Source of the DNA: a virus
Lineage: Duplodnaviria; Heunggongvirae; Uroviricota; Caudoviricetes
Virus record (IMG/VR): IMGVR_UViG_2802429253_000004
DNA: 48,941 nucleotides
Reading direction: 5' to 3' (one strand)
Part shown: piece after piece, positions 1 to 48,941 of the stretch
How the letters are laid out: each line of letters opens with the position of its first letter
Position numbering within the stretch: the first letter of the stretch is position 1
Made by a program: the position numbers and the translations under genes
The notes under the pieces: model-generated
Told to the model about the DNA's origin: nothing
The model's input: the letters and a program-made list of their open reading frames with translations, nothing else
Database searches by the model: none

Positions 1-121
1 AAACCGAGGTTTTTGCGAATTGCCTCTGTATCGTCTGAACGATATTTTTTCCCGCTTTTAGCAACAATCGCGGTTTAGAAAGTATGCAATATGGTTATGC
101 GAGAGTGTCAACTTTTGACCA
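1..121. repeat. 121-bp terminal direct repeat, identical to 48821..48941 (overlap of a circular molecule)
   Basis: The first 121 nt match the last 121 nt of the window exactly. Confidence 0.9.
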
Positions 122-638
122 GAATTTAGAATTACAACTGGAGGCGCTCAGGCGTTCAGGATGTGACCGGATTTTTGAAGATAAAATATCCGGTGCTAAA
201 TCAAAACGACCTGGACTTGATAAGCTACTGAAGGTGTTACGGCCGGGCGATACGGTTATTGTCTGGAAGCTGGACCGAATGGGGCGTTCTCTGATTCATC
301 TTGTTGATTTACTTAACCATTTTTTATCAAACGACATTGAGTTTATTTCGATTACGGAAGGGATAAAAATTAGCACTTCAATTGGCCGCTTTGCCTACAC
401 GATGCTGAGTGCAGTCGCAGAGATGGAGCGGGAAAATATGATTGAAAGAACGCGTGCAGGATTGGCGGTGGCAAGGGCTAACGGCAGGATAGGAGGACGC
501 CGCTCAAAACTGGCACCAGAGCAATGGGAACAGATCGGAAGGCTTATTGCGAATGGTGTTTCACGTAAGCGGATAGCGATTATCTTCGATGTTACCTTAT
601 CCACGCTTTACCGCAGGTTTCCGGCTGGGAATCATTGA
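84..638 (+). CDS. Serine recombinase, DNA invertase of the Gin/Cin/Hin/Pin family
   Basis: 184 aa; N-terminal YARVSTxDQ catalytic motif, resolvase fold and C-terminal HTH, closely resembling Mu Gin; lies next to an invertible tail-fiber segment. Confidence 0.9.
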   Translation: MQYGYARVSTFDQNLELQLEALRRSGCDRIFEDKISGAKSKRPGLDKLLKVLRPGDTVIVWKLDRMGRSLIHLVDLLNHFLSNDIEFISITEGIKISTSIGRFAYTMLSAVAEMERENMIERTRAGLAVARANGRIGGRRSKLAPEQWEQIGRLIANGVSRKRIAIIFDVTLSTLYRRFPAGNH

Positions 639-768
639 CTGGAGTTAGGCCAGTAGTATGATGCTCGCAAAACGAGATCCAATTTAGATCCTTTTACTGG
701 TGGATTATCGTTCGATTAGTGAGAGACTTCGTGCATGACCGAAAGTGTTGTGGTAGAGTTCTCTTAAA

Positions 769-783
769 ACCACGTAACGTGGT
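769..783. promoter_or_regulatory. Operator-like palindrome ACCACGTAACGTGGT upstream of repA, same ACCAC-N5-GTGGT architecture as the cI/cro operators
   Basis: Perfect inverted half-sites ACCAC/GTGGT with 5-bp spacer; same pattern at 10711..10725, 11463..11477 and 11565..11579. Confidence 0.5.
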
Positions 784-821
784 TACGATTGTGGGTGTCT
801 GGTTGGAAAACGACCAGATAT

Positions 822-915
822 GGAAACAAAAAGCCCGCAGATAAATCTGCGGGCTTCTTGCGACATCCACGGAAAAACCAACAAACATATCCATGGGCGC
901 CTCGACAACTCCCAT
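822..915 (-). ncRNA. Candidate CopA-like antisense RNA of the repA leader (3' end defined by an intrinsic terminator on the minus strand)
   Basis: Minus-strand hairpin (about 832..856, stem AAGCCCGCAG/CTGCGGGCTT) followed by a U-run (about 821..830), just upstream of the repA start as in IncFII control regions; the 5' end is not defined. Confidence 0.35.
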
Positions 916-951
916 TATACGTTGGTTTTCCGTGGACGCAAGAGCGAACAT

Positions 952-1800
952 ATGGATAGACCAATGCCGTCTCTACGTTCAGCTTACGTTTGTAATTTGT
1001 CGCCGGAGTTCCAGCCTCCAAAGCACCATACGCACAAGCTGCCGCTGGTGTTATCTGATGCTTTACAGCGCATTAATGGTCGTGATCTTACGTGTGAGGT
1101 TGCGTTCTACGTTAATCAACCGTCAGAGCGGAAACGCCGGATAAACGAGCATCGTCGTCGGGCAATTAATGCTGTGATTGCTGCGATTTTGCACCATGTA
1201 AACATCATTTCTAAGCGGGTTCTGGCCAGTGCTGAGGCGTTGGCTGATTTTTGCGGCCTGTCTACCGTATCCGAAGCTGGGAACAAGTCTATAACGCGCT
1301 GTACAAGGGCGTTGTCGCAACTGAAAGAGTTAGGTTTTATTGATTATGAACGTCGCTGGGATCGGGTGAATAAACAGTATTGGCCAGCGAAAATCGAGAT
1401 TCGTGATCAACTGCTGGAAACAGTTGGTATTACTGAACAAGCATGGAGACGTGCGGTTAGCCAGAAACTTAATTACTTCAATGCGAAGAATAGCGAACGG
1501 CTTAAAAAAGCGATAACGGAGGCTGATTATAAGCGTATTGTTATTCAGGAGCAGATGGAGAATGTATGGCGTCAGAGGAAGACGGCCAGAGAGATAAAGG
1601 CAAAACAGAAAGCAGCGGAGAGAGCTGCGCGTCTTGTTCAGGAAAAGGGAGAGGCCGAACTTCGTCACCAAATCACTAGAGAGGTTAGCCAGGAATTTGC
1701 TGATGGCATGTATCCTGGTGCTGACCTTGCATATTTACGCTCCCTCGTTGATCAGCGTTATAACAGGCTAAGAAAGACCTGGACATCACTCCAACATTAA
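952..1800 (+). CDS. repA: Plasmid replication initiator RepA, IncFII (RepFIIA) RepA1-like
   Basis: Recognisable similarity to R100/R1 RepA1 (region LSTVSEAGNKSITRCTRALSQLKELGFIDYE); the ORF is open from 820 but the Met at 952 gives the RepA1-like length (283 aa) and clears the antisense hairpin; start is uncertain. Confidence 0.8.
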   Translation: MDRPMPSLRSAYVCNLSPEFQPPKHHTHKLPLVLSDALQRINGRDLTCEVAFYVNQPSERKRRINEHRRRAINAVIAAILHHVNIISKRVLASAEALADFCGLSTVSEAGNKSITRCTRALSQLKELGFIDYERRWDRVNKQYWPAKIEIRDQLLETVGITEQAWRRAVSQKLNYFNAKNSERLKKAITEADYKRIVIQEQMENVWRQRKTAREIKAKQKAAERAARLVQEKGEAELRHQITREVSQEFADGMYPGADLAYLRSLVDQRYNRLRKTWTSLQH

Positions 1801-1835
1801 CCCACCTGAATGATGAATCCGGTTTTACCGGAGGA

Positions 1836-2050
1836 TTATCCACGTCGCAATAAAATAGCTGTTCAAAAAACAAGCTAAATTAATTTTCTCTAAACCTGAA
1901 CACAGCGAAAATATCGTCTTTACAGGCATCAGCTAATCAAGTTATTCACAGTTTTGATATGTATATGCAAATGGTTTTTTATAATAGATGCACTAAACAA
2001 ATAAATGCAAAATCACTTTCTTTTATTAAAACTTTCTTTATTTAACTTAC
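1836..2050. other. Candidate replication origin (oriR-like): DnaA-box-like TTATCCACG at 1836..1844 followed by an AT-rich tract
   Basis: Lies directly downstream of repA as in IncFII replicons; 8/9 match to the DnaA box consensus; AT-rich stretch at about 1920..2040. Confidence 0.4.
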
Positions 2051-2443
2051 GCAGGCTTTGCCTGTGAATATGTTCGCCCTTGCAGCGAGCTAAAGCTCGC
2101 GCCGGTTCGAGTCGCTACGCTCAAATATACCTCCTCCGGCACTTGCCGGAGGCATGGAGCAGCCTGATCATCCTTTTCGAAACGGCGCGTTTCGAACTAT
2201 ACAAAATCAATTTATATAAGGCCGAAATAAGGCCTACGGCCGGGCTTTGCAGGAGGAAGGGGCGAGCCTTATCAATAAACGTCGATAAATACGCACACAG
2301 TAGCCATCAGAACGCGATAAAACGTAAGAAACATCATTTCCTATTAGACATAGAAAACTTGTCTTATACGCAATGTAGTAAATTTCTATTGCCACATAGG
2401 AAAAGATTTCCTACCATCGTAGATATAATAAATGGAGATGGTT

Positions 2444-2731
2444 ATGGATAAAGATACTGTTTTAAAAATGTTGAATCCGGCTTGTTTAAAAAAAGCGGAT
2501 GAATGGGAATCTCCTACATGTGGAGAAGTTCGGGCAGTCATTGGCCTGACCGGAATGAGCGGCTCGCAGTTGGCCAAAAAACTAGGCTTAAAAGATAGTC
2601 GCAATGTTCGCAACTGGCAGATGTTAAAGGAGTCCACATCCAGATCCAGCATTCCGTATGCAGCCTGGGCGCTGCTGTGTTACTTCGCTGGGTTAGGGTT
2701 AATCTTCATTGATAACAAAACAGATGTTTGA
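2444..2731 (+). CDS. Small HTH DNA-binding protein, function unknown
   Basis: HTH-like segment LTGMSGSQLAKKLGL; GGAG ribosome-binding site 6 nt before the ATG at 2444. Confidence 0.5.
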   Translation: MDKDTVLKMLNPACLKKADEWESPTCGEVRAVIGLTGMSGSQLAKKLGLKDSRNVRNWQMLKESTSRSSIPYAAWALLCYFAGLGLIFIDNKTDV

Positions 2732-2754
2732 AACATGCAAATATGAGGTTTGTT

Positions 2755-3018
2755 ATGGAACTTGTACGCAAAACACGCAAAGAGTTCTTGGACCTGTATC
2801 GCATGGGAGCTTTCACTTGTGTTGTGGCTACCCAGGACGAAGTGACAAAAAGCTGGCGGCTTTTTGCTCTCAATAAAAAAGGGATTGCCGTTTTCATTGA
2901 AAAAGCCCGTGGTGGTATCCGCGAATGGGCGGGATTGAATTATGTGGCTGATTTTTGCGCAGCTATGGGGATTCGTCGCTGGGAAGTCCATATGCCAGGA
3001 GTAAAGTCACAAAAATAG
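2755..3018 (+). CDS. Hypothetical protein
   Basis: ORF directly downstream of the HTH gene; GAGG ribosome-binding site before the ATG at 2755; no recognisable motif. Confidence 0.4.
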   Translation: MELVRKTRKEFLDLYRMGAFTCVVATQDEVTKSWRLFALNKKGIAVFIEKARGGIREWAGLNYVADFCAAMGIRRWEVHMPGVKSQK

Positions 3019-3262
3019 GGCTTTCGCGTCGAAAATGAGGCGAAACTGAAAACGAGATTTCATTAACAAATAAGCAACATAAAAAACGGTGGAAAACGCC
3101 CAGGAAAACATGATCTTTTGAGCGGATTTTTTAGATCCGACAATGAACGGTGATCCGGTGGTGCCGATAACGTCCATTATGTTAAATAGCCCCGTTTTTC
3201 TTGAAATTATAACTCACAGGTTATATAGTTAGTGATATAAACTACAGGTTATAGGATTGAGC

Positions 3263-3610
3263 ATGTGGACGGTACTTTTTAGCCAGCGATTTGACGACTG
3301 GCTAAATGAGCAAGAAGACGCTCTTCAGGAAAAGGTTTTGGCTGATTTGAAAAAGCTACAGGTTTACGGACCTGAGTTACCCAGGCCATATGCCGATACC
3401 GTAAAAGGTTCTCGGTACAAAAATATGAAAGAGCTTCGCGTTCAGTTTTCTGGCCGTCCGATAAGAGCCTTTTATGCGTTCGATCCGATTCGCCGGGCCA
3501 TCGTTCTTTGTGCAGGAGACAAAAGTAACGATAAGCGGTTTTATGAAAAACTGGTGCGTATAGCTGAGGATGAGTTTGCAGCACATCTGAACACACTGGA
3601 GAGCAAGTAA
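3263..3610 (+). CDS. higB: Type II toxin, RelE/ParE superfamily, HigB-like (Gp49-like killer protein)
   Basis: About 115 aa; toxin-first order with an overlapping downstream HTH antitoxin (stop and start share 3608..3612). Confidence 0.65.
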   Translation: MWTVLFSQRFDDWLNEQEDALQEKVLADLKKLQVYGPELPRPYADTVKGSRYKNMKELRVQFSGRPIRAFYAFDPIRRAIVLCAGDKSNDKRFYEKLVRIAEDEFAAHLNTLESK

Positions 3611-3909
3611 TGAGAACATTAGATGAGGCGATTGCCAGCCGTTCACCGGAAAGCCAGGCGCGAATTAAAGAAATGGCAGATGAGATGATTCTTGAGGTCG
3701 GCTTGCAGATGATGCGTGAAGAACTCCAGTTATCACAAAAACAGGTTGCTGAGGCGATGGGTATAAGCCAGCCAGCAGTAACAAAGCTGGAGCAGCGCGG
3801 AAATGATTTAAAGCTGGCGACATTAAAGCGTTACGTTGAAGCTATGGGAGGCAAATTAAGCCTGGATGTTGAGCTTCCCACAGGAAAACGAATAGCGTTT
3901 AACATCTGA
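3610..3909 (+). CDS. higA: Type II antitoxin, XRE-family HTH, HigA-like
   Basis: 99 aa; HTH motif LSQKQVAEAMGISQPAVTKLE; translationally coupled to the upstream toxin. Confidence 0.65.
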   Translation: MRTLDEAIASRSPESQARIKEMADEMILEVGLQMMREELQLSQKQVAEAMGISQPAVTKLEQRGNDLKLATLKRYVEAMGGKLSLDVELPTGKRIAFNI

Positions 3910-3924
3910 TCAGAACGAATGATA

Positions 3925-3952
3925 AGCCCCTGTTGCAAAGGGGCTTTTTTGT
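3925..3952 (+). terminator. Rho-independent terminator after the higBA-like pair
   Basis: Stem AGCCCCT/AGGGGCT with 7-nt loop, then TTTTTT. Confidence 0.7.
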
Positions 3953-3955
3953 GCT

Positions 3956-4072
3956 TATAGAATTATATAATTATAGATTTATATAAAAAGTGCTTTACAG
4001 GTGGGAAAAAATTTCCTATGGTTATACCCGAAACCGAGCGATACCCGCCCTGGTTAAACCGGAGATAACCCG
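3956..4072 (+). promoter_or_regulatory. Promoter/leader cassette, copy A (AT-rich iterons, -35 TTTACA, 17-bp spacer, -10 TATGGT, conserved ~45-nt leader with GGAG ribosome-binding site)
   Basis: Near-identical to 13991..14118 and 20858..20974; each copy ends at the ATG of a different gene. Confidence 0.6.
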
Positions 4073-4453
4073 ATGAGCATGATTAAAATCCGCAAAAACG
4101 CTTTCCTTAAAATTCAAACTATCCTGGCTGGTTCTGTTGGCGTGATTTGCCGTTCTTCCTCAAGCCGCATCGATGACTGCTACGATGATGAGTATCGTGT
4201 GTCCTCATGCGATGAGGCTTTAACCTGGCTGAAGGAGAATCAGGAACGTGCCCAGGTATATCTGGAAACAGAGAACGGCAATCAGATGCTGCGTATTAGC
4301 GGTCGTTATGGATTTGAAACTACATTCATGGCCTATTTTAATCAGGCTTACTTTGACAAGGAGTTGGCCTGGTACACTGATCGCATGAGCAAAAGCGAGC
4401 CAGCCCCGATTACACCGCCGAACAATAAACCATTTTTATTCCTCGTTAAGTAA
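4073..4453 (+). CDS. Hypothetical protein driven by cassette copy A
   Basis: 126-aa ORF whose ATG directly follows the conserved leader. Confidence 0.5.
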   Translation: MSMIKIRKNAFLKIQTILAGSVGVICRSSSSRIDDCYDDEYRVSSCDEALTWLKENQERAQVYLETENGNQMLRISGRYGFETTFMAYFNQAYFDKELAWYTDRMSKSEPAPITPPNNKPFLFLVK

Positions 4454-4516
4454 ACACAATGTGCAAAGTGTCATTTTGACACTTTGCGAGTGTTAATATT
4501 GTGCGAGGAGGGTGCT

Positions 4517-4789
4517 ATGACGGGTTATGAATTGAAATTATGGCGTCGTGGGATGAACTGGACGCAGGAGCGAGCCGCCGAAGAATTTGGGATATCGTTG
4601 GCTACATATAAGCGATATGAGAAGGGGGAGCCGCCGAGGGTCATTGAGATGGCCATTCGCGTTCTGTCGTTTGACGATATGGTGAAGGATCTTTCACACC
4701 TTGATAAAGACGCGATTCTGTTAAGGCTGCAAACCCTTGTATGGGAAAAGGTTAAAGTGTCGTCAGAATTGGAACAAGGGATCAAATGA
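4517..4789 (+). CDS. Small HTH-domain protein (XRE-like)
   Basis: Motif WTQERAAEEFGISLATYKRYEKGE; strong ribosome-binding site GAGGAGGG before the ATG at 4517. Confidence 0.5.
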   Translation: MTGYELKLWRRGMNWTQERAAEEFGISLATYKRYEKGEPPRVIEMAIRVLSFDDMVKDLSHLDKDAILLRLQTLVWEKVKVSSELEQGIK

Positions 4790-4837
4790 TCCTTTACGGA
4801 TCGTTTTATGGTGGTGTAATGTAAGCGCCAGAAAGAC

Positions 4838-4865
4838 AAAAACCGCCTTGCCGGGCGGTTTTCAG
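4838..4865 (+). terminator. Rho-independent terminator
   Basis: Stem AACCGCC/GGCGGTT followed by a T-run. Confidence 0.6.
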
Positions 4866-5424
4866 TCTGAAATTTAAATCTTGCTTGGTCGGCTGGATTT
4901 AAAAAGACACCTCTTGATTGGGGCGGCTTTCTTGCGTCTAAAGATAATCAAATCTTTTTGCGCCTGCAACCCCTTTTTTACTGGTGCCCATTTCAGACTC
5001 ACGCTCGCGTCGTTGTCTTTGCCACTTCGTTGGGTTCGGTGTTTTTGGGCGAAGTGGTGCGCGGGTATGCGTACAAGGGGAAAGTGTGCTGACGCAAGCC
5101 AGGAACAGCGATCTAAACTAAGTCGAGTCTGAGAAAGGCAGGAGTGCGACAACTCGCCTGTGCTCTATGAGCAGAAGAAGGTATATCAGACGACCAATGG
5201 CATGATTGTGGGCCACAGGGCGCACACGGCGGCGAAGCATTGGAAACGATGTGGAGCTATCTGGTGGCATGAGTTCCGGTACTCGATCTCGAGCTTTTTT
5301 TGATGCTTTTGAGAAGGGGCCGGAACTCCGGTAAAGGGCACCCTGTATGGGGGGAGGGGGGGTTGTGTCTAAAGGAAGATCTAATACGATATTGCTTTAC
5401 CCTTATATCTAAAAGGAGATTTCT

Positions 5425-6060
5425 ATGGGGATGCTGGTGGCGTTTATTATTAGCCTGATTTTGTGTTTCTTCGTAGTTCGTGGCGCATATCGGAAACAAT
5501 GTGCCTCGTCTTCTGGTAGTAAGTTCAAGGTTGTTTTAGTGAGTGGCTTTCTCGGGATTGCTACTTTTGTAGTTGTTAATACTTTTGCGGCTGTGACCTT
5601 GATCCCCGAAGACTCCAGCGCTACGGCTACTACCGGAGCTGCTTTTGATGGTGTGACCGTAGATAAGTTTAAGCAGTTATATAATGATGACCTTGAAGGC
5701 ATCGCTACATCAGGAAAAGCCACCTCCACTATAAGAATTAAGTCTGTTAAACAAGGTAACAACACCGTTGAATTTGCCATCAACTCATCTGTTAACGGTC
5801 GAGCTAGAGTTGATAAGGATGGGAAGATTTCAGAGTTATTATGGCGAGTATCTAAGCCTAGCTCTGATTCCTTGCTTTCTATGGCCGTAGCTGTTGAAGT
5901 CTTGGATGCATCAAGTGATAGAGACACAGTGATCGCGCAGTTAGAGCAGATTGTTAAATCTGATACGCAGAAAGCTGAGTTTAAGACTAAGAGAGGCGAG
6001 TATTACGTTTCTCGTGACAAATCAGGGCACGTGTCGCTATTGATTACACCGAAATATTAA
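5425..6060 (+). CDS. Membrane protein with two N-terminal transmembrane helices, function unknown
   Basis: 211 aa; hydrophobic segments LVAFIISLILCFFVV and VVLVSGFLGIATFVVV; AAGGAG ribosome-binding site; stand-alone gene bounded by terminators. Confidence 0.6.
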   Translation: MGMLVAFIISLILCFFVVRGAYRKQCASSSGSKFKVVLVSGFLGIATFVVVNTFAAVTLIPEDSSATATTGAAFDGVTVDKFKQLYNDDLEGIATSGKATSTIRIKSVKQGNNTVEFAINSSVNGRARVDKDGKISELLWRVSKPSSDSLLSMAVAVEVLDASSDRDTVIAQLEQIVKSDTQKAEFKTKRGEYYVSRDKSGHVSLLITPKY

Positions 6061-6070
6061 GAATTGAAGA

Positions 6071-6096
6071 AGCGCCCAAATCGGGCGCTTTGTTTT
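6071..6096. terminator. Bidirectional intrinsic terminator between convergent genes
   Basis: Stem AGCGCCC/GGGCGCT with a T-rich tail on the plus strand and a U-rich tail on the minus strand. Confidence 0.65.
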
Positions 6097-7237
6097 ATGG
6101 TTTTGCACCTGCGGCCAGTTTATCCGCAGATATTTTTATCAGTTCCTGTAGTGTCCTGGCTGGCAGGTTTGCATCCAGAACGCTGAGTATGCTGTTGTGA
6201 TCAGCCTGGTCGACTACTTTGCCTGTCGGTGGTAGTAGCTTGAGCTGAGGATTCAGGTTTTCGTCAAAGCTGATAAGTGCTCTGGCGTTTCTGAGCAGAT
6301 CAAGAAGTAAGGCTGATATCACATCATCTTTAGTCATTGTTGGTAGATTTAGTGCCGCTTTAGTTTTCTCCGTCGCCTTGTCAAACTCTTTGATTAGTGT
6401 CTTGCGGTAGTTTGGTTCTGTTAATAGCCGATGATGTTCTGTTGCCGTTCGGATAATCTTTGTTTCCTGATACAGTCGGTTGTATAGCATTCGCTCGTAT
6501 TCTGCCTTTAACACGCTGCTGATAGCGTTAAAGGCTTCAATGTAGGCCAGCTTGATATCCTTCACGCCTGGACCGTCGATACTTTCCATGAGCAAGGTAA
6601 ATCCGTCTTTTGTCATGCGATAGATTGTTATTTCGCGGTCGCTTCCTTCCAGCGGTCGTTGCTCTTTAAAGAAATGACGCGCCGCAGCCGTGCGAGGAAT
6701 GCGTAATGCATCGATGGCCATTACGATGGAATTGTTTGTGGTGCTGAATGCTTGGGCAACATCGGCTGAGGTTGTGAGTGGCTCGTTGTTGCACACCTTA
6801 ATGTAATACATCGGTTTGGCATTGAGTGTATCGACAACCTCACGAGCATTGTTTGGCGAGACGGTTACGGTCGCGGCCGTTTGCGCGTTCTGGTTGAAGT
6901 AGCAGTCTTCCAGCCGTTCGAATACATCCCACGCCTGATCGGTTTCGAGCATTTTAGCGTGACGTGCAGCCCCGCGTTCGGTCCAGAGGATGAGTTTTCT
7001 AACGTTATTCGCGATGGTTTGAAAATCTCTTAAAGAGATTTTCAAACTTTGGAGATCTGTACCTTTTACAACTATGAAATGTTTTCCTTCTGTAAACCGG
7101 GACTTATTACGGTGGTGATTTCTGTGAAGACATTCGACGCTACAGCCATATAGTTTGGCAAGCAGCTCCGTGGTGATAACGGGGAGCTGGTTATGCAGGA
7201 TAGGCTGTAGGGTGTTAACGGTCGGAAGCGTTTTCAT
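6095..7237 (-). CDS. Antirepressor-like regulator with ORF6N-type N-terminal domain and Rha domain
   Basis: 380 aa; N-terminal segment ending LWTERGAARHAKMLETDQAWDVFERL, central Rha-like segment ITIYRMTKDGFTLLMESIDGPGVKDIKLAYIEAFNAI. Confidence 0.7.
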   Translation of the reverse strand: MKTLPTVNTLQPILHNQLPVITTELLAKLYGCSVECLHRNHHRNKSRFTEGKHFIVVKGTDLQSLKISLRDFQTIANNVRKLILWTERGAARHAKMLETDQAWDVFERLEDCYFNQNAQTAATVTVSPNNAREVVDTLNAKPMYYIKVCNNEPLTTSADVAQAFSTTNNSIVMAIDALRIPRTAAARHFFKEQRPLEGSDREITIYRMTKDGFTLLMESIDGPGVKDIKLAYIEAFNAISSVLKAEYERMLYNRLYQETKIIRTATEHHRLLTEPNYRKTLIKEFDKATEKTKAALNLPTMTKDDVISALLLDLLRNARALISFDENLNPQLKLLPPTGKVVDQADHNSILSVLDANLPARTLQELIKISADKLAAGAKP

Positions 7238-7425
7238 TTTGCACCTCCCATAACTACTTTGGTTACGAGGGAGATTTTTGCGTCAGAAACAGCGTTATCG
7301 TTGCTGGCGATGCGCATAGCTTCGCGCTCGATGATTTCAGCCAGGCGGAATTTATCGGCGTATGAGGCTTTCTTGAGAAGGATCTTTACGAGGTTGACGT
7401 AATAGTCATGGGGTAGGTTTGTCAT
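7234..7425 (-). CDS. Small protein translationally coupled to the antirepressor gene (positionally Icd-like)
   Basis: 63 aa; its stop overlaps the ant start (ATGA); ribosome-binding site AAGGGA on the minus strand. Confidence 0.45.
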   Translation of the reverse strand: MTNLPHDYYVNLVKILLKKASYADKFRLAEIIEREAMRIASNDNAVSDAKISLVTKVVMGGAK

Positions 7426-7587
7426 TGTGATGATTCCCTTAAAGGTTAAGGATACTCACCACCGTCAGGTTCCAATCATTGGGTGGTGAGACGTGCAGGG
7501 TTGGAACTACCGGACACAATGACGAACCGGCGAGTCTTACGACTCCCCCGCACGCCCCACCATAATTTGGGTGTAGCAGTGCTTTAC

Positions 7588-7612
7588 GCATAAAAAAACC
7601 GCTAACGCGGTA
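7588..7612 (-). terminator. Intrinsic terminator on the minus strand within the leader of the antirepressor operon (3' end of a candidate small RNA or attenuator)
   Basis: Minus-strand hairpin ACCGCG..GCGGT followed by TTTTTTT; mutually exclusive pairing segments upstream (TCTACGG / CCGTAGA / CTACGG at 7626..7663). Confidence 0.4.
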
Positions 7613-7875
7613 TGCGCCATTGTGTCTACGGGGTTCCAATCCCGACCGTAGATTTTGCTACGGCTCGGAAAGTGTCCACCAATGGCGCATTCATGTCAAT
7701 ACGGCGGGATTTTAACAGAGGCAACCACATAGCGTGGGTTTGAATGCAGGGCTTTTAATTTTCTTGATATGCTAAGAACGGGAATGTATAGTTCCTGTAA
7801 GGAACAAATCAGTCCTAAATTGTGATGTTTTGTTAAAGTTGGGAACAAGAAAAAAATTTATTATGGGGATAAAAA

Positions 7876-8415
7876 ATGATTGAACCGTCAAAAAACTCAT
7901 GTTTTTCAACCATTCACCTAATGATCATAAAAGAACTTAGGCTAGAAAGAGGTGTGCATCAAGGGATGCTAGCTCAAGCTGCTGGTAAAACACCGAACGC
8001 ATGGACAAAGATAGAGAACGGGCAGTCTGTATTAACAGTTGACGCACTTTTTGGTGCTTTCACAGCCCTTAATATTACTCCAGTGAATTTCATGTCATTG
8101 GTAGAAAATCTTATTTCCGAATTTAACCGTTATGGTTACCACTTCCATCCAGGAACCATTCCTCTGGAAGAAGATAGTCTTTTGCCTCTGATGCTGCGTT
8201 ACTTTAATAGCAAGGGGTTTGAAGCATTGAGAAATAGGCCATTCGAAAGAATTAGCATAAGCTCAATGGGGTTCTCATTTGGGGGGGGCATCCCTGTTAC
8301 TCCAACTGCTGTAATGTATTGTTGCGATGAAGCATATAGAAATTGGGTCGATAACGGCGCTGATATGGATAATCGAGATTATCTGAAGCCATTAACAGGT
8401 CTTGGACGGTTTTAA
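7876..8415 (+). CDS. XRE-type HTH protein with an uncharacterised C-terminal domain
   Basis: 179 aa; HTH near residues 20-60 (GMLAQAAGKTPNAWTKIENGQS); transcribed divergently from the antirepressor operon. Confidence 0.55.
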   Translation: MIEPSKNSCFSTIHLMIIKELRLERGVHQGMLAQAAGKTPNAWTKIENGQSVLTVDALFGAFTALNITPVNFMSLVENLISEFNRYGYHFHPGTIPLEEDSLLPLMLRYFNSKGFEALRNRPFERISISSMGFSFGGGIPVTPTAVMYCCDEAYRNWVDNGADMDNRDYLKPLTGLGRF

Positions 8416-8834
8416 TGAGTGAAGAAACAAAAAAACCGCCCTATTGAGGACGGTTCTTTCGTGCTGATCGGATTCGCAGTCCTTTCAGCATAACGTCGTT
8501 GTATAAATACAACCACGCAAGCACAAACAGCGTTCTTATTCTTACCTAACTGAATAAAATTGTCCAAATAAATTTGGTTTATTAGAGCACAAAAGCAAGT
8601 GATATTTTGTAATATGCGGTTAAGTCAATGAAAAACAATATTTTTTTATCCCTTCATTATGAAGGGGCGGCGGCGTAACATTACGCGGGGCCTTTTCGCC
8701 GATTCGCACCCGGGCACCGACTTTCAGGAAAGGATTATCCAACCGCCGTACCACGCAGGCACAAACAGCGTGCTTGCTCTCGCGTCATTTTCGTCGGTGG
8801 AGATGCCGTGGAACGGCCTGCGAGGGCCAATACA

Positions 8835-8954
8835 ATGAGGAAATACGTATGTATTTTGATCGTTGTTACTGGAGCTTTGTTTACGCCACATGGGGAGGGT
8901 TGGAAGATTACTGATAACGCTCTGAATGTGACGATAAACATTAGCAGCAAGTAG
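8835..8954 (+). CDS. Candidate 39-aa hydrophobic peptide (MRKYVCILIVVTGALFTPHGEGWKITDNALNVTINISSK)
   Basis: GAGGG ribosome-binding site 8 nt upstream; strong intrinsic terminator immediately downstream; no homolog recognised. Confidence 0.3.
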   Translation: MRKYVCILIVVTGALFTPHGEGWKITDNALNVTINISSK

Positions 8955-8959
8955 CGATT

Positions 8960-8982
8960 AGGCCCCTTCGGGGGCCTTTTTT
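8960..8982 (+). terminator. Strong rho-independent terminator
   Basis: Stem AGGCCCC/GGGGCCT with loop TTCG, then TTTTTT. Confidence 0.8.
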
Positions 8983-8992
8983 ATGGTTGAAT

Positions 8993-9142
8993 TTAAACGC
9001 TGGAGCGCATTAAGCCTTTCAGAACTGCTTCACGTACCCATTCTGGCCTGGTGGATAGCAGGGCAAATAAGCGACCAGCTTGCAGCCGTTTGAGGTCGGT
9101 TAGACGAGTTTTCAGTAACCGTGTATATTGTTGCTCGGACAT
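8993..9142 (-). CDS. Small hypothetical protein downstream of the partition operon
   Basis: 49 aa from the internal Met, with an AGGGGAA ribosome-binding site; same strand as parA and the RHH gene. Confidence 0.35.
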   Translation of the reverse strand: MSEQQYTRLLKTRLTDLKRLQAGRLFALLSTRPEWVREAVLKGLMRSSV

Positions 9143-9204
9143 AACAAATTCCCCTTGTTGTGTCGCGACGGCCAACAGTTGGCGCTGGAGGCCGTCACCT
9201 TCTC

Positions 9205-9453
9205 TTACTTCTGGTTGTATTGAGCCTTGAGTAACTCAAAAGATTTTGTCAGCACTTCTTTCAATGACATATCCATTGAGCTGGCGAATGTTTTGTACTC
9301 ACGTTTAAATTCAGGGTCGACGTTAAACGCCATTTGTGCTCCACCTGATTTGGTTCTGGTCGGCGTTTCAGTCGGGTCGAAAACCTGCGGTTGTTCGATT
9401 GATGGCGGTACGCCTTTGCTGTTCTTCTTTGGTGGTTTTGATGGTGCGGCCAT
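9205..9453 (-). CDS. Small partition protein, ribbon-helix-helix ParG-like centromere-binding protein
   Basis: 82 aa directly downstream of parA; unstructured basic N-terminus then an RHH-like segment MAFNVDPEFKREYKTFASSMDMSLKEVL. Confidence 0.6.
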   Translation of the reverse strand: MAAPSKPPKKNSKGVPPSIEQPQVFDPTETPTRTKSGGAQMAFNVDPEFKREYKTFASSMDMSLKEVLTKSFELLKAQYNQK

Positions 9454-9465
9454 GTGTATCCCCTC

Positions 9466-9497
9466 TTATATAAATCTATAAAACTATAATTATATAT
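9466..9497. repeat. AT-rich 15-bp iteron pair (TATAGAWTTATATAA family, inverted orientation) downstream of the partition operon
   Basis: TATATAAATCTATA and AAACTATAATTATATA; same motif family as at 3956, 10172, 10246, 13991, 15218, 19728 and 20858. Confidence 0.7.
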
Positions 9498-10165
9498 TAC
9501 GCGGCAGTAGTCAGAGCCTCAAGCTGGTTGATAATCCCCTGAATAACGTCGTCTGCCTTTTTGCGTGGCGCAACGTATGAACACTCAATGAGGCTTAAGC
9601 CCTTATCCTGAGCTTTGCTCAGAGCTGGCTTGTGGGGAATGTACTTATCGACAACAAAGTATGGCGTATTAGCCAGGTACTCTTGGGCTTCGATGTAGTC
9701 AGCTTCGTTTTCAGCCGCGCCGGAAAACACCATGCAAATTTTCTTGATTGGTACACCCTTTTTAACGATGCCGTGAGCTGTGTTAACGGTGGTTTCCAGG
9801 TCATCGGTAGAGAATCTGGTTGGCAAAATAACCATATCCAGAAATTCAGAGAGCTTCGGTACTGATTCAGATGCGTAGGCACCGCCATCGACGATAACCA
9901 GGTCGTATACTTCTGATTCGATGATTTTCTGGACTTGTGATGGTGTGCCGCACGGCTGCGCCGCGATTGCTGGTTCGATATTGTTGGCCATTCTGCGTTG
10001 TACCCAACGCGTTACCGTTCCGTTAAGCACATCCATATCGATCAGGCATACATTCCAGCCAGCCTTTGCATAAGCAACTGCTAAAGCACGAGCAATGGTT
10101 GATTTGGTTACGCCGCCTTTTCCGTTGAAAATACCTACAGATATAGTCATTTGTCGAGACTCCAT
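9497..10165 (-). CDS. parA: Partition ATPase ParA, small type Ib (ParF/Soj-like)
   Basis: 222 aa; deviant Walker A GKGGVTKST near the N-terminus. Confidence 0.85.
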   Translation of the reverse strand: MESRQMTISVGIFNGKGGVTKSTIARALAVAYAKAGWNVCLIDMDVLNGTVTRWVQRRMANNIEPAIAAQPCGTPSQVQKIIESEVYDLVIVDGGAYASESVPKLSEFLDMVILPTRFSTDDLETTVNTAHGIVKKGVPIKKICMVFSGAAENEADYIEAQEYLANTPYFVVDKYIPHKPALSKAQDKGLSLIECSYVAPRKKADDVIQGIINQLEALTTAA

Positions 10166-10171
10166 ATGTTT

Positions 10172-10277
10172 GATTATATAATTCTATAAATCTATATTTA
10201 TAGAATGAGGTAAGCATAACCAACTTTTTGGCGGATGAAAAGTGTTTTATATAATTATATAAATCTATAATCATATA
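10172..10277. repeat. Two blocks of AT-rich iterons immediately upstream of parA (candidate centromere/operator)
   Basis: Blocks 10172..10207 and 10246..10277 each carry two or three copies of the 15-bp unit in both orientations. Confidence 0.7.
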
Positions 10278-10300
10278 AGCGGGCGTTAGCCCGCTTGCAG

Positions 10301-10675
10301 TCAGAGGTCAGCTATCGTTGATATCAGTTGATTTGCTAGCTGTCGCTGTTTACGTGAGAGGGTTAGAGCAGCTTCTGAGCGGTCGCTAAGAGGGGTGTTT
10401 TCATCGAGAATCATGAGGCATACAGAAATAATAGCCCTGTTATATGCCATCAATGGCTGGCACAGCTTCGATACCGCTGGCACATCGTATTGTAAGGCCG
10501 TTTTGAGGCAGACTTTTTGTTCTGATGCCAGATGAAGGATAGATTCTATCCAGTCGATATCTTTCTCATTATCAATGATTTGGCATAACATACACTCAAT
10601 CGCTATGTTCAACGCTTGGATTTCGATTCCAGCAGTGATCAGAGTTTCGTTTTTATTGGCTGTATGTAATTCCAT
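10301..10675 (-). CDS. Hypothetical protein downstream of cI on the same strand
   Basis: 124-aa ORF; likely co-expressed with the repressor in the lysogenic/plasmid state. Confidence 0.5.
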   Translation of the reverse strand: MELHTANKNETLITAGIEIQALNIAIECMLCQIIDNEKDIDWIESILHLASEQKVCLKTALQYDVPAVSKLCQPLMAYNRAIISVCLMILDENTPLSDRSEAALTLSRKQRQLANQLISTIADL

Positions 10676-10710
10676 GCGTAGCCTCTTTTATACTTTTACA
10701 TGTTGTCAAA

Positions 10711-10725
10711 ACCACAAAATGTGGT
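10711..10725. promoter_or_regulatory. Operator-like palindrome ACCACAAAATGTGGT
   Basis: ACCAC-N5-GTGGT dyad between cI and the downstream ORF. Confidence 0.5.
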
Positions 10726-10767
10726 TTTTTTGAGCGTAGAAATGCACGGCTTTCGCCGTGCTGTGTA

Positions 10768-11424
10768 TCATAACCAGTTGACAACACTAACTACGCGGCC
10801 AAGAACTTTATAACGCTTAAATTCCTCGTTATTCAGATGCTTAGTGTTCATTTCAGCATCCCTTTCGGTTGACAGCATAACAGCATTGTCACCCGGTATG
10901 ACTCTACAGTGCCTCAAAACAACCAGGCCATTTCTGTCTTCAAGGGCATAGATCCCCTCATGAATCTCTGTATCGTCTGTATTAATCAGGACTTGGGAGC
11001 CTGGGGATATTGTTGGTGACATTAACTCATCGTTGCTCTGGAGAACTGACAGAGACGATGGGTTGATGTTCTTGCTTCGTAGAATCTCCTGTTCTATCGC
11101 CAGCACTGGCTTTTCTCCGGCGTGCGATGCTATGTCATTTTTTATAGCTACAAGCCCAGGAATAACAGGAGCGTTAGTATTCTGGGGTGGGAACGGGTTA
11201 TCTGTTAAGCACGCGATATAAGGCGCTGATGCTTTCAGGGCGTGCGCGATTTTCTTGATGGCAGGTATAGATGGTTGTCTTAATCCGGCCTCATAGTTCT
11301 GCAAGGTGCTTAAGCCTATTCCAGTGACTTGCTGGAGATCTCCGGCAGTCATGCCGGATTGTTTCCGTAGAGTCTGAATGCGCAGACCTATTTCTTTCTT
11401 GATGTTCTCGTCGTTGCTTTTCAT
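10768..11424 (-). CDS. CI-like phage repressor (N-terminal HTH, C-terminal S24 LexA-like peptidase domain)
   Basis: 218 aa; HTH at residues about 15-60, C-terminal autopeptidase-like domain; divergent from a cro-like gene. Confidence 0.85.
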   Translation of the reverse strand: MKSNDENIKKEIGLRIQTLRKQSGMTAGDLQQVTGIGLSTLQNYEAGLRQPSIPAIKKIAHALKASAPYIACLTDNPFPPQNTNAPVIPGLVAIKNDIASHAGEKPVLAIEQEILRSKNINPSSLSVLQSNDELMSPTISPGSQVLINTDDTEIHEGIYALEDRNGLVVLRHCRVIPGDNAVMLSTERDAEMNTKHLNNEEFKRYKVLGRVVSVVNWL

Positions 11425-11462
11425 GTCTCATCAATCGTGAATGGTGGGTTATTTATACATTA

Positions 11463-11579
11463 CCACATTTAGTGGTTTTCACATGGTAAGACGAGAGGTG
11501 GACCACAAATAGAAGGTTATTTTTTGTTTCGCCCATTGAAAAACTCACGATATGTGGTTTTAATACCACATATCGTGGT
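11463..11579. promoter_or_regulatory. Divergent cI/cro promoter region with at least two full operators (ACCACATTTAGTGGT at 11463..11477, ACCACATATCGTGGT at 11565..11579) and a half-site
   Basis: Repeated ACCAC-N5-GTGGT dyads in the 175-bp intergenic region; larger palindrome CACGATATGTGGTTTTAATACCACATATCGTG. Confidence 0.6.
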
Positions 11580-11598
11580 TTTAACTGGAGTTCGTTAA

Positions 11599-12093
11599 AT
11601 GACCTTTCAGGAGTGGGTTGACGAAAATGGAGGCCAAATTGGTGTTGCCAGAAAGTTTGGCTTTACGTCATCACTGATTGGTGCCTGGTATCGCTTCGAG
11701 AGATTCCCTCGTGCGGATAACCTGACGCTGCTGGTGGCGTATTCGGAAGGCCGGATTAACGTCCAGCAATGGGCGGCAGATTTTGCCGAACGTCAGCGCC
11801 AGCGTAGCGATGGCACATCGGTTCGGCAGAACAAGATCAAAGGGAATCTCCCTGTTAACTGCTTATCAAGGCTGAAAGCGGTTTTCTCTGAGCTGGGGAT
11901 GCCTGCGGAGCGTTGCAATCTACGCGGTCCGCGATTCATTGCTCGCTGGAAACACTCACACGTAACCGTTTCAGAGGTTCGTGATGCGATTACCGTGCTG
12001 GAGCTTAAGAATAAAGATTCCAGCGATATCGAGCTGATTCATAAGGAGATTAGCAACGCCCGGCGTTCAGCACTTGGGAGGCTTGAGGAATGA
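11599..12093 (+). CDS. Cro/YdaS-like HTH regulator with C-terminal extension (first gene of the early rightward operon)
   Basis: N-terminal segment ENGGQIGVARKFGFTSSLIGAWY resembles Cro/YdaS-type HTH; position opposite cI. Confidence 0.55.
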   Translation: MTFQEWVDENGGQIGVARKFGFTSSLIGAWYRFERFPRADNLTLLVAYSEGRINVQQWAADFAERQRQRSDGTSVRQNKIKGNLPVNCLSRLKAVFSELGMPAERCNLRGPRFIARWKHSHVTVSEVRDAITVLELKNKDSSDIELIHKEISNARRSALGRLEE

Positions 12094-12605
12094 TGATTCT
12101 GGCCTTCTTTGGTGATAATCACCAGATTCAATCGCAGGTGGTGCACTACCTTGATCAAACGATTAAAGGATTTGTTATCGATCATATTGATAACGATAGC
12201 AAACATCTATCTGTAGATCAGAAAATTGGACGTGTGCAGCGACTGGTTGCCAGCCGTAACAGACGTGACACCGTAACAGTAGTCACGGGGATAACGGAGG
12301 TCATGGAGTACCAGATGTTGCTGCATCGTGGAGCTGTTTTCTGCGTTCTTCCTGGCATTCTGCCAGCAATTCTTGCTCGTGGTTTTGTCTCTATTGATGA
12401 GTCGTTTTTATATGTAACCCCAAGCCGTTCCCTTCTGGATACGGAGGCGAAGCGTCGCATTTATATGATGCCGGACGAGGCATTTTCTGAATGTTACCGC
12501 CGTGAAATGAGGTTGGGTAAACGAGAAGTGTCTGTTGTTCGTGATGGCAGGTTTTTAAGAAGCCGCACGGTGAAAAGCACCAGAAATGACGGGGGCCATC
12601 AATGA
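12090..12605 (+). CDS. Hypothetical early-operon protein
   Basis: 171-aa ORF with start overlapping the upstream stop; no motif recognised. Confidence 0.5.
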   Translation: MMILAFFGDNHQIQSQVVHYLDQTIKGFVIDHIDNDSKHLSVDQKIGRVQRLVASRNRRDTVTVVTGITEVMEYQMLLHRGAVFCVLPGILPAILARGFVSIDESFLYVTPSRSLLDTEAKRRIYMMPDEAFSECYRREMRLGKREVSVVRDGRFLRSRTVKSTRNDGGHQ

Positions 12606-12835
12606 GTAGTTATGTTCGCGGTGCTGCGATGCATTGCCAGAATCCCCAATTCTGGCGCTTTCTGACCAGTAAAACAGGGAAGAACGTTTCAAACAGTTCT
12701 GAGGCCTCTGTGATTCTGCGTGAGTTTTGCGGGATCTCATCCCGTAAAGAGCTGGCAAAGAACTACGCGGCCAGAAGCATGTATGTCCAGTTAATCAACG
12801 AGTTCAACCTCTTTATCAATGGTAAGGGGCGCTGA
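12602..12835 (+). CDS. Hypothetical small protein
   Basis: 77-aa ORF, overlapping start and stop within the operon. Confidence 0.4.
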   Translation: MSSYVRGAAMHCQNPQFWRFLTSKTGKNVSNSSEASVILREFCGISSRKELAKNYAARSMYVQLINEFNLFINGKGR

Positions 12836-13239
12836 TGAACGGACGTACACCAACGAAGAAAGAGAAACTTTATATACAAGCGGTGCTCACTCACGTGGGT
12901 TGCATAGCTTGCATTATTGATGGCCGTGAAATTGAGAATCCAGAACTGTGGACGGAGCTGCATCACGATCCTGATTACGGCAGCGTTGATGAGAATTGCC
13001 ACTTCCATAGCTTTGGGTTGTGCGCACCACATCATCGCGGTGTTGTGCCTGGTGGTGGGCGCGTGCCTCCGCATATTGCCGTTCGTCACCCTCCCCTGAG
13101 TAATTGTGCTCGCTTTGTTGAGCGTTATGGCACAGATGAATTTTTGTGTGCGCAGACGTGGGAGCTGTTGCCGCAGTCAGTTAAAGACGAAATTGGGTTT
13201 GATCTTAGTCTTGGTGAAGTACCAGGGGATACCAAATGA
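12835..13239 (+). CDS. Cys/His-rich NinG/YbcO-like protein (putative nuclease)
   Basis: Cys/His pattern GCIACI...HFHSFGLCAPHH; sits in the nin-like region between cro and Q as in lambdoid phages. Confidence 0.4.
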   Translation: MNGRTPTKKEKLYIQAVLTHVGCIACIIDGREIENPELWTELHHDPDYGSVDENCHFHSFGLCAPHHRGVVPGGGRVPPHIAVRHPPLSNCARFVERYGTDEFLCAQTWELLPQSVKDEIGFDLSLGEVPGDTK

Positions 13240-13568
13240 GATATACCGGCTTTCGCAAACCAGCGACCAGGAAAAGCAAATACGGCAATAAAAAAACTGT
13301 TGTCGATGACATCGCTTTTGATAGCAAAAAAGAGGCTGATTACTACTGCGAACTGAAGCTACTGAGAAAAGCTGGCCGCGTTGTGACGTTTCTTATGCAG
13401 GTGCCTTTTCATCTGCCTGGTGGTGTCGTTTATAAACTTGATTTCATGGTGTTTTATGACGATGGGACGATTGATTGTGTCGACACTAAAGGTGTGCGAA
13501 CAGACGTCTACATCATGAAGAAAAAGCAGGTAGAGGCGCTTTATCCCGTCACGATACGGGAGATCTGA
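13236..13568 (+). CDS. DUF1064-like phage protein (conserved KYGNKKT motif)
   Basis: 110 aa; N-terminal RKPATRKSKYGNKKTVVDDIAFDSKKEA signature recalled from phage nin-region proteins. Confidence 0.45.
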   Translation: MRYTGFRKPATRKSKYGNKKTVVDDIAFDSKKEADYYCELKLLRKAGRVVTFLMQVPFHLPGGVVYKLDFMVFYDDGTIDCVDTKGVRTDVYIMKKKQVEALYPVTIREI

Positions 13569-13571
13569 ACA

Positions 13572-13949
13572 GTGAGACGCGATCTGGATAGCTTGTTTGA
13601 GCTATGGGCGCTGTGGGTGCGCAATGGCTGCAACGCCCGTAGCGGTTTCGCGTCGATGTTAGAAATGATGATGGTTACGCGCTGCCAGTTTACCGGAGGG
13701 GGCGGCGCACCAAATGACTCACTGGAAACCAGTATCGAGGGAGCGGTGACGGCCCTCACGGTAGTTGATGAGACTGCGGCGCTGGTTGTCCGAATTGAAT
13801 ACGGGGCGTGGGAGATTCGGGGCCTCGACATAAATGCACCGCATATTGATAAAGCCCACGCCCTTTCTCTTAGTCTCAGACAGTATCGCCGGAAGCTGGC
13901 AAAAGCCAGGACGTATGTTGTCGACTACTTGAAAAAGAGAAGAGAGTGA
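13572..13949 (+). CDS. Putative antitermination protein Q-like late regulator
   Basis: 125 aa; N-terminal LFELWALWVRNGCNARSGFASML resembles small Q-type antiterminators; last gene before a promoter cassette; GTG start. Confidence 0.45.
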   Translation: MRRDLDSLFELWALWVRNGCNARSGFASMLEMMMVTRCQFTGGGGAPNDSLETSIEGAVTALTVVDETAALVVRIEYGAWEIRGLDINAPHIDKAHALSLSLRQYRRKLAKARTYVVDYLKKRRE

Positions 13950-13990
13950 AAGTGTCATTTTGAGCTGTTTTGGTGATTTGTAGGCACCGG

Positions 13991-14118
13991 GAATATCGGA
14001 AATCTATAAATATATAATTATAGATTTATATAAAAAGTGCTTTACAGGTGGGAAAAAATTTCCTAAGGTTATACCCGAAACCGAGCGATACCCGCCCTGG
14101 TTAAACCGGAGAAATCTG
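13991..14118 (+). promoter_or_regulatory. Promoter/leader cassette, copy B
   Basis: Near-identical to 3956..4072 and 20858..20974; directly downstream of the Q-like gene. Confidence 0.6.
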
Positions 14119-15186
14119 ATGAATAAACAAGTAATTATTTCTGACTGGATCAACAACCCTAACAGCCTGTTGAGCACTGATACTGGCTATAGATTACGTC
14201 ATGTTAATGGCCGTATGGTCAAAAGCGATGAGCACGAAACCTTTTTCGTTGTTGAAGACGATGGACGTCTTTATGAGGATGGTCACTCTTATGAATCCCA
14301 AACAGGTTGTATCCCTGCGGAGTTGGTAGACGTAACAGAAAAGCTGCGCAAAGCATGGCTTGAACAGCAGCAGCGCGGAGATGATTACGTAAATACCTAT
14401 CAGGAACGCCAGAACGCGCGTCTTGCCCGATATATTGCTCGTGCAGAAAAAGCTAGAAAAGAAGGTGCGGTGGCGCATAAGCGAGCGCATGAACTGTTGG
14501 ATGTGATCCCGTTAGGCCAGCCGATTTTAGTTGACCATTATAGCGCGAAAGGCCATCGCCGCCGTTTGTCTAAAGCTGATGCGTTATTCAGAAAATCGTT
14601 TGTTGAGTGTGAAAGCAGAGCATCGTACTACGAAAGCAAAGCCGCAGGTGTCGGCCGTAATGGAGTTTCGTCTGATGATCCTGATGCGCTATTTAAGTTG
14701 CTTCGTAAGCTGCAAGGCTGCATGAAGTCACACATCAAAATGAAGGCCGCAAATAAGGCTATTCGCAAATACAAAAAAGACCAATTACAGCAGCTTTCCG
14801 CATTAATTGACCTTGAGTTTACTGAAAGCGAAGCCAAAGAGTTACTCGCCGGAGATTTCTGTGGGCACATTGGCTTTCCTTCATACTCACTGAGTAACAA
14901 TAACGCCGAAATCAAACGCCTACAGAGCCGTATTAAAGAGCTTGAATCGGTCAAGTCTGTAACAGGATCACAGCGCGAAGAATACGACGGCTTTTCTATG
15001 GAGGTAGATCCAGAGGATAACCGCATCCTGTTTTATTTCCCTGGCAAACCAGAGGCAAACATTCGTTCGCTGCTTAAATCACGCGCCTTTAAGTGGAGTC
15101 CAACCCGTAATGCATGGGTTCGCAAGATTACTCCAAACGCCCTGGCTGATGCCCGATATCTGAAAGAATCGCTATTGAAAGCCTGA
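14119..15186 (+). CDS. Hypothetical 355-aa protein, first gene after cassette copy B
   Basis: Long ORF with basic, coiled-coil-like central region; function not recognised. Confidence 0.6.
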   Translation: MNKQVIISDWINNPNSLLSTDTGYRLRHVNGRMVKSDEHETFFVVEDDGRLYEDGHSYESQTGCIPAELVDVTEKLRKAWLEQQQRGDDYVNTYQERQNARLARYIARAEKARKEGAVAHKRAHELLDVIPLGQPILVDHYSAKGHRRRLSKADALFRKSFVECESRASYYESKAAGVGRNGVSSDDPDALFKLLRKLQGCMKSHIKMKAANKAIRKYKKDQLQQLSALIDLEFTESEAKELLAGDFCGHIGFPSYSLSNNNAEIKRLQSRIKELESVKSVTGSQREEYDGFSMEVDPEDNRILFYFPGKPEANIRSLLKSRAFKWSPTRNAWVRKITPNALADARYLKESLLKA

Positions 15187-15242
15187 CAGTAAGCCTACGG
15201 CGGGATGTCTCCCGCCGTATATAGAATTATATATTTATATAA

Positions 15243-15545
15243 ATGTATAAGGACGCCTCGACAATGAAACGCAAAATTATTAACCCCCAAGATGTGATTA
15301 ATTTCCTGACCGATCACCCATGTTCAAAAGTGGACGTAATCGCGGAGCACATTGGTGTGTCGCAGAACTCTATGCGTTGCAGACTGAGAAGCATGGTTGC
15401 CGAAGGACAGATAACAACCAGGAAAATAAATGGTTGCCTGTACTACTCCGCTAAACCGGAATTGCCATTTGGCATGAATCCTAACTCCATGTTGTTTAAC
15501 ACCTTATTAGCCAAAGTTAAGCCGTTGAGAGGGGCTGTGGCATGA
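15243..15545 (+). CDS. Small winged-helix-like DNA-binding protein
   Basis: Segment DVIAEHIGVSQNSMRCRLRSMVAEGQI is HTH-like; start uncertain (15243 or 15264). Confidence 0.45.
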   Translation: MYKDASTMKRKIINPQDVINFLTDHPCSKVDVIAEHIGVSQNSMRCRLRSMVAEGQITTRKINGCLYYSAKPELPFGMNPNSMLFNTLLAKVKPLRGAVA

Positions 15546-15907
15546 GCATCAAAACCCATACCGGAATAATCATCACCATTGATGGTGAGAAAAAAGTGAA
15601 GTTACGCGAAACGCCGACAACCTGGTGTGTTGGTCCGAAAGAAACATATCGCAAGGAAGATGGGCGCCGTTGTGGGTCGCCACTTTCCAGCCGTCGCCTC
15701 CTTTTGAGCACGATAAAACCTATCGGGCAGGTTGAGCAACCAACGACTCCGGTAACGAAGATTTCAGACAAGAGTCTGGCAAACCTGATCGCCGATGCGG
15801 ACAAGGTGCTGGAGCGAAACACCCCCGTTGCAGATGAGGAATGGTGGCAGGATTTCCGAGCCGCAATGCTAGAGCTTCAGGAACGTCGTCGGGAGGAGTT
15901 GAAGTGA
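15542..15907 (+). CDS. Hypothetical protein
   Basis: 121-aa ORF with overlapping start and stop in the operon. Confidence 0.45.
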   Translation: MSIKTHTGIIITIDGEKKVKLRETPTTWCVGPKETYRKEDGRRCGSPLSSRRLLLSTIKPIGQVEQPTTPVTKISDKSLANLIADADKVLERNTPVADEEWWQDFRAAMLELQERRREELK

Positions 15908-16152
15908 GTGGATCAAATTGTCGAATTAATGGCAATCGAATAGAGCCGTGTGCTGCATTGGCAAAGTCTCTTGAGCACGATGCTGAATGCTCAGTAAGAA
16001 AAGGCTTACTGCTATACAAAATCTGGAATGAGAGTTTAACCCGTGGACCTGATTTGGTGATGTTGCGTTCCGGTGAGTTTTCTAAATCACCTATTCGAGT
16101 CTCATTTTGCCCGTTTTGTGGTGAAAGTCTGAAAACGTGGGAGGGAGAGTGA
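15904..16152 (+). CDS. Small Cys-rich (zinc-ribbon-like) protein
   Basis: GTG start overlapping the upstream stop; Cys pairs CxxxxxxxxC and CPFC. Confidence 0.4.
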   Translation: MSGSNCRINGNRIEPCAALAKSLEHDAECSVRKGLLLYKIWNESLTRGPDLVMLRSGEFSKSPIRVSFCPFCGESLKTWEGE

Positions 16153-16163
16153 AAGAGCGCGGC

Positions 16164-16769
16164 ATGATTTTTAACGATGAGATGGTCCGGGCCATCCTCG
16201 AAGGAAGGAAAACGCAGACTCGCCGACCTGTAAAAAATGTCAGGGCCGATAACTGCCTGGTTATCCGTAAACCGACAAAGAAACGCAATGGTGTCTATAC
16301 CCACGTTATGGATGCACCGGAACATGGTTTATGCCCGTTCGGTAACGTTGGTGATCGCATATGGGTACGTGAGACATTCAACGCTTTTTGGCTGGATGAC
16401 GATGTTATTCAGGAAATCAAAGATGGTGTCTCTCTGGCTTCTGAGCTGTGTGATTACAAGGCTGATTACTCAGATAGTAGCAAACCATCTGAGGGCTGGA
16501 CCCCGTCAATTCTCATGCCGAGATGGGCATCGCGAATTTTGCTGGAAATTACCGACGTGCGTGTGGAGCGGCTGCATGACATGAGCGAGGCAGATGCCAA
16601 AGCGGAAGGCGCATCTCCGGCAACGTACAAGATTACGCCGCCGGAAGCTGTTTATCGTGTTGGTTTTGGTGATATCTGGCGCGGTATTTACGGGCAAGAG
16701 AACTGGCTATCTAACCCGTGGGTATGGGTAATTGAGTTTAAACGTATTCAGGGGGCAACCAGTGAGTAA
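16164..16769 (+). CDS. Phage protein, possibly ASCH/PUA-like
   Basis: N-terminal MIFNDEMVRAILEGRKTQTRRPV is a signature recalled from prophage ASCH-like proteins; unverified. Confidence 0.4.
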   Translation: MIFNDEMVRAILEGRKTQTRRPVKNVRADNCLVIRKPTKKRNGVYTHVMDAPEHGLCPFGNVGDRIWVRETFNAFWLDDDVIQEIKDGVSLASELCDYKADYSDSSKPSEGWTPSILMPRWASRILLEITDVRVERLHDMSEADAKAEGASPATYKITPPEAVYRVGFGDIWRGIYGQENWLSNPWVWVIEFKRIQGATSE

Positions 16770-17019
16770 TTCCGCACGGCTACAGCTTGGTTTTTCACCG
16801 CTATCAAAAACCATCGTGTTGGCCAAAATGCGCGATTTAGGTGACGGAACAAAACGCCGTGTAGGCAATGATCGCGGTCGTGATGTAACCAACGAGGCCG
16901 CACAACTCGTTTGGCATCTTGTCATGGCAGAAGGCGGTGAAATCAATTGGGAGCTGGATGATGGTTCTCGCATGGTGTTAAGGGCAGAAAAGCAGGGGGC
17001 AAACGATGAAAAACCGTAA
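16762..17019 (+). CDS. Hypothetical protein
   Basis: GTG start overlapping the upstream stop; 85 aa. Confidence 0.35.
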   Translation: MSNSARLQLGFSPLSKTIVLAKMRDLGDGTKRRVGNDRGRDVTNEAAQLVWHLVMAEGGEINWELDDGSRMVLRAEKQGANDEKP

Positions 17020-17197
17020 AGCAAAGATGCTTATTTCCCGTGTATACAGACGTTGCTATCCCAGCCAGTGGTTGAGAGTTAGCAATCGCCGTGTGGTGTT
17101 GTACTTATATTCTGGAATTGCCAGAGAGGGAGTCAAAGATAAGCGTAGCGCGGCGCAAAACCGCTGGAAAAACTACTTGCGCACTAAAGGAGAGTGA
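17006..17197 (+). CDS. Hypothetical small basic protein
   Basis: 63-aa ORF; weak support. Confidence 0.25.
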   Translation: MKNRKAKMLISRVYRRCYPSQWLRVSNRRVVLYLYSGIAREGVKDKRSAAQNRWKNYLRTKGE

Positions 17198-17255
17198 GGT
17201 GCCTACACTATTCAGGAAGCTACACAATAAAATTAACCCACATAAGGAAACAGAT

Positions 17256-17642
17256 ATGGCAACTATTACCAGAGAAAGCGCAGAGATTAAATCATTCATC
17301 ACTGGCTTTCTGAGCGATGCGGCGCACGATAAACAATCTTCAAACAGTCTGCTTGCTAATGTGTTTCGTATCGCGCTGGCATCGCTGGAAGCAGAGCCGA
17401 TAGCGTGGGAATGCGGTGAAAACATAATCCTGTTTAACCCTGACACAGTTGAAGCATACGCAAAACGTGCGGAGATATCACCTAAACCACTATATGCCGC
17501 GCCGCCAGTTCCGGAAATGCAGGCTGATGTCGCGCAAGCAATTGAAAATCTCAAGCAGAAGTTAGTGGAATGCAATCGCTATAACTACTGCGCAGATGCA
17601 GTTAAGGGCGTAGAGGATGCCTGCCACGCCGCCATGCTTTAG
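17256..17642 (+). CDS. Hypothetical protein
   Basis: 128 aa from the ATG at 17256 with an upstream AAGGAAA ribosome-binding site. Confidence 0.45.
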   Translation: MATITRESAEIKSFITGFLSDAAHDKQSSNSLLANVFRIALASLEAEPIAWECGENIILFNPDTVEAYAKRAEISPKPLYAAPPVPEMQADVAQAIENLKQKLVECNRYNYCADAVKGVEDACHAAML

Positions 17643-17658
17643 GGGAAAGGGAAGTGAT

Positions 17659-17934
17659 ATGGCTACTTTTACCAAAGAGCAATTGATTGCCCATATTCGT
17701 GAACGTAAGGAAGCGCGCCAGAGAATGTTGGATACGGTAACTATTAACCCCGGATTTCGTGAATATCTTGAAAGAGAGCTTGCTACAGATGAAATTGCAC
17801 TGGCATCCCTGGCATCTGCACCTGTTGCATGGCTAGTTGGAGGGCGTTTGTTCACAACTGAGATAGCTGCGGGGATGTATGCTAGTGAGGTGAGGAAAGC
17901 AGTTAAGCCGCTATTCTTTTCTGCACTACTGTGA
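17659..17934 (+). CDS. Hypothetical protein
   Basis: 91 aa from the ATG at 17659 with a GGGAAAGGGAAG ribosome-binding site. Confidence 0.45.
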   Translation: MATFTKEQLIAHIRERKEARQRMLDTVTINPGFREYLERELATDEIALASLASAPVAWLVGGRLFTTEIAAGMYASEVRKAVKPLFFSALL

Positions 17935-18079
17935 GTATTGTTTTTTTATTGATCGATTGACCACATTTTGAAGGTTTTTTTATGGGAAAACCTTGTTTTA
18001 GGTGGTAACTGGGTGTAGTGTTTCATTTAACGTAGTAAAACTGCGTTAAGCGATTACCGCGTAATTTGTTGCTTTATGA

Positions 18080-18109
18080 AGCCCTGCCTTTTCGGCGGGG
18101 CTTTTTTTT
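18080..18109 (+). terminator. Strong intrinsic terminator immediately upstream of the lysis cassette
   Basis: 9-bp stem AGCCCTGCC/GGCGGGGCT with loop TTTTC, then an 8-nt T-run. Confidence 0.7.
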
Positions 18110-18122
18110 AACGAGGATTTCA

Positions 18123-18518
18123 ATGTCAGCAGAACCAATTTCCGGTACGGCCGTTGCTGCTGGTGGCCTGATGGGTGCCAGCGTTTTTGGTATTGCAACT
18201 GGTATTGATTACGGCGTTGTATTCGGGGCATTTGCTGGCGCTGTTTTCTATGTTGCTACAGCGGTGAATATTAGCCGTCTCAAGCTGATTGGCTATTTCT
18301 TTACATCGTTCATTGTTGGAGTGATTGGAGCGCCGTTAGTTGGCTCATTTCTTGCCAAATGGACCAGCTACAACGATCGACCTCTTGATGCGCTTGGTGC
18401 GGTTATTGTGGCTGCATTGACCATTAAAATCCTCACGTTCGTAAACAGCCAGGATCTCGGTAGCATCTTTGGAATGCTTTCCCGCTTACGTGGAGGGGGT
18501 TCAAATGGTAAGCAGTGA
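18123..18518 (+). CDS. Holin-like membrane protein
   Basis: 131 aa with several hydrophobic helices; first gene of the lysis cassette. Confidence 0.55.
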   Translation: MSAEPISGTAVAAGGLMGASVFGIATGIDYGVVFGAFAGAVFYVATAVNISRLKLIGYFFTSFIVGVIGAPLVGSFLAKWTSYNDRPLDALGAVIVAALTIKILTFVNSQDLGSIFGMLSRLRGGGSNGKQ

Positions 18519-18801
18519 CCCGTCAGCACTGATTAATGCGGTGCTTTGCACAGTAATAGTAATGGCGCTGATGCTTTATCGACGGAAAGACTCCAGGCAT
18601 CGTCCAGTTGTTTCCTTTCTGGCTTATATCTACGTCATTGTATACGCCAATGTTCCCTTCCGTTATGTGTTCGGTCTTTATCAAGAATCCCACTGGCTGG
18701 TGGTTATTGGAAATCTGATTATCTGCATCGTTGTTCTGTATTTCAGGGGCAATCTGGCGCGGATAGTTGACGCATTAGGGTTTAATCATGACCAAAGATG
18801 A
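18505..18801 (+). CDS. Second holin/antiholin-like membrane protein
   Basis: 98 aa with three hydrophobic segments; GGAGGGGG ribosome-binding site; overlaps the upstream gene end and the endolysin start. Confidence 0.5.
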   Translation: MVSSDPSALINAVLCTVIVMALMLYRRKDSRHRPVVSFLAYIYVIVYANVPFRYVFGLYQESHWLVVIGNLIICIVVLYFRGNLARIVDALGFNHDQR

Positions 18802-19330
18802 GATTTTTAACAGCATTCTTGGAAAAGAGGGCGGCTATGTGGATCACCCTGACGACAAGGGAGGCCCAACAAAGTGGGGCATTACTCAGAACACTGCCCG
18901 TGCTCATGGATACCGTGGCGATATGCGCGATTTAACTCGCGAACAGGCTCTGGAAATCCTTGAGGCTGATTACTGGTACGGCCCACGTTTTGACCAGATA
19001 GCAACTCTGTCGCCGGATATTGCCGCAGAACTGTGCGACACGGGCGTCAACATGGGGCCAACCGTGGCGTCGAAAATGCTTCAACGCTGGCTGAATGCGT
19101 TCAATCTGCGCGGGAAGTTGTATCCCGATATGAATGTGGATGGAAGAATCGGCCCACGTACCATTAATGCCCTACGTGCTTATCTTGCATACCGTGGCAA
19201 GGAGGGAGAGCTGGTGATGCTGAGGTCCCTTAACTGTACGCAGGGTTATGGATATCTTGAGCGCACAGAGAATCGTGAGGCCAATGAATCGTTTACCTAT
19301 GGCTGGATGAAAGAGCGAGTGGTGGTATGA
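18788..19330 (+). CDS. Endolysin, GH108-family muramidase with peptidoglycan-binding domain
   Basis: N-terminal GKEGGYVDHPDDKGGPTKWGIT is the GH108 signature; 180 aa. Confidence 0.8.
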   Translation: MTKDEIFNSILGKEGGYVDHPDDKGGPTKWGITQNTARAHGYRGDMRDLTREQALEILEADYWYGPRFDQIATLSPDIAAELCDTGVNMGPTVASKMLQRWLNAFNLRGKLYPDMNVDGRIGPRTINALRAYLAYRGKEGELVMLRSLNCTQGYGYLERTENREANESFTYGWMKERVVV

Positions 19331-19605
19331 CTGGTTTGAAGGCCGTTTTGTCATTTATTGGCACAATTATATTGGTTGCATTCGGCGCGTTTGGTTTTGG
19401 TCGTATGAAGGGGCGAGAAAAGGCCGAAGATGAAGCTGAAAAGCAGCGCATTAATGAGAATGCAGCCGCCGTAAAAGCCACTGCGGAGCGGCGTATAGAA
19501 GTGACAAAAGAGGTGGGCAATGTACAGCAGAGTGTTAACCATATGGCTGATGACGATGTTGATCGCGAGCTGCGGGAGTCGTGGAAGCGTCCCGGTGGTG
19601 GTTGA
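19327..19605 (+). CDS. Spanin inner-membrane subunit (Rz/LysB-like)
   Basis: N-terminal transmembrane helix then charged coiled-coil region; follows the endolysin. Confidence 0.55.
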   Translation: MTGLKAVLSFIGTIILVAFGAFGFGRMKGREKAEDEAEKQRINENAAAVKATAERRIEVTKEVGNVQQSVNHMADDDVDRELRESWKRPGGG

Positions 19606-19729
19606 TACCGCCTGTGATTGGGTAAAGCCCATCTACCTGACTGATCACGACATCGATGTTATGGACCGCCAGACAAAGAAAGATATTCTGGCTCATAACA
19701 GGGCATGGGAAATCAACTGCCAAAAGTAA
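19520..19729 (+). CDS. Spanin outer-membrane lipoprotein subunit (Rz1/LysC-like), nested in an alternate frame
   Basis: Signal peptide with lipobox LIASC; overlaps the 3' end of the i-spanin gene out of frame. Confidence 0.5.
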   Translation: MYSRVLTIWLMTMLIASCGSRGSVPVVVDTACDWVKPIYLTDHDIDVMDRQTKKDILAHNRAWEINCQK

Positions 19730-19890
19730 TATATATTTCTATAAATATATAGTTACAACATTCTATACGCTTTTCTCATGAGCGCACGCATCAACCATGT
19801 TTGTCTGATATGCCGCCGCGCCCAAAAATCCTGAATTTATTGGCTGGGATTTTCGTGCGCGGCGCCACACCAGACAAACAAATCAAATAT

Positions 19891-19966
19891 GGCCCCTTAG
19901 CTCAGTGGTTAGAGCAGGCGACTCATAATCGCACGGTCACTGGTTCAAGTCCGGTAGGGGCCACCA
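19891..19966 (+). tRNA. tRNA with CAU anticodon (tRNA-Met, or tRNA-Ile2 if lysidine-modified)
   Basis: 76-nt cloverleaf: acceptor GGCCCCT/AGGGGCC, D-arm GCTC-AGTGGTTA-GAGC, anticodon loop CTCATAA, T-arm ACTGG-TTCAAGT-CCGGT, encoded CCA. Confidence 0.85.
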
Positions 19967-20274
19967 ATTCACTCTCACACATAAAGATAAGCGCGGTGGA
20001 GTTACTTCTTCGTGCTTATCTTTATGCGTGCCTGGTGCACATTTCGGGAAGCCGTTGGTTAGTGAGTACAGGCAGGGCCTGTTATCCGCAAAGGGGTAAA
20101 AGCTGGAGCGGCACGGAACTGTAGCCGTGTTACCAAAACAGCGTTGTCGGGCGATATCCGGCACACAACAGGCAAGGGCACTAACCAGACTGATTAATGC
20201 CCTTTTCGTTGTGTTTGCTGTAGAGCTGGCCAGCGTTATGACTGCCGGAGATAAGCGCCGGAGACACAACTAAC

Positions 20275-20862
20275 ATGGAGGCAATTGTATTGTTTAATCT
20301 GATTTATGCAGATCCCCCCTGGGAATACAAAGACAAGTGTAAGGATGGGAATCGTGGCGCTGGTTTTAAGTATCCAACGATGAAAGCTGAGGAGATTGCT
20401 CGTATTCCTGTCTGGCAGCTTGCTAATCCTGAATCGTGTTTGTTGGCTATGTGGTGGGTTCCGACTCAGCCAGAAGAAGCGTTGCTGGTGGTGAAAGCAT
20501 GGGGATTCAGGCTTATGACCATGAAGGGCTTCACATGGAACAAATGTGGTAGCCGACAGCCAGACAAGCTGGTGATGGGGATGGGACATATGACTCGTGC
20601 AAACAGTGAAGATTGCTTGTTTGCGGTAAAAGGCAAATTACCGACACGTCTTGATGCGGGGATCATTCAGTCGTTTACATCGCCTCGTCTGGAGCATTCT
20701 CGGAAGCCTGATGTGGTCCGTGACAAACTGGTAAAGCTGTTAGGCGATGTTCCTCGTATTGAGCTGTTTGCTCGCGGTGATTTACCTGCTGGCTGGCATG
20801 GCTGGGGCAACCAGTGCAACGGAGGTATCCAGTTGCATGATGCTCTCTGGCAAGTGTCATAG
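20275..20862 (+). CDS. MT-A70-family N6-adenine DNA methyltransferase
   Basis: DPPW catalytic motif (IYADPPWEY) near the N-terminus; 195 aa; no adjacent restriction endonuclease. Confidence 0.8.
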   Translation: MEAIVLFNLIYADPPWEYKDKCKDGNRGAGFKYPTMKAEEIARIPVWQLANPESCLLAMWWVPTQPEEALLVVKAWGFRLMTMKGFTWNKCGSRQPDKLVMGMGHMTRANSEDCLFAVKGKLPTRLDAGIIQSFTSPRLEHSRKPDVVRDKLVKLLGDVPRIELFARGDLPAGWHGWGNQCNGGIQLHDALWQVS

Positions 20863-20974
20863 AATTATATAATTATAGATTTATATAAAAAGTGCTTTAC
20901 AGGTGGGAAAAATTTTCCTAAGGTTATACCCGAAACCGAGCGATACCCGCCCTGGTTAAACCGGAGATAACCCG
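20858..20974 (+). promoter_or_regulatory. Promoter/leader cassette, copy C
   Basis: Near-identical to copies A and B; ends at the ATG at 20975. Confidence 0.6.
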
Positions 20975-21196
20975 ATGAAAGAACAAGACCGTAAAGTAAT
21001 GCGTATTTCCTTCAAACGTGCGACTGAGCAGCAACGCAAAGAGTTCCTGGCTGATGATGTAGCGGCCGTTTATGACCTCATGAAAGAGGTTGTGGAATCA
21101 GGGAACTACACGGCGGCAAAGATGCTTAAACTGCAATTCTTGCTGGGCGACCTGAAATACAAATCCGAAGTTGTCGCCGGACGACGCGAGCATTAA
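20975..21196 (+). CDS. Hypothetical 73-aa protein driven by cassette copy C
   Basis: ORF directly after the conserved leader; terminator downstream. Confidence 0.45.
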   Translation: MKEQDRKVMRISFKRATEQQRKEFLADDVAAVYDLMKEVVESGNYTAAKMLKLQFLLGDLKYKSEVVAGRREH

Positions 21197-21216
21197 ACCG
21201 TAACGATAACGAACAA

Positions 21217-21246
21217 CGAGCCTCGGCAATTGCCGGGGCTTTTTTA
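21217..21246 (+). terminator. Rho-independent terminator
   Basis: GC-rich hairpin (GCCTCGGCAATTGCCGGGGC) followed by TTTTTT. Confidence 0.6.
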
Positions 21247-21270
21247 CATCCAGACAAAGGAGAACATGGG

Positions 21271-21726
21271 ATGCCTTCGACAAGCACCAAAAAAGAAATG
21301 GCGGTTAGTGATGTGCTTTACGCGCTTTCGACTATATGTGACGGAGCAATGATGAGGATGAAAGTCCTCCATGAAGCATACGGAAAAAGTCACGATGAGG
21401 CAGCTAAAGAATGCCTGAATGAGATTGTGGACTTCATTGATAGCCATCGGTCGCTGATAGCTCTCGATAACCAGCCGCAAGCTGAAGAATGCCAGGAGCG
21501 CGAGTATAAAACGATATACGGGAATAAGTTCTCCTGTCTAAGCGAGTTGGCTGCAAAGGTGGCCGACATTCTGGAGAACAACGGCGGTCGAATGCGTCAG
21601 GTTAGCTATCGGTCTGAATATGAAGCTCTAATCATGTTAGTTGATCAGTTAGTTGATACCGGAGCTTTACAGCTCAACTGCGTAAGGCTATCTGGTCATC
21701 CGATAAAAATGAATGGAAGGATATAA
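21271..21726 (+). CDS. Hypothetical protein
   Basis: 151-aa ORF with a GGAGAA ribosome-binding site. Confidence 0.5.
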   Translation: MPSTSTKKEMAVSDVLYALSTICDGAMMRMKVLHEAYGKSHDEAAKECLNEIVDFIDSHRSLIALDNQPQAEECQEREYKTIYGNKFSCLSELAAKVADILENNGGRMRQVSYRSEYEALIMLVDQLVDTGALQLNCVRLSGHPIKMNGRI

Positions 21727-21728
21727 CC

Positions 21729-21935
21729 GTGGACTTGCCGAGTGATTTGTTCTGGTTTCCGCTTCCAATAAGAGATTTGTTGGTATTTCTGGCTGGCGCT
21801 TACGTCTGGAGAAAAGTGAAAGACACCTCGTTATCTTTGAGGTTTGTCTTAGCTATATCGGTAGGAACCGCGCTGGGTACGGCGTATCTCTTGATATTAC
21901 TGGAGGTATTCATTGAAAAATGGATAGTTTCATGA
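21729..21935 (+). CDS. Small membrane protein
   Basis: 68 aa with two hydrophobic helices. Confidence 0.4.
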   Translation: MDLPSDLFWFPLPIRDLLVFLAGAYVWRKVKDTSLSLRFVLAISVGTALGTAYLLILLEVFIEKWIVS

Positions 21936-22096
21936 ATGGTCTTGGCATTTTTCTGATGGTTGTGGCCGTGTGTTTTTGTATCTCGCTGGTGGTTATTGCT
22001 GGTGTCCTGTGGCGCATCTTAGTGGCGCAGAGAGCTTTTCGGTGTAAGCGGGAGCAATTGCGGTCAGGGTGCGTTTCATTCAAGTCAATGAGATAG
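21932..22096 (+). CDS. Small membrane protein (54 aa), translationally coupled to the upstream gene
   Basis: ATG overlaps the upstream stop (ATGA); hydrophobic N-terminus; shorter than the ORF-track cutoff. Confidence 0.3.
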   Translation: MNGLGIFLMVVAVCFCISLVVIAGVLWRILVAQRAFRCKREQLRSGCVSFKSMR

Positions 22097-22112
22097 ATGT
22101 AGGGTTATTTAT

Positions 22113-22826
22113 ATGATGCATTTAAAAAATATTAGTGCGCCGCTTATTGATCCCCGTGGCAAACATCCAGATGTGCTACCGCTTTTTACTGAAGACGGAA
22201 GAGATTGGTATGAGGAACAGAAGAAATTTCAGCCTCATACTTTAAAGATTGCGTATGACAATAACGGCATTATCCGCAGTGTATCGAAGGATGTATCGTT
22301 GCTTTGCCCGGATGGGATGAGTGTTATTGAGTTACCTGATACTGATGAGTATCGAAAAGTAGATAACACAGGTGATTGGCTCGTCAAAGATGTTCAAATT
22401 GTGAAGCGTGAAGGTACAGAGCACCGAGAAAACTCACTGATATCTATTGGTGCCGAGGCTGTTCCGTTTAAGTTTGAATTATCCCAACTGGTAACAATGC
22501 GTATCAGTGACGAATGGGGAGAAGTTCAAGCCCGTGCTCAGTATGCAAATGGCGAAAACCAGTATCTGATTCACTATCAGGCGGCTGATGGCCGTGCTAC
22601 TACAGAGTGGTTCTGTGAGTCGATGCTGATTGCGATGGAGGATAAACGTCATCCTGGCTGTCCTGTTTTTGCTTGTATTGATCTGCCAGAAGGCGCGGTA
22701 CTTGAAGACGACAAAGAAGAATGGTCGCCTGATGGCGAACTTGTCATTACCGGAATCGTGGATGGTAAGCCGAGATACTCTCGCATTGAGGTAAATAACG
22801 GCCACATCTGTTTGATACCAGAGTAA
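22113..22826 (+). CDS. Tail fiber assembly (Tfa)-like N-terminal domain fused to an uncharacterised C-terminal domain
   Basis: N-terminal ~110 aa align with the Tfa proteins at 46836..47369 and 47398..47925 (MMHLKNI..WYEEQ..FQP.TLK..YD.NG.I); C-terminal ~125 aa unrelated to them. Confidence 0.6.
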   Translation: MMHLKNISAPLIDPRGKHPDVLPLFTEDGRDWYEEQKKFQPHTLKIAYDNNGIIRSVSKDVSLLCPDGMSVIELPDTDEYRKVDNTGDWLVKDVQIVKREGTEHRENSLISIGAEAVPFKFELSQLVTMRISDEWGEVQARAQYANGENQYLIHYQAADGRATTEWFCESMLIAMEDKRHPGCPVFACIDLPEGAVLEDDKEEWSPDGELVITGIVDGKPRYSRIEVNNGHICLIPE

Positions 22827-23060
22827 CGCATTACAGCAGCTCTTGTGCTTATCAGGGGCTGCGATAATGCGCAAACCAAAGCTGCCTCATTAACTCCAGC
22901 TCATTGTGGAGTTAATGCTGGTGGCTTTTTTATTACTGGAAGGTGGGCGACCGCCGTCAGTTGCGACCTGACGACAGTCATTCATACCCACAGGGTGCCG
23001 TGGATACAAACCGAGGCCCACTTGCTTGCACAAGCGAGGGGATTTTAGCGGATAAACGGC

Positions 23061-23684
23061 ATGACAAAACATCTTAATGTGGTTTCTTTACCACTTTCTG
23101 TGTTGATTGGTTATGAAAAGAACGCTCGCACACACTCCGTGGAGCAGGTAGATCAGATTGTTGCCAGCATACAGGAGTACGGATGGACTAATCCGATCCT
23201 GATAGACGAAAACAACGTTGTAATTGCTGGTCATGGTCGAATTGCTGCGGCCACTCAGTTGGGGATGGATGATGTTCCCTGCATTGTTCTGGAAGGGCTA
23301 ACGGAGAATCAGAAGAAGGCATATCGTCTGGCCGACAACCGTATTCCGCTGAATGCTGGTTGGGATGAAGAGTTGTTAAGCGCGGAGCTTGCAGATCTTG
23401 CGGCCGATGATTTTGCTCTGGACTCAATTGGTTTTACTCAGCGCGAACTGGATAACTTATTGAGTGCGGCGGTCTACGATGACACAGAGGGTATGGATAT
23501 CCCATTTGAGAAGGATGAGGCCAAATCAGGCGTAAAAGTTCAGTACCTGTCATTTGGAGGTCATAAAATCCCGGCAACGGATGAGGAAGCGGATCGTTTT
23601 GACTGCGCGGTGTCTCGTTATGTTGATGATAATGGCAGCTATATCGGATTTGTATCCGCATTGCTGGCTGGGGAGGTGTGCTGA
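23061..23684 (+). CDS. ParB N-terminal (ParB/Srx nuclease-like) domain protein
   Basis: Conserved ParB-N segment VIAGHGRIAAATQLGMDDVPCIVL; paralog of 26351..26941. Confidence 0.7.
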   Translation: MTKHLNVVSLPLSVLIGYEKNARTHSVEQVDQIVASIQEYGWTNPILIDENNVVIAGHGRIAAATQLGMDDVPCIVLEGLTENQKKAYRLADNRIPLNAGWDEELLSAELADLAADDFALDSIGFTQRELDNLLSAAVYDDTEGMDIPFEKDEAKSGVKVQYLSFGGHKIPATDEEADRFDCAVSRYVDDNGSYIGFVSALLAGEVC

Positions 23685-25057
23685 TGCTTCACCTGAATTA
23701 CGACATAACGCACCTACGCGGCGCGGAATATAACCCGCGTTTTATCGGTGAGGATGATCTTGCGAGGCTGGCTGAAAGCGTCAGGGAGCTGGGGCTTGTG
23801 AAGCCATTGATAGTGCGCGGCGATTTGCTGGTGGCGGGACACCAAAGGACGAAGGCGCTACGTAAGTTGGGAATAACGCGTGCTGCGGTGTATGTGTTGC
23901 CCTGTGAAACGACGGTATACGACGAAGTTCGGTTTAACCAACTGCATAACGGAACGGATTTTGATAGCGGAGATGAGCGTTGCAGGGTGTCCGGTCTGGA
24001 AGATAAGCATGGTTTTGTTCAGGTATCGGCAAGCCAGATCTCAGGCAATATGCGCGCGAAAATGGCATATGTTCGAAAGAACATAGCGGAACTGGTTATC
24101 AAGTATGGTCCGTGGGGTGGTTGTGTTGCTACTCAGTCTGGCGAGGTTATTCACTGTGCTCAGTATGCATTAGCAGCGAAGATGACGCGCACACCGCTAA
24201 CGGTGTTTGTGATCCCTGATGTTGAGAAGGAAAAATACCAAAGTTATCTGAATAAAACTTATGGTGTATTTGAGTATTCTCATCTGGAGAAAACAACATA
24301 CATCCAGACGTATGCGCAGCTTATGCGGTTGCGTAATGGTGGCAGCCTGAAATCAAACCTGTATGAGTCGTTGATCCTCCCGATCATTGCCAAGACGCCA
24401 AGAGGAATTGATTTTGGTTCGGGGCAGGGAGACTACGCGCGAATGCTCAGGGCAAAGGGGTATAACCTGCATGATCTTGAGCTTTTCCGCCGTAAGGGCG
24501 CAGGAAACACTCTGGATAGGGCTGCAACAAACCGAATGATTGATACGCTGGTGGACGACTTAAAAACGCGAGGGCGTTACGACTACGTGATTTGCGATAG
24601 CGTTTTGAACTCGGTCGATAGTGTCGAGGCTGAATGGTCCGTTCTGACGGTTCTGAAAGGCCTGTGTAAAGCTGGTGGGTCAATATTCTTTTCTGGCCGT
24701 AGCCGTGGAGAGCTGGAGAGTGTGCTTAAACGAACGCAAGCTGCTAGCTCTATAAGTCGGCTTTATTTTATTGACCATAACGGTTTTTCTGCTTTGTACC
24801 GGAAGGGACACTGGTTTTATCAGAAGTTTCATTCTGATGAGGAAGTGAAGCAATTGTGCCGTGAGCATAGCTTCAGAATAAAGCGGTCGGTATTTAACGG
24901 TAAGAGCTGGTATTTGCACGTTATTAACGATGATTCTCTTCGCTGGGAGAGTCTGGAGAAAGCTGTTCGTTTTGAGTTTGAGTTGCCGTTGCCTGGTGGT
25001 TCAACAATCGGACGATCTGATGATGTGTTGGCGGCTTTCCGGCCGTTGATTAAGTAG
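23684..25057 (+). CDS. ParB-N domain fused to a class I SAM-dependent methyltransferase domain
   Basis: N-terminal ParB-like segment (LVAGHQRTKALRKLGI), C-terminal methyltransferase motif I IDFGSGQGDY and post-I acidic motif YVICDSVL; start placed at the ATG at 23684 (ORF open from 23678). Confidence 0.65.
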   Translation: MLHLNYDITHLRGAEYNPRFIGEDDLARLAESVRELGLVKPLIVRGDLLVAGHQRTKALRKLGITRAAVYVLPCETTVYDEVRFNQLHNGTDFDSGDERCRVSGLEDKHGFVQVSASQISGNMRAKMAYVRKNIAELVIKYGPWGGCVATQSGEVIHCAQYALAAKMTRTPLTVFVIPDVEKEKYQSYLNKTYGVFEYSHLEKTTYIQTYAQLMRLRNGGSLKSNLYESLILPIIAKTPRGIDFGSGQGDYARMLRAKGYNLHDLELFRRKGAGNTLDRAATNRMIDTLVDDLKTRGRYDYVICDSVLNSVDSVEAEWSVLTVLKGLCKAGGSIFFSGRSRGELESVLKRTQAASSISRLYFIDHNGFSALYRKGHWFYQKFHSDEEVKQLCREHSFRIKRSVFNGKSWYLHVINDDSLRWESLEKAVRFEFELPLPGGSTIGRSDDVLAAFRPLIK

Positions 25058-25073
25058 TGTGTAGGAGGCGCTG

Positions 25074-25793
25074 GTGGCTGACAGAATTGAGATAAAGATG
25101 GATTTTTCTTCTCAGGATATTCAACGACAACTCCAGCGCCTTGAAGAACGCGAATTGCCATTCGCAATGGCGCTTGCGGCAACCAGAACGGCAAAGGCTT
25201 CTCAGGCTGCGATTAAGAATGAAATTAATCGGGTATTTGACAGGCCCACGCCGTGGATTCAGAACTCTACTTACGTTTTGGCCGCAAAGAAGAGTGATCC
25301 TACAGCCATTGTGTATGCTCGTGAATGGGGAGGAACGCCAGCCCCTGTAACGTTGACTCCGCAAATCGAAGGTGGCCAACGACAGTACAAACGCTCAGAA
25401 GGGGCGCTAAGGGCTGGTGGATATTTGCCTAACGGCTGGCAGCTTGCTCCTGGTCCCGGCGCAAAGCTGGACAAATACGGGAATATTTCGCGGGGGCAAT
25501 TACAGCAGGTCTTATCTGGCCTAAGAGTTCAGCGAGATGCGCATCAAAATCGCCGTCAGGGCAAGCCTACGGAGTTTTTTGTTGTTCGACCTGGTACAAG
25601 TAACCCGCTTCAACCAGGCGTCTGGCAGCGCGTTGGGCGGCGTCCTACGTTGATCCTTACGTTTATCCAGCAACCTAACTATTCGCAGCGTCTTGATTGG
25701 CATGGCGTGGCGCTACGTGCTGGTGAGGATGCGTTTGCTGATGAAGTCACAAAGGCTATTGATGACATTCTTTCTAAGACGTTCTCTCGTTAA
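25074..25793 (+). CDS. Hypothetical phage protein
   Basis: 239-aa ORF; no motif recognised. Confidence 0.5.
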   Translation: MADRIEIKMDFSSQDIQRQLQRLEERELPFAMALAATRTAKASQAAIKNEINRVFDRPTPWIQNSTYVLAAKKSDPTAIVYAREWGGTPAPVTLTPQIEGGQRQYKRSEGALRAGGYLPNGWQLAPGPGAKLDKYGNISRGQLQQVLSGLRVQRDAHQNRRQGKPTEFFVVRPGTSNPLQPGVWQRVGRRPTLILTFIQQPNYSQRLDWHGVALRAGEDAFADEVTKAIDDILSKTFSR

Positions 25794-26350
25794 TCATCGT
25801 GTGGTTGATGGTGTTGTTATGCAGGGTGTATTCACTGTGTGCTGTAGCGTCGCTCGCTGGCTGTCTGTGGGTGAGCACGAGCATCGTTTCATCGTCCGGC
25901 AGAATTGGGTCCTTCTGGCCAAAAGCGTTGGATGCGGGTCATTCGAACCCCGATGTTCGGCTAGCTAAACGTGAAAAAAGTTAGGTTAAAAGTTGCGGTA
26001 AAAGAAATTTACTCATCTCATTGAAAAATATTGGGAAAACGTGATTTTTTGCTGTGCTTGCGATGGTAAAAAGAAAGTAGAAAATTTTCTTTTAGATCAT
26101 CAAGATACGCGCAGATCTTTAACTAATGTAAGGCTGTTTTGATAAAAATCGTTATAAATCATGCAAATACATCCAATCTTTTAACCAAAACACCATATCA
26201 AGATCCTTTTTACTTATAAAAACTTAATAAAATCAGATGATTATGCTGGTTTGTGTGATTTTTTATGAGTAAAAAGATCGTCATTTTTCTCTTTTAGTAT
26301 CAATAAGTTAAACAGTTTTCTTTAACCTGTTGTGTTATGGCGGTTAAAAA

Positions 26351-26941
26351 ATGGCTCTAAAAATCGAATATTTACCAGTCGGTAAGCTGCTCAGATACGC
26401 CAAAAATTCACGGACTCATTCAGATGAGCAAGTTGAACAGTTGGTGAACAGTATCCGTGAGTTCGGTTTCACTAATCCTGTGCTGATCGATGAAAAGAAT
26501 GAACTGATTGCGGGGCATGGGCGGCTTGCAGCAGCCGAAATTCTGGAAATGGATAAAGTTCCAGCGATTCGGTTGAGTAACCTTTCTGAAAAACAGAAGA
26601 AGGCTTACAGGATTGCAGATAACAAGCTGGCCTTAAATGCTGGCTGGGATATGCAGCTTCTGGCCGAAGAAGTCAAAGCGTTAATGGATGATGATTTTGA
26701 TATTGATCTGCTTGGGTTTAATGATGCAGAGCTTGACGAAATGTTAAGCGATGAACAGCCGCAGGAAGAAGACGATAATTCTTCCCCTGTTGTTCAAATT
26801 AAGTACCTGGCTATTGATAAAGAACGTATTCCCGCGACGGATATGGAAATTGCATTGTTGCTGGATGTTTATCGTCAGTACCACGACGCGCATGAAACTC
26901 ATGAGGGATTTGTTCAGTATCTTGCTAATGGTTGCAAGTAA
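26351..26941 (+). CDS. ParB N-terminal domain protein immediately upstream of the terminase genes
   Basis: Paralog of 23061..23684 (LIAGHGRLAAAEILEMDKVPAIRL); acidic C-terminal half. Confidence 0.7.
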   Translation: MALKIEYLPVGKLLRYAKNSRTHSDEQVEQLVNSIREFGFTNPVLIDEKNELIAGHGRLAAAEILEMDKVPAIRLSNLSEKQKKAYRIADNKLALNAGWDMQLLAEEVKALMDDDFDIDLLGFNDAELDEMLSDEQPQEEDDNSSPVVQIKYLAIDKERIPATDMEIALLLDVYRQYHDAHETHEGFVQYLANGCK

Positions 26942-27492
26942 TGGCCATCGTCAGTAAGTCAGAGTTTGCCCGCCGGAAAGGTATTTCTCCGGCAATGGTT
27001 ACGAAGCTCTGTCGTTCCGGTCGCATTCCAGTGCTGAAAAGCGGCAAGCTGGATTTTGATAAAGCTAGTGCGGCTTATGAAGCGAGCCGACAGGTTGGTC
27101 GTGAGGTATCTGCTGAAAATGGAAAAAGAGGGCATGGGATATCTTCGGAACAACCAGAGTTACCCGCTGATGATGCCGGATTAGCTGGTGGTACTTCCGG
27201 TGTTGCGGTGCAATTCAACAAGGCTAAGACCGCAGAAAAAATTTATCAGGCAAAGCTGAAACGCCTTGAATTTGAAGAAAAGGAAGGCTCTCTCATCGCT
27301 AAAGATGCGGTCAGGGATGATGCATTTCTGGCAGCTAATGAATTGCGTAGCCGCTTATTTAGTATTGCTCCAAGAGCAGCTCCCCGTTGTGAAGGCAAAA
27401 CAGCCAGGGAGATCGAACGCATTATTGAAGACGAGATTAATTTTGCGCTTCAGGCGCTCCAGGAATCCCGATTTATTAAGCAGGAAGAATAA
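26932..27492 (+). CDS. Terminase small subunit
   Basis: N-terminal HTH (KSEFARRKGISPAMVTKLCRSG), located directly upstream of the large terminase. Confidence 0.7.
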   Translation: MQVMAIVSKSEFARRKGISPAMVTKLCRSGRIPVLKSGKLDFDKASAAYEASRQVGREVSAENGKRGHGISSEQPELPADDAGLAGGTSGVAVQFNKAKTAEKIYQAKLKRLEFEEKEGSLIAKDAVRDDAFLAANELRSRLFSIAPRAAPRCEGKTAREIERIIEDEINFALQALQESRFIKQEE

Positions 27493-27497
27493 ACCTC

Positions 27498-29354
27498 ATG
27501 GGCGAAACAGTATGGAGCACCGCTTTTTTCCGTGCGCTTCGCCCTAAATCACGGCTAACTGTTTCCGAATGGGCTGATAAGTATCGTCATGTAGCGCCGG
27601 GAACGTCTCCAGAGCCAGGGCCGTGGCGTACAAGCCGAGTGCCATATTTGCGTGAACCAATGGATGTTATTGGTGACGCTGATACAGAAACAGTAGTGAT
27701 GCAATGTAGCTCGCAAATTGGTAAATCCGAATTACAGCTAAATGTTATGGGTTACTTTGCAGATCAGGAGCCATCTCCTCAGTTGATGATTTATCCAACG
27801 GTAGAGGCGGCTGAGGCTTTTTCAAAAGAGCGTATTGATCCGACGTTCAAATATTCCCCTGGTTTGAAACACAAGCTGCATGAAGGGAAAGAGGGGCGCG
27901 GTGCAGCCAAAAAGTCCAGCACGACTATACGTATGAAGCATTACGCTGGTGGATATATAGCACTTGTTGGTGCTAATTCCCCAGCAGGTCTTGCATCCAG
28001 GCCAATTCGAATATTGTTAGCTGATGAGATTGATCGTTACGGTGTGACGCAGGAGGGCGACCCACTAAAACTAGGTATTCAGCGTACTACCAACTTTCAT
28101 AATCGTAAGAAAGTTTTTGTTTCTACTCCTGTTTTGGAGGAAACGAGCAAAATCCACAAGTGGTTTAAGCTCTCCGATCAGCGTTACTACCATGTTCCTT
28201 GCCCATGTTGTGGCACCATGCAGGTGATGAAATGGTCGCAAGTCAGATGGGATAAGAGCGATTCAGGTGAGGCGTTACCGGAAACGGCCAGATATGAGTG
28301 CTGTGAGTGCGGCGGGATTATGCGCGGATCTGGTAAACCAGACGTTGATTGGTTGGCGAAGGGGGTATGGATAGCTGAACATACTGGAGTTAAAGGTATT
28401 GTTGGTTTTCATATTAACAGTCTTTACTCCCCGTGGGTTGCATTGTCAGAGCTGGTTGAAGAATTTACGGAAGCAACCAGAAACCGCGATAAAAATGGAT
28501 TAATGGAGTTTATTAACCTTAAGCTGGGTGAGCCATGGAAAGAGGATGCTAAAGACGATATCGATCCTGAATACTTGTTGCAACGCAGAATAAGGTTTGA
28601 AGAGTTTTTACCAGATGATGTTTTATTGTTAAGTGCTGGTGTTGACGTACAGGACACGTATTTAGTTTGTGAATTGGTCGGTTGGGGAAAAGGTAAGGAG
28701 TCATGGGGGATAGAATATAAAATATTCCCAGGTGATCCCGCACAAGATGTTGTCTGGAAACAACTTGATGAATACTTACTCCGTAGCTGGTCATTCCGTG
28801 ACGGTCGAAAATTACAGATTTCTTCCGTTTGTATTGACTCTGGTGGGCATTTTACGACAGAGGTATATCGCTTTACTAAGCCGAGAGAATCAAGGCGAAT
28901 ATACTCTATCAGGGGGCGTGGTGGGGTAGGTTTACCATTTATAGGAAAGCCAAGTAATAATAACCGTGTGGGTGCTATGTTGTTTAATTTGGGGGTTGAT
29001 GATGGTAAAGGGACCATCATGGCAAGAATTAAACTACATGATCCTGGTCCTGGTTATATGCATTTCCCATTAGATTCTGACAGAGGATATGATACCGAAT
29101 ACTTTAAAGGATTATTATCAGAGAAAAAAATATTTGAATATAAAAATGGGCAGACAAAAGAAAAGTGGGTGAAAGTCTACGAGCGTAACGAGCCTCTTGA
29201 TTGCCGTAACTATGCAACTGCCGCGATGGAAATTCTGAACCCTAATTTTAACTGGCTTGCCGAACAGGAAATGCGAGGTAATGTGTATGTGCAGAACTCG
29301 TCAGGTATACGTAGAAGACGCCGTAGAGTTATAAGTAAAGGCGTAACCATATAG
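27498..29354 (+). CDS. Terminase large subunit, lambda gpA-like
   Basis: 618 aa; N-terminal region resembles lambda gpA (WADKYRHVAPGTSPEPGPWRTSRVPYLREPMD). Confidence 0.85.
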   Translation: MGETVWSTAFFRALRPKSRLTVSEWADKYRHVAPGTSPEPGPWRTSRVPYLREPMDVIGDADTETVVMQCSSQIGKSELQLNVMGYFADQEPSPQLMIYPTVEAAEAFSKERIDPTFKYSPGLKHKLHEGKEGRGAAKKSSTTIRMKHYAGGYIALVGANSPAGLASRPIRILLADEIDRYGVTQEGDPLKLGIQRTTNFHNRKKVFVSTPVLEETSKIHKWFKLSDQRYYHVPCPCCGTMQVMKWSQVRWDKSDSGEALPETARYECCECGGIMRGSGKPDVDWLAKGVWIAEHTGVKGIVGFHINSLYSPWVALSELVEEFTEATRNRDKNGLMEFINLKLGEPWKEDAKDDIDPEYLLQRRIRFEEFLPDDVLLLSAGVDVQDTYLVCELVGWGKGKESWGIEYKIFPGDPAQDVVWKQLDEYLLRSWSFRDGRKLQISSVCIDSGGHFTTEVYRFTKPRESRRIYSIRGRGGVGLPFIGKPSNNNRVGAMLFNLGVDDGKGTIMARIKLHDPGPGYMHFPLDSDRGYDTEYFKGLLSEKKIFEYKNGQTKEKWVKVYERNEPLDCRNYATAAMEILNPNFNWLAEQEMRGNVYVQNSSGIRRRRRRVISKGVTI

Positions 29355-29365
29355 AGGAAATATAA

Positions 29366-29605
29366 ATGAACAATGAAGCATTTTCTCTGACTGAAGCCAG
29401 AGAGATGTTATCTGTCTGGCGGGAAGCATATCGCGCTATTGCTATTGGCGGTCAGTCATATAAATTTGGTACGCGGCAGTTAACTCGTGCGGATTTATCA
29501 GAAGTCAGAAAAGAGATGGATTACTGGCGTAATGAAGTAGAAAGATTATCAGCAGGTATACGCCGAGGCCCACGAATTAAACGAGTGGTGATAAGAGATT
29601 TATGA
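29366..29605 (+). CDS. Head-tail joining protein, lambda gpW-like
   Basis: 79-aa gene between terminase and portal, the gpW position. Confidence 0.6.
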   Translation: MNNEAFSLTEAREMLSVWREAYRAIAIGGQSYKFGTRQLTRADLSEVRKEMDYWRNEVERLSAGIRRGPRIKRVVIRDL

Positions 29606-31176
29606 ATATTCTTGATCGAGTTATTGCGCCGTTTTCACCTCAGAGGGCATTAAATCGAGCTTTGGCAAGAAAACGGTTAGAAGCACTTGAAGGTATTAAT
29701 AACCTTGGATATTCACGTCATGGTGCAAGCACTCATAAAAAATCATTAAGGGGTTGGTTTAGTAAAGCTGGTTCTCCTGATGATGATATTGTTAAAAATA
29801 TAGATAAATTGCGTGAGCGTTCTCGTGATCTCTTCATGGGAAACCCGCTATCGGTTGGCGCAATAAAAACTATCAGGACAAACGTTGTTGGTTCCGGTTT
29901 AAAACTAAATGCGAACATTGATGCCGATTTCTTGGGGATGACGCAGGAAGAAGCGCGAGCATGGGAAAAGCATGTTGAGCGTGAGTTTAGATTATGGGCT
30001 GATTCTCCAAATTGTGATGCATCAAGAATGTGTACTTTTGGACAATTGCAATCATTGGTCCAAATATCTGCGTTAACATCTGGCGATATATTTGCTGCGC
30101 TACCAGTTATTAAGCGTAAGGGTGTTATATATGATTTGTGCGTCTATTTAATTGAAGGTGATCGTGTTTGCAATCCAGAGGATCGTTTTATACCAAATCT
30201 TTACGGTGGCGTAGAGGTTGGTGAATTTAGCGAGCCTGTGGCGTACTGGGTTGCAAAACATCACCCAGCCGGGACTTCTGGTTTTGTAACCCGCAAGTGG
30301 GAACGTATTCCCGCATATGGGAGTAAAACAGGAAGAAGAAATATTCTGCATGTCATGCAGGATTTTGAAAGGCCTGGGCAACGCCGTGGCGTTCCTGTCC
30401 TTGCTCCTGTTATTGAAGCATTGAAGCAGTTAGGACGATACACCGATGCTGAATTGGTTGCTGCGGTTGTGTCAGGGATGTTTACTGTCTTTATTAAAAC
30501 AGACGCTCCTGATGGACCAGTCGGTGAATCGGGTATCCCTCAGTACGAGCAGATCGATAACCATGATGATAACACCCAAGAAATGGGGAATGGCTCCATA
30601 GTAAGTTTGGGTGAAGGTGAGTCGATAGATACAGCAAATCCCGGGCGACCAAATACGGCATTTGATGGTTTTGTTGTCGCCATATGCCGTCAAATTGGGG
30701 CTGCTTTAGAACTCCCTTACGAACTCTTGGTAAAGCATTTTACAGCAAGTTATAGCGCAAGCAGGGCCGCATTACTTGAAGCCTGGAAAATGTTCCGTAT
30801 GCGACGTGACTGGATGGTTCAGTCATTTTGCCAACCGATCTATGAGGAATGGTTGGCCGAAGCCGTTGCTAAAGGTCGTGTTATTGCCCCTGGTTTTTTT
30901 TATGGGCCTGAATATCGCGCTGCATGGAGTGGCGCTCAATGGTATGGCCCATCACAAGGCCAATTAGATCCCCTTAAAGAAGTCAAAGCTGCAAAACTGC
31001 GTGTTGAGGAAACATTCTCTACCCGTGAAAAGGAAGCGGCTGAAATGTCAGGTCTTAACTGGGAAGAAACCGCACAAATTTGTGGCAGAGAAGAGAATGC
31101 TCGCCGTGAGTTGGGGCTGATTACGCCTCCTGTTTCTGAGGTAAATGAACAAAATATGGAGACAGATGATGCCTAA
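29602..31176 (+). CDS. Portal protein, lambda gpB-like
   Basis: 524 aa, after terminase and gpW-like gene. Confidence 0.8.
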   Translation: MNILDRVIAPFSPQRALNRALARKRLEALEGINNLGYSRHGASTHKKSLRGWFSKAGSPDDDIVKNIDKLRERSRDLFMGNPLSVGAIKTIRTNVVGSGLKLNANIDADFLGMTQEEARAWEKHVEREFRLWADSPNCDASRMCTFGQLQSLVQISALTSGDIFAALPVIKRKGVIYDLCVYLIEGDRVCNPEDRFIPNLYGGVEVGEFSEPVAYWVAKHHPAGTSGFVTRKWERIPAYGSKTGRRNILHVMQDFERPGQRRGVPVLAPVIEALKQLGRYTDAELVAAVVSGMFTVFIKTDAPDGPVGESGIPQYEQIDNHDDNTQEMGNGSIVSLGEGESIDTANPGRPNTAFDGFVVAICRQIGAALELPYELLVKHFTASYSASRAALLEAWKMFRMRRDWMVQSFCQPIYEEWLAEAVAKGRVIAPGFFYGPEYRAAWSGAQWYGPSQGQLDPLKEVKAAKLRVEETFSTREKEAAEMSGLNWEETAQICGREENARRELGLITPPVSEVNEQNMETDDA

Positions 31177-32233
31177 TTGGTGGGAAATAAAAAATAGCAC
31201 GGGTGAAGATGACTCTCCGGCTGAACTTTTAATCTACGGATATATTGGCGAATTTGATGAGGTTTCTTCTTCTGACATAGTTAATAAATTAAAGGATATA
31301 TCATCAAATGCTATCAACGTAAAAATTAATAGTTATGGTGGTTCTGTTTTTACTGCTCAAGCTATTCTTTCTTCATTAAAACGTCATAAGGCTAATATTA
31401 CTGTTTATATTGATGGTATTGCTGCATCGGCTGCAACCATTATTGCAATGGCAGGTGATAAAGTTGTTATCCCATCTAATGCTATGATGATGATCCATAA
31501 TCCGTGGACATTTGCTGCTGGTGATGCGGATGAACTACGTGATATTGCTGAGATGATGGATAAGATACGAGATAGTATTTTATCTGCATATAAGGAGAAA
31601 ACAGGGCTTTCTGAGGATAAATTAATTGAACTAATGGATCAGGAAACATGGCTAAATGCAGAAGAGGCTGTAGAGCTTGGATTTGCTGACGAAGTTGAAA
31701 AACCAATGCGCTTATCCGCTTCTATAAAGGAAGGGATGCTTTCGCTCAATGGAATAACTTTTGAAGCATCAAGGTTTTCAAAATTACCTGATTCGCTCGC
31801 AAAGCTGCCGCAAAATAAAAATGAATTATCTACTGAATCAAATGAACAAAATGAGGACGATGTTGTGACTCTTGATGAATTAAAAAATAAACATCCAGAA
31901 TTATACAATCAGGTTTTTAATGCTGGTAAAGACGATGGCGTTAAATCAGAACGCGAGCGCATTGAAACAATCGAGAATAGCGTAATTCCAGGTCATGACG
32001 ACCTGGTTAAGAATGCAAAATTCAAAACGGGAATTTCTGCGGCTGAACTTGCTTTGGAAATTATGAATGCAGAGCGAGCGCGTAACAAAAACTTTCTTAA
32101 TCAACGGCAAGAAGACGCAAATGAGGTGAATGATTCAGTTGATGTTAATCAACCAGAAAACAACGGCGATAAACAAGCTGAAGTAGTAAAAAATGTTATT
32201 GGGTCAGTATTTAAAAACCGCGATAAAAATTAA
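31145..32233 (+). CDS. Head maturation protease (ClpP/S49-like) with C-terminal scaffold-like region
   Basis: ClpP-like core (SYGGSVFTAQAI..IAASAATIIAMAGDK), acidic/helical C-terminus; start uncertain. Confidence 0.75.
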   Translation: MNKIWRQMMPNWWEIKNSTGEDDSPAELLIYGYIGEFDEVSSSDIVNKLKDISSNAINVKINSYGGSVFTAQAILSSLKRHKANITVYIDGIAASAATIIAMAGDKVVIPSNAMMMIHNPWTFAAGDADELRDIAEMMDKIRDSILSAYKEKTGLSEDKLIELMDQETWLNAEEAVELGFADEVEKPMRLSASIKEGMLSLNGITFEASRFSKLPDSLAKLPQNKNELSTESNEQNEDDVVTLDELKNKHPELYNQVFNAGKDDGVKSERERIETIENSVIPGHDDLVKNAKFKTGISAAELALEIMNAERARNKNFLNQRQEDANEVNDSVDVNQPENNGDKQAEVVKNVIGSVFKNRDKN

Positions 32234-32242
32234 GGTGGGTTT

Positions 32243-32626
32243 ATGCGAGAGTCTTTTTCATTTGAACCAGATAATCTGATTATTTCTGGTGGTATGCCAG
32301 CAATTACAACAAGTATTAAACTTGCCAGCGGTAAAGTAAATCGAGGTGAGTTGCTTGCTTTTGTCAGTATTGATCAGACAACAAATGTTGTCACTGTGGC
32401 ACCAATAAATCTCTCTGGTGAGGGGGTGGCAAAAGAACCGTATTGTATCGCTCAACATAGTATTGATGCGACTGATTCAGCGCAAGTTGGAACAGCATGG
32501 CTGACCGGAATGTTCAATGCACATGCGGTTATCCTTCCTGAATCAGCAAAAGTTGCCGATGTATATCTGGCTTGCCGGAAGGTTGGAATATTCCTTAATA
32601 CCGCACAACAAAATCCATATGCATAA
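32243..32626 (+). CDS. Head decoration/minor capsid protein (positional call)
   Basis: 127-aa gene between protease and major capsid, as D in lambda. Confidence 0.45.
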   Translation: MRESFSFEPDNLIISGGMPAITTSIKLASGKVNRGELLAFVSIDQTTNVVTVAPINLSGEGVAKEPYCIAQHSIDATDSAQVGTAWLTGMFNAHAVILPESAKVADVYLACRKVGIFLNTAQQNPYA

Positions 32627-32645
32627 TATAAAGAGGTAATATTTT

Positions 32646-33683
32646 ATGGTTGATATTTTTGAGCGACGTACAATGCTTGAGCCTGTTATTCAGAATTTCA
32701 AGGCTCGTCGTTTTCTTCTTCGTACCTTTTTTCCTGGTGTTCAGACCTTTAATACAAAGAAAGTTGATCTGGATTTTGTTCGCGGTGGTCGTACTATGGC
32801 TCCGTTTGTTGGTAAACGTTTTGGCTCAAAAACCGTTGAGCGACGCGGCTTTGTAACGAGAACTCTGGAGCCACCACTTGTTGCACCTGATTTGGTAACA
32901 ACAGCAGAGCAGCTTTTAAACAGGCTTCCGGGTGAGAATATTTACAACGCAAAATCGCCAGCAGAACGAGCCGCCGAGCAATTAGGTAAAGATTTGCTTG
33001 AGCTTGATGAAATGGTTAACCGCCGTGAAGAATGGATGTGTGCACAGGTCTTGTTTACGGGACAGGTTGATATTGTTGGTGAAGGAGTAGATGACACAGT
33101 TTATTTTTGGCCTGAAGAGGAAGGTGATAAACCATACCTTGAACTGACAGGTGATGATTTATGGAGTGCCGCAAAATCAGATCCGTTGGTCAATATCCGC
33201 AACTGGAAGCGCCGGGTATCACTAACATCAGGTTTTACACCTCGTACTGCTGTAATGGGTGCAAAAGTTGTTGATGCATTCGTTAAAAATGAAGCAGTAA
33301 CTAAATATCTTGATAATCGTCGAAAAGAGTTTGGGTATATTAAGCCAGAGGACTTAGAAGAAGGAGTTACTCATTATGGTAATATTGAGGGGCTCGATTT
33401 TTATGGTTACGACGAACTTATTCTTAGTGATAAAACAGGAAAACCAGAACCATTAGTGCCGGAGGATAAGATTCTCCTTGGCTCTCCGGGGCGGGGAACT
33501 ATGTTGTATGGTGCTGTAGAGCTTGTAGATGAAGCTGAAAAGACTCTGACGATTGTTGAGTCACCACGAGTTCCAGATACTTGGGTATCTCGTAAGCCGG
33601 GAGGTCGTTATGTTGCCATGAAGTCGTCTCCACTGCCTAATCCTGGCGTGGCTGACGCCTATCTGGTGGCTAAGGTGGTTTAA
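32646..33683 (+). CDS. Major capsid protein, lambda gpE-like
   Basis: 345 aa; N-terminal pattern matches the lambda E family. Confidence 0.8.
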   Translation: MVDIFERRTMLEPVIQNFKARRFLLRTFFPGVQTFNTKKVDLDFVRGGRTMAPFVGKRFGSKTVERRGFVTRTLEPPLVAPDLVTTAEQLLNRLPGENIYNAKSPAERAAEQLGKDLLELDEMVNRREEWMCAQVLFTGQVDIVGEGVDDTVYFWPEEEGDKPYLELTGDDLWSAAKSDPLVNIRNWKRRVSLTSGFTPRTAVMGAKVVDAFVKNEAVTKYLDNRRKEFGYIKPEDLEEGVTHYGNIEGLDFYGYDELILSDKTGKPEPLVPEDKILLGSPGRGTMLYGAVELVDEAEKTLTIVESPRVPDTWVSRKPGGRYVAMKSSPLPNPGVADAYLVAKVV

Positions 33684-34076
33684 ATGGCCAGACTGGTTAA
33701 AAACATCGATACGATAAGCCACGGCTCGCTAAAAGCGGGCCGTTTGCTTAATGGGCTAATGGATAACTCCAGAATTGCCGAACTGATTGCGTCAGGACAT
33801 GCTATTGCCACCGAAGAGGATGGTGATTTGGCATCGGCTGGGGGCTATGGTGCTGCTAAGTTAGCTTTTGAGCACGGATACGCATCTGCTGTTAATGATG
33901 CTGTGGACGCGGGGTTGATTACGCGAACGGAGGCGGGTAGCTGTGTATTCGAGGTTGAGTTTGAGGATGATGGCGGCAATGAGGAAATGGTTGCTGATGA
34001 TTCATCTGAATCTGTAGCTACTTCTGATACCAGTAATGCGAAAAAATCAACGCAAAAAAAAGGTAATAAGAAGTAA
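33684..34076 (+). CDS. Head-associated protein with acidic C-terminus (positional)
   Basis: 130 aa directly after the capsid gene. Confidence 0.45.
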   Translation: MARLVKNIDTISHGSLKAGRLLNGLMDNSRIAELIASGHAIATEEDGDLASAGGYGAAKLAFEHGYASAVNDAVDAGLITRTEAGSCVFEVEFEDDGGNEEMVADDSSESVATSDTSNAKKSTQKKGNKK

Positions 34077-34420
34077 TGAACTCCTTCAAAGAGGTTATAG
34101 CGCAAGATATTTCTGCAATATTCCTCAATGAAAAAGAGTTTGCCGATACATATAACATAGACGGCAAGGATATCCTTGCCGTTATTGATACAGACCTTAT
34201 TCATGAGCGTAATAAACGCTCATATGCTGAGTTTGCAGAGGGAATAAATCAGGGACAAATAATATTATTTGTTTCAAGAAAAGATTTTCCTGTTCTCCCT
34301 GTCAAAGACCAGTCAATGAAAATCAACGGTAAAAATTATATTGTTGATGAAGTATCAGATAATGTTGGTGTATTGGAAATAACTCTCACTGTTAATACTA
34401 ACAGAGGAATGCCGATTTGA
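34076..34420 (+). CDS. Head-tail connector/completion protein (positional)
   Basis: 114-aa gene with overlapping start and stop in the morphogenesis operon. Confidence 0.45.
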   Translation: MNSFKEVIAQDISAIFLNEKEFADTYNIDGKDILAVIDTDLIHERNKRSYAEFAEGINQGQIILFVSRKDFPVLPVKDQSMKINGKNYIVDEVSDNVGVLEITLTVNTNRGMPI

Positions 34421-34902
34421 TTAATCTTTTGATAGATGCAATAAAAAATCGGTTGGAACATGAGGTTTTCCATGATTTATTAGTGCAGGGGCCTCCTTAT
34501 GATGAAACAGACAGCGATATTAAATTGTTTGTTCCAACAATATTTAAAGGGTACTTGCCTCCTAAATCACAACCATCTCCAGATAAACCGCCAGAATTTC
34601 CTCATGTGATTATCAGACCCACGGAAGGAGGAATGCAGCCTGAAACGGATGAAGTTAAGGTTAAGTTTCTTCTAGGTGGTTTTTGTGAGGACCATACTGG
34701 ATATGAATGGGTAATGGCTCTTCTTGAAAGGATGATGTTTCATTTTCAGGAGAAGCCTTTACTTGAAGAGAAATTTCTCTTTCAGGGTGATATCAGATGG
34801 CGAATGTTTGATGATCAACCATATCCATATTGGATAACGGAAGCAACTGGAACGTGGCTAGTATTAAAGCCTCAGAATATTCAGTCTCAGGAGTTTATCT
34901 AA
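34417..34902 (+). CDS. Head-tail completion protein (positional)
   Basis: 161-aa gene between head and tail modules. Confidence 0.45.
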   Translation: MINLLIDAIKNRLEHEVFHDLLVQGPPYDETDSDIKLFVPTIFKGYLPPKSQPSPDKPPEFPHVIIRPTEGGMQPETDEVKVKFLLGGFCEDHTGYEWVMALLERMMFHFQEKPLLEEKFLFQGDIRWRMFDDQPYPYWITEATGTWLVLKPQNIQSQEFI

Positions 34903-35193
34903 ATGGCTAATAAGAAAAGTAGTAAAGAAGATATAGAAAAGAAGGAAGATGTTGCTCAAACATTTGTATATATAGGACCAACAATCCCTCAACTCTCAAT
35001 TTTGAAGCATAAACTATTTAAGAATGGTTTATCTCCAGAGTGTGAAAAATTAATATCACATATTCCTGGTGCAAAGTGTTTGTTTGTGGCAACCAGTGAT
35101 TTTGCAGATGCAGAAAAAAGACTTTCTGATAAAACCAGTGTCGAGTATGTAATGTACTCTAGAGTTTCTTCTTCTATCATGGAGATTAAATAA
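34903..35193 (+). CDS. Small tail/neck protein (positional)
   Basis: 96-aa gene immediately before the sheath gene. Confidence 0.4.
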   Translation: MANKKSSKEDIEKKEDVAQTFVYIGPTIPQLSILKHKLFKNGLSPECEKLISHIPGAKCLFVATSDFADAEKRLSDKTSVEYVMYSRVSSSIMEIK

Positions 35194-36656
35194 TGGGATA
35201 TCGCCACGGTATTTATATATCTGAGCTGGCTACATCTATAACTCCTCCAGTACAAGTTAGTGCTGGGTTGATTGTCGCATTTGGTACAGCTCCTGTTAAT
35301 CAGTTAGAAGATCCAGCCTCAGCGGTAAATAAACCTATCATTGCTTATACATACGCAGAGGCCGTATCTAAAATAGGATATAGCACAAACTTCGAGAAAT
35401 ATACTTTAAGCGAAGTAATTAAAGTCGCATTTGGAATATATGGTGTTGCGCCAATTGTATTTATTAATGTGCTTGATCCAGCAAAGCATAAGAAAGACGT
35501 AACTGATGAGGTAGTAAAACTTTCTGGCGGGAAAGGTACGCTCTCTAACGATGGTGTCTTATATAAATCTGTTGTTGTGAAAAAAGCAGATGGTGATTCG
35601 GCAGGATTAACGGTTGATACCGATTATGTGCTGGCGCTGGATGATAATGGCTATACGGTCATTACCGCTATTAGCGGAGGAAAAATTACCGAAAAAGACG
35701 CTACTCTTAAGGTTAGTTATACGCATCTTGATCCCGGTGCCGTAACTAAAAATGACATTATCGGTGGTGTGGATTCCAACACTAAAGCCAATACAGGGCT
35801 TGAGTTACTGTCTGATGTGTATCCCCGCTTCAAGTTGGTTCCTGGACAAGTGATTGCGCCTGGATTTAGTTCTGATAGTGAAGTTGGTCAGCTAATGGCG
35901 GCTAAAGCCGCGTTGATTAGTGAATTGTTCAAAGCAGAAGCCATAACTGATGCACCGACCGATAAATCTACTATCAGTGATTACTCGGCTGTTCCTGAAT
36001 GGAAACAGAACAATAATCACATGGCCGCTAACCAGACAGTGTGCTGGCCGATGGTGAAACTTGGTGACAATATTTACCATCACTCAACCCATTTAGCGGC
36101 CGCAACATGCTTGCTGGATAGTCAGTATGGTGATATTCCATCACGTTCTCCGTCAAATATAAAACTACAGATGGACGGTGCTGTACGTAAAGATGGCAGT
36201 GAAGTATGGCTTAACATTAGCCAGGCAAACTACTTAAATGGACAGGGGATTGTAACAAGCCTTAATTTTGATGGTTGGAAATCATGGGGAAACCGTAATG
36301 CTATTTATCCAACATCTACAGACCCCAAAGACGCATTTCGTGTTTGCCGACGTATGTTTAACTGGGTGGGTAATACGTTAATTCTTTCGCATTGGTCAAA
36401 AATAGACAATCCTGCAAACCGTCGATTAATTGAATCGATTGTTACAAGTGCGAATATTTGGCTTAACGGCCTCACAGGTAATCAGGATATTGCAGGTGGT
36501 GTTGTTACCTTTGATCAGTCTGAAAACACGATTACGTCATTGATGGACGGGATTGTTAAATTCCATGTAAAAATGACACCATTCTCACCTGCCAGAGATA
36601 TAGAGTTCGTCATGGAATATAATCCTGATTATCTGCTGAACTTGTTTTCTGAATAA
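35193..36656 (+). CDS. Contractile tail sheath protein
   Basis: 487 aa; immediately followed by tube, chaperone and tape-measure genes. Confidence 0.8.
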   Translation: MGYRHGIYISELATSITPPVQVSAGLIVAFGTAPVNQLEDPASAVNKPIIAYTYAEAVSKIGYSTNFEKYTLSEVIKVAFGIYGVAPIVFINVLDPAKHKKDVTDEVVKLSGGKGTLSNDGVLYKSVVVKKADGDSAGLTVDTDYVLALDDNGYTVITAISGGKITEKDATLKVSYTHLDPGAVTKNDIIGGVDSNTKANTGLELLSDVYPRFKLVPGQVIAPGFSSDSEVGQLMAAKAALISELFKAEAITDAPTDKSTISDYSAVPEWKQNNNHMAANQTVCWPMVKLGDNIYHHSTHLAAATCLLDSQYGDIPSRSPSNIKLQMDGAVRKDGSEVWLNISQANYLNGQGIVTSLNFDGWKSWGNRNAIYPTSTDPKDAFRVCRRMFNWVGNTLILSHWSKIDNPANRRLIESIVTSANIWLNGLTGNQDIAGGVVTFDQSENTITSLMDGIVKFHVKMTPFSPARDIEFVMEYNPDYLLNLFSE

Positions 36657-36672
36657 ATAATAGGAGGTTGCT

Positions 36673-37194
36673 TTGAGCAATCAAATTCCTGAGAGACTTA
36701 TTAACTTTACAGTATACGGTGAGGGAAACCGTATTATCGGTGTTGCTGACGCAAAGCTGCCATCAATTGAGATGATGACAGAAACTGTTAGTGGTGCAGG
36801 TATCGCTGGAGAGCTTGAGAGCGGAACGCTGGGGCATTTCAAACCAATGACTGTCTCTCTTAAATGGCGAACTCTGACCTCTGCTGGTACAAAATTATTT
36901 CTATCCTCATCGCATCAGGTAGATTTTCGCGGTAGCCAGCAGGTTTATGATGCAGGAACAGGAAAATATAAAACGGTTCCTATTCGGGCTTCAATGAAGC
37001 TAAACCCTAAAAAACTGGATTTAGGTTCGCTACAGGTGGCAAAGGCTACTGATTCAGAGAATGAATTTGAAGTTCTCTATATCAAATTATTTATTGATGG
37101 AAAAGAAGTCTTGGAAATTGATAAGTTGAACTTTATTTGTATCTTTGATGGTGAAGATATATTAAAAAGCGTTCGTGATGATTTAGGTTTATAA
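36673..37194 (+). CDS. Tail tube protein
   Basis: 173 aa after the sheath; AGGAGG ribosome-binding site (non-ATG start likely). Confidence 0.75.
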   Translation: MSNQIPERLINFTVYGEGNRIIGVADAKLPSIEMMTETVSGAGIAGELESGTLGHFKPMTVSLKWRTLTSAGTKLFLSSSHQVDFRGSQQVYDAGTGKYKTVPIRASMKLNPKKLDLGSLQVAKATDSENEFEVLYIKLFIDGKEVLEIDKLNFICIFDGEDILKSVRDDLGL

Positions 37195-37203
37195 GGTGAC
37201 AAA

Positions 37204-37485
37204 ATGGAAACCGTTAAATTAAGTAAAGAATATCGTTTTGAAGACTTTGAGCCGGTGACTGAACTCAACCTTGATTTAGACAACCTAAAAGGCAGTGATA
37301 TTTTAGAGGTATCGGACTTACTGCAATCTCAAGGGCATGTTTCAGTTCAAACATCACTTGATAATAAAGTCCATGCAGCCTTGGCTGCTCGCTGTATTGG
37401 CCGTCCAATAGAGTATCTGAATGGATTGCCAGCGAAAGACTTTGTTAAAGTTTGTCAAAAGGTACAGAATTTTTTGCTCTCGTAG
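37204..37485 (+). CDS. Tail assembly chaperone with programmed -1 frameshift extension to 37634
   Basis: Slippery heptamer T_TTT_TTG at 37470..37476 just before the stop; the -1 frame is open to 37634, directly upstream of the tape measure. Confidence 0.7.
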   Translation: METVKLSKEYRFEDFEPVTELNLDLDNLKGSDILEVSDLLQSQGHVSVQTSLDNKVHAALAARCIGRPIEYLNGLPAKDFVKVCQKVQNFLLS

Positions 37486-37639
37486 GTTTTGATGAGCAAA
37501 AACCTATTGATAAGCAAATAATGAGGGCCGCGAGTTCTCTATCTCAATCATCTCAATCAACACCTATATCCTACTGGCTTTCGCTTCGGTTGAGGCGAAT
37601 CGTCGCATGGATTGATGTGTTTAATGAGGATTAATACTA

Positions 37640-40432
37640 ATGGCCAGCAATAAGAACTTTAAGCTGGCTTTTGAAATTGGCGGCAAAGTTGCCGCCTCTC
37701 TCCCCAAAAGTTTTACTACAGCTAATCAGGCTGTTGCTAAATTAAATGCCGAGCTTGCTGGATTAACGAAAGAACATGGGGAAATTCAAAAGCTACAATC
37801 TGTAAAAGTAAAGGTTGGACAGACTGCCCTCGAATATCATAAAGCTGCCGCTCGCGTTGAAGAGTTACAGAAGCAAATAAAAAACACGGCCAATCCAACC
37901 AGAGCGATGCTTCGTGACTTTGAGAAGGCAAAAACACATTCATCGAATTTACGAGCATCACTACGTTCTCAGCGTGAAGAACTGGCCGCTTTAAAGTCTG
38001 CCTATCAGGGAGCTGATACATCTGCCAGAGCTTTGGCCTCAAGAGAGAAAGAGCTTAAAGCCAGCATTGATCGTAATCGTGAGGCTCAGGTCCGTAGCGT
38101 TGAGCAGGTTAACCGCTACAGAACGGCTTTGGCTTTAGCCAGAGCAAATGTTCAGCAAGTGAAAAAACAGCAGGAGGAACTTAACCGGGCATTAGAAAAA
38201 CAACGTATTGATAAAATTAACAGCTATAAAAATGCGTTGGCTGAAGCACGGAAAAATGTTCTTGCAGTAAAACGTGCTCAGGAGGAGTTAAACCGCGCGT
38301 TGGAAAGGCAGCGTGAATTGAAGCGAGAGCATCTTGGTGAGGCAAAGAGTCAACTTGTAAGGTCAGGATTACAAACTGGTGCTGTAGCGGCTGGTGCATT
38401 TGCTGCTGCTAACAATGCAGCAAATTTCAATCGTGAAAACAAAATGATTGGTCTTACGGCAGATATGAAGCCGGAAGAAGTTCAGGCGATGGGGCAGGCG
38501 ATGCTTGTTACCGGAACGGCCACCAACCAGTTTGCATCTGATATTCAGGCCGCTCAGGGTTTTCTCGTCGCTGCTGGGCAGGATTATAAAGAGGCTCAGG
38601 CGAATCTACTAACTATTGGGCGAACAGCTACAGCTACTGGCTCTGATATCCTCGATGTCTCGAAAGCATCATTTACATTAAGTGACTCATTGAAGATTGA
38701 TCCATCTCAAATGAAGTCTGCAATGGGGATTCTGGTTCAGGCAGGGAAAGAGGGAAACTTTGAATTTAAAGATATGGCCAAAAATCTTCCTGTGCTTGGT
38801 GCTCAGTTCCAGGCATTAAAAATGGGAGGTAAAGAAGCCGCCGCGACGATGGGGGCAGCTTTGCAGATAGCTCGCAAAGGTGCTGCAACTTCGGATGAGG
38901 CTGCTAATAATATGAACAACTTTTTGGCGAAAATACTTTCCCCTGAAACACTAAAAAAAGCAAAGAAAAATTTCGGTGTAGATTTATATAAAATTGTCAC
39001 AACAGCGCAGAAAAAAGGGAAGAATCCATTCGAAGCTGCAATGCATTCTGTCATGAAAATGACTAAGAACGGAGATCAGAAGTTACTTGGTGAGCTATTT
39101 GGCGATATGCAGGTTCAGAACTTTGTTCGTCCGATGATTCAAAACTGGAAGGAATACCAGAGAATCAAAGCAACATCTCTTGGTGCTGGAAGTGCTGTTA
39201 TTGACCGCGATTTTGCCAACATAACGAAAGACAATGCGGAGCGATTGAAACAATTACGTATTCAGGCTAGCAATGCATCATTAAGTTTTGGTCAGGCCTT
39301 GCAACCTGCTTTGAATGCCGCGCTTAGTGTTTTGGTTCCGCTGATTACAAAAATTAGTGAATTTGTAGCTAACAACCCCAATTTTGTGTCTCAGATTGTG
39401 ATGGCGGCAGGTGCGTTTCTAACCATGAAAAGTGTGGTTATAGCGTGTAGGGTAGCTATGCTGGCTTTATCTGTAGCGACAAAGCTAACACCCTTCGGGT
39501 GGATTCAGATGGCTATATCTGCGCTGGTTGCCGCAGGAATATTGCTCTATCAGAACTGGGATAAGATCAGAGATTATGCTGTCAGAGTTTGGCCTTCTGT
39601 TAAGGAATATACAGTTAAATCGTTTGAAGCTATAAAAAACTTTATCTTAAACTTTGATCTCAATGGATGGATTATATCTATGTTTGGTAAAGCATGGGAT
39701 TATCTTTCCAACATAAACTGGAGTTCGGCAGGAGTAAGAATTTATAGTACATTAATTAGTGCTTTTAAATGGATGTCTCCGCTTCCGTTCTTAATTAAAG
39801 CATTTAAACTTACAACAAATTACCTTTCTGGTATTAACTGGAGCGAAACAGGAAAGAAAATCATAGATACACTGGTATCTGTTTTTATGCGTTTTTCACC
39901 AGTTGGACTCTTTATAAGAGCATTCCAATCTGTAACGGCTTATTTGTCTGGAATAAACTGGAGTGAGTCAGGCGCAAAAATAATTGAGACGTTAATCACT
40001 GGGATAAAATCAAAAGCAAATGCTTTAATTAATGAAGTGAAAGGCGTTTTTTCTTCTGTACGTGAGTATTTACCGTTCTCTGACGCGAAAAAAGGTCCAT
40101 TCTCACAGCTAACAAAGTCAGGTGGTGCAATAATGACTACTCTGGCATCAGGCGTTAGCAGGAATAACAGCCTACAGAATGCAATAGCAACCAAGTTCGG
40201 GCAATCAAATTTATCACCTCACGGGATATCTGCCGCCGGGACTTCTGGACCTCGCCAGAACGTTAATGCTGTGACTGGTGGAATAACCTATTCACCTGTA
40301 ATCAATCTTCCGGCTGGTTCACCAAAGGAAACTGAGGCGGCAGCTAAAAGAGCATTAGATGCGGGATATTCTGATTTTGAGAAGAAATTGAGTGCTCATA
40401 TGTTCCAACAACGGAGATTAAGTTTTGGATGA
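37640..40432 (+). CDS. Tail tape measure protein
   Basis: 930 aa; coiled-coil N-terminus, hydrophobic central segments. Confidence 0.85.
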   Translation: MASNKNFKLAFEIGGKVAASLPKSFTTANQAVAKLNAELAGLTKEHGEIQKLQSVKVKVGQTALEYHKAAARVEELQKQIKNTANPTRAMLRDFEKAKTHSSNLRASLRSQREELAALKSAYQGADTSARALASREKELKASIDRNREAQVRSVEQVNRYRTALALARANVQQVKKQQEELNRALEKQRIDKINSYKNALAEARKNVLAVKRAQEELNRALERQRELKREHLGEAKSQLVRSGLQTGAVAAGAFAAANNAANFNRENKMIGLTADMKPEEVQAMGQAMLVTGTATNQFASDIQAAQGFLVAAGQDYKEAQANLLTIGRTATATGSDILDVSKASFTLSDSLKIDPSQMKSAMGILVQAGKEGNFEFKDMAKNLPVLGAQFQALKMGGKEAAATMGAALQIARKGAATSDEAANNMNNFLAKILSPETLKKAKKNFGVDLYKIVTTAQKKGKNPFEAAMHSVMKMTKNGDQKLLGELFGDMQVQNFVRPMIQNWKEYQRIKATSLGAGSAVIDRDFANITKDNAERLKQLRIQASNASLSFGQALQPALNAALSVLVPLITKISEFVANNPNFVSQIVMAAGAFLTMKSVVIACRVAMLALSVATKLTPFGWIQMAISALVAAGILLYQNWDKIRDYAVRVWPSVKEYTVKSFEAIKNFILNFDLNGWIISMFGKAWDYLSNINWSSAGVRIYSTLISAFKWMSPLPFLIKAFKLTTNYLSGINWSETGKKIIDTLVSVFMRFSPVGLFIRAFQSVTAYLSGINWSESGAKIIETLITGIKSKANALINEVKGVFSSVREYLPFSDAKKGPFSQLTKSGGAIMTTLASGVSRNNSLQNAIATKFGQSNLSPHGISAAGTSGPRQNVNAVTGGITYSPVINLPAGSPKETEAAAKRALDAGYSDFEKKLSAHMFQQRRLSFG

Positions 40433-40643
40433 TTATAGAACGGTTCAAGGGGACTCATGGGATAGTATCGCGTTAAAGTTGTATGGTAATGAGTACCTGT
40501 CTTATCTTCTTATTGATGCTAATACTGAGCACCGCTTTACGGTGCTTTTTTCTGCGGGAATTATTCTTAAAGTTCCTGATGCTCCGGTTATGCCAATATC
40601 AGTAAACAATTTGCCTCCGTGGAGACGCAATAGTGTTACGTAA
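40425..40643 (+). CDS. LysM-like tail protein X
   Basis: 72 aa; resembles P2 gpX (YRTVQGDSWDSIALKLYG). Confidence 0.6.
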   Translation: MDDYRTVQGDSWDSIALKLYGNEYLSYLLIDANTEHRFTVLFSAGIILKVPDAPVMPISVNNLPPWRRNSVT

Positions 40644-41634
40644 AACGCTTTTTGATGTTATATATCAGAATGTAAATATTACCGCTCATATGTCACCTGA
40701 TGTTTTGTCAATGTCTTATACAGATAATGAAGATGGTCAGGTCGATGATATTTCTATTATATTAAAAAATGATGATGGGAAATGGTCTGGAGACTGGACA
40801 CCTAAAAAGGGTGATTTTATTGATTTGAGCTTTAAGCCTATAAATCAAATCGTCCTTGAGTGCGGGAAATTCCAGGTAGATGGCATAACTTGCTCTGGAC
40901 CACCTTCTGTTGTTGAGGTGACTGCTGTTTCTGTTCCTGTTTCATCAGGCATTAGACGTGATTTAAAAAGTAATGCATGGGAAAAAACAACTCTTAAAGA
41001 TATAGCAACCTCTATAGCTAAATTAGCTAACCTTGAACTGTTGTTTCTTATTGATGGTGATAGTAATCCATATTATGCGCGTGAAGATCAAATGGAGGAA
41101 AGCGATTTAAAATTTCTCCATCGACTATGCCAGGATGAAGGGTTGTCGTTAAAGGTCACTGATAGCCAATTAATAATATTTGCTCAAGAGATGTTTGAGC
41201 AAAAAGATCCTATCGCTACGCTTACGTTAGGTATTGATGAGATAATCAGATATAGCTTTAGCACACAATCTACAGATTTGTATAAAAGTTGCACGTGCAA
41301 ATATCGCGTACCTAAAAAAAGAAAGTCGCTTTCGTATACTTGGGTAGATCCATCCGTAGAAGAAGGGTCGAATCTTAAGATAAGAAAACTGGTAGCTAAT
41401 TTAGATGAAGCAAAACGTAAGGCAAAGGCTGCTTTGCGGCTTAAAAATAGATATCAAAATACAGGATCTTTAGTATTGGTTGGAGACACCAGATTGGTAG
41501 CTGGTGTAACTATAAATCTGGACGGATTCGGTTCATTTTCTGGAAAATATCTTATATCGAAAGCTGTGCATTCAATTGGGGCTAGTGGTTATACCACCTC
41601 GATTGATGTCCGAAGAGTAATTAATGGGTATTAA
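40633..41634 (+). CDS. Tail protein D/baseplate hub-like (late control D family)
   Basis: 333 aa downstream of the tape measure and X. Confidence 0.6.
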   Translation: MLRKTLFDVIYQNVNITAHMSPDVLSMSYTDNEDGQVDDISIILKNDDGKWSGDWTPKKGDFIDLSFKPINQIVLECGKFQVDGITCSGPPSVVEVTAVSVPVSSGIRRDLKSNAWEKTTLKDIATSIAKLANLELLFLIDGDSNPYYAREDQMEESDLKFLHRLCQDEGLSLKVTDSQLIIFAQEMFEQKDPIATLTLGIDEIIRYSFSTQSTDLYKSCTCKYRVPKKRKSLSYTWVDPSVEEGSNLKIRKLVANLDEAKRKAKAALRLKNRYQNTGSLVLVGDTRLVAGVTINLDGFGSFSGKYLISKAVHSIGASGYTTSIDVRRVINGY

Positions 41635-41636
41635 TT

Positions 41637-42257
41637 ATGAATGATTTAGAAACATTATTACGTCAGACTATAAGAGTTGGCGTTGTTTCTGATATTGATG
41701 ATGGTGATGTTACAGCAAGAGTTACTTTCGATGATCAGGATAACGTCACTTCGGCAAAGTTATCAGTTATTGTGAAAAATACGGATAAGAATGCTGATTA
41801 CTGGATGCCAGATATTGGTGAGCAAGTTTTGTGTATCTTTCATCCCGCAGGGCCGCAACAAGGTTTTATTATTGGTAGTTTTTATGATGAAACACAGAAG
41901 CCGCCATCTAATACTGTTAATAAACGCGTCATTAGATTTAATAACGGAACTCGTATTGAGGTAGACAGAGAATCTAATTTACTCCTTGTTGATGCTGTCG
42001 GAGATGTAACCGTTAAGGCTACAGGAACCGTAACTATTGATGCTCCAGAAACCATCATTACCGGAAATGCTACAGTTGAAGGATTACTAACCTTCAAAGG
42101 TGGAATGAAAGGATCTTCTGCTGGAGGTGTTGCAGCTACAATTTCTGGGGATGTTAAGGTTGTTGGTGGTGATATAGATGTTGATGGGATTAAATCTAAA
42201 GGCCACCATCACACGGCTCAGGGGGAATACGCTCCGACAACGGAGGCTCAGGCATGA
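41637..42257 (+). CDS. Baseplate spike/assembly protein V-like
   Basis: 206 aa; resembles P2 gpV (EQVLCIFHPAG..), Gly-rich beta-helical C-terminus. Confidence 0.7.
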   Translation: MNDLETLLRQTIRVGVVSDIDDGDVTARVTFDDQDNVTSAKLSVIVKNTDKNADYWMPDIGEQVLCIFHPAGPQQGFIIGSFYDETQKPPSNTVNKRVIRFNNGTRIEVDRESNLLLVDAVGDVTVKATGTVTIDAPETIITGNATVEGLLTFKGGMKGSSAGGVAATISGDVKVVGGDIDVDGIKSKGHHHTAQGEYAPTTEAQA

Positions 42258-42721
42258 TTGTGGGTATGCTTGGTACAATGCCTTTTGTTGCCTCATCAAT
42301 AGTGGTGAATACGTTCAACAATTTTAAAAGGACGTCAAAGCGTCGTGTAGCGCGCCATGATGTTATTGGGCTTAAACCTGTTCTGGAGGATATAGGTCCA
42401 GATCTGGATGAAGTTAGTTTTAATATGCGGTTGGATACAACACTTGGCATTGTTCCATTGGCTGCGCTTTCATTACTTAGGACAATGCAATCAATTCAGG
42501 AAGTAAATCCTGTTGTAATTGGTATTCAGTATTTTGGTAATTTTATAATTACAGATATAGAGGAATCATGGACTTATTTCGGTCCAACTGGGAATCCACG
42601 AGTGATTATCGTCGGCATTAAATTACAGGAAGTCGGACAGACCTCTCTGAAAGAAGCATTAGTTGATATTGCTGGCAATATAGAGTCAAAAACTAGAAGT
42701 GCGTTAGGTAAATTATTATGA
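42254..42721 (+). CDS. Baseplate protein (function unassigned)
   Basis: 155 aa between the V-like and W-like genes. Confidence 0.5.
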   Translation: MIVGMLGTMPFVASSIVVNTFNNFKRTSKRRVARHDVIGLKPVLEDIGPDLDEVSFNMRLDTTLGIVPLAALSLLRTMQSIQEVNPVVIGIQYFGNFIITDIEESWTYFGPTGNPRVIIVGIKLQEVGQTSLKEALVDIAGNIESKTRSALGKLL

Positions 42722-43038
42722 ATAATACGTTTACCATATCATCACCTTCTTACTCGATTGATTGGTCGCCCAAAACAGTTGTAGAAGAAGTTTTGCAAAA
42801 TGTCTCTACTATTATTAATACTCAGATTGGCACTGTACCATATGCCAGAAAATTAGGAGTTAATTCAAGTCTTGTTGATAGCCCTAGCCCAATTTTTATT
42901 GCTACAGCAACACGAGAAATAATTCAAAAAATTAGTGAGTTTGAGCCTAGAGCGATTATCCATTCTGTTACTTTTGAAAGAACGGACGTTTCTGATGGTT
43001 TTATTAGGCCAAAACTTGTGATAGGAGTTAGAGAATGA
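42718..43038 (+). CDS. Baseplate wedge protein, gpW/gp25-like
   Basis: 106 aa immediately upstream of the J-like gene. Confidence 0.6.
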   Translation: MNNTFTISSPSYSIDWSPKTVVEEVLQNVSTIINTQIGTVPYARKLGVNSSLVDSPSPIFIATATREIIQKISEFEPRAIIHSVTFERTDVSDGFIRPKLVIGVRE

Positions 43039-44159
43039 CGTTGCCGCGCGGTGGTTTGCCAGATATTACTTTCGCAGATTCTAACCCGACTGATATAACA
43101 ACTCGTTCAATCAGGGCTTTTGAGAGTATAACAGGTGAAACATTAGCACCTGCTGATCCACGTAGATTATTCATCTTGTCATTGTGTGAGATTATTATAC
43201 AGCAAAGAAAAGCTATCGATTTTTCTGCAAAACAAAACCTTCTTACATATGGTGGGGGTGAATATCTCGACCATATAGGCTATCTGACGGATACGCCTAG
43301 GCTGGAAGCTCAATCTGCCTTGACTACATTTGAGTTTAATCTGTCAACAAAATTATCGGGGATATATACAATACCTGCTGGCACTCAAATTTCAACTGGA
43401 AATAGTGTTATTTTCCAAACAGATGTTTTGTTGGAAATACCAGCTGGGAAAACAGTTGGTACAGCCTCAGGATATGCTGTTATACCTGGCTTATCGGGGA
43501 ATGGATTTTTACCTGGGCAAATAAACGAGTTGGTGACTCCGTTGCCGTATGTTTCCAGCGTAAGGAATCTAACAACATCTAATTCTGGTGCTGATACAGA
43601 GTCAGATGATAATTATGCTGAAAGAATAAAACTGTCGCCGGAAAAACTGTCTACAGCAGGGCCGGAGGATTCTTATAAATATTGGACAAGAACAGCCAAT
43701 CAGAATATAAAAGATGTGAATGTATATACACCATCGCCCGGAACTGTAGAAATCCGTTCTTTGTTAGAGAACGGGGATATACCTTCTGATGAACTATTAG
43801 AGCAGATAAATAGCGTTCTCTCTGCAACTAATATTCGACCATTCACAGATAAAGTTCTTGTTAAGAAACCAGAGAGCATTGAATACGATATAATAATTAA
43901 ATACTGGATTAACTCATCGGACAAAAACAGAACAACTTTAATTCAAAGTGAGGTTGAGAAAGCTATTGATGAGTATAAACAATGGCAACGTTCGGTTATG
44001 GGAAGAGATATAAATCCAGATGAAATTATTCAACGTTTAAAAAATGCTGGGGCTAAAAGATTAGAAATATCAAGTCCTGTATTTACTGTGGTTGGAGAGA
44101 CGCAGGTCGCCAGAGAGAGAAATATAAATTGCCAGTATGCGGGGTTAGAGGATGGCTGA
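43035..44159 (+). CDS. Baseplate protein J-like
   Basis: 374 aa; standard W-J-I order. Confidence 0.7.
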   Translation: MTLPRGGLPDITFADSNPTDITTRSIRAFESITGETLAPADPRRLFILSLCEIIIQQRKAIDFSAKQNLLTYGGGEYLDHIGYLTDTPRLEAQSALTTFEFNLSTKLSGIYTIPAGTQISTGNSVIFQTDVLLEIPAGKTVGTASGYAVIPGLSGNGFLPGQINELVTPLPYVSSVRNLTTSNSGADTESDDNYAERIKLSPEKLSTAGPEDSYKYWTRTANQNIKDVNVYTPSPGTVEIRSLLENGDIPSDELLEQINSVLSATNIRPFTDKVLVKKPESIEYDIIIKYWINSSDKNRTTLIQSEVEKAIDEYKQWQRSVMGRDINPDEIIQRLKNAGAKRLEISSPVFTVVGETQVARERNINCQYAGLEDG

Positions 44160-44733
44160 TATCTTTAATGTTAGCTTGTTGGATGTTTTACCTCCTAACT
44201 TAGCTAGAGATCCCAACGTGATAGCTATGTCGAAAGCTATCGATGATGAACTACAAGCAATTAACAATTTAATATATAAGACAGAAATATATAGCGTTGT
44301 TGATAACCTGGACTCAGTTGTTCTCGATCATTTAGCTTGGCAATGGAATGCTGATACATGGAGGGATAGTTGGCCTGTATCGTTAAAGCGTTCTGTTTTT
44401 AAATCAATAATACGAACAAAGCGAATAAAGGGTACAAGGGCAGCGGTTGAAGATGTAGTAAATAGCTTGGGTGGAGAGGTAAACATAACAGAATGGTTTG
44501 AAACATCACCACCTGGCGAACCATATACAGCCTCAATTGTTGCTTCGATTAACTCTTTTGATGGTGCCGTTCCTTCGAAAGAGATGTTGGAAGATACGTT
44601 AAGAAGTATCAAGAGCGCAAAGTCGGCAAGAACATTATTTACATTTTCGCAAGCAGCCAATGTTTCTGGTGGTGTCGGTATTGTTGGTGCTTGTCAGCCT
44701 GTGTCTTATGTACGATTAATTGGCGAGTGCTAA
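44152..44733 (+). CDS. Tail protein I-like
   Basis: 193 aa between J and the tail fiber. Confidence 0.6.
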   Translation: MADIFNVSLLDVLPPNLARDPNVIAMSKAIDDELQAINNLIYKTEIYSVVDNLDSVVLDHLAWQWNADTWRDSWPVSLKRSVFKSIIRTKRIKGTRAAVEDVVNSLGGEVNITEWFETSPPGEPYTASIVASINSFDGAVPSKEMLEDTLRSIKSAKSARTLFTFSQAANVSGGVGIVGACQPVSYVRLIGEC

Positions 44734-44763
44734 TTCGCAATTTGCTAATTCAAGGAATTAAGC

Positions 44764-46833
44764 GTGAGTAAATTATTATTTACGATGACTGACGCCGGGC
44801 GTCAGGAGCTGGTTAATGCCAACAAAACAGGAACAAATAAAGTTGAGATTGTTTCTGTTGGTTTAGGTAGTAGATATTATGTCACGTCAACTTCACAAAC
44901 AAATATAACAAACGAAATAAAACGACTTACCACAATAGGTGGCAAAGTTGTTTCCCCTGATACAATTCATGTAACAGCGAAGGATGATAGTAAAGATGAG
45001 TATGTTGTCCATACAATAGGATTGTATACGAATAAGGGTACGTTGTTTGCTGTATACTCACAAGAACAAGCAATAATAAATAAAGCATCATCTACTATCG
45101 CTTTAATATCAAGTGATATAGCAATTAAAACTCTTGATACTAAAAATATTACATTTGGTGATATTGAGTTTATTAATCCTCCCGCGACCGAAACTGTTGT
45201 TGGGGTGGCAAGATTTGCTAATGAACAAGAAATTGATGCAGGTACAGATGATTCCCTTGCTGTTTCAGCAAAGCGGCTTAAGCAAGCCATTGTGAAACAT
45301 GAGCAATCACGTAATCATCCTGATGCAACTTTAACCTCAAAAGGCTTTGTTCAACTTAGCAGCGCCACCAATAGCACGTCTGAAACGCTTGCTGCGACGC
45401 CTAAGGCTGTTAAGGCAGCATATGACCTGGCTAACGCCAAATACACCGCACAGGACGCTACCACAGCGCGAAAAGGGATTGTTCAGCTCAGTAGTGCCAC
45501 CAACAGCACGTCTGAAACGCTGGCAGCAACACCAAAGGCTGTTAAGGCAGCGTATGATCTTGCGGCCGGAAAGGCTCCGTCCAATCACACGCATTCGTGG
45601 GAGCAGATAACAAATGTGCCTGTAGCTTCACTGACTGTAAGGGGAATAACTCAGCTCAGTAGTGCCACCAACAGCACGTCTGAAACACTGGCCGCGACAT
45701 CGAAAGCTGTAAAGGTGGTAATGGATGAAACGAACAAGAAAGCGCCCCTGAACAGTCCGGCGCTGACCGGAACACCAACAACACCAACTGCGCCAAAAGG
45801 TACTAACAATACTCAGATCGCAAGCACGGCTTATGTTATGGCTGCGATCGCTGCCCTCGTGGACTCATCGCCTGACGCACTGAATACGCTGAACGAGCTG
45901 GCTGCGGCGTTGGGCAACGACCCGAATTTTGCGACCACCATGACTAACGCGCTTGCGGGTAAGCAACCGAAAGATGCCACCCTGACGGCGCTGGCCGGGC
46001 TTGCTACTGCGGCAGACAGGTTTCCGTATTTTACGGGGAATGATGTCGCCAGCCTGGCAACTCTGACAAAAGTCGGGCGGGATATTCTTGCGAAATCGAC
46101 CGTTGCCGCCGTTATCGAATACCTCGGTTTACGAGAACTCGGCACAAGCGGGGAAAAAATACCGTTACTCAGTACGGCGAATACCTGGACCAATCGACAA
46201 ACATTCAGTGGTGGCCTTTCTGGGGAACTGTCCGGCAATGCCGCTACTGCAACAAAGCTGAAAACAGCACGAAAAATTGCTGGAGTTGGTTTTGATGGTT
46301 CTAGCGATATTTCAATTAGTGCCAAAAATGTCAATGCATTTGCACTCCGACAAACAGGTAATACTGTTAATGGTGATACATCCGTTGGATGGAATTGGGA
46401 TAGTGGTGCATATAACGCCCTAATTGGTGGTGCATCTGCATTAATTCTTCACTTTAATATAAATGCTGGTAGCTGTCCTGCCGTACAATTCCGTGTGAAT
46501 TATAAAAATGGTGGCATTTCCTACAGGTCGGCTCGTGATGGTTATGGGTTTGAATTAGGTTGGTCAGATTTCTATACCACGACACGAAAACCTTCAGCGG
46601 GAGATGTTGGTGCATATACTCAGGCAGAATGTAACTCAAGGTTTATTACAGGTATTCGCCTTGGCGGTCTGTCATCTGTTCAGACATGGAATGGTCCCGG
46701 CTGGTCTGACAGGTCAGGTTACGTTGTTACGGGTTCAGTTAACGGAAACCGTGATGAATTAATTGATACAACACAGGCAAGGCCAATTCAGTATTGCATT
46801 AATGGGACGTGGTATAACGCGGGGAGTATTTAA
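44764..46833 (+). CDS. Tail fiber protein (constant N-terminal part plus variable C-terminal part, current orientation)
   Basis: 689 aa; internal fiber repeats; a gix-like crossover site lies in-frame at 46112..46137; C-terminus ends ..YCINGTWYNAGSI. Confidence 0.85.
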   Translation: MSKLLFTMTDAGRQELVNANKTGTNKVEIVSVGLGSRYYVTSTSQTNITNEIKRLTTIGGKVVSPDTIHVTAKDDSKDEYVVHTIGLYTNKGTLFAVYSQEQAIINKASSTIALISSDIAIKTLDTKNITFGDIEFINPPATETVVGVARFANEQEIDAGTDDSLAVSAKRLKQAIVKHEQSRNHPDATLTSKGFVQLSSATNSTSETLAATPKAVKAAYDLANAKYTAQDATTARKGIVQLSSATNSTSETLAATPKAVKAAYDLAAGKAPSNHTHSWEQITNVPVASLTVRGITQLSSATNSTSETLAATSKAVKVVMDETNKKAPLNSPALTGTPTTPTAPKGTNNTQIASTAYVMAAIAALVDSSPDALNTLNELAAALGNDPNFATTMTNALAGKQPKDATLTALAGLATAADRFPYFTGNDVASLATLTKVGRDILAKSTVAAVIEYLGLRELGTSGEKIPLLSTANTWTNRQTFSGGLSGELSGNAATATKLKTARKIAGVGFDGSSDISISAKNVNAFALRQTGNTVNGDTSVGWNWDSGAYNALIGGASALILHFNINAGSCPAVQFRVNYKNGGISYRSARDGYGFELGWSDFYTTTRKPSAGDVGAYTQAECNSRFITGIRLGGLSSVQTWNGPGWSDRSGYVVTGSVNGNRDELIDTTQARPIQYCINGTWYNAGSI
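46112..46137. promoter_or_regulatory. gix/cix-like recombination site inside the tail fiber gene (TTATCGAATACCTCGGTTTACGAGAA)
   Basis: Matches the Mu gix consensus TTATCCAAAACCTCGGTTTACAGGAA at most positions; inverted partner at 48807..48833. Confidence 0.75.
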
Positions 46834-46835
46834 CG

Positions 46836-47369
46836 ATGATGCACTTAAAAAACATTACTGCTGGCAACCCTAAAACAAAAGAGCAATACCAGCTAACGAA
46901 ACAATTTAACATCAAATGGCTTTATACAGAGGATGGAAAAAACTGGTATGAGGAACAAAATAACTTTCAGCCTGATACGTTGAAAATGGTCTATGACCAC
47001 AACGGCGTTATTATTTGTATTGAAAAGGATGTTTCAGCAATTAATCCAGAAGGCGCAAGCGTCGTTGAATTACCTGATATTACAGCAAATCGCCGGGCTG
47101 ATATTTCGGGTAAATGGATGTTCAAAGATGGCGTAGTGATAAAGCGAACTTACACCGAGGAAGAGCAGAGGCAACAAGCGGAAAATGAAAAGCAAAGCCT
47201 GTTGCAACTTGTCAGGGATAAAACCCAGCTATGGGACTCACAGCTACGGCTGGGCATCATTTCCGACGAGAATAAACAAAAATTAACCGAGTGGATGCTC
47301 TACGCGCAGAAAGTCGAATCCACAGACACCTCCAGCCTGCCAGTAACGTTTCCCGAACAACCAGAATGA
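46836..47369 (+). CDS. Tail fiber assembly protein (Tfa/U)
   Basis: 177 aa; Tfa-type N-terminal domain directly after the fiber gene. Confidence 0.8.
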   Translation: MMHLKNITAGNPKTKEQYQLTKQFNIKWLYTEDGKNWYEEQNNFQPDTLKMVYDHNGVIICIEKDVSAINPEGASVVELPDITANRRADISGKWMFKDGVVIKRTYTEEEQRQQAENEKQSLLQLVRDKTQLWDSQLRLGIISDENKQKLTEWMLYAQKVESTDTSSLPVTFPEQPE

Positions 47370-47397
47370 GAGAAGGCCCGCTATCGGGCCTTAATTT

Positions 47398-47925
47398 TTA
47401 CTCTGGTTTTTGTGGCCATTCTGGCTTTGCCGTATCCACGCGGCTGACCAGAACGCTGTAGCGTTCCCATGACTCCAGTCGTGTACGCTCCTCATCTGTT
47501 GCCATATTCAATCTGACAGCGCGTTCCAGTGGCTGGATAACTGATTCAGCTTCGGAAAGTAACGCGGACTTTTGTGATTCAGCCTGTTGTTGCTGTTCGT
47601 CTTCCGTATAAATCCGTTTAACCACAGCTCCATCCTTAAACATCCACTTCCTTGAATCATCGGCACGACGATTAGCTGTTATATCGGGAACCTCAACGAC
47701 GCTAAAACCTTCAGGATTAAGCGTGGAGGCATCTTTAGTGATGGCGACAATAATATTATTTTCGTCGTAAACAATCTTTATTGTGTCTTCCTGAAAATTA
47801 CTTACTTCCTCATACCAGTTTTTATCATCTTCGGACCATAACCATATAACATCAAAATTCTTTGTTAGCTGATATTGTTCTTTTGTTTTTGGATTTCCTG
47901 ATCTGATATTTTTTAAATGCTGCAT
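47398..47925 (-). CDS. Alternative tail fiber assembly protein (Tfa/U')
   Basis: 175 aa; paralog of 46836..47369 on the opposite strand inside the invertible segment. Confidence 0.8.
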
Positions 47926-47928
47926 AAT

Positions 47929-48816
47929 TTATACCTGTGCAACGTTATACCATGTACCATTGATGTATTTCTGAATTGGTCTGAAAATAGCTTCATCATC
48001 GCCATCAACTTCACCAATAATTCTTAATCCGGTAAGTGCGTGTCCGGCAATCTCATAACGCCCGCCGCGTGACATTAATTGAACAACTCGCGTACCAAGC
48101 CGGACATCTCCCACATAGCGAGAGTCAAAATTGCTGTAATTGGATGGGATAACCTGTCCGTGCACATTCAGACCGTGCCCCATAGTAACAAGACCAGTAT
48201 TAAGCGCGATATAGAATGGACGAAGACCATTCCAGCTACCGTACTGGTCACCACTGGCAGTAAATAACAGATACAAGCTGCCACCATCCTGTCGCAGAAT
48301 TGCACCATAATTTCCTGCAATCATCCTTAAAGCATTCTGTGATGTGGTTATCAGTTCCCCAGTCATGGTATCGCCAGCACGATTCCAGTCGCGACGCCAG
48401 CCAGGCGCGTAGGTGTCACCATGATTAATATAAGTAAATTGCGCTTTTGCTGTACCGTTCGTTGCAGTTGTTGGAGTAGTGACGCGAATAGTCATTGCGC
48501 TCTTGGTGCCCATCACTTCAACCACCGAGCCAGCAAGTTGAATATTCCCGCAACCTGTATCTGTAATAATTTTATTATTGGCATAAGACCATGAACCTTT
48601 GCACATCCAGTATGGGTGATTAAATGCCCCCTGAGACTCCAGCCACGCAATAAACTGTGCTGTCGTCCAGTTGCTGCTATCTCCTCCAATATTGATACTT
48701 CCGCTGGCCGCTTTCGCTGCACCAATATTTTTTGTGAAGGTATCTTTTCCTGGAATATCCGCACCGTTCTGGTTTTTCTGCAATGCGCCAGAAGCCTTGT
48801 TTATCGTTTCCTGCAA
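47929..48816 (-). CDS. Alternative tail-fiber variable C-terminal segment (Sv'), expressed only after inversion
   Basis: Open frame begins exactly at the gix core; an LGL-QETINK junction continues the fiber frame after inversion; C-terminus ..YINGTWYNVAQV parallels the plus-strand fiber. Confidence 0.8.
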   Translation of the reverse strand: MQETINKASGALQKNQNGADIPGKDTFTKNIGAAKAASGSINIGGDSSNWTTAQFIAWLESQGAFNHPYWMCKGSWSYANNKIITDTGCGNIQLAGSVVEVMGTKSAMTIRVTTPTTATNGTAKAQFTYINHGDTYAPGWRRDWNRAGDTMTGELITTSQNALRMIAGNYGAILRQDGGSLYLLFTASGDQYGSWNGLRPFYIALNTGLVTMGHGLNVHGQVIPSNYSNFDSRYVGDVRLGTRVVQLMSRGGRYEIAGHALTGLRIIGEVDGDDEAIFRPIQKYINGTWYNVAQV

Positions 48817-48833
48817 ACCGAGGTTTTTGCGAA
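48807..48833. promoter_or_regulatory. gix/cix-like recombination site (inverted partner of 46112..46137)
   Basis: Reverse complement TTCGCAAAAACCTCGGTTTGCAGGAAA shares the ACCTCGGTTT core and dyad arms with the site in the fiber gene. Confidence 0.75.
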
Positions 48834-48941
48834 TTGCCTCTGTATCGTCTGAACGATATTTTTTCCCGCTTTTAGCAACAATCGCGGTTTAGAAAGTATG
48901 CAATATGGTTATGCGAGAGTGTCAACTTTTGACCAGAATTT

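Follow-up and report, generated by a model that had tools for sequence, protein, structure and literature searches.

A temperate myovirus of about 48.8 kb whose prophage is very probably a circular plasmid

How does a temperate phage that carries both a plasmid replicon and a full set of virion genes persist in its host? The question is raised by the stretch of DNA analysed here (the window, 48,941 nucleotides). The element is very probably a complete temperate myovirus and a phage-plasmid, with a prophage that does not integrate but persists as a low-copy circular plasmid. It belongs to an Escherichia lineage of about 47–52 kb that has already been sequenced. Gene families were assigned by Pfam, PHROGs and NCBIfam. 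The window closes on itself: its final 127 bases (48815–48941) repeat positions 1–127 exactly, giving a unit circle of 48,814 bp with a GC content of 44.4%. A sequence-only reading had proposed a closed circle of about 48.8 kb from a 121-bp overlap; the circle stands, and the overlap, which is exact, is corrected to 127 bp. The overlap begins at the first base common to both predicted orientations of an invertible fibre segment, so 48815 is where a vertex of a k = 127 de Bruijn graph would lie. Since de Bruijn assemblers often have 127 as their largest k and short repeats can close paths falsely, the overlap might be an assembly artefact and the element a linear fragment. The repeat, however, is unique sequence (a gix half-site and the 5'-terminal part of the invertase gene) present at the two ends only, the total length fits that of the family, and the adjacency is kept, collinear, in independent closed relatives of 47–50 kb, including NZ_CP009073, NZ_CP023368 and Yersinia phage OR545055. 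An artefact is barely conceivable on this evidence.

Terminal k-mer overlap alone does not tell whether a circle is a plasmid or an intermediate of replication. The element could be an ordinary integrative prophage sequenced after excision or while replicating, or one whose concatemer the assembler had collapsed, and in that case the circle would be uninformative on lysogeny. Closed genomes speak against this. The head-and-tail module (26300–44700) occurs in 72 of 5,426 complete Escherichia coli genomes, at 97 places; 96 are plasmids of about 47–52 kb, and a single place, the one point of this kind in favour of integration, is labelled chromosomal. The replicon region (640–3300) lies on plasmids at all 126 of its places in the same genomes. 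Family searches of 73 ORFs revealed neither an integrase of the tyrosine type nor a large serine recombinase or transposase, in line with the claim that the Gin-type invertase is the sole recombinase; one relative, NZ_CP020518, is without any recombinase. With a dedicated RepA and origin, a ParA operon, a toxin–antitoxin pair and a Xer site also present, integration as the ordinary lysogenic state is highly improbable. Three Yersinia phages isolated on Y. pestis (vB_YpM_39, 41 and 44; OR545053–55) match the greater part of the window at about 97% identity, and these records of infectious phages have its gene order. The plasmid locations, the missing integrase and the infectious relatives together support the phage-plasmid reading and with it the proposal of extrachromosomal lysogeny. 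The checks suggested with that proposal all turn out in its favour; the search of host assemblies did find a separate replicon at nearly all places. The repA region is present in 63 PLSDB records, all typed non-mobilizable, and at blastn sensitivity the replicon was not found outside the phage-plasmid lineage.

The replicon is built around a RepA initiator of 282 aa (952..1800, + strand), which matches PF02387 (4e-43) and NF040977, RepA_IncFII_LM (233 bits; cut-off 70), but scores 82 bits against the 447-bit cut-off of the strict incFII model TIGR03474. The gene probably starts at 952, not at the 820 of the ORF list, since 952 is the start in relative L006 and in PGAP annotation and the 820 start is not conserved. 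The repA leader holds a candidate antisense RNA (822..945, − strand), a long bulged hairpin with an intrinsic terminator (−65.7 kcal/mol, z = −8.4). This block is nearly invariant between relatives, whereas its flanks are only about 65–75% identical; compensatory changes are found at 3 of 42 pairs. Its strand carries a promoter-like pair, TTGCGT-16-TATAAT, which is weak when judged against the consensus (3 of 6 positions agree in the −35) and was not reported by a promoter scan, and Rfam CopA gave no match. The probable origin (1834..2060) lies just 3' of repA and consists of a DnaA box, TTATCCACG, with AT-rich sequence after it; oriR of plasmid R1 is likewise placed downstream of repA. The IncFII-type label is thus upheld at superfamily level and not under the strict model or CopA, and the claimed antisense control keeps a conserved hairpin and terminator as its candidate. 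Compared with IncFII plasmids R1 and R100 (copB-copA-tap-repA-oriR), the element shares the RepA superfamily, the structured antisense element with terminator in the leader and the position and make-up of the origin. It differs in having no CopB gene; a palindrome resembling a phage operator occupies the position at which CopB acts.

Further maintenance functions accompany the replicon. The partition operon (9205..10725, − strand) encodes ParA (9497–10165; CbiA/ParA/MipZ matches), an 82-aa partner (9205–9453) and orf124 (10301–10675), with AT-rich iterons, repeats of TATAAATCTATA, at 10166–10278; its NF041546 score is below cut-off. Of the predicted ParA/RHH pair, ParA is confirmed, and the partner, labelled RHH, found no family match in profile searches. 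A type II toxin–antitoxin pair (3257..3909, + strand) comprises a HigB/RelE-like toxin of the Gp49 family (PF05973, 1.1e-21) and an HTH antitoxin (HTH_3, HTH_37), in agreement with the HigBA-like label and with PGAP names in relatives. A ryfA-like RNA (8686..8982, + strand; Rfam RF00126, 123.9 bits, cut-off 80) encloses a 39-aa hydrophobic ORF (8835–8954) that reaches 20.8 bits with the TimP model, under its cut-off of 45; this is a possible type I toxin module.

The statement that no att-like site is present was wrong in one respect. A 28-bp dif/cer-like XerCD core, GGTGCCGATAA-CGTCCA-TTATGTTAAAT, lies at 3160..3187 on the + strand, with one mismatch among 18 specified positions, a perfect XerD arm and a dif-like 6-bp central region. 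These features would suit an IMEX-like element that inserts Xer-dependently at chromosomal dif besides its plasmid life, and the one chromosome-labelled place of the head-and-tail module could be read in the same way. Against this, the replicon/Xer region is found on none of the E. coli chromosomes in the 5,426 complete genomes, and the Xer region occurs on unrelated plasmids of 8–30 kb, as cer-type resolution sites do. Xer-dependent integration is accordingly very unlikely, and the core is probably a multimer-resolution site of the plasmid prophage. It is kept in relatives L001, L004 and L006, the last with one central-region change, and conservation extends to a relative with 74% identity in the repA region.

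Immunity appears to be organized in two operons. The CI-type repressor (218 aa, 10768..11424, − strand), recognized as such by the earlier reading, has an N-terminal HTH_3 domain (1e-11) and a CI-like C-terminal domain, and matches phrog_4 and phrog_6201, 'CI-like repressor'. Its Peptidase_S24 score is 18.4 bits (cut-off 23.3), with no clear S24 catalytic motif in the family search. The palindrome AAACCAC-N5-GTGGTTT is probably the CI operator, a putative assignment made from the locations of its sites. It stands at the early promoter and before the antirepressor operon (7724–7738), the partition operon (10711–10725) and repA, where ACCACGTAACGTGGT lies 5' of the leader (769..783). A palindrome scan gave eight matches at one mismatch or fewer against 0.61 expected, and all four perfect ones are intergenic. 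Between cI and the early operon, the cluster at 11462..11579 contains two copies of ACCAC-N5-GTGGT, at 11462 and 11565, with a third, imperfect one at 11545; it overlaps TTGAAA-17-TTTAAT and is kept in L006. The palindrome is also conserved in relatives 74% identical in the repA region, and in L006, L012 and L013 the half-sites at 769..783 are retained while the spacer between them differs. If CI binds these sites, immunity and plasmid maintenance would come under one regulator. In N15, the phage repressor is reported to control repA.

The second operon (6095..7738, − strand) is of the P1 immI type. The antirepressor (6095–7237), correctly named beforehand, carries ORF6N and Rha domains and matches anti-repressor PHROGs; a 63-aa ORF lies at 7234–7425. 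Directly 5' of the antirepressor gene are a C4 antisense RNA (7479–7567, − strand; Rfam C4, 77.8 bits, cut-off 45) and an isrK/c4-a1b1 target region (7592–7677, − strand; isrK 67.7 bits, cut-off 50; c4-a1b1 38.8 bits, under its cut-off). No LexA box was found near the operon. Two other regulatory labels, Cro-like (11599–12093) and Q-like (13572–13949), have no family match and are unsupported.

The remaining modules are those of a contractile-tailed phage. The early operon (11599..17934, + strand) encodes ORFs without assigned function, a Ref nuclease (12835–13239) and DUF1064 and DUF3560 proteins, and includes a variable ea22-like accessory block (15909–17936). The lysis cassette, predicted as such (18066..19605, + strand), has two holins, a GH108 endolysin with a PG-binding domain and an Rz-like spanin (Phage_holin_8, Phage_holin_3_7, Glyco_hydro_108, phrog_1026). 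A tRNA with a CAT anticodon follows (19891..19966, + strand; tRNA-Ile by PGAP in relatives). Packaging and head genes (26351..33683, + strand) specify a ParB/Srx-like protein, a small terminase, a GpA large terminase, a DUF6148 protein, a lambda-family portal, a ClpP-like protease, a decoration protein and an E-type major capsid protein, in line with the lambda-like head that had been proposed. The large terminase is about 28% identical to that of Escherichia phages of about 46–48 kb such as 1H12 and PhiR26_1. Upstream, in the intergenic region 5' of the terminase genes, GGTCATTCGAAC (25937..25948) is a candidate cohesive end, suggested by the starts of the three Yersinia phage records at window positions 25937, 25937 and 25949. 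Connector and tail genes (33684..44733, + strand) encode sheath, tube, chaperone, tape measure, X, GPD, V, GpU, W, J and I, named from family matches and from PGAP names in relatives. The expected Mu/P2-like tail is of P2 type, its Mu/P1-like part confined to the invertible fibre cassette.

In that cassette, a constant fibre part is joined to a 2.7-kb segment flanked by inverted repeats (44764..48833), with gix-like sites on the left (46112–46137) and right (48808–48833). Sv/U runs to 47369 on the + strand and U'/Sv' occupies 47398–48816 on the − strand. The fibre matches Phage_fiber_2, Caudo_TAP (twice) and Gp34_trimer, and the segment is about 90% identical in nucleotides to the invertible segments of P1, P7 and Mu/D108. 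The neighbouring small serine invertase of the Gin/Cin/Pin/Hin type (184 aa, 84..638, + strand; Pfam Resolvase 2.6e-43, HTH_7) is 90% identical in nucleotides to pin of phage SJ46. The contig start sits on the inversion branch point, which suggests that the invertase is active.

This bears on whether the element is a cryptic plasmid with a defective prophage that replicates but no longer makes infectious particles. Most relatives are deposited as plain 'plasmid' with no reported phage phenotype, some have an IS in the terminase gene or pseudogenized antirepressor or fibre genes, and family searches of the window ORFs recognized no late-gene activator. Yet all head, tail and lysis ORFs of the window are full length, with lengths as in relatives, and the suggested invertase activity and the three closely related Y. 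pestis phages also argue for function. A defective prophage is therefore unlikely.

The life cycle of the proposed phage-plasmid can be outlined as follows. Linear virion DNA, cut near 25937–25948 by the GpA-type terminase to leave cohesive ends, would form a circle after injection. RepA would begin theta replication at the origin just 3' of its gene, its supply limited by antisense RNA from the leader. Copies would be segregated by ParA and the 82-aa protein via the iterons, dimers resolved by host XerCD at the dif/cer-like site, and plasmid loss penalized by HigBA and possibly also by the TimP-like type I toxin. Lysogeny would be maintained by the CI-type repressor on its operators, with the antirepressor kept off by the P1-like C4 RNA; release of the antirepressor would inactivate CI and lead to lytic growth. 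Flipping of the fibre segment by the invertase would switch host range.

Among known elements, the nearest are 'plasmids' of about 47–52 kb in Escherichia, such as those of E. coli ATCC 25922 (NZ_CP009073) and strain 1428 (p48, NZ_CP023368), and the three Yersinia phages. They are 96–99% identical in nucleotides over about 89–93% of the window and agree in gene order, replicon, size and absence of an integrase. Differences are confined to an accessory mosaic (5376–6113, 7742–8687, 15909–17936, 21453–22445 and the fibre tips). By sequence comparison, the element is real but not novel, near-identical copies being already in public databases; what is new in the window is how its modules are combined, each of them being found in some relative. 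Diverged sister elements occur in Salmonella. None of the papers searched treats the lineage of about 48 kb as a group.

More distant likenesses are modular. P1 and P7 (Punavirus) share the circular plasmid prophage, contractile tail, Ref nuclease, C4/antirepressor immunity operon and Cin/Gin-type invertase with its fibre segment (S/U about 90% identical). The element is half their size and has no Cre/lox, P1 RepA, ParAB, C1 repressor or RepL; in place of headful packaging, its lambda-family head comes with a GpA terminase, probably of cos type, and its repressor is an HTH_3 CI-type protein. At the DNA level only the fibre genes and small accessory genes resemble those of P1 and P7. Like the element, N15 combines a lambdoid-type repressor with an antirepressor under RNA control, there a small processed RNA (as listed among the references of PMC11652158); in contrast, N15 is a linear siphovirus with a telomerase and a different RepA, none of which is found in the window. 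The curated phage-plasmid groups (AB, N15, P1, pCAV, pKpn, pMT1, pSLy3, SSU5_pHCM2 and cp32; PMC11652158) share its lifestyle category; those in Table 1 of that paper span 55–111 kb and are mostly siphoviruses, none being an Escherichia myovirus of about 48 kb. The head recalls lambda (GpA, Phage_portal_2, a ClpP/S49-type protease, decoration protein and E-type capsid). The tail recalls P2 (GpU, GPD, V, W, J and I), although the Ogr, Cox and integrase genes of P2 are absent. The gix-like 26-bp sites flanking the S/U cassette recall the G segment of Mu; with no transposase, the element is not Mu-like in replication.

The window is a closed circle. It comprises 48,941 bp with a GC content of 44.4%, and an identical stretch of 127 bases at both ends gives a unit circle of 48,814 bp. 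This repeat is otherwise unique, being present at the two ends only, and four closed relatives are collinear across the junction in local BLAST comparisons. The circle is thus real and not the product of a chance repeat. The sequence-only reading was right about circularity and slightly short on the overlap, which it put at 121 bp. Its wider claim, that of a complete closed phage-plasmid without an integrase, appears from the sequence to be correct in substance, given the closed circle, the gene set and the plasmid-borne relatives. Three features by which phage-plasmids are recognized are present: (i) a full set of virion, packaging and lysis genes, (ii) autonomous replication and partition functions (RepA, ParA, iterons, a DnaA box and an AT-rich origin), and (iii) the lack of an integration module, together with relatives that exist as separate replicons in closed genomes.

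These relatives are common. Megablast retrieves many Escherichia 'plasmid' records of approximately 47-52 kb that are 96-99% identical to most of the window, two partial induced-prophage contigs of E. coli, and the Yersinia phages vB_YpM_39, 41 and 44 (approx. 49 kb; host Y. pestis EV76-CN according to the database records), which are approximately 97% identical. Taken singly, the best relatives extend over 89-93% of the window, with approximately 98% identity. The uncovered remainder consists of accessory modules, each of which is found in some other relative. Among 5,426 complete E. coli genomes, 72 carry the head-and-tail module (26300-44700), at 97 places, of which 96 are on plasmids and one is on a record labelled chromosome; for the replicon region (640-3300) the count is 126 places, every one on a plasmid. 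The separate replicon that the earlier reading had proposed to look for in host assemblies is therefore what is found. In PLSDB, the repA region is present in 63 records, all 63 classed as non-mobilizable (59 Escherichia, one Klebsiella aerogenes and three Salmonella, the last at approximately 74% identity). A search of species-representative genomes returned no RepA relatives, and a search of IMG/VR returned 10 loci. Near-identical plasmids occur in cultured strains. With dozens of deposited plasmids and three phages 96-99% identical to it, the sequence itself adds nothing new; its novelty is low, since public databases contain the element many times over. What matters is that a common 'cryptic plasmid' of E. 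coli, carried even by the reference strain ATCC 25922, is, judged from its sequence, an intact phage. This identity bears on how plasmids are typed, how phage host range is studied and how viromes are interpreted.

Some family members (NZ_CP173475.1, NZ_JBRERL010000006.1, NZ_CP023368.1) have IS3-family insertions or a split antirepressor gene, and in one member an IS3-family insertion splits the terminase gene. Such lesions argue that part of the lineage is decaying into plain plasmids. The same RepA or head-and-tail module is also found in two over-length records, the IMG/VR contig IMGVR_UViG_3300029841_000009 (L011; 68.5 kb) and NZ_CP032086.1 of ATCC 25922 (94.2 kb), which could be multimers, cointegrates or assembly artefacts.

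The gene content was established by scanning 73 ORFs against Pfam, 43 of them also against PHROGs. The phage gene set is complete. Its head genes comprise both terminase subunits (small, and large of the GpA type), a portal of the lambda family, a ClpP-like protease, an E-type capsid and a decoration protein. The tail genes encode sheath, tube, chaperone, tape measure, GPD, V, GpU, W, J and I, and the fibre is accompanied by two tail-fibre assembly genes. In the lysis cassette, a pair of holins is joined by a GH108 endolysin and a spanin. Plasmid genes include RepA, a ParA whose partner protein has 82 aa, and a pair made up of a HigB-like toxin and its HTH antitoxin. ORF lengths in the window equal those of the isolated phages. 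The large terminase is at least 99% identical within this lineage only, and approximately 28% identical to that of Escherichia phages of approximately 46-48 kb such as 1H12 and PhiR26_1. The sole recombinase is a 184-aa serine invertase, absent even from one relative; the Pfam scan of the 73 ORFs detected no tyrosine integrase, large serine recombinase or transposase. Three labels of the sequence-only reading, Q-like, Cro-like and RHH, find no support in Pfam or NCBIfam at permissive thresholds. For the ORF it had called Q-like (13572-13949), the only match is to the PA0613 family, over the full length but weak (21.5 bits; cut-off 100); PA0613 is a gene of the Pseudomonas pyocin cluster. Scans with Pfam, NCBIfam and PHROGs identified no late-gene activator anywhere in the element.

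Accessory genes include methyltransferases. PADLOC analysis of ten accessory proteins yielded orphan methyltransferase matches only. Matches to type II methyltransferase models come from an MT-A70 methyltransferase (20275-20862) and, at 23061-25057, from a ParB-N protein and the adjoining ParB-N/methyltransferase fusion; neither locus has a partner nuclease. Both probably serve self-protection from host restriction. A 237-aa ORF (22113-22826), distant from the tail genes, joins an N-terminus resembling a tail-fibre assembly protein (Caudo_TAP, phrog_136) to a C-terminal part without a recognized family; in relative NZ_CP023368 the annotation gives, for its counterpart, a truncated pseudogene and a separate ORF. 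The tRNA at 19891-19966 has a CAT anticodon and is assigned to Met by ARAGORN, and to Ile (lysidine type) by PGAP in relatives.

The invertase has Resolvase and HTH_7 domains and belongs to a segment-inversion system of the Gin/Cin/Pin/Hin type. Inverted 26-bp sites at 46112-46137 and 48808-48833, with matching central dinucleotides (TC/GA), bound a 2.7-kb segment that holds two alternative fibre tips and their assembly genes. The segment is approximately 90% identical to those of P1, P7 and Mu/D108. These gix-like sites were located by an inverted-repeat search; the Mu gix consensus has no match in the window at up to three mismatches, and a count by hand puts their differences from it at four to five positions. 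In an in silico inversion, the two orientations first coincide, at the right junction, at base 48815, the exact start of the 127-nt terminal repeat and of the contig. The simplest reading of the assembler's behaviour is that the assembly graph branched at this base, which would place both orientations of the segment in the sample. This start point also suggests that the assembler used k = 127.

The three Yersinia phage records begin at positions equivalent to 25937, 25937 and 25949 of the window, in the gap upstream of the terminase genes. The 12-nt offset (25937-25948) reads GGTCATTCGAAC. This is a candidate cohesive end for the GpA-type terminase, and is presented as a lead and not as a result.

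The replicon was described in the sequence-only reading as IncFII-type, a designation that holds at the level of the superfamily only. RepA passes PF02387 and the IncFII/L-M RepA model NF040977 RepA_IncFII_LM (233 bits, cut-off 70) and fails the strict incFII equivalog TIGR03474 (81.7 bits, cut-off 446.9). The description fails in the strict R1/R100 sense for RepA, CopA and CopB alike. The ORF start of repA at 820 is not conserved; a start at 952 matches both the Salmonella relative and one PGAP call. Canonical CopA was rejected, as Rfam gives no CopA-like match in 500-2500 at E values up to 5. No CopB repressor gene precedes repA, as no ORF separates its leader from the invertase gene, and the usual position of CopB holds a palindrome common to the phage operators discussed below. 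For the minus strand of 822-945 the predicted fold is a long hairpin with bulges and, after it, an intrinsic terminator (-65.7 kcal/mol, z = -8.4); this strand also carries the motif TTGCGT-16-TATAAT. This block is nearly invariant in relatives, in which its flanks are only 65-75% identical. In an alignment of four sequences, three of 42 predicted pairs are changed on both sides and still paired, covariation that supports, short of proof, the hairpin of a putative antisense RNA analogous to CopA, which would limit translation of RepA. A DnaA box, TTATCCACG (1834-1842), and an AT-rich tract lie directly downstream of repA. The origin of R1 is likewise situated just downstream of its repA.

ParA (222 aa) is confirmed, and AT-rich iterons, TATAAATCTATA, are found upstream of parA and again between parA and its partner gene. 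The 82-aa partner has no Pfam or NCBIfam match, so that of the ParA/RHH pair named earlier the first label stands and the second is unsupported. A dif/cer-like XerCD core, GGTGCCGATAA-CGTCCA-TTATGTTAAAT, occupies 3160-3187, with XerC and XerD arms around a central region; the earlier reading had seen no att-like site and needs amending on this point. By our own estimate, approximately 2e-4 chance matches of such quality are expected in the window. The core is kept in close relatives, and in the Salmonella relative it forms an island within a region of 65% identity. Such a site might serve either integration or the resolution of multimers. The Xer region also occurs on unrelated plasmids of 8-30 kb, which favours the latter and makes 3160-3187 a candidate multimer-resolution site. 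A ryfA-family RNA is encoded at 8686-8982 on the plus strand (Rfam, 123.9 bits, cut-off 80). Within it, a hydrophobic ORF of 39 aa (8835-8954) shows a weak likeness to TimP (20.8 bits, where the cut-off is 45), and a partial copy of the 5' part of the RNA lies at 8512-8542. The locus may be a type I toxin-antitoxin system, and as such a second addiction module.

Immunity appears to depend on a CI-type repressor. The gene for this 218-aa HTH_3 protein (10768-11424, minus strand) and the early operon are divergent. PHROGs classes the C-terminal domain of the protein as CI-like; for Peptidase_S24 this domain scores 18.4 bits, below the cut-off of 23.3; none of the solved S24 structures matches the repressor by sequence, and the expected GDSM motif reads DELM on inspection. 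The repressor may therefore not be self-cleaving, in which case the antirepressor would be the route to induction.

The palindrome ACCAC-N5-GTGGT is found eight times in the window at no more than one mismatch, where 0.61 occurrences would be expected. All four perfect copies, and a further near-perfect one, fall within regulatory gaps. Between cI and the early operon, two or three copies overlap TTGAAA-17-TTTAAT; one copy each is found upstream of the orf124-parA operon, the antirepressor operon and the repA leader. The half-sites, though not the spacers between them, persist in the Salmonella relative and in two relatives from IMG/VR, amid poorly conserved intergenic DNA. From this distribution we infer that the palindromes are putative operators of the CI-type repressor, an arrangement that would place immunity, partition and replication under one regulator.

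A fuller reading can be offered tentatively, with rather more doubt than confidence. One and the same operator, AAACCAC-N5-GTGGTTT, would serve the promoter of the early lytic genes, the antirepressor and par operons and, at the position of CopB, repA, so that CI would also regulate copy number and partition. Once CI was inactivated, RepA would be derepressed. The plasmid origin would double as the lytic one, since no separate phage replication initiator is recognizable, and the lineage would be an undescribed phage-plasmid group with a fused regulon. If true, such a group would be common, in approximately 1.3% of complete E. coli genomes, and would have plasmid and phage control in one regulon.

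The antirepressor locus has its own control elements. A C4 antisense RNA (Rfam, 77.8 bits, cut-off 45) and an isrK match (67.7 bits), the latter overlapped by a sub-threshold c4-a1b1 match (38.8 bits, cut-off 46.7), lie directly upstream of a 63-aa ORF and an ORF6N/Rha antirepressor gene, ant, which ORF63 overlaps. The order C4 RNA, small ORF, ant is that of the P1 immI operon. All three components are thus found here, with the a1/b1 target match remaining sub-threshold. A LexA box at the antirepressor operon was sought near it and rejected: the sole CTGT-N8-ACAG in the window sits inside a head gene, at chance frequency. Between the antirepressor operon and a variable HTH gene (7876-8415) lies a perfect palindrome, GTTCC-TTACA-GGAAC (7789-7803), which may be the operator of that HTH protein.

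Comparison with known systems sets the element apart. The literature searched contains no paper that describes the lineage, and one genome announcement lists a relative merely as a plasmid; a survey by Gilcrease and Casjens (2018), outside that search, may describe it. The curated phage-plasmid groups are of 55-111 kb, most of them siphoviruses, and none is an Escherichia myovirus of approximately 48 kb (PMC11652158, Table 1). Membership of the pSLy3 group was rejected, pSLy3 being an SSU5-like siphovirus of approximately 110 kb. In megablast, only the fibre segment and small accessory genes resemble P1-like phage-plasmids, and Pfam and PHROGs detected none of the P1 core genes (Cre/lox, RepA-IncY or p0111, ParAB, C1, headful pac). 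The lineage is outside the curated groups. Because of this, and as no description of it was found, its regulatory layout is the worthwhile part, yielding testable hypotheses on how a small phage-plasmid may couple immunity to maintenance. The main features are three: putative operators common to the early promoter, repA, par and ant; a host-Xer site instead of a resolvase encoded by the element; and a C4/antirepressor switch of the P1 type. With P1 the element has in common the C4/ant module, Ref and the invertible segment, whereas the replicon, partition system, repressor, head and size of P1 are not those of the element.

Follow-up and report, generated by a model that had tools for sequence, protein, structure and literature searches.

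A candidate phage-immunity-type operator in the IncFII-type repA control region of a phage-plasmid family

It is understood for only a few phage-plasmids how maintenance as a plasmid is coordinated with phage replication. The stretch of DNA analyzed here (the window, 48,941 bp) is a phage-plasmid of 48.9 kb, and a first-pass annotation of its repA control region had pointed to an antisense RNA arrangement of the IncFII style lying next to a dyad of the type found between the cI-like and cro-like genes, suggesting that the phage repressor may act on the plasmid replication promoter. We ask here whether this dyad belongs to the immunity system and, if so, what it would do to repA. The literature that we searched contained no account of how repA is controlled in this 48-kb family.

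The repA region of the window is 98% identical to that of ~60 non-mobilizable plasmids of ~48 kb from E. coli, E. fergusonii, E. albertii, and Klebsiella, including the ATCC 25922 plasmid of E. coli, and likewise to that of the Yersinia pestis myophages vB_YpM_39, 41, and 44. Tail, baseplate, terminase, and portal genes are present in relatives. Of 5,426 complete E. coli genomes, 71 carry the control region, always on plasmids and with no chromosomal copy. When RepA was compared with 50,697 phage records by tblastn, only the three Yersinia phages were returned, which belong to the same family as the window. Members of the family are further known from Salmonella, Klebsiella, and Citrobacter, and some are virions that infect Yersinia. 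The pSLy3 group, which belongs to the SSU5 supergroup, is a different element.

Our first alignment comprised the window, the ATCC 25922 plasmid, two Salmonella plasmids (76-78% identical in this region), and one IMG/VR contig, and was later widened to 27 loci of the window's lineage (group A), representing 18 distinct sequences. A second lineage (group B) comprised L014, a Citrobacter freundii contig, together with L024/L054, L023 and L055, L052, and L053, which are IMG/VR and read-archive contigs. L015 (a T4SS plasmid, RepA 62%) and L041 (28%) were left out of the comparison because their leader layouts differ. A scan of genome contigs with a RepA alignment gave no relatives, PLSDB gave no match to the group-B control region, and a metagenome scan returned mostly the same E. 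coli type, with no third specificity class.

The repA leader and its predicted promoters

RepA of the window matches Pfam PF02387 (E = 3.1e-44; 151.8 bits against a cut-off of 22.9) over profile positions 2-272 of 275. A methionine at position 964 is conserved in all relatives, whereas the annotated start at 820 is not, so that the annotated start of the 326-aa RepA is probably an over-extension. Leader open reading frames starting at 820, 858 (TTG), and 893 were rejected, since their start or frame is not kept in Salmonella, L010, or group B. In some relatives, the ATG next to the ribosome-binding site opens a short open reading frame of 13 codons (L010, L016) or 46 codons (Salmonella) whose end extends over the repA ATG; the window is of the E. 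coli type, in which this ATG is in frame with repA, so that a separate leader peptide does not appear to be encoded. The region downstream of repA is one that we take to be oriR-like by analogy with IncFII replicons. The coordinates of these and all other features are collected in Table 1.

Table 1. Features of the repA control region and of the immunity region in the window
Feature	Position	Strand	Description
P1, predicted upstream promoter	635..662	+	TTGACT-16-TATGAT; 10/12 consensus matches; end of invertase gene
P2, predicted extended -10 promoter	751..759	+	TGGTAGAGT (TGnTAGAGT); predicted start near 766
O-rep	768..784		Perfect 17-bp palindrome AACCACGT-A-ACGTGGTT; immunity-type candidate operator
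Leader hairpin	795..821	+	11-bp stem, 5-nt loop
Predicted antisense RNA, ~85 nt	823..907	-	5' stem-loop, terminator stem-loop, and U-run; predicted ends
Long leader stem-loop	857..942	+	Arms 857..883 and 921..942; fold z = -5.4
Antisense promoter, predicted	914..941	-	-35 TTGCGT (941..936), 16-nt spacer, -10 TATAAT (919..914)
repA	952..1800	+	IncFII_repA family; ATG at 952 follows AAGAG site
oriR-like region	1836..2050		DnaA-box-like 9-mers at 1836 and 1942; 76-84% A+T stretch
Possible further operator	7723..7739		AACCACATAGCGTGGGT; one mismatch; upstream of minus-strand isrK/C4 RNA and antirepressor-like operon
Immunity-type operator	10710..10726		AACCACAAAATGTGGTT; between cI and downstream operon; conserved in Salmonella
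cI-like repressor, 218 aa	10768..11424	-	HTH_3 domain; recognition-helix region GIGLSTLQNYEAG
Operator cluster	11461..11580		Exact 11461..11477 and 11564..11580; imperfect 11543..11559 and 11502..11516
Cro-position gene, 164 aa	11599..12093	+	Divergent from cI; phrog_7452

Two promoters are predicted to read into repA. The upstream one, P1, is followed by two GATCC sequences (at 676 and 687) and is conserved in the Salmonella relatives; its counterpart in group B is TTGACG-17-TAGAGT or TAGAAT, accompanied by three GATC. The downstream one, P2, is predicted as a promoter from conservation only. More specifically, its TG and TAGAGTTCT are invariant in the 18 distinct group-A sequences, and the extended -10 is contained in an invariant block, GAAAGTG...TGnTAGAGTTCT; the conserved GTGCAT at its -35 position (731..736) is a poor match to the consensus. 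In group B, the P2 position is occupied by TGCTAGAGT or TGCTAAAGT. A promoter scan found P1 but not P2. The two promoters lie ~90 bp apart, and this short spacing is kept in both lineages. No conserved open reading frame was found between them (663..750), the sole one listed being a 41-aa GTG frame (719..844) that spans P2 and the dyad; hence, there is no copB. From its sequence context, the dyad is located just downstream of the predicted second promoter and not at a sole repA promoter.

The first-pass annotation had described a minus-strand hairpin with a U-run at about 821..856, having the geometry of a CopA terminator, and we could locate this element precisely: the core GCCCGCAGA-TAAA-TCTGCGGGC lies at 833..854, is extended to 826..861, and is followed on the minus strand by the U-run UUUUUGUUUC (832..823). 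A general terminator scan did not list the 833..854 hairpin. The predicted promoter of the antisense RNA is invariant in all group-A sequences, and its -10 block, CTCGACAACTCC(C/G)ATTATA, is common to group B. The 5' stem-loop of the RNA has 11 bp and a loop of 16-18 nt, which varies more than any other part of the region; among replicons under antisense control, variants that differ in incompatibility show such a concentration of changes in the loop. For the minus strand, folding gave z = -5.8 to -8.1 relative to shuffles, and the alignment fold contains 27 pairs, two of which show compensatory change, including an A:U to G:C exchange in the L010 terminator. As regards the proposed IncFII-style antisense architecture, the layout (predicted promoter, RNA, and terminator in the leader of a PF02387 gene) was borne out, whereas membership in the Rfam CopA family was not: CopA gave no match at the gathering score in the whole window and none at E<=10 in 600..1100. 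Sub-threshold Rfam matches (Thr leader, trpB, and others) were driven by the terminator and rejected.

On the plus strand, the short leader hairpin differs in sequence in each lineage (Salmonella, L010, and group B), and yet a hairpin is always kept at this place. The base of the long leader stem-loop overlaps the AAGAG ribosome-binding sequence (940..944), the antisense promoter is placed within this stem-loop, and group B forms a stem of the same topology from different sequence. The 5' arm is the predicted target of the antisense RNA, and pairing with it would, as modeled, free the arm masking the ribosome-binding site. A refolded hairpin that would mask the repA start codon once the antisense RNA is bound is predicted in the window and in Salmonella, but it was not significant in either (z = -1.7 and -1.4, respectively) and was absent in L010, and a pseudoknot partner in the leader could not be shown.

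The dyad upstream of repA and the immunity switch

The first-pass annotation had placed a dyad of the form ACCAC-N5-GTGGT at 769..783 and likened it to the operators between cI and the cro-like gene. Both points held: ACCACGTAACGTGGT lies exactly at 769..783, within a perfect palindrome that is one base longer on either side (O-rep), and ACCAC-N5-GTGGT occurs four times in the 48,941 bp, i.e., at 769, at 11462 and 11565 in the intergenic region, and at 10711 downstream of cI, so that the three copies other than 769 flank the cI-like gene. Only 0.01 exact matches are expected in the window, and none of 100 shuffles gave four.

The annotation had also called for a motif scan with a matrix built from the cI/cro operators. 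We trained a 21-bp weight matrix on five immunity-region sites only, with the repA site kept out, and the site at 769 scored 20.07 bits, making it the top non-training site in the window; any site reaching this score was found in 8 of 2,000 shuffled windows. At 20.1 bits, it is weaker than the four best immunity sites (24.5-30.6 bits). In two independent Salmonella plasmids (44-49 kb), four of the five top matches of the window matrix were the immunity operators, and the other one was the repA-upstream site. The dyad is thus not a chance-frequency motif, and the sequence evidence bears out the description of a phage-repressor-type operator at repA, considering also the conservation of its half-sites and its co-variation in group B (see below).

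Conservation within group A is concentrated in the half-sites. AAAACCACG and GTGGTTA are invariant in all 27 loci (18 distinct sequences), while four of the five spacer positions vary (GTAAC, GTTGT, GATGT, and GATGC) and the flanks vary as well. Judged from the alignment, this is the behaviour of a site for a dimeric helix-turn-helix protein, and not that of a hairpin, because the spacer changes shorten the stem. The spacing relative to P2 is likewise constrained: the dyad begins 9 nt after the extended -10, and its center lies 17-18 nt past the last base of TGnTA(G/A)AGT in both lineages. If the start is taken as ~7 nt after the -10, the dyad would span approximately +2 to +18 of P2.

The immunity region to which this site is compared lies 10 kb away. 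The cI-like protein carries a Pfam HTH_3 domain (E = 4.5e-11, 43 bits) and, over its full length, is 26-30% similar to cI repressors of Vibrio phages; a PDB sequence search matched the helix-turn-helix part alone. Its C-terminal part scores 18.4 bits against Peptidase_S24, below the cut-off of 23.3, and by eye the usual Ser-Met catalytic motif of S24 does not seem evident (DELMSPT). The intergenic gap between cI and the divergent Cro-position gene measures 174 bp, and the four dyads in the operator cluster overlap divergent promoter-like hexamers. In its sequence layout, the arrangement is that of a lambda-type switch, i.e., divergent genes with several dyad operators between them. The sites at the switch are clustered and probably cooperative, as against the single operator at repA. 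The operator just downstream of cI lies between that gene and an operon consisting of a phrog_7632 gene followed by a ParA-like gene.

A possible further operator (7723..7739) is weak, as 0.6 one-mismatch matches are expected by chance, and a site of this type was absent from the top matrix matches in the Salmonella plasmids. In the region behind it, a C4 antisense RNA (Rfam RF01695, 77.8 bits) and an isrK-like RNA precede an ORF6N plus pRha antirepressor-like protein. The window also encodes a DUF3560 protein with a weak match to a primase family, and RepA may therefore not be the only replication function, including in lytic replication.

Operator co-variation and alternative readings

Group B offers a comparison in which the repressor has changed. 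Its gene order is the same as in the window and its RepA is ~60% identical, with a CI of 27% identity in which the helix region (G/K)IPRST(I/L)QNYE(A/S)G replaces that of the window. The immunity operators of group B are built on TTGTAGT (ACTAC/GTAGT), and its rep promoter carries TGACTACAAAACGTAGC. There, the P2 counterpart is followed, 8-10 nt on, by ACTAC-AAAAC-GTAGC, so that an ACTAC-N5-GTAGC dyad sits at the position of O-rep. In the Citrobacter contig, TTGTAGT occurs six times in 20.8 kb, five times at the switch and once at the rep promoter. A matrix trained on group-B immunity sites only gave the rep site 18.6 bits and ranked it as the top non-immunity match in every group-B locus; in the four loci without an immunity region, the next-best match reached <=8.2 bits. 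A second dyad in the P1 spacer of L014 (ACGAC-N5-GTCGT) was dropped, as it is not conserved in L024.

Salmonella provides the converse case: its CI is 65% identical overall with an identical helix, and the ACCAC type is kept both in the immunity operators and at repA. An ACCAC-type immunity region was also obtained, in a separate step, for the L010-type contig. All elements in which both regions are readable are concordant, and the recognition helix of CI tracks the operator type exactly. The sequence elements of the control region exist, are non-random and conserved, and the operator at repA co-varies with the immunity operators. There are only two specificity classes, which differ genome-wide, and the co-variation thus amounts to one evolutionary event seen in many loci.

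Which protein of the switch would use the site at repA is a separate matter. The dyad could be a true switch site on which the Cro-like lytic regulator acts, alone or together with CI, in which case P2 would be down in lytic growth and not in lysogeny. The operators do lie between the two divergent genes, and the N-terminus of the Cro-like protein also differs between the lineages; the CI-like and Cro-like proteins are not separable as binders from sequence because the two change in parallel, and co-variation does not tell them apart. Nevertheless, the Cro-position protein matches no Pfam family and has no recognisable DNA-binding family, whereas it is the CI recognition helix that follows the operator type without exception. 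In addition, the Cro protein of phiKO2 (shown) and that of N15 (presumed by the authors) do not bind the repA-proximal operators (PMC4997575). We consider a Cro-directed site unlikely, and favor CI as the protein acting at P2.

A different possibility is that the palindrome acts as RNA, either as a 5' stem-loop of the P2 transcript affecting its stability or processing or as a back-up terminator for read-through on the minus strand, its likeness to an operator being coincidental. Positions 768..784 are indeed paired in the plus-strand fold, and a terminator scan flags an overlapping minus-strand hairpin, CGTAAC-CAC-GTTACG, plus UGGUUUUAAG. Against this, the relatives keep the 5-nt half-sites only, with changed inner bases that shorten the stem, and the group-B counterpart forms only 4 base pairs; the flanking A/T runs also belong to the operator consensus at the switch, and a chance likeness is excluded by the exact-match count and by both immunity-trained matrices. 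A role as RNA is, in our judgment, very improbable compared with that of a protein-binding site of the immunity type.

Given its location in the repA promoter region, the dyad might also have nothing to do with immunity and serve either RepA autoregulation or the binding of a host factor. Repression of an initiator gene by its own product is common in such regions, although IncFII RepA proteins are not known to act in this way. Neither the dyad nor a one-mismatch copy of it occurs in the ori-like region (1800..2450), its only other copies being those at the immunity switch, and a site for a host factor would not follow the phage repressor in changing from ACCAC to ACTAC; we give such sites hardly any weight. 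Finally, short dyads are common and this one was noticed after the fact, but 0.01 copies expected per window, 8 of 2,000 shuffles reaching its score, half-sites invariant in 18 distinct sequences, and a cognate motif at the same position in a second lineage exclude a chance palindrome on sequence statistics, leaving that reading with practically no credence.

A proposed repressor-gated replicon and its relation to known systems

We consider it likely that 635..964 constitutes an IncFII-type replicon control region in which the immunity repressor replaces CopB. An immunity-type site stands at the repA promoter beside an antisense unit, and therefore the decision for dormancy probably also sets the rate of plasmid replication. 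Concerning the individual steps, we infer the binding of CI, the start point of P2, repression, the effect on copy number, and the block of translation by the antisense RNA, as follows. repA would be read from P1 upstream and P2 downstream, with the start region of P2 under the single 17-bp operator. In the plasmid-prophage state, the CI-like protein would occupy the operator and shut P2, leaving repA to be transcribed only from P1; the bound protein may also hinder P1 transcripts, ~100 nt downstream of P1. The remaining repA mRNA would be throttled posttranscriptionally by the ~85-nt antisense RNA (907 to ~823), which would set the copy number by pairing with the 5' arm of the leader stem-loop adjoining the repA ribosome-binding site. 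Where the repressor is absent or inactivated (i.e., upon entry into a naive cell, while the copy number is very low, or upon induction), P2 would open and RepA synthesis would rise. Because the C-terminal domain of CI is only weakly S24-like, induction probably proceeds through an antirepressor, i.e., through the C4/isrK-controlled module. By analogy with CopB in R1, a resident prophage would be expected to block the replication of a homoimmune superinfecting genome.

The closest precedent for the replicon itself is R1, in which PcopB is combined with a CopB-repressed PrepA, the CopA antisense RNA, and tap, and in which pre-existing CopB blocks the establishment of an incoming cognate replicon (PMC5717011). 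Like R1 and R100, the window has an initiator of the PF02387 family, two predicted tandem promoters with a repressor-type site on the downstream one, a predicted leader-encoded antisense RNA of ~85-90 nt with its own promoter and terminator and a loop that varies between relatives, and an ori-like region with DnaA-box-like sequences downstream of repA; a short open reading frame near the ribosome-binding site overlaps the repA start in some of its relatives. Unlike R1 and R100, the window has no copB, apparently no separate leader peptide, and no Rfam CopA match for its antisense RNA, and its repressor-type site matches phage immunity operators 10 kb away. The position of the site differs as well: the CopB site is at the -35 of PrepA, whereas that of the window lies at approximately +2 to +18 of the predicted P2. 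The IncB and IncI-alpha families (pMU720 and ColIb-P9) are listed as relying on antisense RNA alone (PMC5717011). They share with the window family a single-target-loop antisense RNA on a structured leader and, in some relatives of the window, a short leader frame overlapping the rep start; a related RepA is controlled there by antisense RNA, leader peptide, and pseudoknot, and the transcriptional repressor arm that we propose for the window is lacking.

For the repressor, the nearest parallel is found in N15 and phiKO2, where two OL operators overlap the promoter of repA, and binding of the prophage repressor to them represses this gene and lowers the copy number (PMC4997575). The logic that we propose is the same as that in N15, phiKO2, and PY54 (repressor CB, OL at the repA promoter), in that an immunity-type operator overlaps the predicted promoter of the initiator gene in both lineages. 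Their two OL sites adjoin cB in a lambda-like manner, in contrast to the one site of the window located 10 kb from cI, and their 16-bp TA-N10-TA motif differs from ACCAC-N5-GTGGT. N15-type elements are linear plasmids with telomeres, and their RepA is a different kind of initiator; in the window, the site sits inside an IncFII-type unit of two promoters and an antisense RNA. Homology of the window replicon or repressor to those of N15 and phiKO2 was not found, given that RepA belongs to PF02387 and that the operator motif differs.

P1 phage provides a third comparison. Both P1 and the window are plasmid prophages; in P1, the C1 repressor operates together with a C4 RNA controlling an antirepressor, and in the window, a C4-type RNA precedes an antirepressor-like gene. 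The P1 repressor controls a replication function as well, namely the lytic replicon, and the plasmid replicon of P1 is iteron-controlled and not under C1; in the window, by contrast, it is the plasmid replicon that carries the repressor-type site.

Repressor control of plasmid replication is therefore a principle known from N15 and phiKO2, where it acts on a different initiator. What is new here, as read from the DNA, is a phage-type operator apparently built into a two-promoter and antisense module of the IncFII type in which a dedicated repressor gene is missing. Extending this to the whole family is more tentative, and we put it forward as possible rather than probable: the immunity repressor may have taken over the CopB arm, so that one RepA would serve low-copy maintenance (P2 shut) as well as establishment or lytic amplification (P2 open), immunity and incompatibility would become one property, and the rep operator would have to change together with immunity specificity.

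This family of phage-plasmids is common and includes an element of the reference strain ATCC 25922. If the repressor gates P2, the family would possess a simple switch between low-copy maintenance and amplification, and immunity would be predicted to double as replication exclusion; the CopB/PrepA circuit of a plasmid would have come under a phage regulator by rewiring, and there is evidence that the two have co-evolved. Should the takeover of the CopB arm prove true, the evolution of plasmid incompatibility would be tied to that of phage immunity.

Translation start and leader of repA

In the E. coli type of this replicon, the ATG downstream of the ribosome-binding sequence (window 940..966) lies in frame with repA, whereas the ATG at the same position in relatives (9982 in IMG/VR contig L010, 9988 in the further relative L016, and 14887 in Salmonella plasmid L002) begins an ORF of 13 or 46 codons that overlaps the repA ATG. 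A 2-nt difference (ACATATGG versus ACATGG) would toggle between direct and leader-coupled initiation of repA. Replicons of group B, i.e., the second lineage from Citrobacter and metagenomes, carry a 158- to 162-aa ORF with homology to RepA's N-terminal half; its stop overlaps the start of full-length repA (ATGA). Here, a split or duplicated initiator occupies the leader-peptide position.

Upstream in the leader, the hairpin listed in the table differs completely in sequence from lineage to lineage, and its stem is always retained. Directly 3' of the upstream repA promoter, P1, we found two copies of GATCC in the window (676..690) and three GATC sites in group B (L014 9185..9215; L024 2946..2972). 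These sites, following P1 in both lineages, may render repA transcription sensitive to Dam or SeqA.

The repA of Salmonella salamae plasmid CP053324 is broken into two overlapping ORFs (L003 21031..21907), through a frameshift or else an error in sequencing. On T4SS plasmid L015 (RepA 62% identical), two HTH_3 genes lie directly upstream of repA (8968..9745), in the place that copB holds in R1, and they may represent repressors that this non-phage relative of the replicon encodes in cis.

Features of the phage-plasmid and of group-B replicons (window coordinates unless a locus is named)
Feature	Location	Strand	Remarks
Leader hairpin	795..821		Between operator and antisense terminator
63-aa ORF and 380-aa ORF6N plus Phage_pRha antirepressor-like protein	6095..7425	minus	
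C4 antisense RNA and isrK-like RNA, in tandem	7479..7664	minus	RF01695, 77.8 bits; RF01394, 67.7 bits
Operon downstream of cI: phrog_7632 protein and ParA-like ATPase	9497..10165 (ParA-like gene)		
DUF3560 protein, 355 aa	14119..15186		Early region
RepA-N-terminal-like ORF, group B	L014 9516..10004; L020 9528..10004; L021 1236..1712		PF02387

Invertase region and other genes

The window begins with AAACCGAGGTTTT (1..22), a putative crossover site that adjoins a Hin/Cin-type invertase gene (84..638). Relatives carry tail-fibre assembly genes in opposite orientations upstream, suggesting an invertible host-range segment. A secondary hit to a primase PHROG (E = 1.6e-36) covers residues 174-351 of the DUF3560 protein, pointing to a possible additional replication function. 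The phage-plasmid also bears a full-length match to ryfA RNA (123.9 bits; 8686..8982, plus) and a tRNA gene (19891..19963, plus).

Antirepressor module and further operator-like sites

The C4/isrK-like RNA tandem, with the 63-aa ORF and the ORF6N/Phage_pRha gene downstream of it, is an antirepressor control module of the phage P1 immI/Gifsy-1 isrK type, here residing inside a cI/cro-type phage-plasmid. A TTGACA hexamer stands before isrK, and about 25 nt farther upstream AACCACATAGCGTGGGT (7723..7739) forms an operator-like dyad with one mismatch; in the Salmonella plasmids, this dyad did not rank among the top hits of the matrix. The antirepressor operon may be a further target of the immunity repressor, but the site is statistically weak.

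Two copies of ACCAC-N5-GAAGG, a variant also found at the cI/cro-like switch (11502..11516), stand inverted and head to head upstream of the lysis genes (17960..18006), and the pair is kept in Salmonella (L002 32049..32096). Since the two spacers are non-complementary, the arrangement resembles a pair of protein sites more than an RNA hairpin. The top-scoring operator (10710..10726) separates cI from the downstream operon with the gene for the ParA-like ATPase; therefore, partition functions may also be under the control of the immunity repressor.

Follow-up and report, generated by a model that had tools for sequence, protein, structure and literature searches.

Three near-identical copies of a cassette made up of a repeat array, a promoter and a leader were located on the plus strand of the window, the whole 48,941-nt stretch of DNA analyzed here. 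Copy A (3956..4072) drives cargo gene A, which encodes a protein of 126 aa (4073-4453, plus strand). Copy B (14003..14118) drives cargo gene B, which encodes a 355-aa protein with a DUF3560 domain (14119-15186, plus strand). Copy C (20858..20974) drives cargo gene C, with a product of 73 aa (20975-21196, plus strand). In the repeat alignment the intervals 3957-4076, 14004-14123 and 20859-20978 were mutually 90-98% identical without gaps, giving a unit of 117-120 nt. The 33-nt promoter core had three matches at ≤1 mismatch compared to 0 expected. An earlier note on this DNA had described three near-identical copies, each driving a different gene, and both statements agree with the alignment. 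The parts that it listed (-35 TTTACA, 17-bp spacer, -10 TAWGGT, leader and GGAG) were all located. It had placed the start of copy B at 13991, whereas homology there begins at about 14003.

The boundaries of the cassette were taken from a three-way MAFFT alignment, a check that the earlier note had proposed. Similarity sets in with the AT-rich repeats and ends at ATG+1, so that the cassette runs from the repeats to the start codon. In all three copies homology ends with the start codon and one A. The 126-, 355- and 73-aa proteins encoded downstream are unrelated to one another, and coding sequence was therefore not part of the duplication. The copies are not duplication scars that include coding sequence, an outcome that the earlier note had named as evidence against a shared regulatory unit. 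The anatomy and copy number of the cassette are read directly from these alignments. No description of the cassette was found in literature searches, none of which was aimed at the cassette itself.

Genome of the Phage-Plasmid

A repeat search of the whole 48,941-nt window showed that bases 1-127 are repeated at 48815-48941, and the window is therefore a circularly assembled complete genome. It encodes an IncFII-like RepA, HigBA (higB2 is the name used in a related phage record), a CI-like repressor, a P1-type C4/isrK-ant module, lysis genes and myovirus structural genes. No integrase was present among the roughly 50 window proteins scanned, a set that excludes the tail genes. This result, together with the plasmid-type genes, identifies the element as a phage-plasmid. 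The window is a complete phage-plasmid genome, that of a virus also living as a plasmid in E. coli.

Yersinia phages vB_YpM_39/41/44 were 98% identical to the window. The annotation in their records is hypothetical almost throughout. The segment of the genome used for comparison, the par segment at 9.1-10.7 kb, was found at 95-99% identity in about 60 plasmids, which are non-mobilizable and 47-50 kb in size. The hosts of these plasmids were E. coli (including ATCC 25922), E. albertii, E. fergusonii and Klebsiella. The par segment was matched as well by three diverged plasmids from Salmonella. Yersinia phage HQ103 and the pSLy3 group were considered as relatives and rejected as unrelated elements.

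Promoter and Spacer Palindrome

Copy A contains a sigma-70-type promoter, TTTACA-17-TATGGT, at 3994..4022 on the plus strand, with the -35 at 3994-3999 and the -10 at 4017-4022. The promoters of copies B and C, at 14041-14069 and 20896-20924 on the plus strand, have TAAGGT as the -10. The copy A promoter had a consensus score of 9/12 with A2 and T6 present, and those of B and C scored 8/12. The same consensus scan flagged the promoter in all three Salmonella copies. Judged from the position of the -10, transcription of copy A would start about 7 nt past it, near 4029-4031.

The spacer of copy A holds a palindrome, TGGGAAA-AAA-TTTCCTA (4002..4018, plus strand), which overlaps the first two bases of the -10. 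Copies B and C carry it at 14049-14065 and 20904-20920 on the plus strand. A fourth copy, the perfect palindrome TAGGAAAAGATTTCCTA, was found at 2397..2413 on the plus strand in the promoter of a gene for a 99-aa protein. In that promoter, TTGCCA(2389-2394)-17-TACCAT(2412-2417), the palindrome is in the same register as in the cassettes. Four sites matched TAGGAAA-N3-TTTCCTA at ≤1 mismatch, compared to 0.19 expected at ≤2 mismatches. In two Salmonella lineages, each of the four syntenic sites was a perfect palindrome. Neither the 99-aa gene nor the palindrome was present in relatives without the cassette. The spacer palindrome is probably a repressor operator, and its pattern of occurrence is consistent with a repressor that regulates both its own gene and the three cassettes.

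The 99-aa protein (2432..2731, plus strand) has a helix-turn-helix-like motif and had no significant match in Pfam. This candidate autoregulated repressor would be the best candidate for the protein that binds the operator, because its own promoter carries the same operator in the same register. A 101-aa Xre-type HTH protein encoded just downstream of copy A may be the alternative. It co-occurs with the cassette equally well, although its gene has its own 25-bp palindrome at 4463-4487. Control of the cassette by CI was rejected, as no copy of the CI/Cro operators (ACCACAT.T..GTGGT, 11440-11580) occurs in it.

Repeat Arrays and the Partition Module

The array of copy A is comprised of four 8-bp units, TATAGAAT TATATAAT TATAGATT TATATAAA, at 3956..3988 on the plus strand. 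There is a TATA box every 8 bp, and the array ends 6 bp upstream of the -35. By alignment, the equivalent arrays of copies B and C are at 14003-14035 and 20858-20890 on the plus strand. The AT-rich iterons reported in the earlier note are present in the cassettes but are not confined to them. The in-phase pattern TATA-N4-TATA-N4-TATA occurred at eight loci (3956, 9469, 10177, 10250, 14011, 15220, 19732 and 20866), with 12 matches in the window compared to 0 in 100 shuffles. All eight loci lie within 3.9-20.9 kb, the maintenance/early half of the genome.

Several of the arrays are at the partition genes. A ParF-like ParA partition ATPase is encoded on the minus strand at 9497..10165, with a probable true start at the ATG at 10150. 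This protein has 222 aa, is of the small Walker type without an N-terminal DNA-binding domain, and matched the CbiA and ParA families of Pfam. It matched ParF (4dzz) with an E-value of 3e-4 and NCBIfam ParA_partition with 78.5 bits, which is under the equivalog cut-off of 180. The parA promoter region (10173..10278, minus strand) has a cassette-like layout in which arrays flank the core promoter. On the minus strand it is comprised of an array at 10278-10245, the promoter TTTTCA(10241-10236)-17-TATGCT(10218-10213) and, within the leader, a further array at 10202-10173. The gene directly downstream of parA (9205..9453, minus strand) encodes an 82-aa protein, a candidate ParG-like (ribbon-helix-helix) centromere-binding protein. 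An array with the in-phase TATA pattern lies between the two genes (9466..9497, minus strand).

In the AlphaFold monomer model of the 82-aa protein, residues 1-40 were disordered, helices were predicted at 47-59 and 62-79, and the N-terminal tail was basic. The ribbon strand was not predicted in this monomer model. No sequence similarity to ParG, omega or any other entry was found in searches against PDB chains and protein families. The predicted architecture is that of ParG/omega-type ribbon-helix-helix centromere binders, which suggests that the protein may share their fold.

Other arrays are found away from the par genes. One (15212..15252, plus strand) follows the hairpin behind cargo gene B and directly precedes the ribosome-binding site of a gene for a winged-helix (MarR-like) protein. 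Another (19729..19760, plus strand) lies between the lysis genes and tRNA-Met.

The arrays were compared with those of other replicons. An unrelated 28.5-kb MOBC/MPF_T conjugative plasmid encodes the ParA/small-protein pair at 45%/39% identity. It has arrays of the same kind at the parA promoter, in the gap that separates parA from the small gene and in two intergenic gaps among the T4SS genes, and the Q-like gene described below is absent from it. Two distant phage-plasmid relatives were recovered via homologs of the Q-like protein. Their array sequences are lineage-specific and differ from those of the window. These arrays flank the parA core promoter and recur at scattered syntenic positions, for example close behind the Q-like gene and behind the MT-A70 gene. 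This co-occurrence of arrays with par genes across replicons is a direct observation and shows that the arrays follow the par module. They are probably centromere/operator sites of the partition protein. The arrays dispersed inside operons, the T4SS operon among them, may possibly form a KorB-like global silencing network of the ribbon-helix-helix protein.

Two other assignments of the arrays were considered. The idea that they are Q-binding sites came from the 8-bp direct-repeat subsites of Q21, and was rejected because the conjugative plasmid with ParA/ParG-like genes and arrays has no Q-like gene. A role as RepA iterons is unlikely, as the arrays do not adjoin repA and track the par genes.

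Leader Sequence and Structure

The leader of copy A, ACCCGAAACCGAGCGATACCCGCCCTGGTTAAACCGGAGA, has a length of 43 nt. It includes a near-invariant 36-nt core, GAAACCGAGCGATACCCGCCCTGGTTAAACCGGAGA, at 4030..4065 on the plus strand, which corresponds to 14077-14112 in copy B and 20932-20967 in copy C. The GGAG Shine-Dalgarno sequence at 4061-4064 is 8 nt ahead of the ATG. Nucleotide diversity was determined from 20 full natural copies from metagenomes. These were retrieved by a pattern anchored in the promoter, and the sample is therefore unbiased for the leader. Across the 20 copies, pi was 0.059 for the spacer, 0.16 for the -10 hexamer, 0.096 for the discriminator, 0.008 for the 36-nt leader core and 0.33 for the spacer between the Shine-Dalgarno sequence and the ATG (SD-ATG spacer). 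Only two of the 36 core positions varied in this sample. Overall, including copies found by other routes (second variable loop position), 34 of the 36 positions were invariant. The earlier note had argued that conservation went beyond the need of a shared promoter, and the value for the core compared to those for the -10 hexamer and the spacer supports it. The constraint on the leader is greater than that on the promoter's own -10 hexamer.

Folding of the leader, as proposed in the earlier note, gave a 5'-proximal hairpin at 4032-4055 that leaves the Shine-Dalgarno sequence free. A hairpin was thus found but it was weak to modest (-9.6 kcal/mol, z -1.2 to -2.7) and showed no covariation. All 8 pairs (8/8) were invariant across four lineages, which made the covariation test uninformative. 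Invariance at 34/36 positions exceeds the need of a stabilizing hairpin and a Shine-Dalgarno sequence, which would tolerate far more change. So strong a constraint argues for a further, sequence-specific role of the leader.

One role considered was that of a target of a trans-acting antisense RNA (C4-like or isrK-like) or of a known cis-regulatory RNA. The phage encodes both a C4 antisense RNA and an isrK-like RNA, and paired and unpaired leader positions are equally invariant, as extended base-pairing would give. However, the energy of the C4-leader duplex was that of the genomic background and isrK was only in the top 13%. Pairing of C4/isrK with the leader was rejected on these background-level energies. 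No leader 11-mer had a clustered reverse-complement match (≤1 mismatch) elsewhere in the genome. The cassettes had no Rfam match at the gathering score and only noise at E up to 10. An antisense target or known cis-regulatory RNA is thus very improbable. The riboregulator suggested in the earlier note found no support in either the genomic complementarity, from C4/isrK or otherwise, or the Rfam search.

No second leader-like sequence was found elsewhere in the genome. A hidden ORF across the leader was rejected from reading the sequence directly, because no frame survives the 1-nt indels by which the lineages differ in the discriminator and the SD-ATG spacer.

Evolution and Distribution of the Cassette

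The cassette was found in four lineages, the E. coli type, S. Weltevreden, S. salamae and an IMG/VR contig, with copies homogenized within each genome. In the IMG/VR contig, the recovered stretch contains only two copies. Substitutions specific to a lineage were common to all copies inside a genome. Between lineages, the cassette was about 87-89% identical and the leader core 92-95% identical, while identity was 70-77% for whole genomes and about 65% (amino acid) for cargo proteins. For both the discriminator and the SD-ATG spacer, alleles were assorted mosaically over copies and lineages. The within-genome homogenization and the pattern of constraint are both observed directly. Together they indicate that the triplication is old, that gene conversion maintains the copies and that the leader is under purifying selection.

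Arrays are present in more distant relatives, which lack both the cassette and the cargo genes. In local alignments of the cassette core against the two distant phage-plasmid relatives, scores were at the null level. The search of related elements that the earlier note had recommended therefore extended the cassette to four lineages but not to distant relatives.

The cassette may instead be a by-product of duplication and ongoing gene conversion, with a leader that provides a ribosome-binding site and nothing else. The homogenization of copies inside each genome would be expected from such a process, as would their mosaic structure, in which the SD-ATG spacer alleles AACCCG and ATCTG sort independently of copy and lineage. 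The weak hairpin without covariation is also in keeping with it. Two observations on the core argue against it and make it improbable. Conversion makes copies alike within one genome, but across genomes and lineages the core was 7-40 times less diverse than the spacer, -10, discriminator and SD-ATG spacer next to it in the same conversion tract, and it has hardly changed between lineages with cargo proteins about 65% identical.

Cargo Genes and Terminators

An intrinsic terminator at 3924..3946 on the plus strand insulates copy A from the higBA operon. Cargo gene A is followed by a 25-bp perfect palindrome/hairpin without a T-tract (4463..4487, plus strand), which either serves the following gene as an operator or is a weak terminator. 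A GC-rich hairpin without a T-tract (15197..15218, plus strand) follows cargo gene B. A strong intrinsic terminator (21218..21241, plus strand) follows cargo gene C, and Salmonella has a terminator at the same position after this gene. Beyond 21218-21241 lie about 26 kb of plus-strand late genes, for which the consensus scan gave no stronger promoter-like site.

The cargo genes had no homolog in the two distant phage-plasmid relatives. The DUF3560 family is widespread on conjugative plasmids. On an F-like Yersinia plasmid the DUF3560 gene is located between unnamed genes and traM/transfer genes, a site that we read as the leading region. A scan of genome contigs seeded with the DUF3560 protein returned distant Clostridia matches only. 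Each copy of the cassette drives one lineage-specific accessory gene with a hairpin or terminator behind it, and the units are therefore moron-like. Like morons they have their own promoter, a hairpin or terminator behind each gene and genes that are missing from distant relatives.

Q-Like Gene

A 125-aa remote homolog of the phage 21 Q antiterminator is encoded at 13572..13949 on the plus strand. Its gene ends 54 bp before copy B, so that this copy does lie directly after the Q-like gene, as first reported. The protein has a sigma region-4-like C-terminal helix-turn-helix. Searched alone, it had no match in Pfam. A profile search of 1.8 billion representatives yielded 128 relatives. A 75-sequence profile of the family matched the Q21 chains 6JNX_P/6P18_P (E=1e-4). 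Ten members of the family matched the PHROG 'Q-like' family and five matched PF06530. With the AlphaFold model (pLDDT 83), Foldseek ranked Q21 first (prob 0.8-0.9, E about 0.4) and sigma region 4 next. Based on the profile, family and structure matches the label Q-like is reasonable, and it holds as one of remote homology.

The Q-binding element (QBE) of phage 21 is a direct repeat of TGAGCA between the -35 and -10 (PMC6606751). Q21 also uses a -10-like pause element (PMC6606751, 10.1101/651190). The canonical Q cassette has the order Q gene, promoter, pause element, terminator and late genes (10.1101/651190). The three cassettes may then be Q-utilization (PR'-like) promoters, with the conserved leader as the loading site for the Q21-like protein. 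RNA polymerase that starts at them would be modified by this protein through DNA or RNA signals in the conserved promoter-proximal stretch, pass the terminators behind the cargo genes and continue into the lysis and structural genes. Such a role could coexist with operator functions of the array and palindrome. It would account for the remote Q21 homolog directly upstream of copy B and for the extreme sequence constraint on the leader. The canonical order is also approached at copy C, which is followed by the 73-aa ORF, the terminator at 21218-21241, shared with Salmonella, and about 26 kb of late genes.

Other features of the cassette are difficult to reconcile with a Q-utilization promoter. 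No direct-repeat Q-binding element was found in the cassette spacer, although so distant a homolog may bind in another way. In place of the TGAGCA direct repeat the spacer holds the palindrome, which is common to a promoter unconnected with late genes. No -10-like pause element with T at position 6 was found in the initial transcribed region. In 18 of the 20 natural copies, the sole -10-like candidate (GATANN, about +11 to +16) has C at position 6, and its positions 5-6 are the two variable positions of the core. The Q-like gene is retained in the distant relatives (about 60% identity), yet they have no cassette. Copy A is in the plasmid-maintenance region, remote from the late genes, and the hairpins behind cargo genes A and B lack T-tracts. 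Loading signals of the Q21 or lambda type are thus not evident, neither a direct-repeat QBE nor a pause element, which weakens the antitermination site offered in the earlier note. The assignment of the cassettes as Q-utilization promoters is the chief rival or complement to the explanation preferred below, and we regard it as rather unlikely.

A broader proposal can be made for the invariant 36-nt leader, and is held tentatively. It would be a new cis-acting element fused to the partition and repressor operators, either a loading site for a Q21-family protein on DNA or nascent RNA or a site for an RNA-binding regulator. If this is true, one cassette would integrate segregation state, a repressor and antitermination to set plasmid-state versus lytic expression. 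The cassette also offers a candidate region on which a very divergent antiterminator of the Q21 family could act.

Discussion

The explanation that we lean toward, by a small measure, is that of a portable cassette with multiple inputs, which combines a ParG-type array, a repressor palindrome, a sigma-70 core and a constrained leader. The 117-120-nt unit would act as a portable expression cassette, with gene conversion keeping the three copies alike. Several regulators probably converge on it. Which protein binds which site, where transcription starts and in which direction expression is regulated, we infer. The small ParG-like partition protein would bind the four-repeat TATA-box array. The dispersed arrays probably serve both as centromere sites and as operators, and those in the cassettes would modulate the promoter from upstream of the -35. 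A dedicated dimeric repressor, for which the 99-aa HTH-like protein is the best candidate, would bind TAGGAAA-N3-TTTCCTA in the spacer and -10. The 43-nt leader, with its 5'-proximal hairpin and GGAG, would provide all cargo genes with an identical 5' end and ribosome-binding site, and may have an additional sequence-specific role. A shared regulatory input had been proposed in the earlier note for the leader. Shared inputs are indeed indicated, but the clearest are DNA operators, the array and the palindrome, which that note had overlooked.

Phage-plasmids of this kind occur commonly in E. coli from clinical and commensal sources, the reference strain ATCC 25922 among them, and their annotation is almost wholly 'hypothetical'. 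The cassette offers a compact entry point to the coupling of plasmid maintenance with phage and accessory-gene expression. Partition proteins appear to be global regulators here, like KorB in RK2 and omega in pSM19035. The cassette is also a clean natural example of the long-term concerted evolution of a regulatory module.

Comparison With Known Systems

Phage morons, known from the HK97/HK022 comparisons of Juhala, Hendrix and colleagues, are reportedly autonomous promoter-gene-terminator units with accessory genes that are missing in related phages. The three units described here differ in that they share one homogenized promoter/leader and are tied to partition and repressor operators. In phage N15, sopC-like centromere sites are said to be scattered near regulatory regions (Ravin & Lane 1999, Grigoriev & Lobocka 2001). 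Both elements are thus prophage-plasmids with centromere sites dispersed through the genome. N15 differs in its type Ia SopAB system and palindromic sites, and it has no repeated promoter/leader cassette.

The korAp promoter of RK2 has a KorB operator just upstream of the -35 and a KorA operator over the -10 (PMC2680271). This is the arrangement inferred here for the array and palindrome. The KorA-KorB system of RK2/RP4 (IncP-1) is also similar in that a partition protein acts as a global regulator via operators dispersed over the replicon. KorB of RK2 is a large HTH ParB-type CTPase that recognizes a 13-bp palindrome, whereas the candidate here is an 82-aa ParG-like protein with arrays of 8-bp repeats. 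There is no homology between the systems, the host here is a phage-plasmid, and the promoters here are near-identical copies with a conserved leader.

The omega protein of pSM19035 is a small ribbon-helix-helix centromere binder, and its arrays at separate promoters serve as centromeres and operators (PMC5016525). The phage-plasmid resembles this system (parS1-3) in having repeat arrays at several separate promoters and a small candidate binder. The pSM19035 repeats are 7-bp heptads on a Gram-positive plasmid without a shared leader, and no sequence similarity was detectable with the tools used. Here, in contrast, there are eight arrays, several of which are inside operons without a promoter of their own. 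ParG of TP228 coats 4-bp boxes with 4-bp AT-rich spacers upstream of the par operon, a region that is both centromere and operator (PMC3130281). The ParF-ParG/parH/OF system of TP228 is similar in its ParF-like ATPase, its small protein with a flexible N-terminal tail and its arrays with an 8-bp period. The boxes of TP228 are ACTC and clustered, whereas those here are of the TATA type and dispersed over about 17 kb, and the ribbon-helix-helix fold is a putative one here.

The phage 21-type Q/PR' cassette also has a Q21-family gene before a strong-looking promoter and a terminator before the late genes (10.1101/651190, PMC6606751). The element described here differs in having three copies of the promoter and a cargo ORF between promoter and terminator, with no direct-repeat QBE in the spacer and no conserved -10-like pause element. 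The individual ingredients of the cassette are of known kinds and it is their combination that is new, with three homogenized copies in a phage-plasmid, type Ib arrays inside operons and a nearly invariant 36-nt leader.

Genome ends and tail-fiber region

The first 127 bp of the window (1-127) are repeated exactly at its end (48815-48941). The window is a complete phage-plasmid genome assembled as a circle, and the terminal overlap was most probably introduced by the assembly. A Hin-type invertase gene adjoins tail-fiber and assembly genes which lie in opposite orientations (84-638 and 47398-48816), suggesting an invertible host-range segment. A fragment resembling a tail-fiber assembly gene was present at 22181-22273 and had 78% identity with 46919-47011. 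The 689-aa tail-fiber gene contains three diverged 93-nt repeats (45339-45731) at spacings of 132 and 168 nt. Just 5' of the ParB-nuclease-like and terminase genes is a 370-bp AT-rich non-coding gap (25984-26351). No consensus promoter was found within this gap, which could contain the packaging site or else a late promoter that depends on an activator.

Surroundings of cassette copy A

In L035, a distant phage-plasmid relative, a consensus LexA box (TACTGTTTAAAAACACAGTA, L035 3526-3545) stands in place of the cassette, the unit of array, promoter and leader, and precedes the gene that corresponds in position to copy A. From this sequence the slot is predicted to be SOS-controlled in the L035 lineage. 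A perfect 25-bp palindrome, GCAAAGTGTCA-TTT-TGACACTTTGC, was located in the window at 4463-4487, between the 126-aa gene driven by copy A and a gene for a 101-aa Xre-type HTH protein. Because it lacks a T-tract, the palindrome may serve as an operator and not as a terminator.

Translation starts next to the arrays

Three start regions have the motif (C)CTCGACAA(A)TG in common, directly 3' of a putative ParG-type array. These are the starts of parA (window 10150-10165), of the winged-helix gene following the array at 15212 (window 15243-15266) and of the gene 3' of the Q-like gene in L037, another distant phage-plasmid relative (L037 6375-6388). The motif may be a sign of a second conserved module, small and tied to the arrays, for translation start.

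Arrays and cassette fragment in a conjugative plasmid

The same ParG-type TATA-box arrays were found in NZ_CP037908.1, an unrelated conjugative plasmid that carries cfr. They occupy intergenic gaps of its T4SS operon (11987-12020 and 13762-13790), directly 5' of ribosome-binding sites. This location raises the possibility that partition-type arrays within transfer operons serve more generally as a means of regulation. The plasmid also carries a 100% identical cassette fragment (1444-1491) comprising the array, the -35 and half of the spacer, cut off by IS26. The fragment adjoins a higBA block 96% identical to that of the window. Part of the phage-plasmid maintenance region has been captured by this plasmid.

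Candidate addiction locus and immunity loci

A full-length match to the ryfA RNA (124 bits) adjoins the par genes at 8686-8982 (+). ryfA is a type I toxin-antitoxin-like locus, and the match would thus be a second addiction module in addition to higBA. The palindrome ACCACAT.T..GTGGT occurs several times in the region that separates the rightward early operon from the CI-like repressor gene (11440-11580). These are presumably CI/Cro operators with no relation to the cassette. The minus strand encodes a small ORF together with a 380-aa ORF6N/Rha antirepressor (6095-7425), and immediately upstream of them two RNAs, one a C4 antisense RNA and the other isrK-like (7479-7664). This block is an anti-immunity module similar to immI of P1, contained within a CI-type phage.

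Follow-up and report, generated by a model that had tools for sequence, protein, structure and literature searches.

The leader of the antirepressor gene in this ~49-kb E. coli phage-plasmid is, judged from sequence and predicted structure, an ordinary RNA immunity cassette of the P1 / Gifsy-1 type, composed of a C4 antisense RNA, the target sites of C4, and an upstream IsrK RNA that carries copies of those sites. In the window, by which we mean the whole stretch of 48,941 nt that was analysed, we observed membership of these elements in known RNA families, their structures, and a three-way complementarity and co-variation between C4 and its two sets of sites. The cassette is of the immI type, and its elements stand beyond chance by the Rfam E-values, the z-score of the C4 fold and the compensatory changes in the stems. 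Feature coordinates are collected in Table 1.

Table 1. Features of the immunity cassette and the antirepressor operon in the window.
Feature	Coordinates	Strand	Basis or remark
Putative cassette promoter	7671..7699	-	Read from the sequence
IsrK-type small RNA, ~73 nt	7592..7664	-	Rfam RF01394, full-length match
a1 site GAUUGGAACC	7632..7641	-	IsrK hairpin 2, loop AUUGGAAC (7640-7633)
b1 site ACACAAUGGCG	7615..7625	-	IsrK linker; complementary to C4 b' loop
Intrinsic terminator of IsrK	7592..7611	-	Terminator scan and isrK model match
C4 antisense RNA	7479..7567	-	Rfam RF01695
b' segment CGUCAUUGUGU	7514..7524	-	C4 P3 loop; complementary to b1 and b2
a' segment GUUCCAAC	7500..7507	-	Single strand 3' of C4 P3; complementary to a1 and a2
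a2-presenting hairpin	7455..7490	-	Predicted fold; stem CUCACCACC (7490-7482) / GGUGGUGAG (7463-7455)
Translation-initiation region of leader ORF	7421..7440	-	Shine-Dalgarno AAGGGA 7440-7435
Leader ORF, 63 aa	7234..7425	-	ORF list; full-length phrog_7886 match, E = 2e-47
Antirepressor ant, 380 aa	6095..7237	-	Pfam ORF6N and Phage_pRha; PHROG anti-repressor families
GC-rich hairpin just past the ant stop codon	6069..6091		Terminator scan, called on the plus strand

RNA families in the leader

A search of the whole window against Rfam returned two full-length matches, isrK over model positions 1-77 of 77 (67.7 bits, cut-off 50, E = 1.9e-12) and C4 over model positions 1-87 of 87 (77.8 bits, cut-off 45, E = 1.2e-13), both exceeding the curated gathering scores that serve as Rfam cut-offs. 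By BLASTN, the leader has matches in 150 records of phages and 188 of plasmids. A first-pass annotation, made from the letters alone, had proposed riboregulation of the antirepressor “as with c4 in P1”, or sar in P22, in a form not recognisable by sequence. The proposal was right in kind, since the leader holds a real C4 homologue; its second half fails, because two families pass their cut-offs and homologous leaders are widely found, and the likeness to sar is unsupported. The sequence elements listed in that annotation are all present at their coordinates on the minus strand, and several of them take on a different role below.

The order isrK, ~25 nt, C4 was found in all 16 related loci examined, among them P1 (c4-a1b1 55.5 bits, C4 70.8 bits) and Gifsy-1 (isrK 79.3 bits, C4 69.0 bits). 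The c4-a1b1 motif (Rfam RF03163) scored 38.8 bits in the window, under its cut-off of 46.7, although with E = 3.1e-8 in a search of 701 nt, and this match overlaps both IsrK hairpins; five of the 16 relatives pass this cut-off. The layout by which the motif is defined (Weinberg 2010, Additional file 1), with two neighbouring hairpins 5' of C4, a1 in the second hairpin and b1 directly 3' of it, is present in the window.

Promoter and IsrK-type RNA

The candidate promoter combines a perfect -35 (TTGACA, 7699-7694), a 17-nt spacer and a -10 (GACACT, 7676-7671) matching the consensus at 3 of 6 positions, with a predicted start at ~7664. It was left uncalled by the promoter consensus scan because so few positions of the -10 match. 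A -35 (TTGAC, TTGAT or TTTAC) lies at a constant distance from the IsrK 5' end in 17 of 17 leaders.

The predicted IsrK-type RNA consists of hairpin 1 (7664-7645, loop CAAAAU), hairpin 2 (7644-7629), a single-stranded linker, and a terminator with the stem ACCGC-GUUA-GCGGU (7611-7598) followed by U7 to 7592. Compensatory changes were found at all six predicted pairs of hairpin 1 across 15 relatives, and the terminator is kept in 16 of 16 relatives. The terminator scan bears out the minus-strand intrinsic terminator of the first-pass annotation, its ACCGC/GCGGT stem and U7 included, which had been taken as internal to a single leader and which we reassign as the end of a separate small RNA, IsrK. 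Read-through at this position has been experimentally demonstrated for Gifsy-1 only (PMC4825925).

The segments GCCGTAG (7664-7658), CTACGG (7651-7646) and CCGTAGA (7631-7625), all on the minus strand, had been proposed to pair in mutually exclusive ways, and in the isolated 73-nt RNA an alternative pairing is indeed the minimum-energy fold (-24.6 vs -22.2 kcal/mol for the family consensus fold). We reject a conserved CCGTAGA switch, since the third segment is lost in the closest relatives, with 95% leader identity: Yersinia phage vB_YpM_39 reads CCGATAA instead, and three related plasmids have lost the segment as well.

C4 antisense RNA and its target sites

The minimum-energy fold of C4 is the family structure (-46.6 kcal/mol, z = -5.7), with a long basal stem P1, a P2 capped by a GUAA (GNRA) tetraloop, and a P3 (GCCGG/CCGGU) whose loop bears b'; a' lies in the single-stranded segment 3' of P3 and is unpaired in the predicted fold. 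Across 13 sequences, 14 of the 27 pairs in the C4 stems show compensatory changes. In P1, C4 is reportedly cut by RNase P at its 5' end, giving a stable RNA of ~77 nt that represses ant in trans.

Just downstream, the 9-bp stem noted in the first pass, CTCACCACC (7490-7482) with GGTGGTGAG (7463-7455), is recovered by folding, and its role can now be specified as a conserved hairpin that presents a second copy of the a site, a2 (GAUUGGAACC, 7477-7468), in its loop. Four of its eight pairs show compensatory changes, e.g., TTCGCCACC/GGTGGCGAG and GCTACCACC/GGTGGTAGC. By coordinates, one segment serves both as the 5' arm of this hairpin and as the 3' arm of stem P1 in C4, which makes the two structures mutually exclusive. 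The repeated GGTTCCAATC elements noted in the first pass correspond to a1 and a2, the targets of C4 a'. Exactly two copies of the 10-mer GATTGGAACC lie in the 48.9-kb window (7641-7632 and 7477-7468), compared with 0.12 expected by chance, and two copies were reached in 1 of 100 shuffles. The second downstream site, b2 (CACAAUGAC, 7429-7421), spans the AUG of the leader ORF (7425-7423). Three more CACAATGRC matches lie elsewhere in the window, each without an adjoining a-type site, and are taken as chance occurrences.

The exposed a and b segments were scored for pairing with RNAduplex. When C4 was co-folded with IsrK or the 5' UTR in RNAcofold, essentially no intermolecular a/b pairing appeared, because the algorithm bars pseudoknotted loop-loop (kissing) contacts, which makes this result uninformative and not evidence against pairing. 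In the window, a'/a1 reaches -14.0 kcal/mol, b'/b1 forms 11 bp including one G-U pair (-15.4 kcal/mol), and b'/b2 forms 9 bp (-13.2 kcal/mol), the two b pairings also being recovered by pattern match. In every locus compared, a' is complementary to a1 and a2, and b' to b1 and b2, at conserved positions. Across 17 loci a1, a2 and a' co-vary, and b', b1 and b2 do likewise. Mean duplex energies of cognate vs non-cognate combinations were -9.3 vs -4.3 kcal/mol for a'/a1 (a non-cognate pair was as good in 8 of 246 cases), -9.3 vs -5.0 for a'/a2 (10 of 246), -11.9 vs -4.7 for b'/b1 (1 of 266), and -11.7 vs -6.2 for b'/b2 (10 of 266).

Among leaders that are 95% identical, b', b1 and b2 are altered in concert; in Yersinia phage vB_YpM_39, for example, b2 has become CACCAUG and is matched by a change of b' to CAUGGUG. 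The a and b determinants also occur in different combinations: plasmid pCREC-544_3 shares b with the window and differs in a, and in another locus (L016) the b of L010 stands together with the a of Gifsy-1.

Leader ORF and antirepressor gene

The first-pass annotation had described an antirepressor with ORF6N and Rha domains overlapping a small upstream ORF, and Pfam (ORF6N, E = 1.4e-17) together with the ATGA overlap between the leader-ORF stop and the ant start corroborates this. The leader ORF is annotated as a CDS in relatives. It had been likened to icd of the P1 icd-ant pair, and the likeness is one of position only: the ORF does not match the Icd-like model NF033153, which both P1 Icd and the Icd of an N15-like plasmid do match, and BLASTP against P1 Icd returned nothing, so that we reject its identification as Icd.

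The N-terminal 150 aa of Ant are 49% identical to Gifsy-1 AnrP (E = 8e-46). Similarity to P1 Ant1 was not found by BLASTP (best E = 0.48), and Ant was rejected as a P1 Ant homologue. The GC-rich hairpin past the ant stop codon has a poor U-tract on the minus strand and is probably the end of the operon.

Comparison with known immunity systems

The P1/P7 immI region (a1 b1 - c4 - a2 b2 - icd - ant1/2) shares with the window its element order, a C4-family RNA bearing a' and b', the duplication of targets up- and downstream, a short leader ORF that overlaps the start of the antirepressor gene, and the plasmid prophage state. The differences lie in the protein-coding genes, as the leader ORF is not Icd and Ant is unrelated to P1 Ant1, and in b2, which overlaps the Shine-Dalgarno sequence in P1 (ACUUACGAGG) and the AUG in the window. 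The upstream RNA of P1 scores 47.9 bits against isrK, just under the cut-off of 50, and has a terminator-like hairpin.

In P22, a small RNA likewise restrains antirepressor synthesis; sar is a cis-encoded antisense RNA that is made from the opposite strand and spans the ribosome-binding site of ant. By contrast, all RNAs of the cassette lie on the ant strand. An RNA of the sar type is unsupported, as Rfam gave no sar match and the scans of the leader detected neither a promoter nor a terminator on the plus strand.

The isrK-STnc1160/‘orf45’-anrP locus of Gifsy-1 (Hershko-Shalev et al. 2016, PMC4825925) resembles the window in having an isrK with hairpin 1, an a1 hairpin, a b1 linker and a terminator, a C4-family RNA ~25 nt further downstream, an a2 hairpin next to it (stem CUCACCACC/GGUGGUGA), a predicted cis helix between a1/b1 and a'/b', and an ORF6N antirepressor under control, the N-terminal domains of which share the identity given above. 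It differs in that its b2 sits on the anrP Shine-Dalgarno sequence, with no separate leader ORF, whereas b2 of the window lies on the leader-ORF AUG; in its specificities (a' UACGCCAAC, b' UCGGUGAU); in its antirepressor, to which Ant of the window adds a Rha domain and a C-terminal region; and in being an integrated lambdoid prophage instead of a plasmid prophage. In Gifsy-1, translation of anrP rises 139-fold when IsrK is supplied in trans, and AnrP induces the prophage (PMC4825925). Placed on the locus, the compensatory mutant pairs reported there, G28A/C162U and G31A/C159U (PMC4825925), coincide with a1 and a'.

The P4 immunity region (seqA - CI RNA - seqC) has the same arrangement of a processed antisense RNA between upstream and downstream complementary sites, and the Gifsy-1 authors regarded IsrK as a structural homologue of SeqA and compared STnc1160 with CI (PMC4825925). 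By the same description, P4 differs in that CI brings transcription of replication genes to a premature end instead of acting on antirepressor translation.

Proposed mechanism and alternative explanations

We consider a P1/Gifsy-1-type RNA immunity cassette, with repression by C4 and counter-action by IsrK, to be the best explanation of this locus and a likely one. One promoter (~7699-7671) would start transcription at ~7664. Some transcripts would end at 7592 and yield the ~73-nt IsrK-type RNA, whose hairpin 2 loop holds a1 and whose linker holds b1, and read-through at the IsrK terminator would yield a transcript carrying C4 (7567-7479), the leader ORF and ant. In P1, C4 is excised from the transcript by RNase P, and Rho-dependent polarity adds to the repression. 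In the window, a' of C4 is predicted to pair with a2 in the loop of the hairpin just downstream and b' with b2 over the leader-ORF AUG, which would block initiation on the 63-codon ORF and lower Ant synthesis through the loss of translational coupling at the ATGA overlap. IsrK should compete for C4, and thereby relieve repression, because it offers the same two targets with predicted pairing that is equal or better, and whether antirepressor is made and the prophage induced would then depend on the ratio of IsrK to C4. That C4 is processed, that regulation runs in this direction and that IsrK acts as a decoy are inferred from homology with the known systems. The idea that a1/b1 and a2/b2 compete for c4 dates from 1990, when it was put forward for P1, according to the summary in Weinberg 2010 (Additional file 1).

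Several points weigh against this explanation, among them the weak -10 of the candidate promoter, which the consensus scan passed over. Weakening the cis pairing of a1 with a' in Gifsy-1 (G28A, G31A) raised basal anrP translation (PMC4825925), which is unexpected if IsrK acts as a decoy alone, and the upstream copy may, either instead or in addition, hold the read-through RNA in an inactive fold. The minimum-energy fold of the full leader in the window pairs a1/b1 with a'/b' in cis. The stoichiometry also looks unfavourable, with one C4 and two sets of targets per read-through transcript, and C4 would have to be far more stable than its targets.

A rival is the dual-function model of IsrK proposed for Gifsy-1, which we consider improbable for the window. 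In that model, the read-through RNA is held inactive by cis pairing of its IsrK portion with downstream sequence until short IsrK in trans opens it; orf45, a small ORF whose start lies within this downstream sequence, is then translated, and ribosomes are passed on to the antirepressor. Genetics and native gels back this model in Gifsy-1 (PMC4825925), and the minimum-energy fold of the 265-nt leader in the window contains a long-range a1/b1:a'/b' helix (-100.5 kcal/mol, z = -4.8) that joins IsrK nt 22-52 to the a'/b' region of C4, so that the downstream complementarity (~30 nt) expected of isrK is found here too. However, the published orf45 starts (A107, AUG119-121) fall in the 5' arm of C4 P1. 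The equivalent AUG in the window opens a frame of 8 codons that ends at the P2 loop, and in eight relatives the frame has 14 to 41 codons and stops before the antirepressor gene (in four others it runs into the gene). With so short a frame in the window, an orf45 equivalent cannot extend as far as the leader ORF or ant. The ORF coupled to ant is a different one, of 63 codons; it has a Shine-Dalgarno sequence and an AUG of its own, with b2 on that AUG, and we reject the orf45 model for this locus.

Transcription attenuation, with the a2 hairpin (7490-7455) as an intrinsic terminator set by formation of C4 P1 or by binding of C4 to the a2 loop, would draw on the arm that this hairpin shares with P1, on the T-run that follows it in some relatives (e.g., GGTGGTGAGTTTTTT in L009 and GGTGGTGGAAGTTTTT in L008), and on the overlapping terminators of this kind remarked on in Weinberg 2010. 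In the window, however, the stem is trailed by UAUCCUUAACC, which is not a U-tract, and the terminator scan was silent; the tail is missing in Gifsy-1 and P1 as well. Lacking a U-tract, the a2 hairpin is an unlikely terminator here, and we give attenuation little credence. As for the view of the first-pass annotation, that the leader is a new riboregulator akin to c4 or sar in function only and unassignable by sequence, the absence of RNA annotation from public records is the one point in its favour, and with two Rfam families over their gathering scores and homologous leaders in P1 and Gifsy-1 we regard it as scarcely credible.

Relation between the P1 and Gifsy-1 systems and implications

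On the homologies described above, the Gifsy-1 IsrK/‘orf45’ and P1 a1b1/c4 systems are one cassette, handled apart in the papers that mention both. From this one may tentatively, at somewhat less than an even chance, read the immunity region jointly: in every immI-type cassette, that of P1 included, C4 would have the terminated IsrK (a1 b1 and terminator) as its universal and dedicated anti-antisense partner; the target published for Gifsy-1 as ‘orf45’/STnc1160 would be C4; and the cassette would form a self-contained toggle with two exchangeable specificities. If this joint reading is true, the toggle of the phage-plasmid is set by read-through of the terminator and by relative RNA stability, and immunity specificity resides in the determinants a and b, which are independently exchangeable.

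The new biology is small, as the principle was put forward for P1 in 1990 (by the account in Weinberg 2010), the motifs were described in 2010, and Gifsy-1 was analysed in 2016 (PMC4825925). The shared homology could nevertheless simplify accounts of how Stx, Gifsy, N15-like and P1-like elements control their antirepressors, and it predicts RNA-based hetero-immunity groups among the ~49-kb phage-plasmids. The practical value lies in annotation of the cassette: the public records examined among the phage and plasmid matches carry no RNA annotation on it, and several place protein-coding features across its RNAs.

The leader encodes IsrK and C4 RNAs

Rfam scanning of the whole window placed full-length matches to isrK and C4 in the leader of the antirepressor gene (ant), both above their gathering scores, and a permissive Rfam scan for matches below the cut-off added c4-a1b1, which overlaps IsrK hairpins 1 and 2. 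The first-pass annotation had proposed riboregulation of ant in a form "not recognisable by sequence". That reading was right in kind, as the leader holds a C4 homologue, but the Rfam matches to isrK, C4 and c4-a1b1 contradict the claim that the system is unrecognisable and novel.

Features of the antirepressor module
Feature	Position	Strand	Details
Leader region	7720..7426	-	directly precedes the 63-codon leader ORF
Promoter	-35 TTGACA 7699-7694; 17-nt spacer; -10 GACACT 7676-7671	-	putative, from sequence
c4-a1b1 (RF03163)	7677..7625	-	permissive scan; 38.8 bits, below cut-off 46.7; E = 3e-8
isrK (RF01394)	7664..7592	-	Rfam, full-length; 67.7 bits, gathering cut-off 50
GCCGTAG / CTACGG / CCGTAGA	7664-7658 / 7651-7646 / 7631-7625	-	sequence
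Intrinsic terminator of IsrK	stem 7611-7598, U7 to 7592	-	terminator scan
C4 antisense RNA (RF01695)	7567..7479	-	Rfam, full-length; 77.8 bits, gathering cut-off 45
9-bp stem CTCACCACC / GGTGGTGAG	7490-7482 / 7463-7455	-	predicted folds
a' GUUCCAAC	7507-7500		with a1, -14.0 kcal/mol; with a2, -8.8 kcal/mol
b' CGUCAUUGUGU	7524-7514		with b1 ACACAAUGGCG (7625-7615), -15.4 kcal/mol; with b2 CACAAUGAC (7429-7421), -13.2 kcal/mol
Leader ORF, 63 codons	7425..7234	-	phrog_7886 match, family function unknown
ant, 380 aa	7237..6095	-	ORF6N and Phage_pRha domains; PHROG anti-repressor families

All elements listed in that annotation exist in the minus-strand leader. GCCGTAG/CTACGG forms IsrK hairpin 1, a1 and a2 correspond to the GGTTCCAATC repeats (GATTGGAACC is present twice, at 7641-7632 and 7477-7468; chance expectation 0.12), and the 9-bp stem is the hairpin presenting a2. 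The "internal terminator" is likewise present, and we re-assign it as the terminator of IsrK. The alternative fold offered by the third copy, CCGTAGA, has the lowest predicted energy when the RNA is folded by itself (-24.6 vs. -22.2 kcal/mol) but is not conserved: it is lost in phage vB_YpM_39 (CCGATAA) and three related plasmids, and this pairing is therefore treated as incidental. C4 alone is predicted to adopt the family structure (-46.6 kcal/mol, z = -5.7). The a2 hairpin and C4 stem P1 share a strand, the 5' arm of the former serving as the 3' arm of the latter, so the two helices are mutually exclusive.

The position of the putative promoter is kept in 17/17 leaders; its -10 element is weak, and the promoter scan makes no call at 7699-7671. 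The IsrK terminator and C4 are separated by a ~25-nt spacer (7568-7591, minus strand) with a AUGCGUAAnGCAC motif that is kept in comparison loci L005, L006, and L007. The motif is conserved across several otherwise divergent loci and may be a processing signal.

Antisense segments and their targets covary across related loci

Segments are named after Weinberg (2010, Additional file 1), with a1 inside the two-hairpin motif and b1 just 3' of it. The AUG of the leader ORF (7425-7423) falls within the b2 site, whereas in most relatives b2 lies on the Shine-Dalgarno sequence.

Sixteen diverse loci were fetched and scanned with Rfam; they were found with a query holding both RNAs and thus form a biased sample, in which isrK is followed after ~25 nt by C4 on the same strand in 16/16 loci. 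Scores were 55.5 for c4-a1b1, 47.9 for isrK (slightly below the cut-off), and 70.8 for C4 in P1, and 79.3 for isrK, 48.1 for c4-a1b1, and 69.0 for C4 in Gifsy-1. The same isrK-C4 adjacency appears in a published annotation table for Xylella. At every locus, a' (the 3' single strand of C4) is complementary both to a1 in the loop of IsrK hairpin 2 and to a2 in the loop of the hairpin directly after C4, and b' (the C4 P3 loop) is complementary both to b1 in the IsrK linker and to b2, where translation of the first ORF begins. The 17 loci carry 10 distinct alleles of a' and 14 of b'. On average, duplexes between cognate segments are far stronger than non-cognate ones.

Mean duplex energies (kcal/mol) over 17 loci
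Pair	Cognate	Non-cognate	Non-cognate equalling cognate
a'/a1	-9.3	-4.3	8/246
a'/a2	-9.3	-5.0	10/246
b'/b1	-11.9	-4.7	1/266
b'/b2	-11.7	-6.2	10/266

The leader of vB_YpM_39 is 95% identical to that of the window; in this phage, b' changes from CAUUGUG to CAUGGUG and b2 from CACAAUG to CACCAUG, with b1 altered together with them. Compensatory changes also occur at 14/27 pairs of the C4 stems, 6/6 pairs of IsrK hairpin 1, and 4/8 pairs of the a2 hairpin (e.g., TTCGCCACC/GGTGGCGAG and GCTACCACC/GGTGGTAGC).

phiP27 and N15-like Klebsiella/Enterobacter plasmids carry the same a allele as the window; the window's b allele was found, among the loci compared, only in near relatives. The a and b segments assort independently (comparison loci L001-L017 and L019-L021 vs. 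window 7421-7641): plasmid pCREC-544_3 (L013) has the b' of the window with a different a', and L016 carries the L010 b' together with the Gifsy-1 a'. This pattern suggests that RNA immunity specificity is exchanged in modules.

Several public protein-coding features cover these RNAs and are probably mis-annotations. CDSs named "putative antirepressor," "Sb41," or "Rha protein" reach upstream over IsrK and C4 (L009 1575-2723, L010 1581-2738, L015 1621-2772), and an "ash family protein" CDS lies on C4 in L007 (2118-2231) and across IsrK and C4 in L012 (2020-2187).

Relation to Gifsy-1 and P1

Among characterised systems, the nearest relative is the isrK-C4-anrP locus of Gifsy-1; the N-terminal domain of Ant is 49% identical to that of the Gifsy-1 antirepressor AnrP (E = 8e-46). 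P1 has the same order of elements, and the likeness to its icd-ant pair noted in the first pass is one of position only. In the window, the stop codon of the leader ORF overlaps the ant start (ATGA), but the ORF is not Icd, having no match to NF033153 (matched by Icd of P1 and of an N15-like plasmid) or, by BLASTP, to P1 Icd, and Ant is unrelated to P1 Ant1.

C4 and c4-a1b1 were described as motifs in 2010 (Weinberg, 2010), the 2016 dissection of IsrK likened it to P4 seqA/CI (Hershko-Shalev et al., 2016; PMC4825925), and a 2025 review and an APSE-phage paper give IsrK and c4 separately and unlinked. When mapped to the locus, the Gifsy-1 mutations fall at G28 and G31 in a1 and at C159 and C162 in a', the published compensatory mutants being G28A/C162U and G31A/C159U (PMC4825925). 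In the region of transcript nt 103-186 (NC_010392.1, L002, 2501-2584), which has a C4 match of 69.0 bits, both start codons given for "orf45" (A107 and AUG119-121) fall within stem P1 of C4, on its 5' arm. This mapping indicates that published helix b-I is the a1:a' pairing and that "orf45"/STnc1160 coincides with C4. On sequence grounds, IsrK/orf45 of Gifsy-1 and a1b1/c4 of P1 thus appear to be one homologous cassette.

Proposed regulation of antirepressor expression

The best-supported reading of the window cassette is the logic of the P1 immI operon. The cassette would be transcribed from the putative promoter, with terminated transcripts yielding IsrK and read-through transcripts yielding C4 and mRNA. 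Pairing of C4 with a2 and b2 would block initiation on the leader ORF, and Ant would drop in turn through ATGA translational coupling. Rho polarity adds to the loss of Ant in P1. IsrK, bearing the same targets, should compete for C4. For P1, such competition between a1/b1 and a2/b2 was put forward in 1990, according to the summary in Weinberg (2010, Additional file 1). When IsrK is provided in trans in Gifsy-1, translation of anrP increases 139-fold and the prophage is induced (PMC4825925). A pure decoy model does not predict that basal expression in Gifsy-1 rises when the cis a1:a' pairing is weakened (PMC4825925). In the minimum-energy fold of the 265-nt window leader, a1/b1 are paired with a'/b' in cis; together with the basal rise, this suggests that the upstream copy may additionally trap read-through transcripts in an inactive conformation.

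The orf45 component of the Gifsy-1 model cannot apply at the window locus, where the AUG equivalent to the orf45 start opens only an 8-codon frame. Nor is that frame conserved: it runs for 14 to 41 codons in 8 relatives, ending before the antirepressor gene, and continues into that gene in 4 others. Attenuation by the a2 hairpin, also remarked on in Weinberg (2010, Additional file 1), is plausible for relatives such as L008 and L009, in which a T-run (GGTGGTGAGTTTTTT) follows the hairpin ~30-45 nt past the C4 end and makes it terminator-like; it is not plausible for the window, whose a2 hairpin has no U-tract after it.

Host element and neighbouring features

The window is an E. coli phage-plasmid of ~49 kb. 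Its leader is 100% identical to those of plasmids NZ_CP032259.1 and NZ_LT985302.1, the latter encoding RepA, ParA, a RelE/ParE toxin system, and a contractile-tail virion module, and the module as a whole has 93% identity to its counterparts in Yersinia phages vB_YpM_39, 41, and 44. BLASTN found leader homologues in 150 phage and 188 plasmid records, including Stx phages, Gifsy-1, P1, ST64B, phiP27, and N15-like protelomerase plasmids. In NZ_CP032259.1 (L003, 4966-7578), the annotation has the Rha-family CDS stopping at 5598, with an IS21 element (istB, istA) from 5609 onwards; the antirepressor gene seems to be interrupted close to its 3' end.

Two 24-nt direct repeats (7784-7807 and 7825-7848, plus strand) and an inverted repeat with GTTCCT-N3-AGGAAC (7781-7815) overlap a plus-strand promoter-like site (7764-7792) upstream of a divergent HTH gene (7876-8415, 179 aa). 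The repeat region (7781-7848) looks like a repressor-gene operator region, ~65 bp from the cassette promoter. The window also carries a tRNA gene (19891-19963, plus strand; 65.6 bits) and a full-length match to ryfA RNA (8686-8982, plus strand; 123.9 bits, cut-off 80) with a small plus-strand ORF (8808-8954) inside it; this might be a maintenance element resembling a type I toxin-antitoxin system.

Follow-up and report, generated by a model that had tools for sequence, protein, structure and literature searches.

The locus described here is very probably a two-gene type I toxin-antitoxin module homologous to timPR (ryfA/ryfB), carried on a phage-plasmid. It lies within a window (the whole stretch of DNA that was analysed) of 48,941 nt, which represents a circular, myovirus-type phage-plasmid of ~48 kb. 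By homology, the identity of the locus and its probable regulatory logic can be assigned with high confidence, while its transcript ends, its toxicity and its repression are what we infer from the sequence. The locus is a divergent, unannotated member of the known timPR family, and its genomic setting is new. In the published system, ryfA was renamed timP mRNA and encodes a 38-aa toxic inner-membrane protein from +145 to +261, and TimR is a divergent sRNA that represses timP translation through a 5' region with 18 nt of complementarity to the 5'UTR (Andresen et al., PMC7667032). Upstream, on the opposite strand, every enterobacterial homolog carries such a complementary stretch and then a terminator (PMC7667032). 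The features assigned to the phage-plasmid locus are collected in Table 1.

Table 1. Observed and predicted features of the timPR-like locus, in window coordinates.
Feature	Position	Strand	Basis
Bidirectional terminator, shared by timR (-) and the HTH gene at 7876-8415 (+)	8427..8462	.	sequence, fold
timR-like antitoxin sRNA, ~105 nt, both ends predicted	8429..8533	-	fold, alignment
Conserved TimR hairpin GCUGA-AAGGACUGCGAAUCC-GAUCAGC	8463..8489	-	fold, alignment
TimR-like RNA 5' seed, complementary to timP SL2 (8750-8771)	8512..8533	-	direct repeat, predicted duplex
Predicted -10 box TAAGAAT, timR-like promoter	8538..8544	-	promoter scan (AAGAAT, 17-nt spacer)
Predicted -35 box TGGACA, timR-like promoter	8561..8566	-	promoter scan
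Putative timP promoter: -35 TTCATT 8653-8658, -10 TAACAT 8676-8681	8653..8681	+	read from sequence
timP-like toxin mRNA (Rfam ryfA, RF00126)	8686..8982	+	cmscan match
SL1, with pseudoknot site 1 CACCGAC 8715-8721	8688..8740	+	RNAalifold
Site 2 GCCGU, complementary to site 4 ACGGC (8813-8817)	8745..8749	+	alignment, MFE fold
TimR target (8750-8771) and SL2 (8755-8777)	8750..8777	+	duplex prediction, RNAalifold
SL3, with pseudoknot site 3 GUCGGUG 8793-8799	8780..8811	+	RNAalifold, pairing check
Site 4 and SL4 (GGCCU-GCGA-GGGCC)	8813..8828	+	RNAalifold
Shine-Dalgarno GAGGG	8822-8826	+	8 nt 5' of ATG
ORF, 39-aa TimP-like small hydrophobic toxin (toxicity predicted by homology)	8835..8954	+	homology, coding selection
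Intrinsic terminator of timP mRNA	8960..8982	+	coincides with terminator positions of ryfA model

The first-pass annotation had drawn attention to two segments sharing several sequence blocks, and every element that it listed was recovered in place. The 21-nt block CCACGCA(A/G)GCACAAACAGCGT occurs in exactly two copies in the window, at 8513-8533 and 8751-8771, and these are also the only matches to the pattern CCACGCARGCACAAACAGCGT, both on the + strand (chance expectation 0.00). Extended, the block forms a 31-nt direct repeat (8512-8542 versus 8750-8780, 87% identity). The shorter block GATTCGCA, found at 8471-8478 and 8701-8708 only, is not significant alone (56 of 100 shuffles gave at least two matches); the composite GATTCGCA-N(3-20)-CTTTCAG, found at 8471-8488 and 8701-8727 only, has a chance expectation of 0.00. 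The upstream duplicate had been left unexplained, and we assign it to an antitoxin gene on the opposite strand, a homolog of timR/ryfB. Because the antitoxin would be transcribed from that strand, a direct repeat in the DNA becomes antisense complementarity between two RNAs. The earlier suggestion that the locus is a type I toxin-antitoxin system or encodes a small membrane peptide gains support from the ryfA match, the antisense gene and the TimP-like peptide. Its statement that the peptide matches no nameable family did not hold, since the peptide is a sub-threshold but clear relative of TimP and the RNA is Rfam ryfA.

An Rfam scan of the whole window gave a match to ryfA (RF00126) along the entire model (positions 1-296 of 296), with 123.9 bits (gathering score 80) and E = 2.8e-31. 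The timP-like mRNA would be ~295 nt long (~8688-8982), and the ATG at 8835 falls at +148 from its predicted start at 8688. The putative promoter is weak, with 7 of 12 consensus matches, and was not reported by the promoter scan; its -10 box aligns with TAAAAT/TAATAT of relatives, GTAAnAT being invariant. At the other end, the intrinsic terminator, previously described as very strong, has a stem of 7 pairs (8960-8977), 6 of them G-C, with a UUCG loop and a T run to 8982.

Between these boundaries lies the short ORF that had been noted for its ribosome-binding site and hydrophobic N-terminus. It comprises 39 codons behind a GAGGG Shine-Dalgarno sequence, and its product is MRKYVCILIVVTGALFTPHGEGWKITDNALNVTINISSK. 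The N-terminus is a basic MRK followed by the hydrophobic, signal-like YVCILIVVTGALF, with a mean Kyte-Doolittle hydropathy over residues 4-16 of 2.61, versus 2.22 in E. coli TimP. The best hit of the peptide was the NCBIfam TimP model NF040796 (20.8 bits, E = 3.4e-4), whose curated cut-off of 45 bits it does not reach; all phage-plasmid variants of the peptide score 13-25.5 bits against this model. Identity is 31% with E. coli TimP (E = 8e-6) and 50% with a named TimP from Erwinia (E = 2e-14). The Erwinia peptide itself scores 49.5 bits, above the cut-off, and therefore bridges the homology between the window peptide and TimP. In a large protein collection, the phage-plasmid form is represented by two unnamed entries only, from raw-read assemblies. 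Peptide patterns from the mobile TimP, run against one genome for each species, retrieved nothing but a stretch of 52% identity in an Acidobacteriota MAG (L017), which we treated as a chance match.

The ORF is under purifying selection. It was intact in every related locus examined, its position and length unchanged despite nucleotide divergence of up to ~30%, and dN/dS was 0.06-0.45 among six divergent mobile copies that likewise keep its length and position. Substitutions fall mostly at codon positions 1 and 3 and are conservative in amino acids. A GTG at 8808 would extend the frame upstream (8808..8954) in this window only; a 1-nt difference in the relatives gives a stop in that frame, so we take the ATG at 8835 as the start. 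None of the other ORFs on either strand of 8412-8950 has a conserved position or length across relatives. These patterns bear on an alternative in which the transcript is mainly a non-coding regulatory RNA, as RyfA was first annotated, and the small ORF is incidental. Such a reading would accord with the original description of ryfA as an sRNA, and with an influence of RyfA on stress resistance and virulence in UPEC and APEC, as described in two reports (PMC8205139, PMC13188913). It is very unlikely, however, given an ORF held intact at a fixed position and length in every relative at the dN/dS values above, and given that TimP toxicity in Salmonella requires the start codon (PMC7667032).

The candidate antitoxin gene is read from the minus strand, and the 5' end of its sRNA was placed from the -10 box. 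Both promoter elements have conserved cores: the + strand core GTCCA of the -35 box is invariant in 10 related loci despite a highly variable surrounding spacer, and the -10 box aligns with TAAAAT of relatives, with an invariant + strand TTAC core. The sRNA is predicted to fold into three hairpins and a terminator (MFE -44.7 kcal/mol, z = -6.0). When it is aligned with the TimR of the E. coli chromosome and of the Erwinia plasmid, a hairpin and the terminator are common to all, with compensatory changes. The consensus of this hairpin across homologs is GCUGR-AAGGMCCGCGAAYC-NCAGC, and the compensatory changes fall at column pairs 51-69, 54-66 and 56-64. The terminator, which also serves the upstream HTH gene, consists of the hairpin AACCGUCC/GGGCGGUU, followed by U7 on the minus strand, and is kept in all TimR homologs. 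The terminator scan missed it on the minus strand, but the predicted sRNA fold shows it clearly. No TimR family exists in Rfam: the sRNA scored best against RNAI (27.8 bits; gathering score 47), and E. coli chromosomal timR likewise gave nothing above threshold. The antitoxin assignment is therefore based on architecture and alignment.

The conserved TimR hairpin holds GATTCGCA and CTTTCAG in antisense. We considered these blocks as a second co-evolving contact between TimR and timP, and rejected this possibility: complementarity between the hairpin and timP SL1 extends over 4-9 nt, and cognate combinations are no better than non-cognate ones. The blocks fit a common ancestry of timR and the timP leader, or a motif kept for TimR's own fold.

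The long block, on the other hand, lies in the predicted antisense contact. The cognate TimR-timP duplex is predicted to have 21 contiguous pairs (one G-U) at -40.7 kcal/mol, beginning at the predicted 5' end of the sRNA and spanning the 5' arm and loop of SL2. The target lies at +63 to +84 from the predicted mRNA start, a position that agrees with the TimR binding site mapped to the SL2 loop in Salmonella (PMC11228461). We compared related loci from E. coli phage-plasmids, IMG/VR contigs and an Erwinia plasmid contig, together with the E. coli chromosome. Ten different SL2-loop/seed variants were found, and in each locus timR carries the variant of its own timP. In a 9 x 9 matrix of predicted duplexes, cognate pairs had -31 to -41 kcal/mol and 12-21 contiguous pairs, compared with a non-cognate mean of -20 kcal/mol, and for all nine variants the best partner of TimR was its own timP. 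The tenth variant, from the Erwinia plasmid, has an 18-nt block common to timR and its own timP leader. Cross-reaction is probable between the two E. coli sub-types (ACAAACAG and ACAAGCAG). Chromosomal TimR of E. coli is predicted to pair with window timP at only -26.0 kcal/mol, through the conserved SL2 stem and not the loop, and the reverse combination gives -19.8 kcal/mol; both are weak beside the cognate values of -40.7 and -34.4 kcal/mol.

Matched seed and target variants could result from selection on pairing, or else from gene conversion acting on the repeats; gene conversion alone may keep both direct repeats matched in the absence of selection on RNA pairing. A compensatory-mutation experiment in Salmonella favours a functional TimR-timP interaction (PMC7667032). 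Together, the antisense seed and the SL2 loop constitute a hypervariable determinant of specificity, a point of relevance to cross-talk when type I toxin-antitoxin systems reside in the same cell.

Work from the Holmqvist laboratory has shown that timP translation requires a pseudoknot between SL1 and SL3 (sites 1-3), that a site 2-4 contact, also required, opens the SL4 hairpin in which the Shine-Dalgarno sequence is sequestered, and that TimR bound to SL2 disrupts this active fold (PMC11228461, PMC13000454). Activation of timP-type mRNAs proceeds by refolding, without processing (PMC11228461). We compared 12 distinct leader sequences, comprising the window, nine other mobile copies and two from E. 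coli chromosomes. The RNAalifold consensus recovered SL1-SL4, with compensatory changes in 13 of 38 pairs. The pseudoknot of the window, CACCGAC/GUCGGUG, is Watson-Crick at 7 of 7 positions, and that of E. coli is CGCUGGC/GCCAGUG; all 7 pairs form in 12 of 12 sequences, 2 of them with compensatory changes. For site 2-4, all 12 sequences retain five of the six published pair positions, the mobile clade having lost the sixth; single-sequence MFE folding predicts the contact as well. A register test of the pseudoknot and site 2-4 found 93.6% of cells paired in register, versus 21-61% when the partner was slid. The Shine-Dalgarno sequence forms the 3' arm of SL4 and is predicted to be sequestered there, and SL4 pair 132-145 shows a compensatory change (U-A in 7 sequences, C-G in 5). 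For the site 1-2 pairing of the inactive state, no more than 3-4 bp can form in the window (-5.7 to -6.8 kcal/mol); E. coli also gave a weak value (-2.5 kcal/mol), so the register used may be wrong. The published regulatory features (SL1-SL4, pseudoknot, site 2-4 and sequestered Shine-Dalgarno sequence) are kept through compensatory changes. Natural covariation among the mobile copies independently supports both contacts, pseudoknot and site 2-4, as reported in 2024-2026.

By homology with TimP, the 39-aa peptide would insert into the inner membrane and make it leaky. Its mRNA would, by analogy with Salmonella timPR, become translatable through two long-range contacts, in which SL1 site 1 and SL3 site 3 form the pseudoknot while site 2 pairs with site 4, opening SL4 and freeing the Shine-Dalgarno sequence. 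Binding of the minus-strand antitoxin RNA to SL2 would then disrupt the active conformation and block translation.

The element that carries the locus has a relative, pATCC25922_1, annotated with terminase, portal, capsid, a contractile-tail module, holins, RepA, ParA and a RelE/ParE pair. Close relatives include the Yersinia phages vB_YpM_39, 41 and 44. The locus sits between a C4/isrK-antirepressor immunity module and the par operon. Among 5426 complete E. coli genomes, the par region was found in 71, at 95-99% identity; ~70 of these 71 also have the timPR-like locus, which was counted in 70-72 and is more divergent than par (85-95%), with the promoter spacer replaced in one sub-group. ATCC 25922, a reference strain, is among the carriers, as are three Yersinia phage records. 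The same clade also occurs on other mobile backbones: an 89.9-kb contig that encodes RepB, zeta-toxin and RepL/Icd-like products, and the Erwinia contig, where a TraI relaxase lies beside the locus and no phage genes are in view.

Neither gene was annotated in any record that we inspected. The locus has been missed by annotation because the peptide falls under the NCBIfam cut-off and Rfam has no TimR model, and the resulting gap affects three records of Yersinia phages as well as ~70 complete genomes of E. coli. Our literature search found no paper linking ryfA or timPR to phage-plasmids and none naming the Yersinia phages; copies on plasmids or prophages go unmentioned in the timPR papers and in the T1TAdb paper. 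Mobile TimP is not entirely new to the databases, since the Erwinia plasmid copy carries that name at NCBI.

The locus might alternatively be an inert relic, a decaying copy of chromosomal timPR lacking a current function. A peptide score far under the family cut-off, a weak promoter and the absence of the locus from one IMG/VR relative (L014) would all suit decay. They stand against the retention of both genes, both terminators and both promoter cores, long-range RNA contacts kept via compensatory changes, recognition sequences that change in step in ten variants, and a near-universal presence among the E. coli members of this family of phage-plasmids. A relic is accordingly extremely unlikely.

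What a timPR-type module may do on such an element is less clear. Post-segregational killing (addiction) that stabilises the phage-plasmid is the most likely role, at slightly less than even odds, because the locus adjoins par on an extrachromosomal prophage and because in Salmonella the half-life of timP mRNA exceeds that of TimR (PMC7667032). Deletion of timR in Salmonella left growth unimpaired at native expression (PMC7667032), so the strength of killing at native levels is uncertain. The same module might instead serve abortive infection or phage exclusion, stress-induced dormancy or help with lysis timing upon induction, alternatives that we consider, taken together, rather unlikely. Abortive infection and persistence have been associated with type I toxins (PMC13000454), and native-level TimP in Salmonella caused only mild envelope stress (PMC7667032). 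Membership on the phage side is equally possible for a locus placed between the immunity module and par, and the RelE/ParE-type toxin-antitoxin system already on the element, itself a counterpoint to addiction, could cover that function. Yet the sequence indicates no phage-sensing input, the locus directly adjoins the partition operon, and the Erwinia relative belongs to a relaxase-bearing plasmid contig.

A broader and more doubtful proposal is that these loci form a distinct mobile timPR clade, spanning phage-plasmids and conjugative plasmids and overlooked by PGAP and the literature searched, in which orthogonal SL2-loop/TimR-seed pairs would insulate the module from chromosomal TimR and let it act as a true addiction system. 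If true, this would be the first clear biological function for timPR, and the clade would be a natural covarying set that independently supports the pseudoknot-switch model. Post-segregational killing should be readily testable with this copy, which neighbours the partition genes of an extrachromosomal prophage. Most of the finding can be accounted for by what was already known; useful outcomes beyond that are a gap in annotation, natural covariation data and a role for timPR that can be tested.

Chromosomal timPR of Salmonella Typhimurium and E. coli, located between sseA and sseB, is the closest described system. Like the window locus, it has a ~300-nt RF00126 mRNA, an ORF of 38-41 aa near +145 whose product has a basic and then hydrophobic N-terminus, and a divergent sRNA whose 5' end pairs with SL2 and is followed by an intrinsic terminator. 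It also has SL1-SL4, the SL1-SL3 pseudoknot, the site 2-4 contact, an SL4-sequestered Shine-Dalgarno sequence and the conserved TimR hairpin. The window locus differs in its phage-plasmid setting, in a DNA identity of ~73% that is confined to the leader, and in a peptide that, at 31% identity with that of E. coli, lies below the NCBIfam cut-off. The SL2 loop/TimR seed is entirely different (CAAACAGCG in the window versus CCCCACAG in E. coli), and the complementarity is 21-22 nt instead of 18. The SL4 stem of the window is shorter, with a GNRA loop, and its site 2-4 helix has 5 bp compared with 6.

The closest named peptide is the TimP of Erwinia sp. OLCASP19 (P0011, L031), on a 70-kb contig beside the TraI relaxase. 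As in the window, it is 39 aa long, has the C-terminal motif GW-I-NxxxxVTIN and is carried on a mobile element, and its locus has its own cognate timR copy (18-nt match) and a ryfA score of 251 bits. It differs in its conjugative-type plasmid backbone, in its recognition sequence and in passing the TimP cut-off.

Among other type I systems, hok/sok (parB, plasmid R1) is likewise plasmid-borne, with a small membrane toxin controlled by mRNA folding and an antisense RNA, and provides the model of post-segregational killing. Its antisense RNA, Sok, overlaps the target in cis and works via the mok reading frame, and hok mRNA requires 3' processing. In the window, by contrast, the antitoxin is a separate divergent gene that does not overlap in cis. 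Rfam gave no hok/sok match anywhere in the window, and no conserved upstream ORF that would correspond to a mok-like leader was found across relatives. The gene layout is rather that of tisB/istR-1, shoB/ohsC and zorO/orzO of E. coli, in which a separate divergent sRNA has ~18-20 nt of complementarity to the toxin leader, and an arrangement of this type gives rise to a short direct repeat in the DNA. The sequences and peptides of these systems are unrelated to those of the window, and it is 5' processing or standby sites, rather than a pseudoknot switch, that activate their mRNAs.

The par operon (9205-10165) is 95-99% identical across all 71 of 71 E. coli carriers, whereas the timPR toxin-antitoxin locus beside it (8400-9000 compared) reaches only 85-95% identity in E. 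coli carriers, and its promoter spacer (8550-8685) has been replaced in one sub-group. These patterns mark timPR as either mosaic or evolving fast compared with the genes around it. Further, in the relative L014 (IMGVR_UViG_2695420618_000004), whose ParA is 95% identical, the C4/isrK module directly follows par, and this relative lacks both timPR and the HTH gene. The absence of timPR from L014 makes it an accessory cassette within the phage-plasmid family. The mobile clade to which the window's timPR belongs was also found on two unrelated backbones. One is an 89.9-kb IMG/VR contig (L027) with RepB, zeta-toxin and RepL/Icd-like genes, and the other a 70-kb Erwinia contig (L031), in which timPR adjoins a TraI relaxase gene and a PLD-family gene.

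The NCBIfam TimP model, NF040796, has a cut-off of 45 bits, and every phage-plasmid TimP peptide, including that of the window (8835-8954) and the relatives' P0001 and P0002, scored 13-25.5 bits against it. Such sub-cut-off scores would explain why phage-plasmid TimP goes uncalled in RefSeq annotations. For the antitoxin, Rfam contains no TimR model, and this holds for the E. coli chromosomal gene as well.

The minus-strand region at 6095-7664 is a P1 immI-like immunity module, whose components are listed below. Elsewhere on the element lies a tRNA gene; the annotation of the relative pATCC25922_1 names its counterpart tRNA-Ile.

Features of the window and of the relative L014
Sequence	Feature	Position	Strand	Match
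Window	ORF6N/antirepressor-like ORF, 380 aa	6095-7237	-	
Window	63-aa ORF of immI-like module	7234-7425	-	
Window	C4 antisense RNA	7479-7567	-	Rfam, 77.8 bits
Window	isrK	7592-7664	-	Rfam, 67.7 bits
Window	tRNA gene	19891-19963	+	65.6 bits
L014	par / C4/isrK junction	3660-4720		

A single hairpin at 8427-8462, flanked by an A run on one side and a T run on the other, is a predicted bidirectional terminator serving both the HTH gene (7876-8415, plus strand) and the timR-like gene (minus strand). A perfect hairpin preceded by a T run (CCCTTCA-TTA-TGAAGGG) was also observed at 8650-8666; it overlaps the -35 box of the inferred timP promoter and is limited to the spacer type of the window and the relatives L003 and L002. 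In the timP leader, the loop of SL4, the stem-loop that sequesters the Shine-Dalgarno sequence, is a GNRA tetraloop, GCGA in the window (8820-8823) and GUAA in most mobile relatives. By comparison, SL4 of E. coli chromosomal timP carries a loop of 7-8 nt, unlike the GNRA tetraloop of the window copy.
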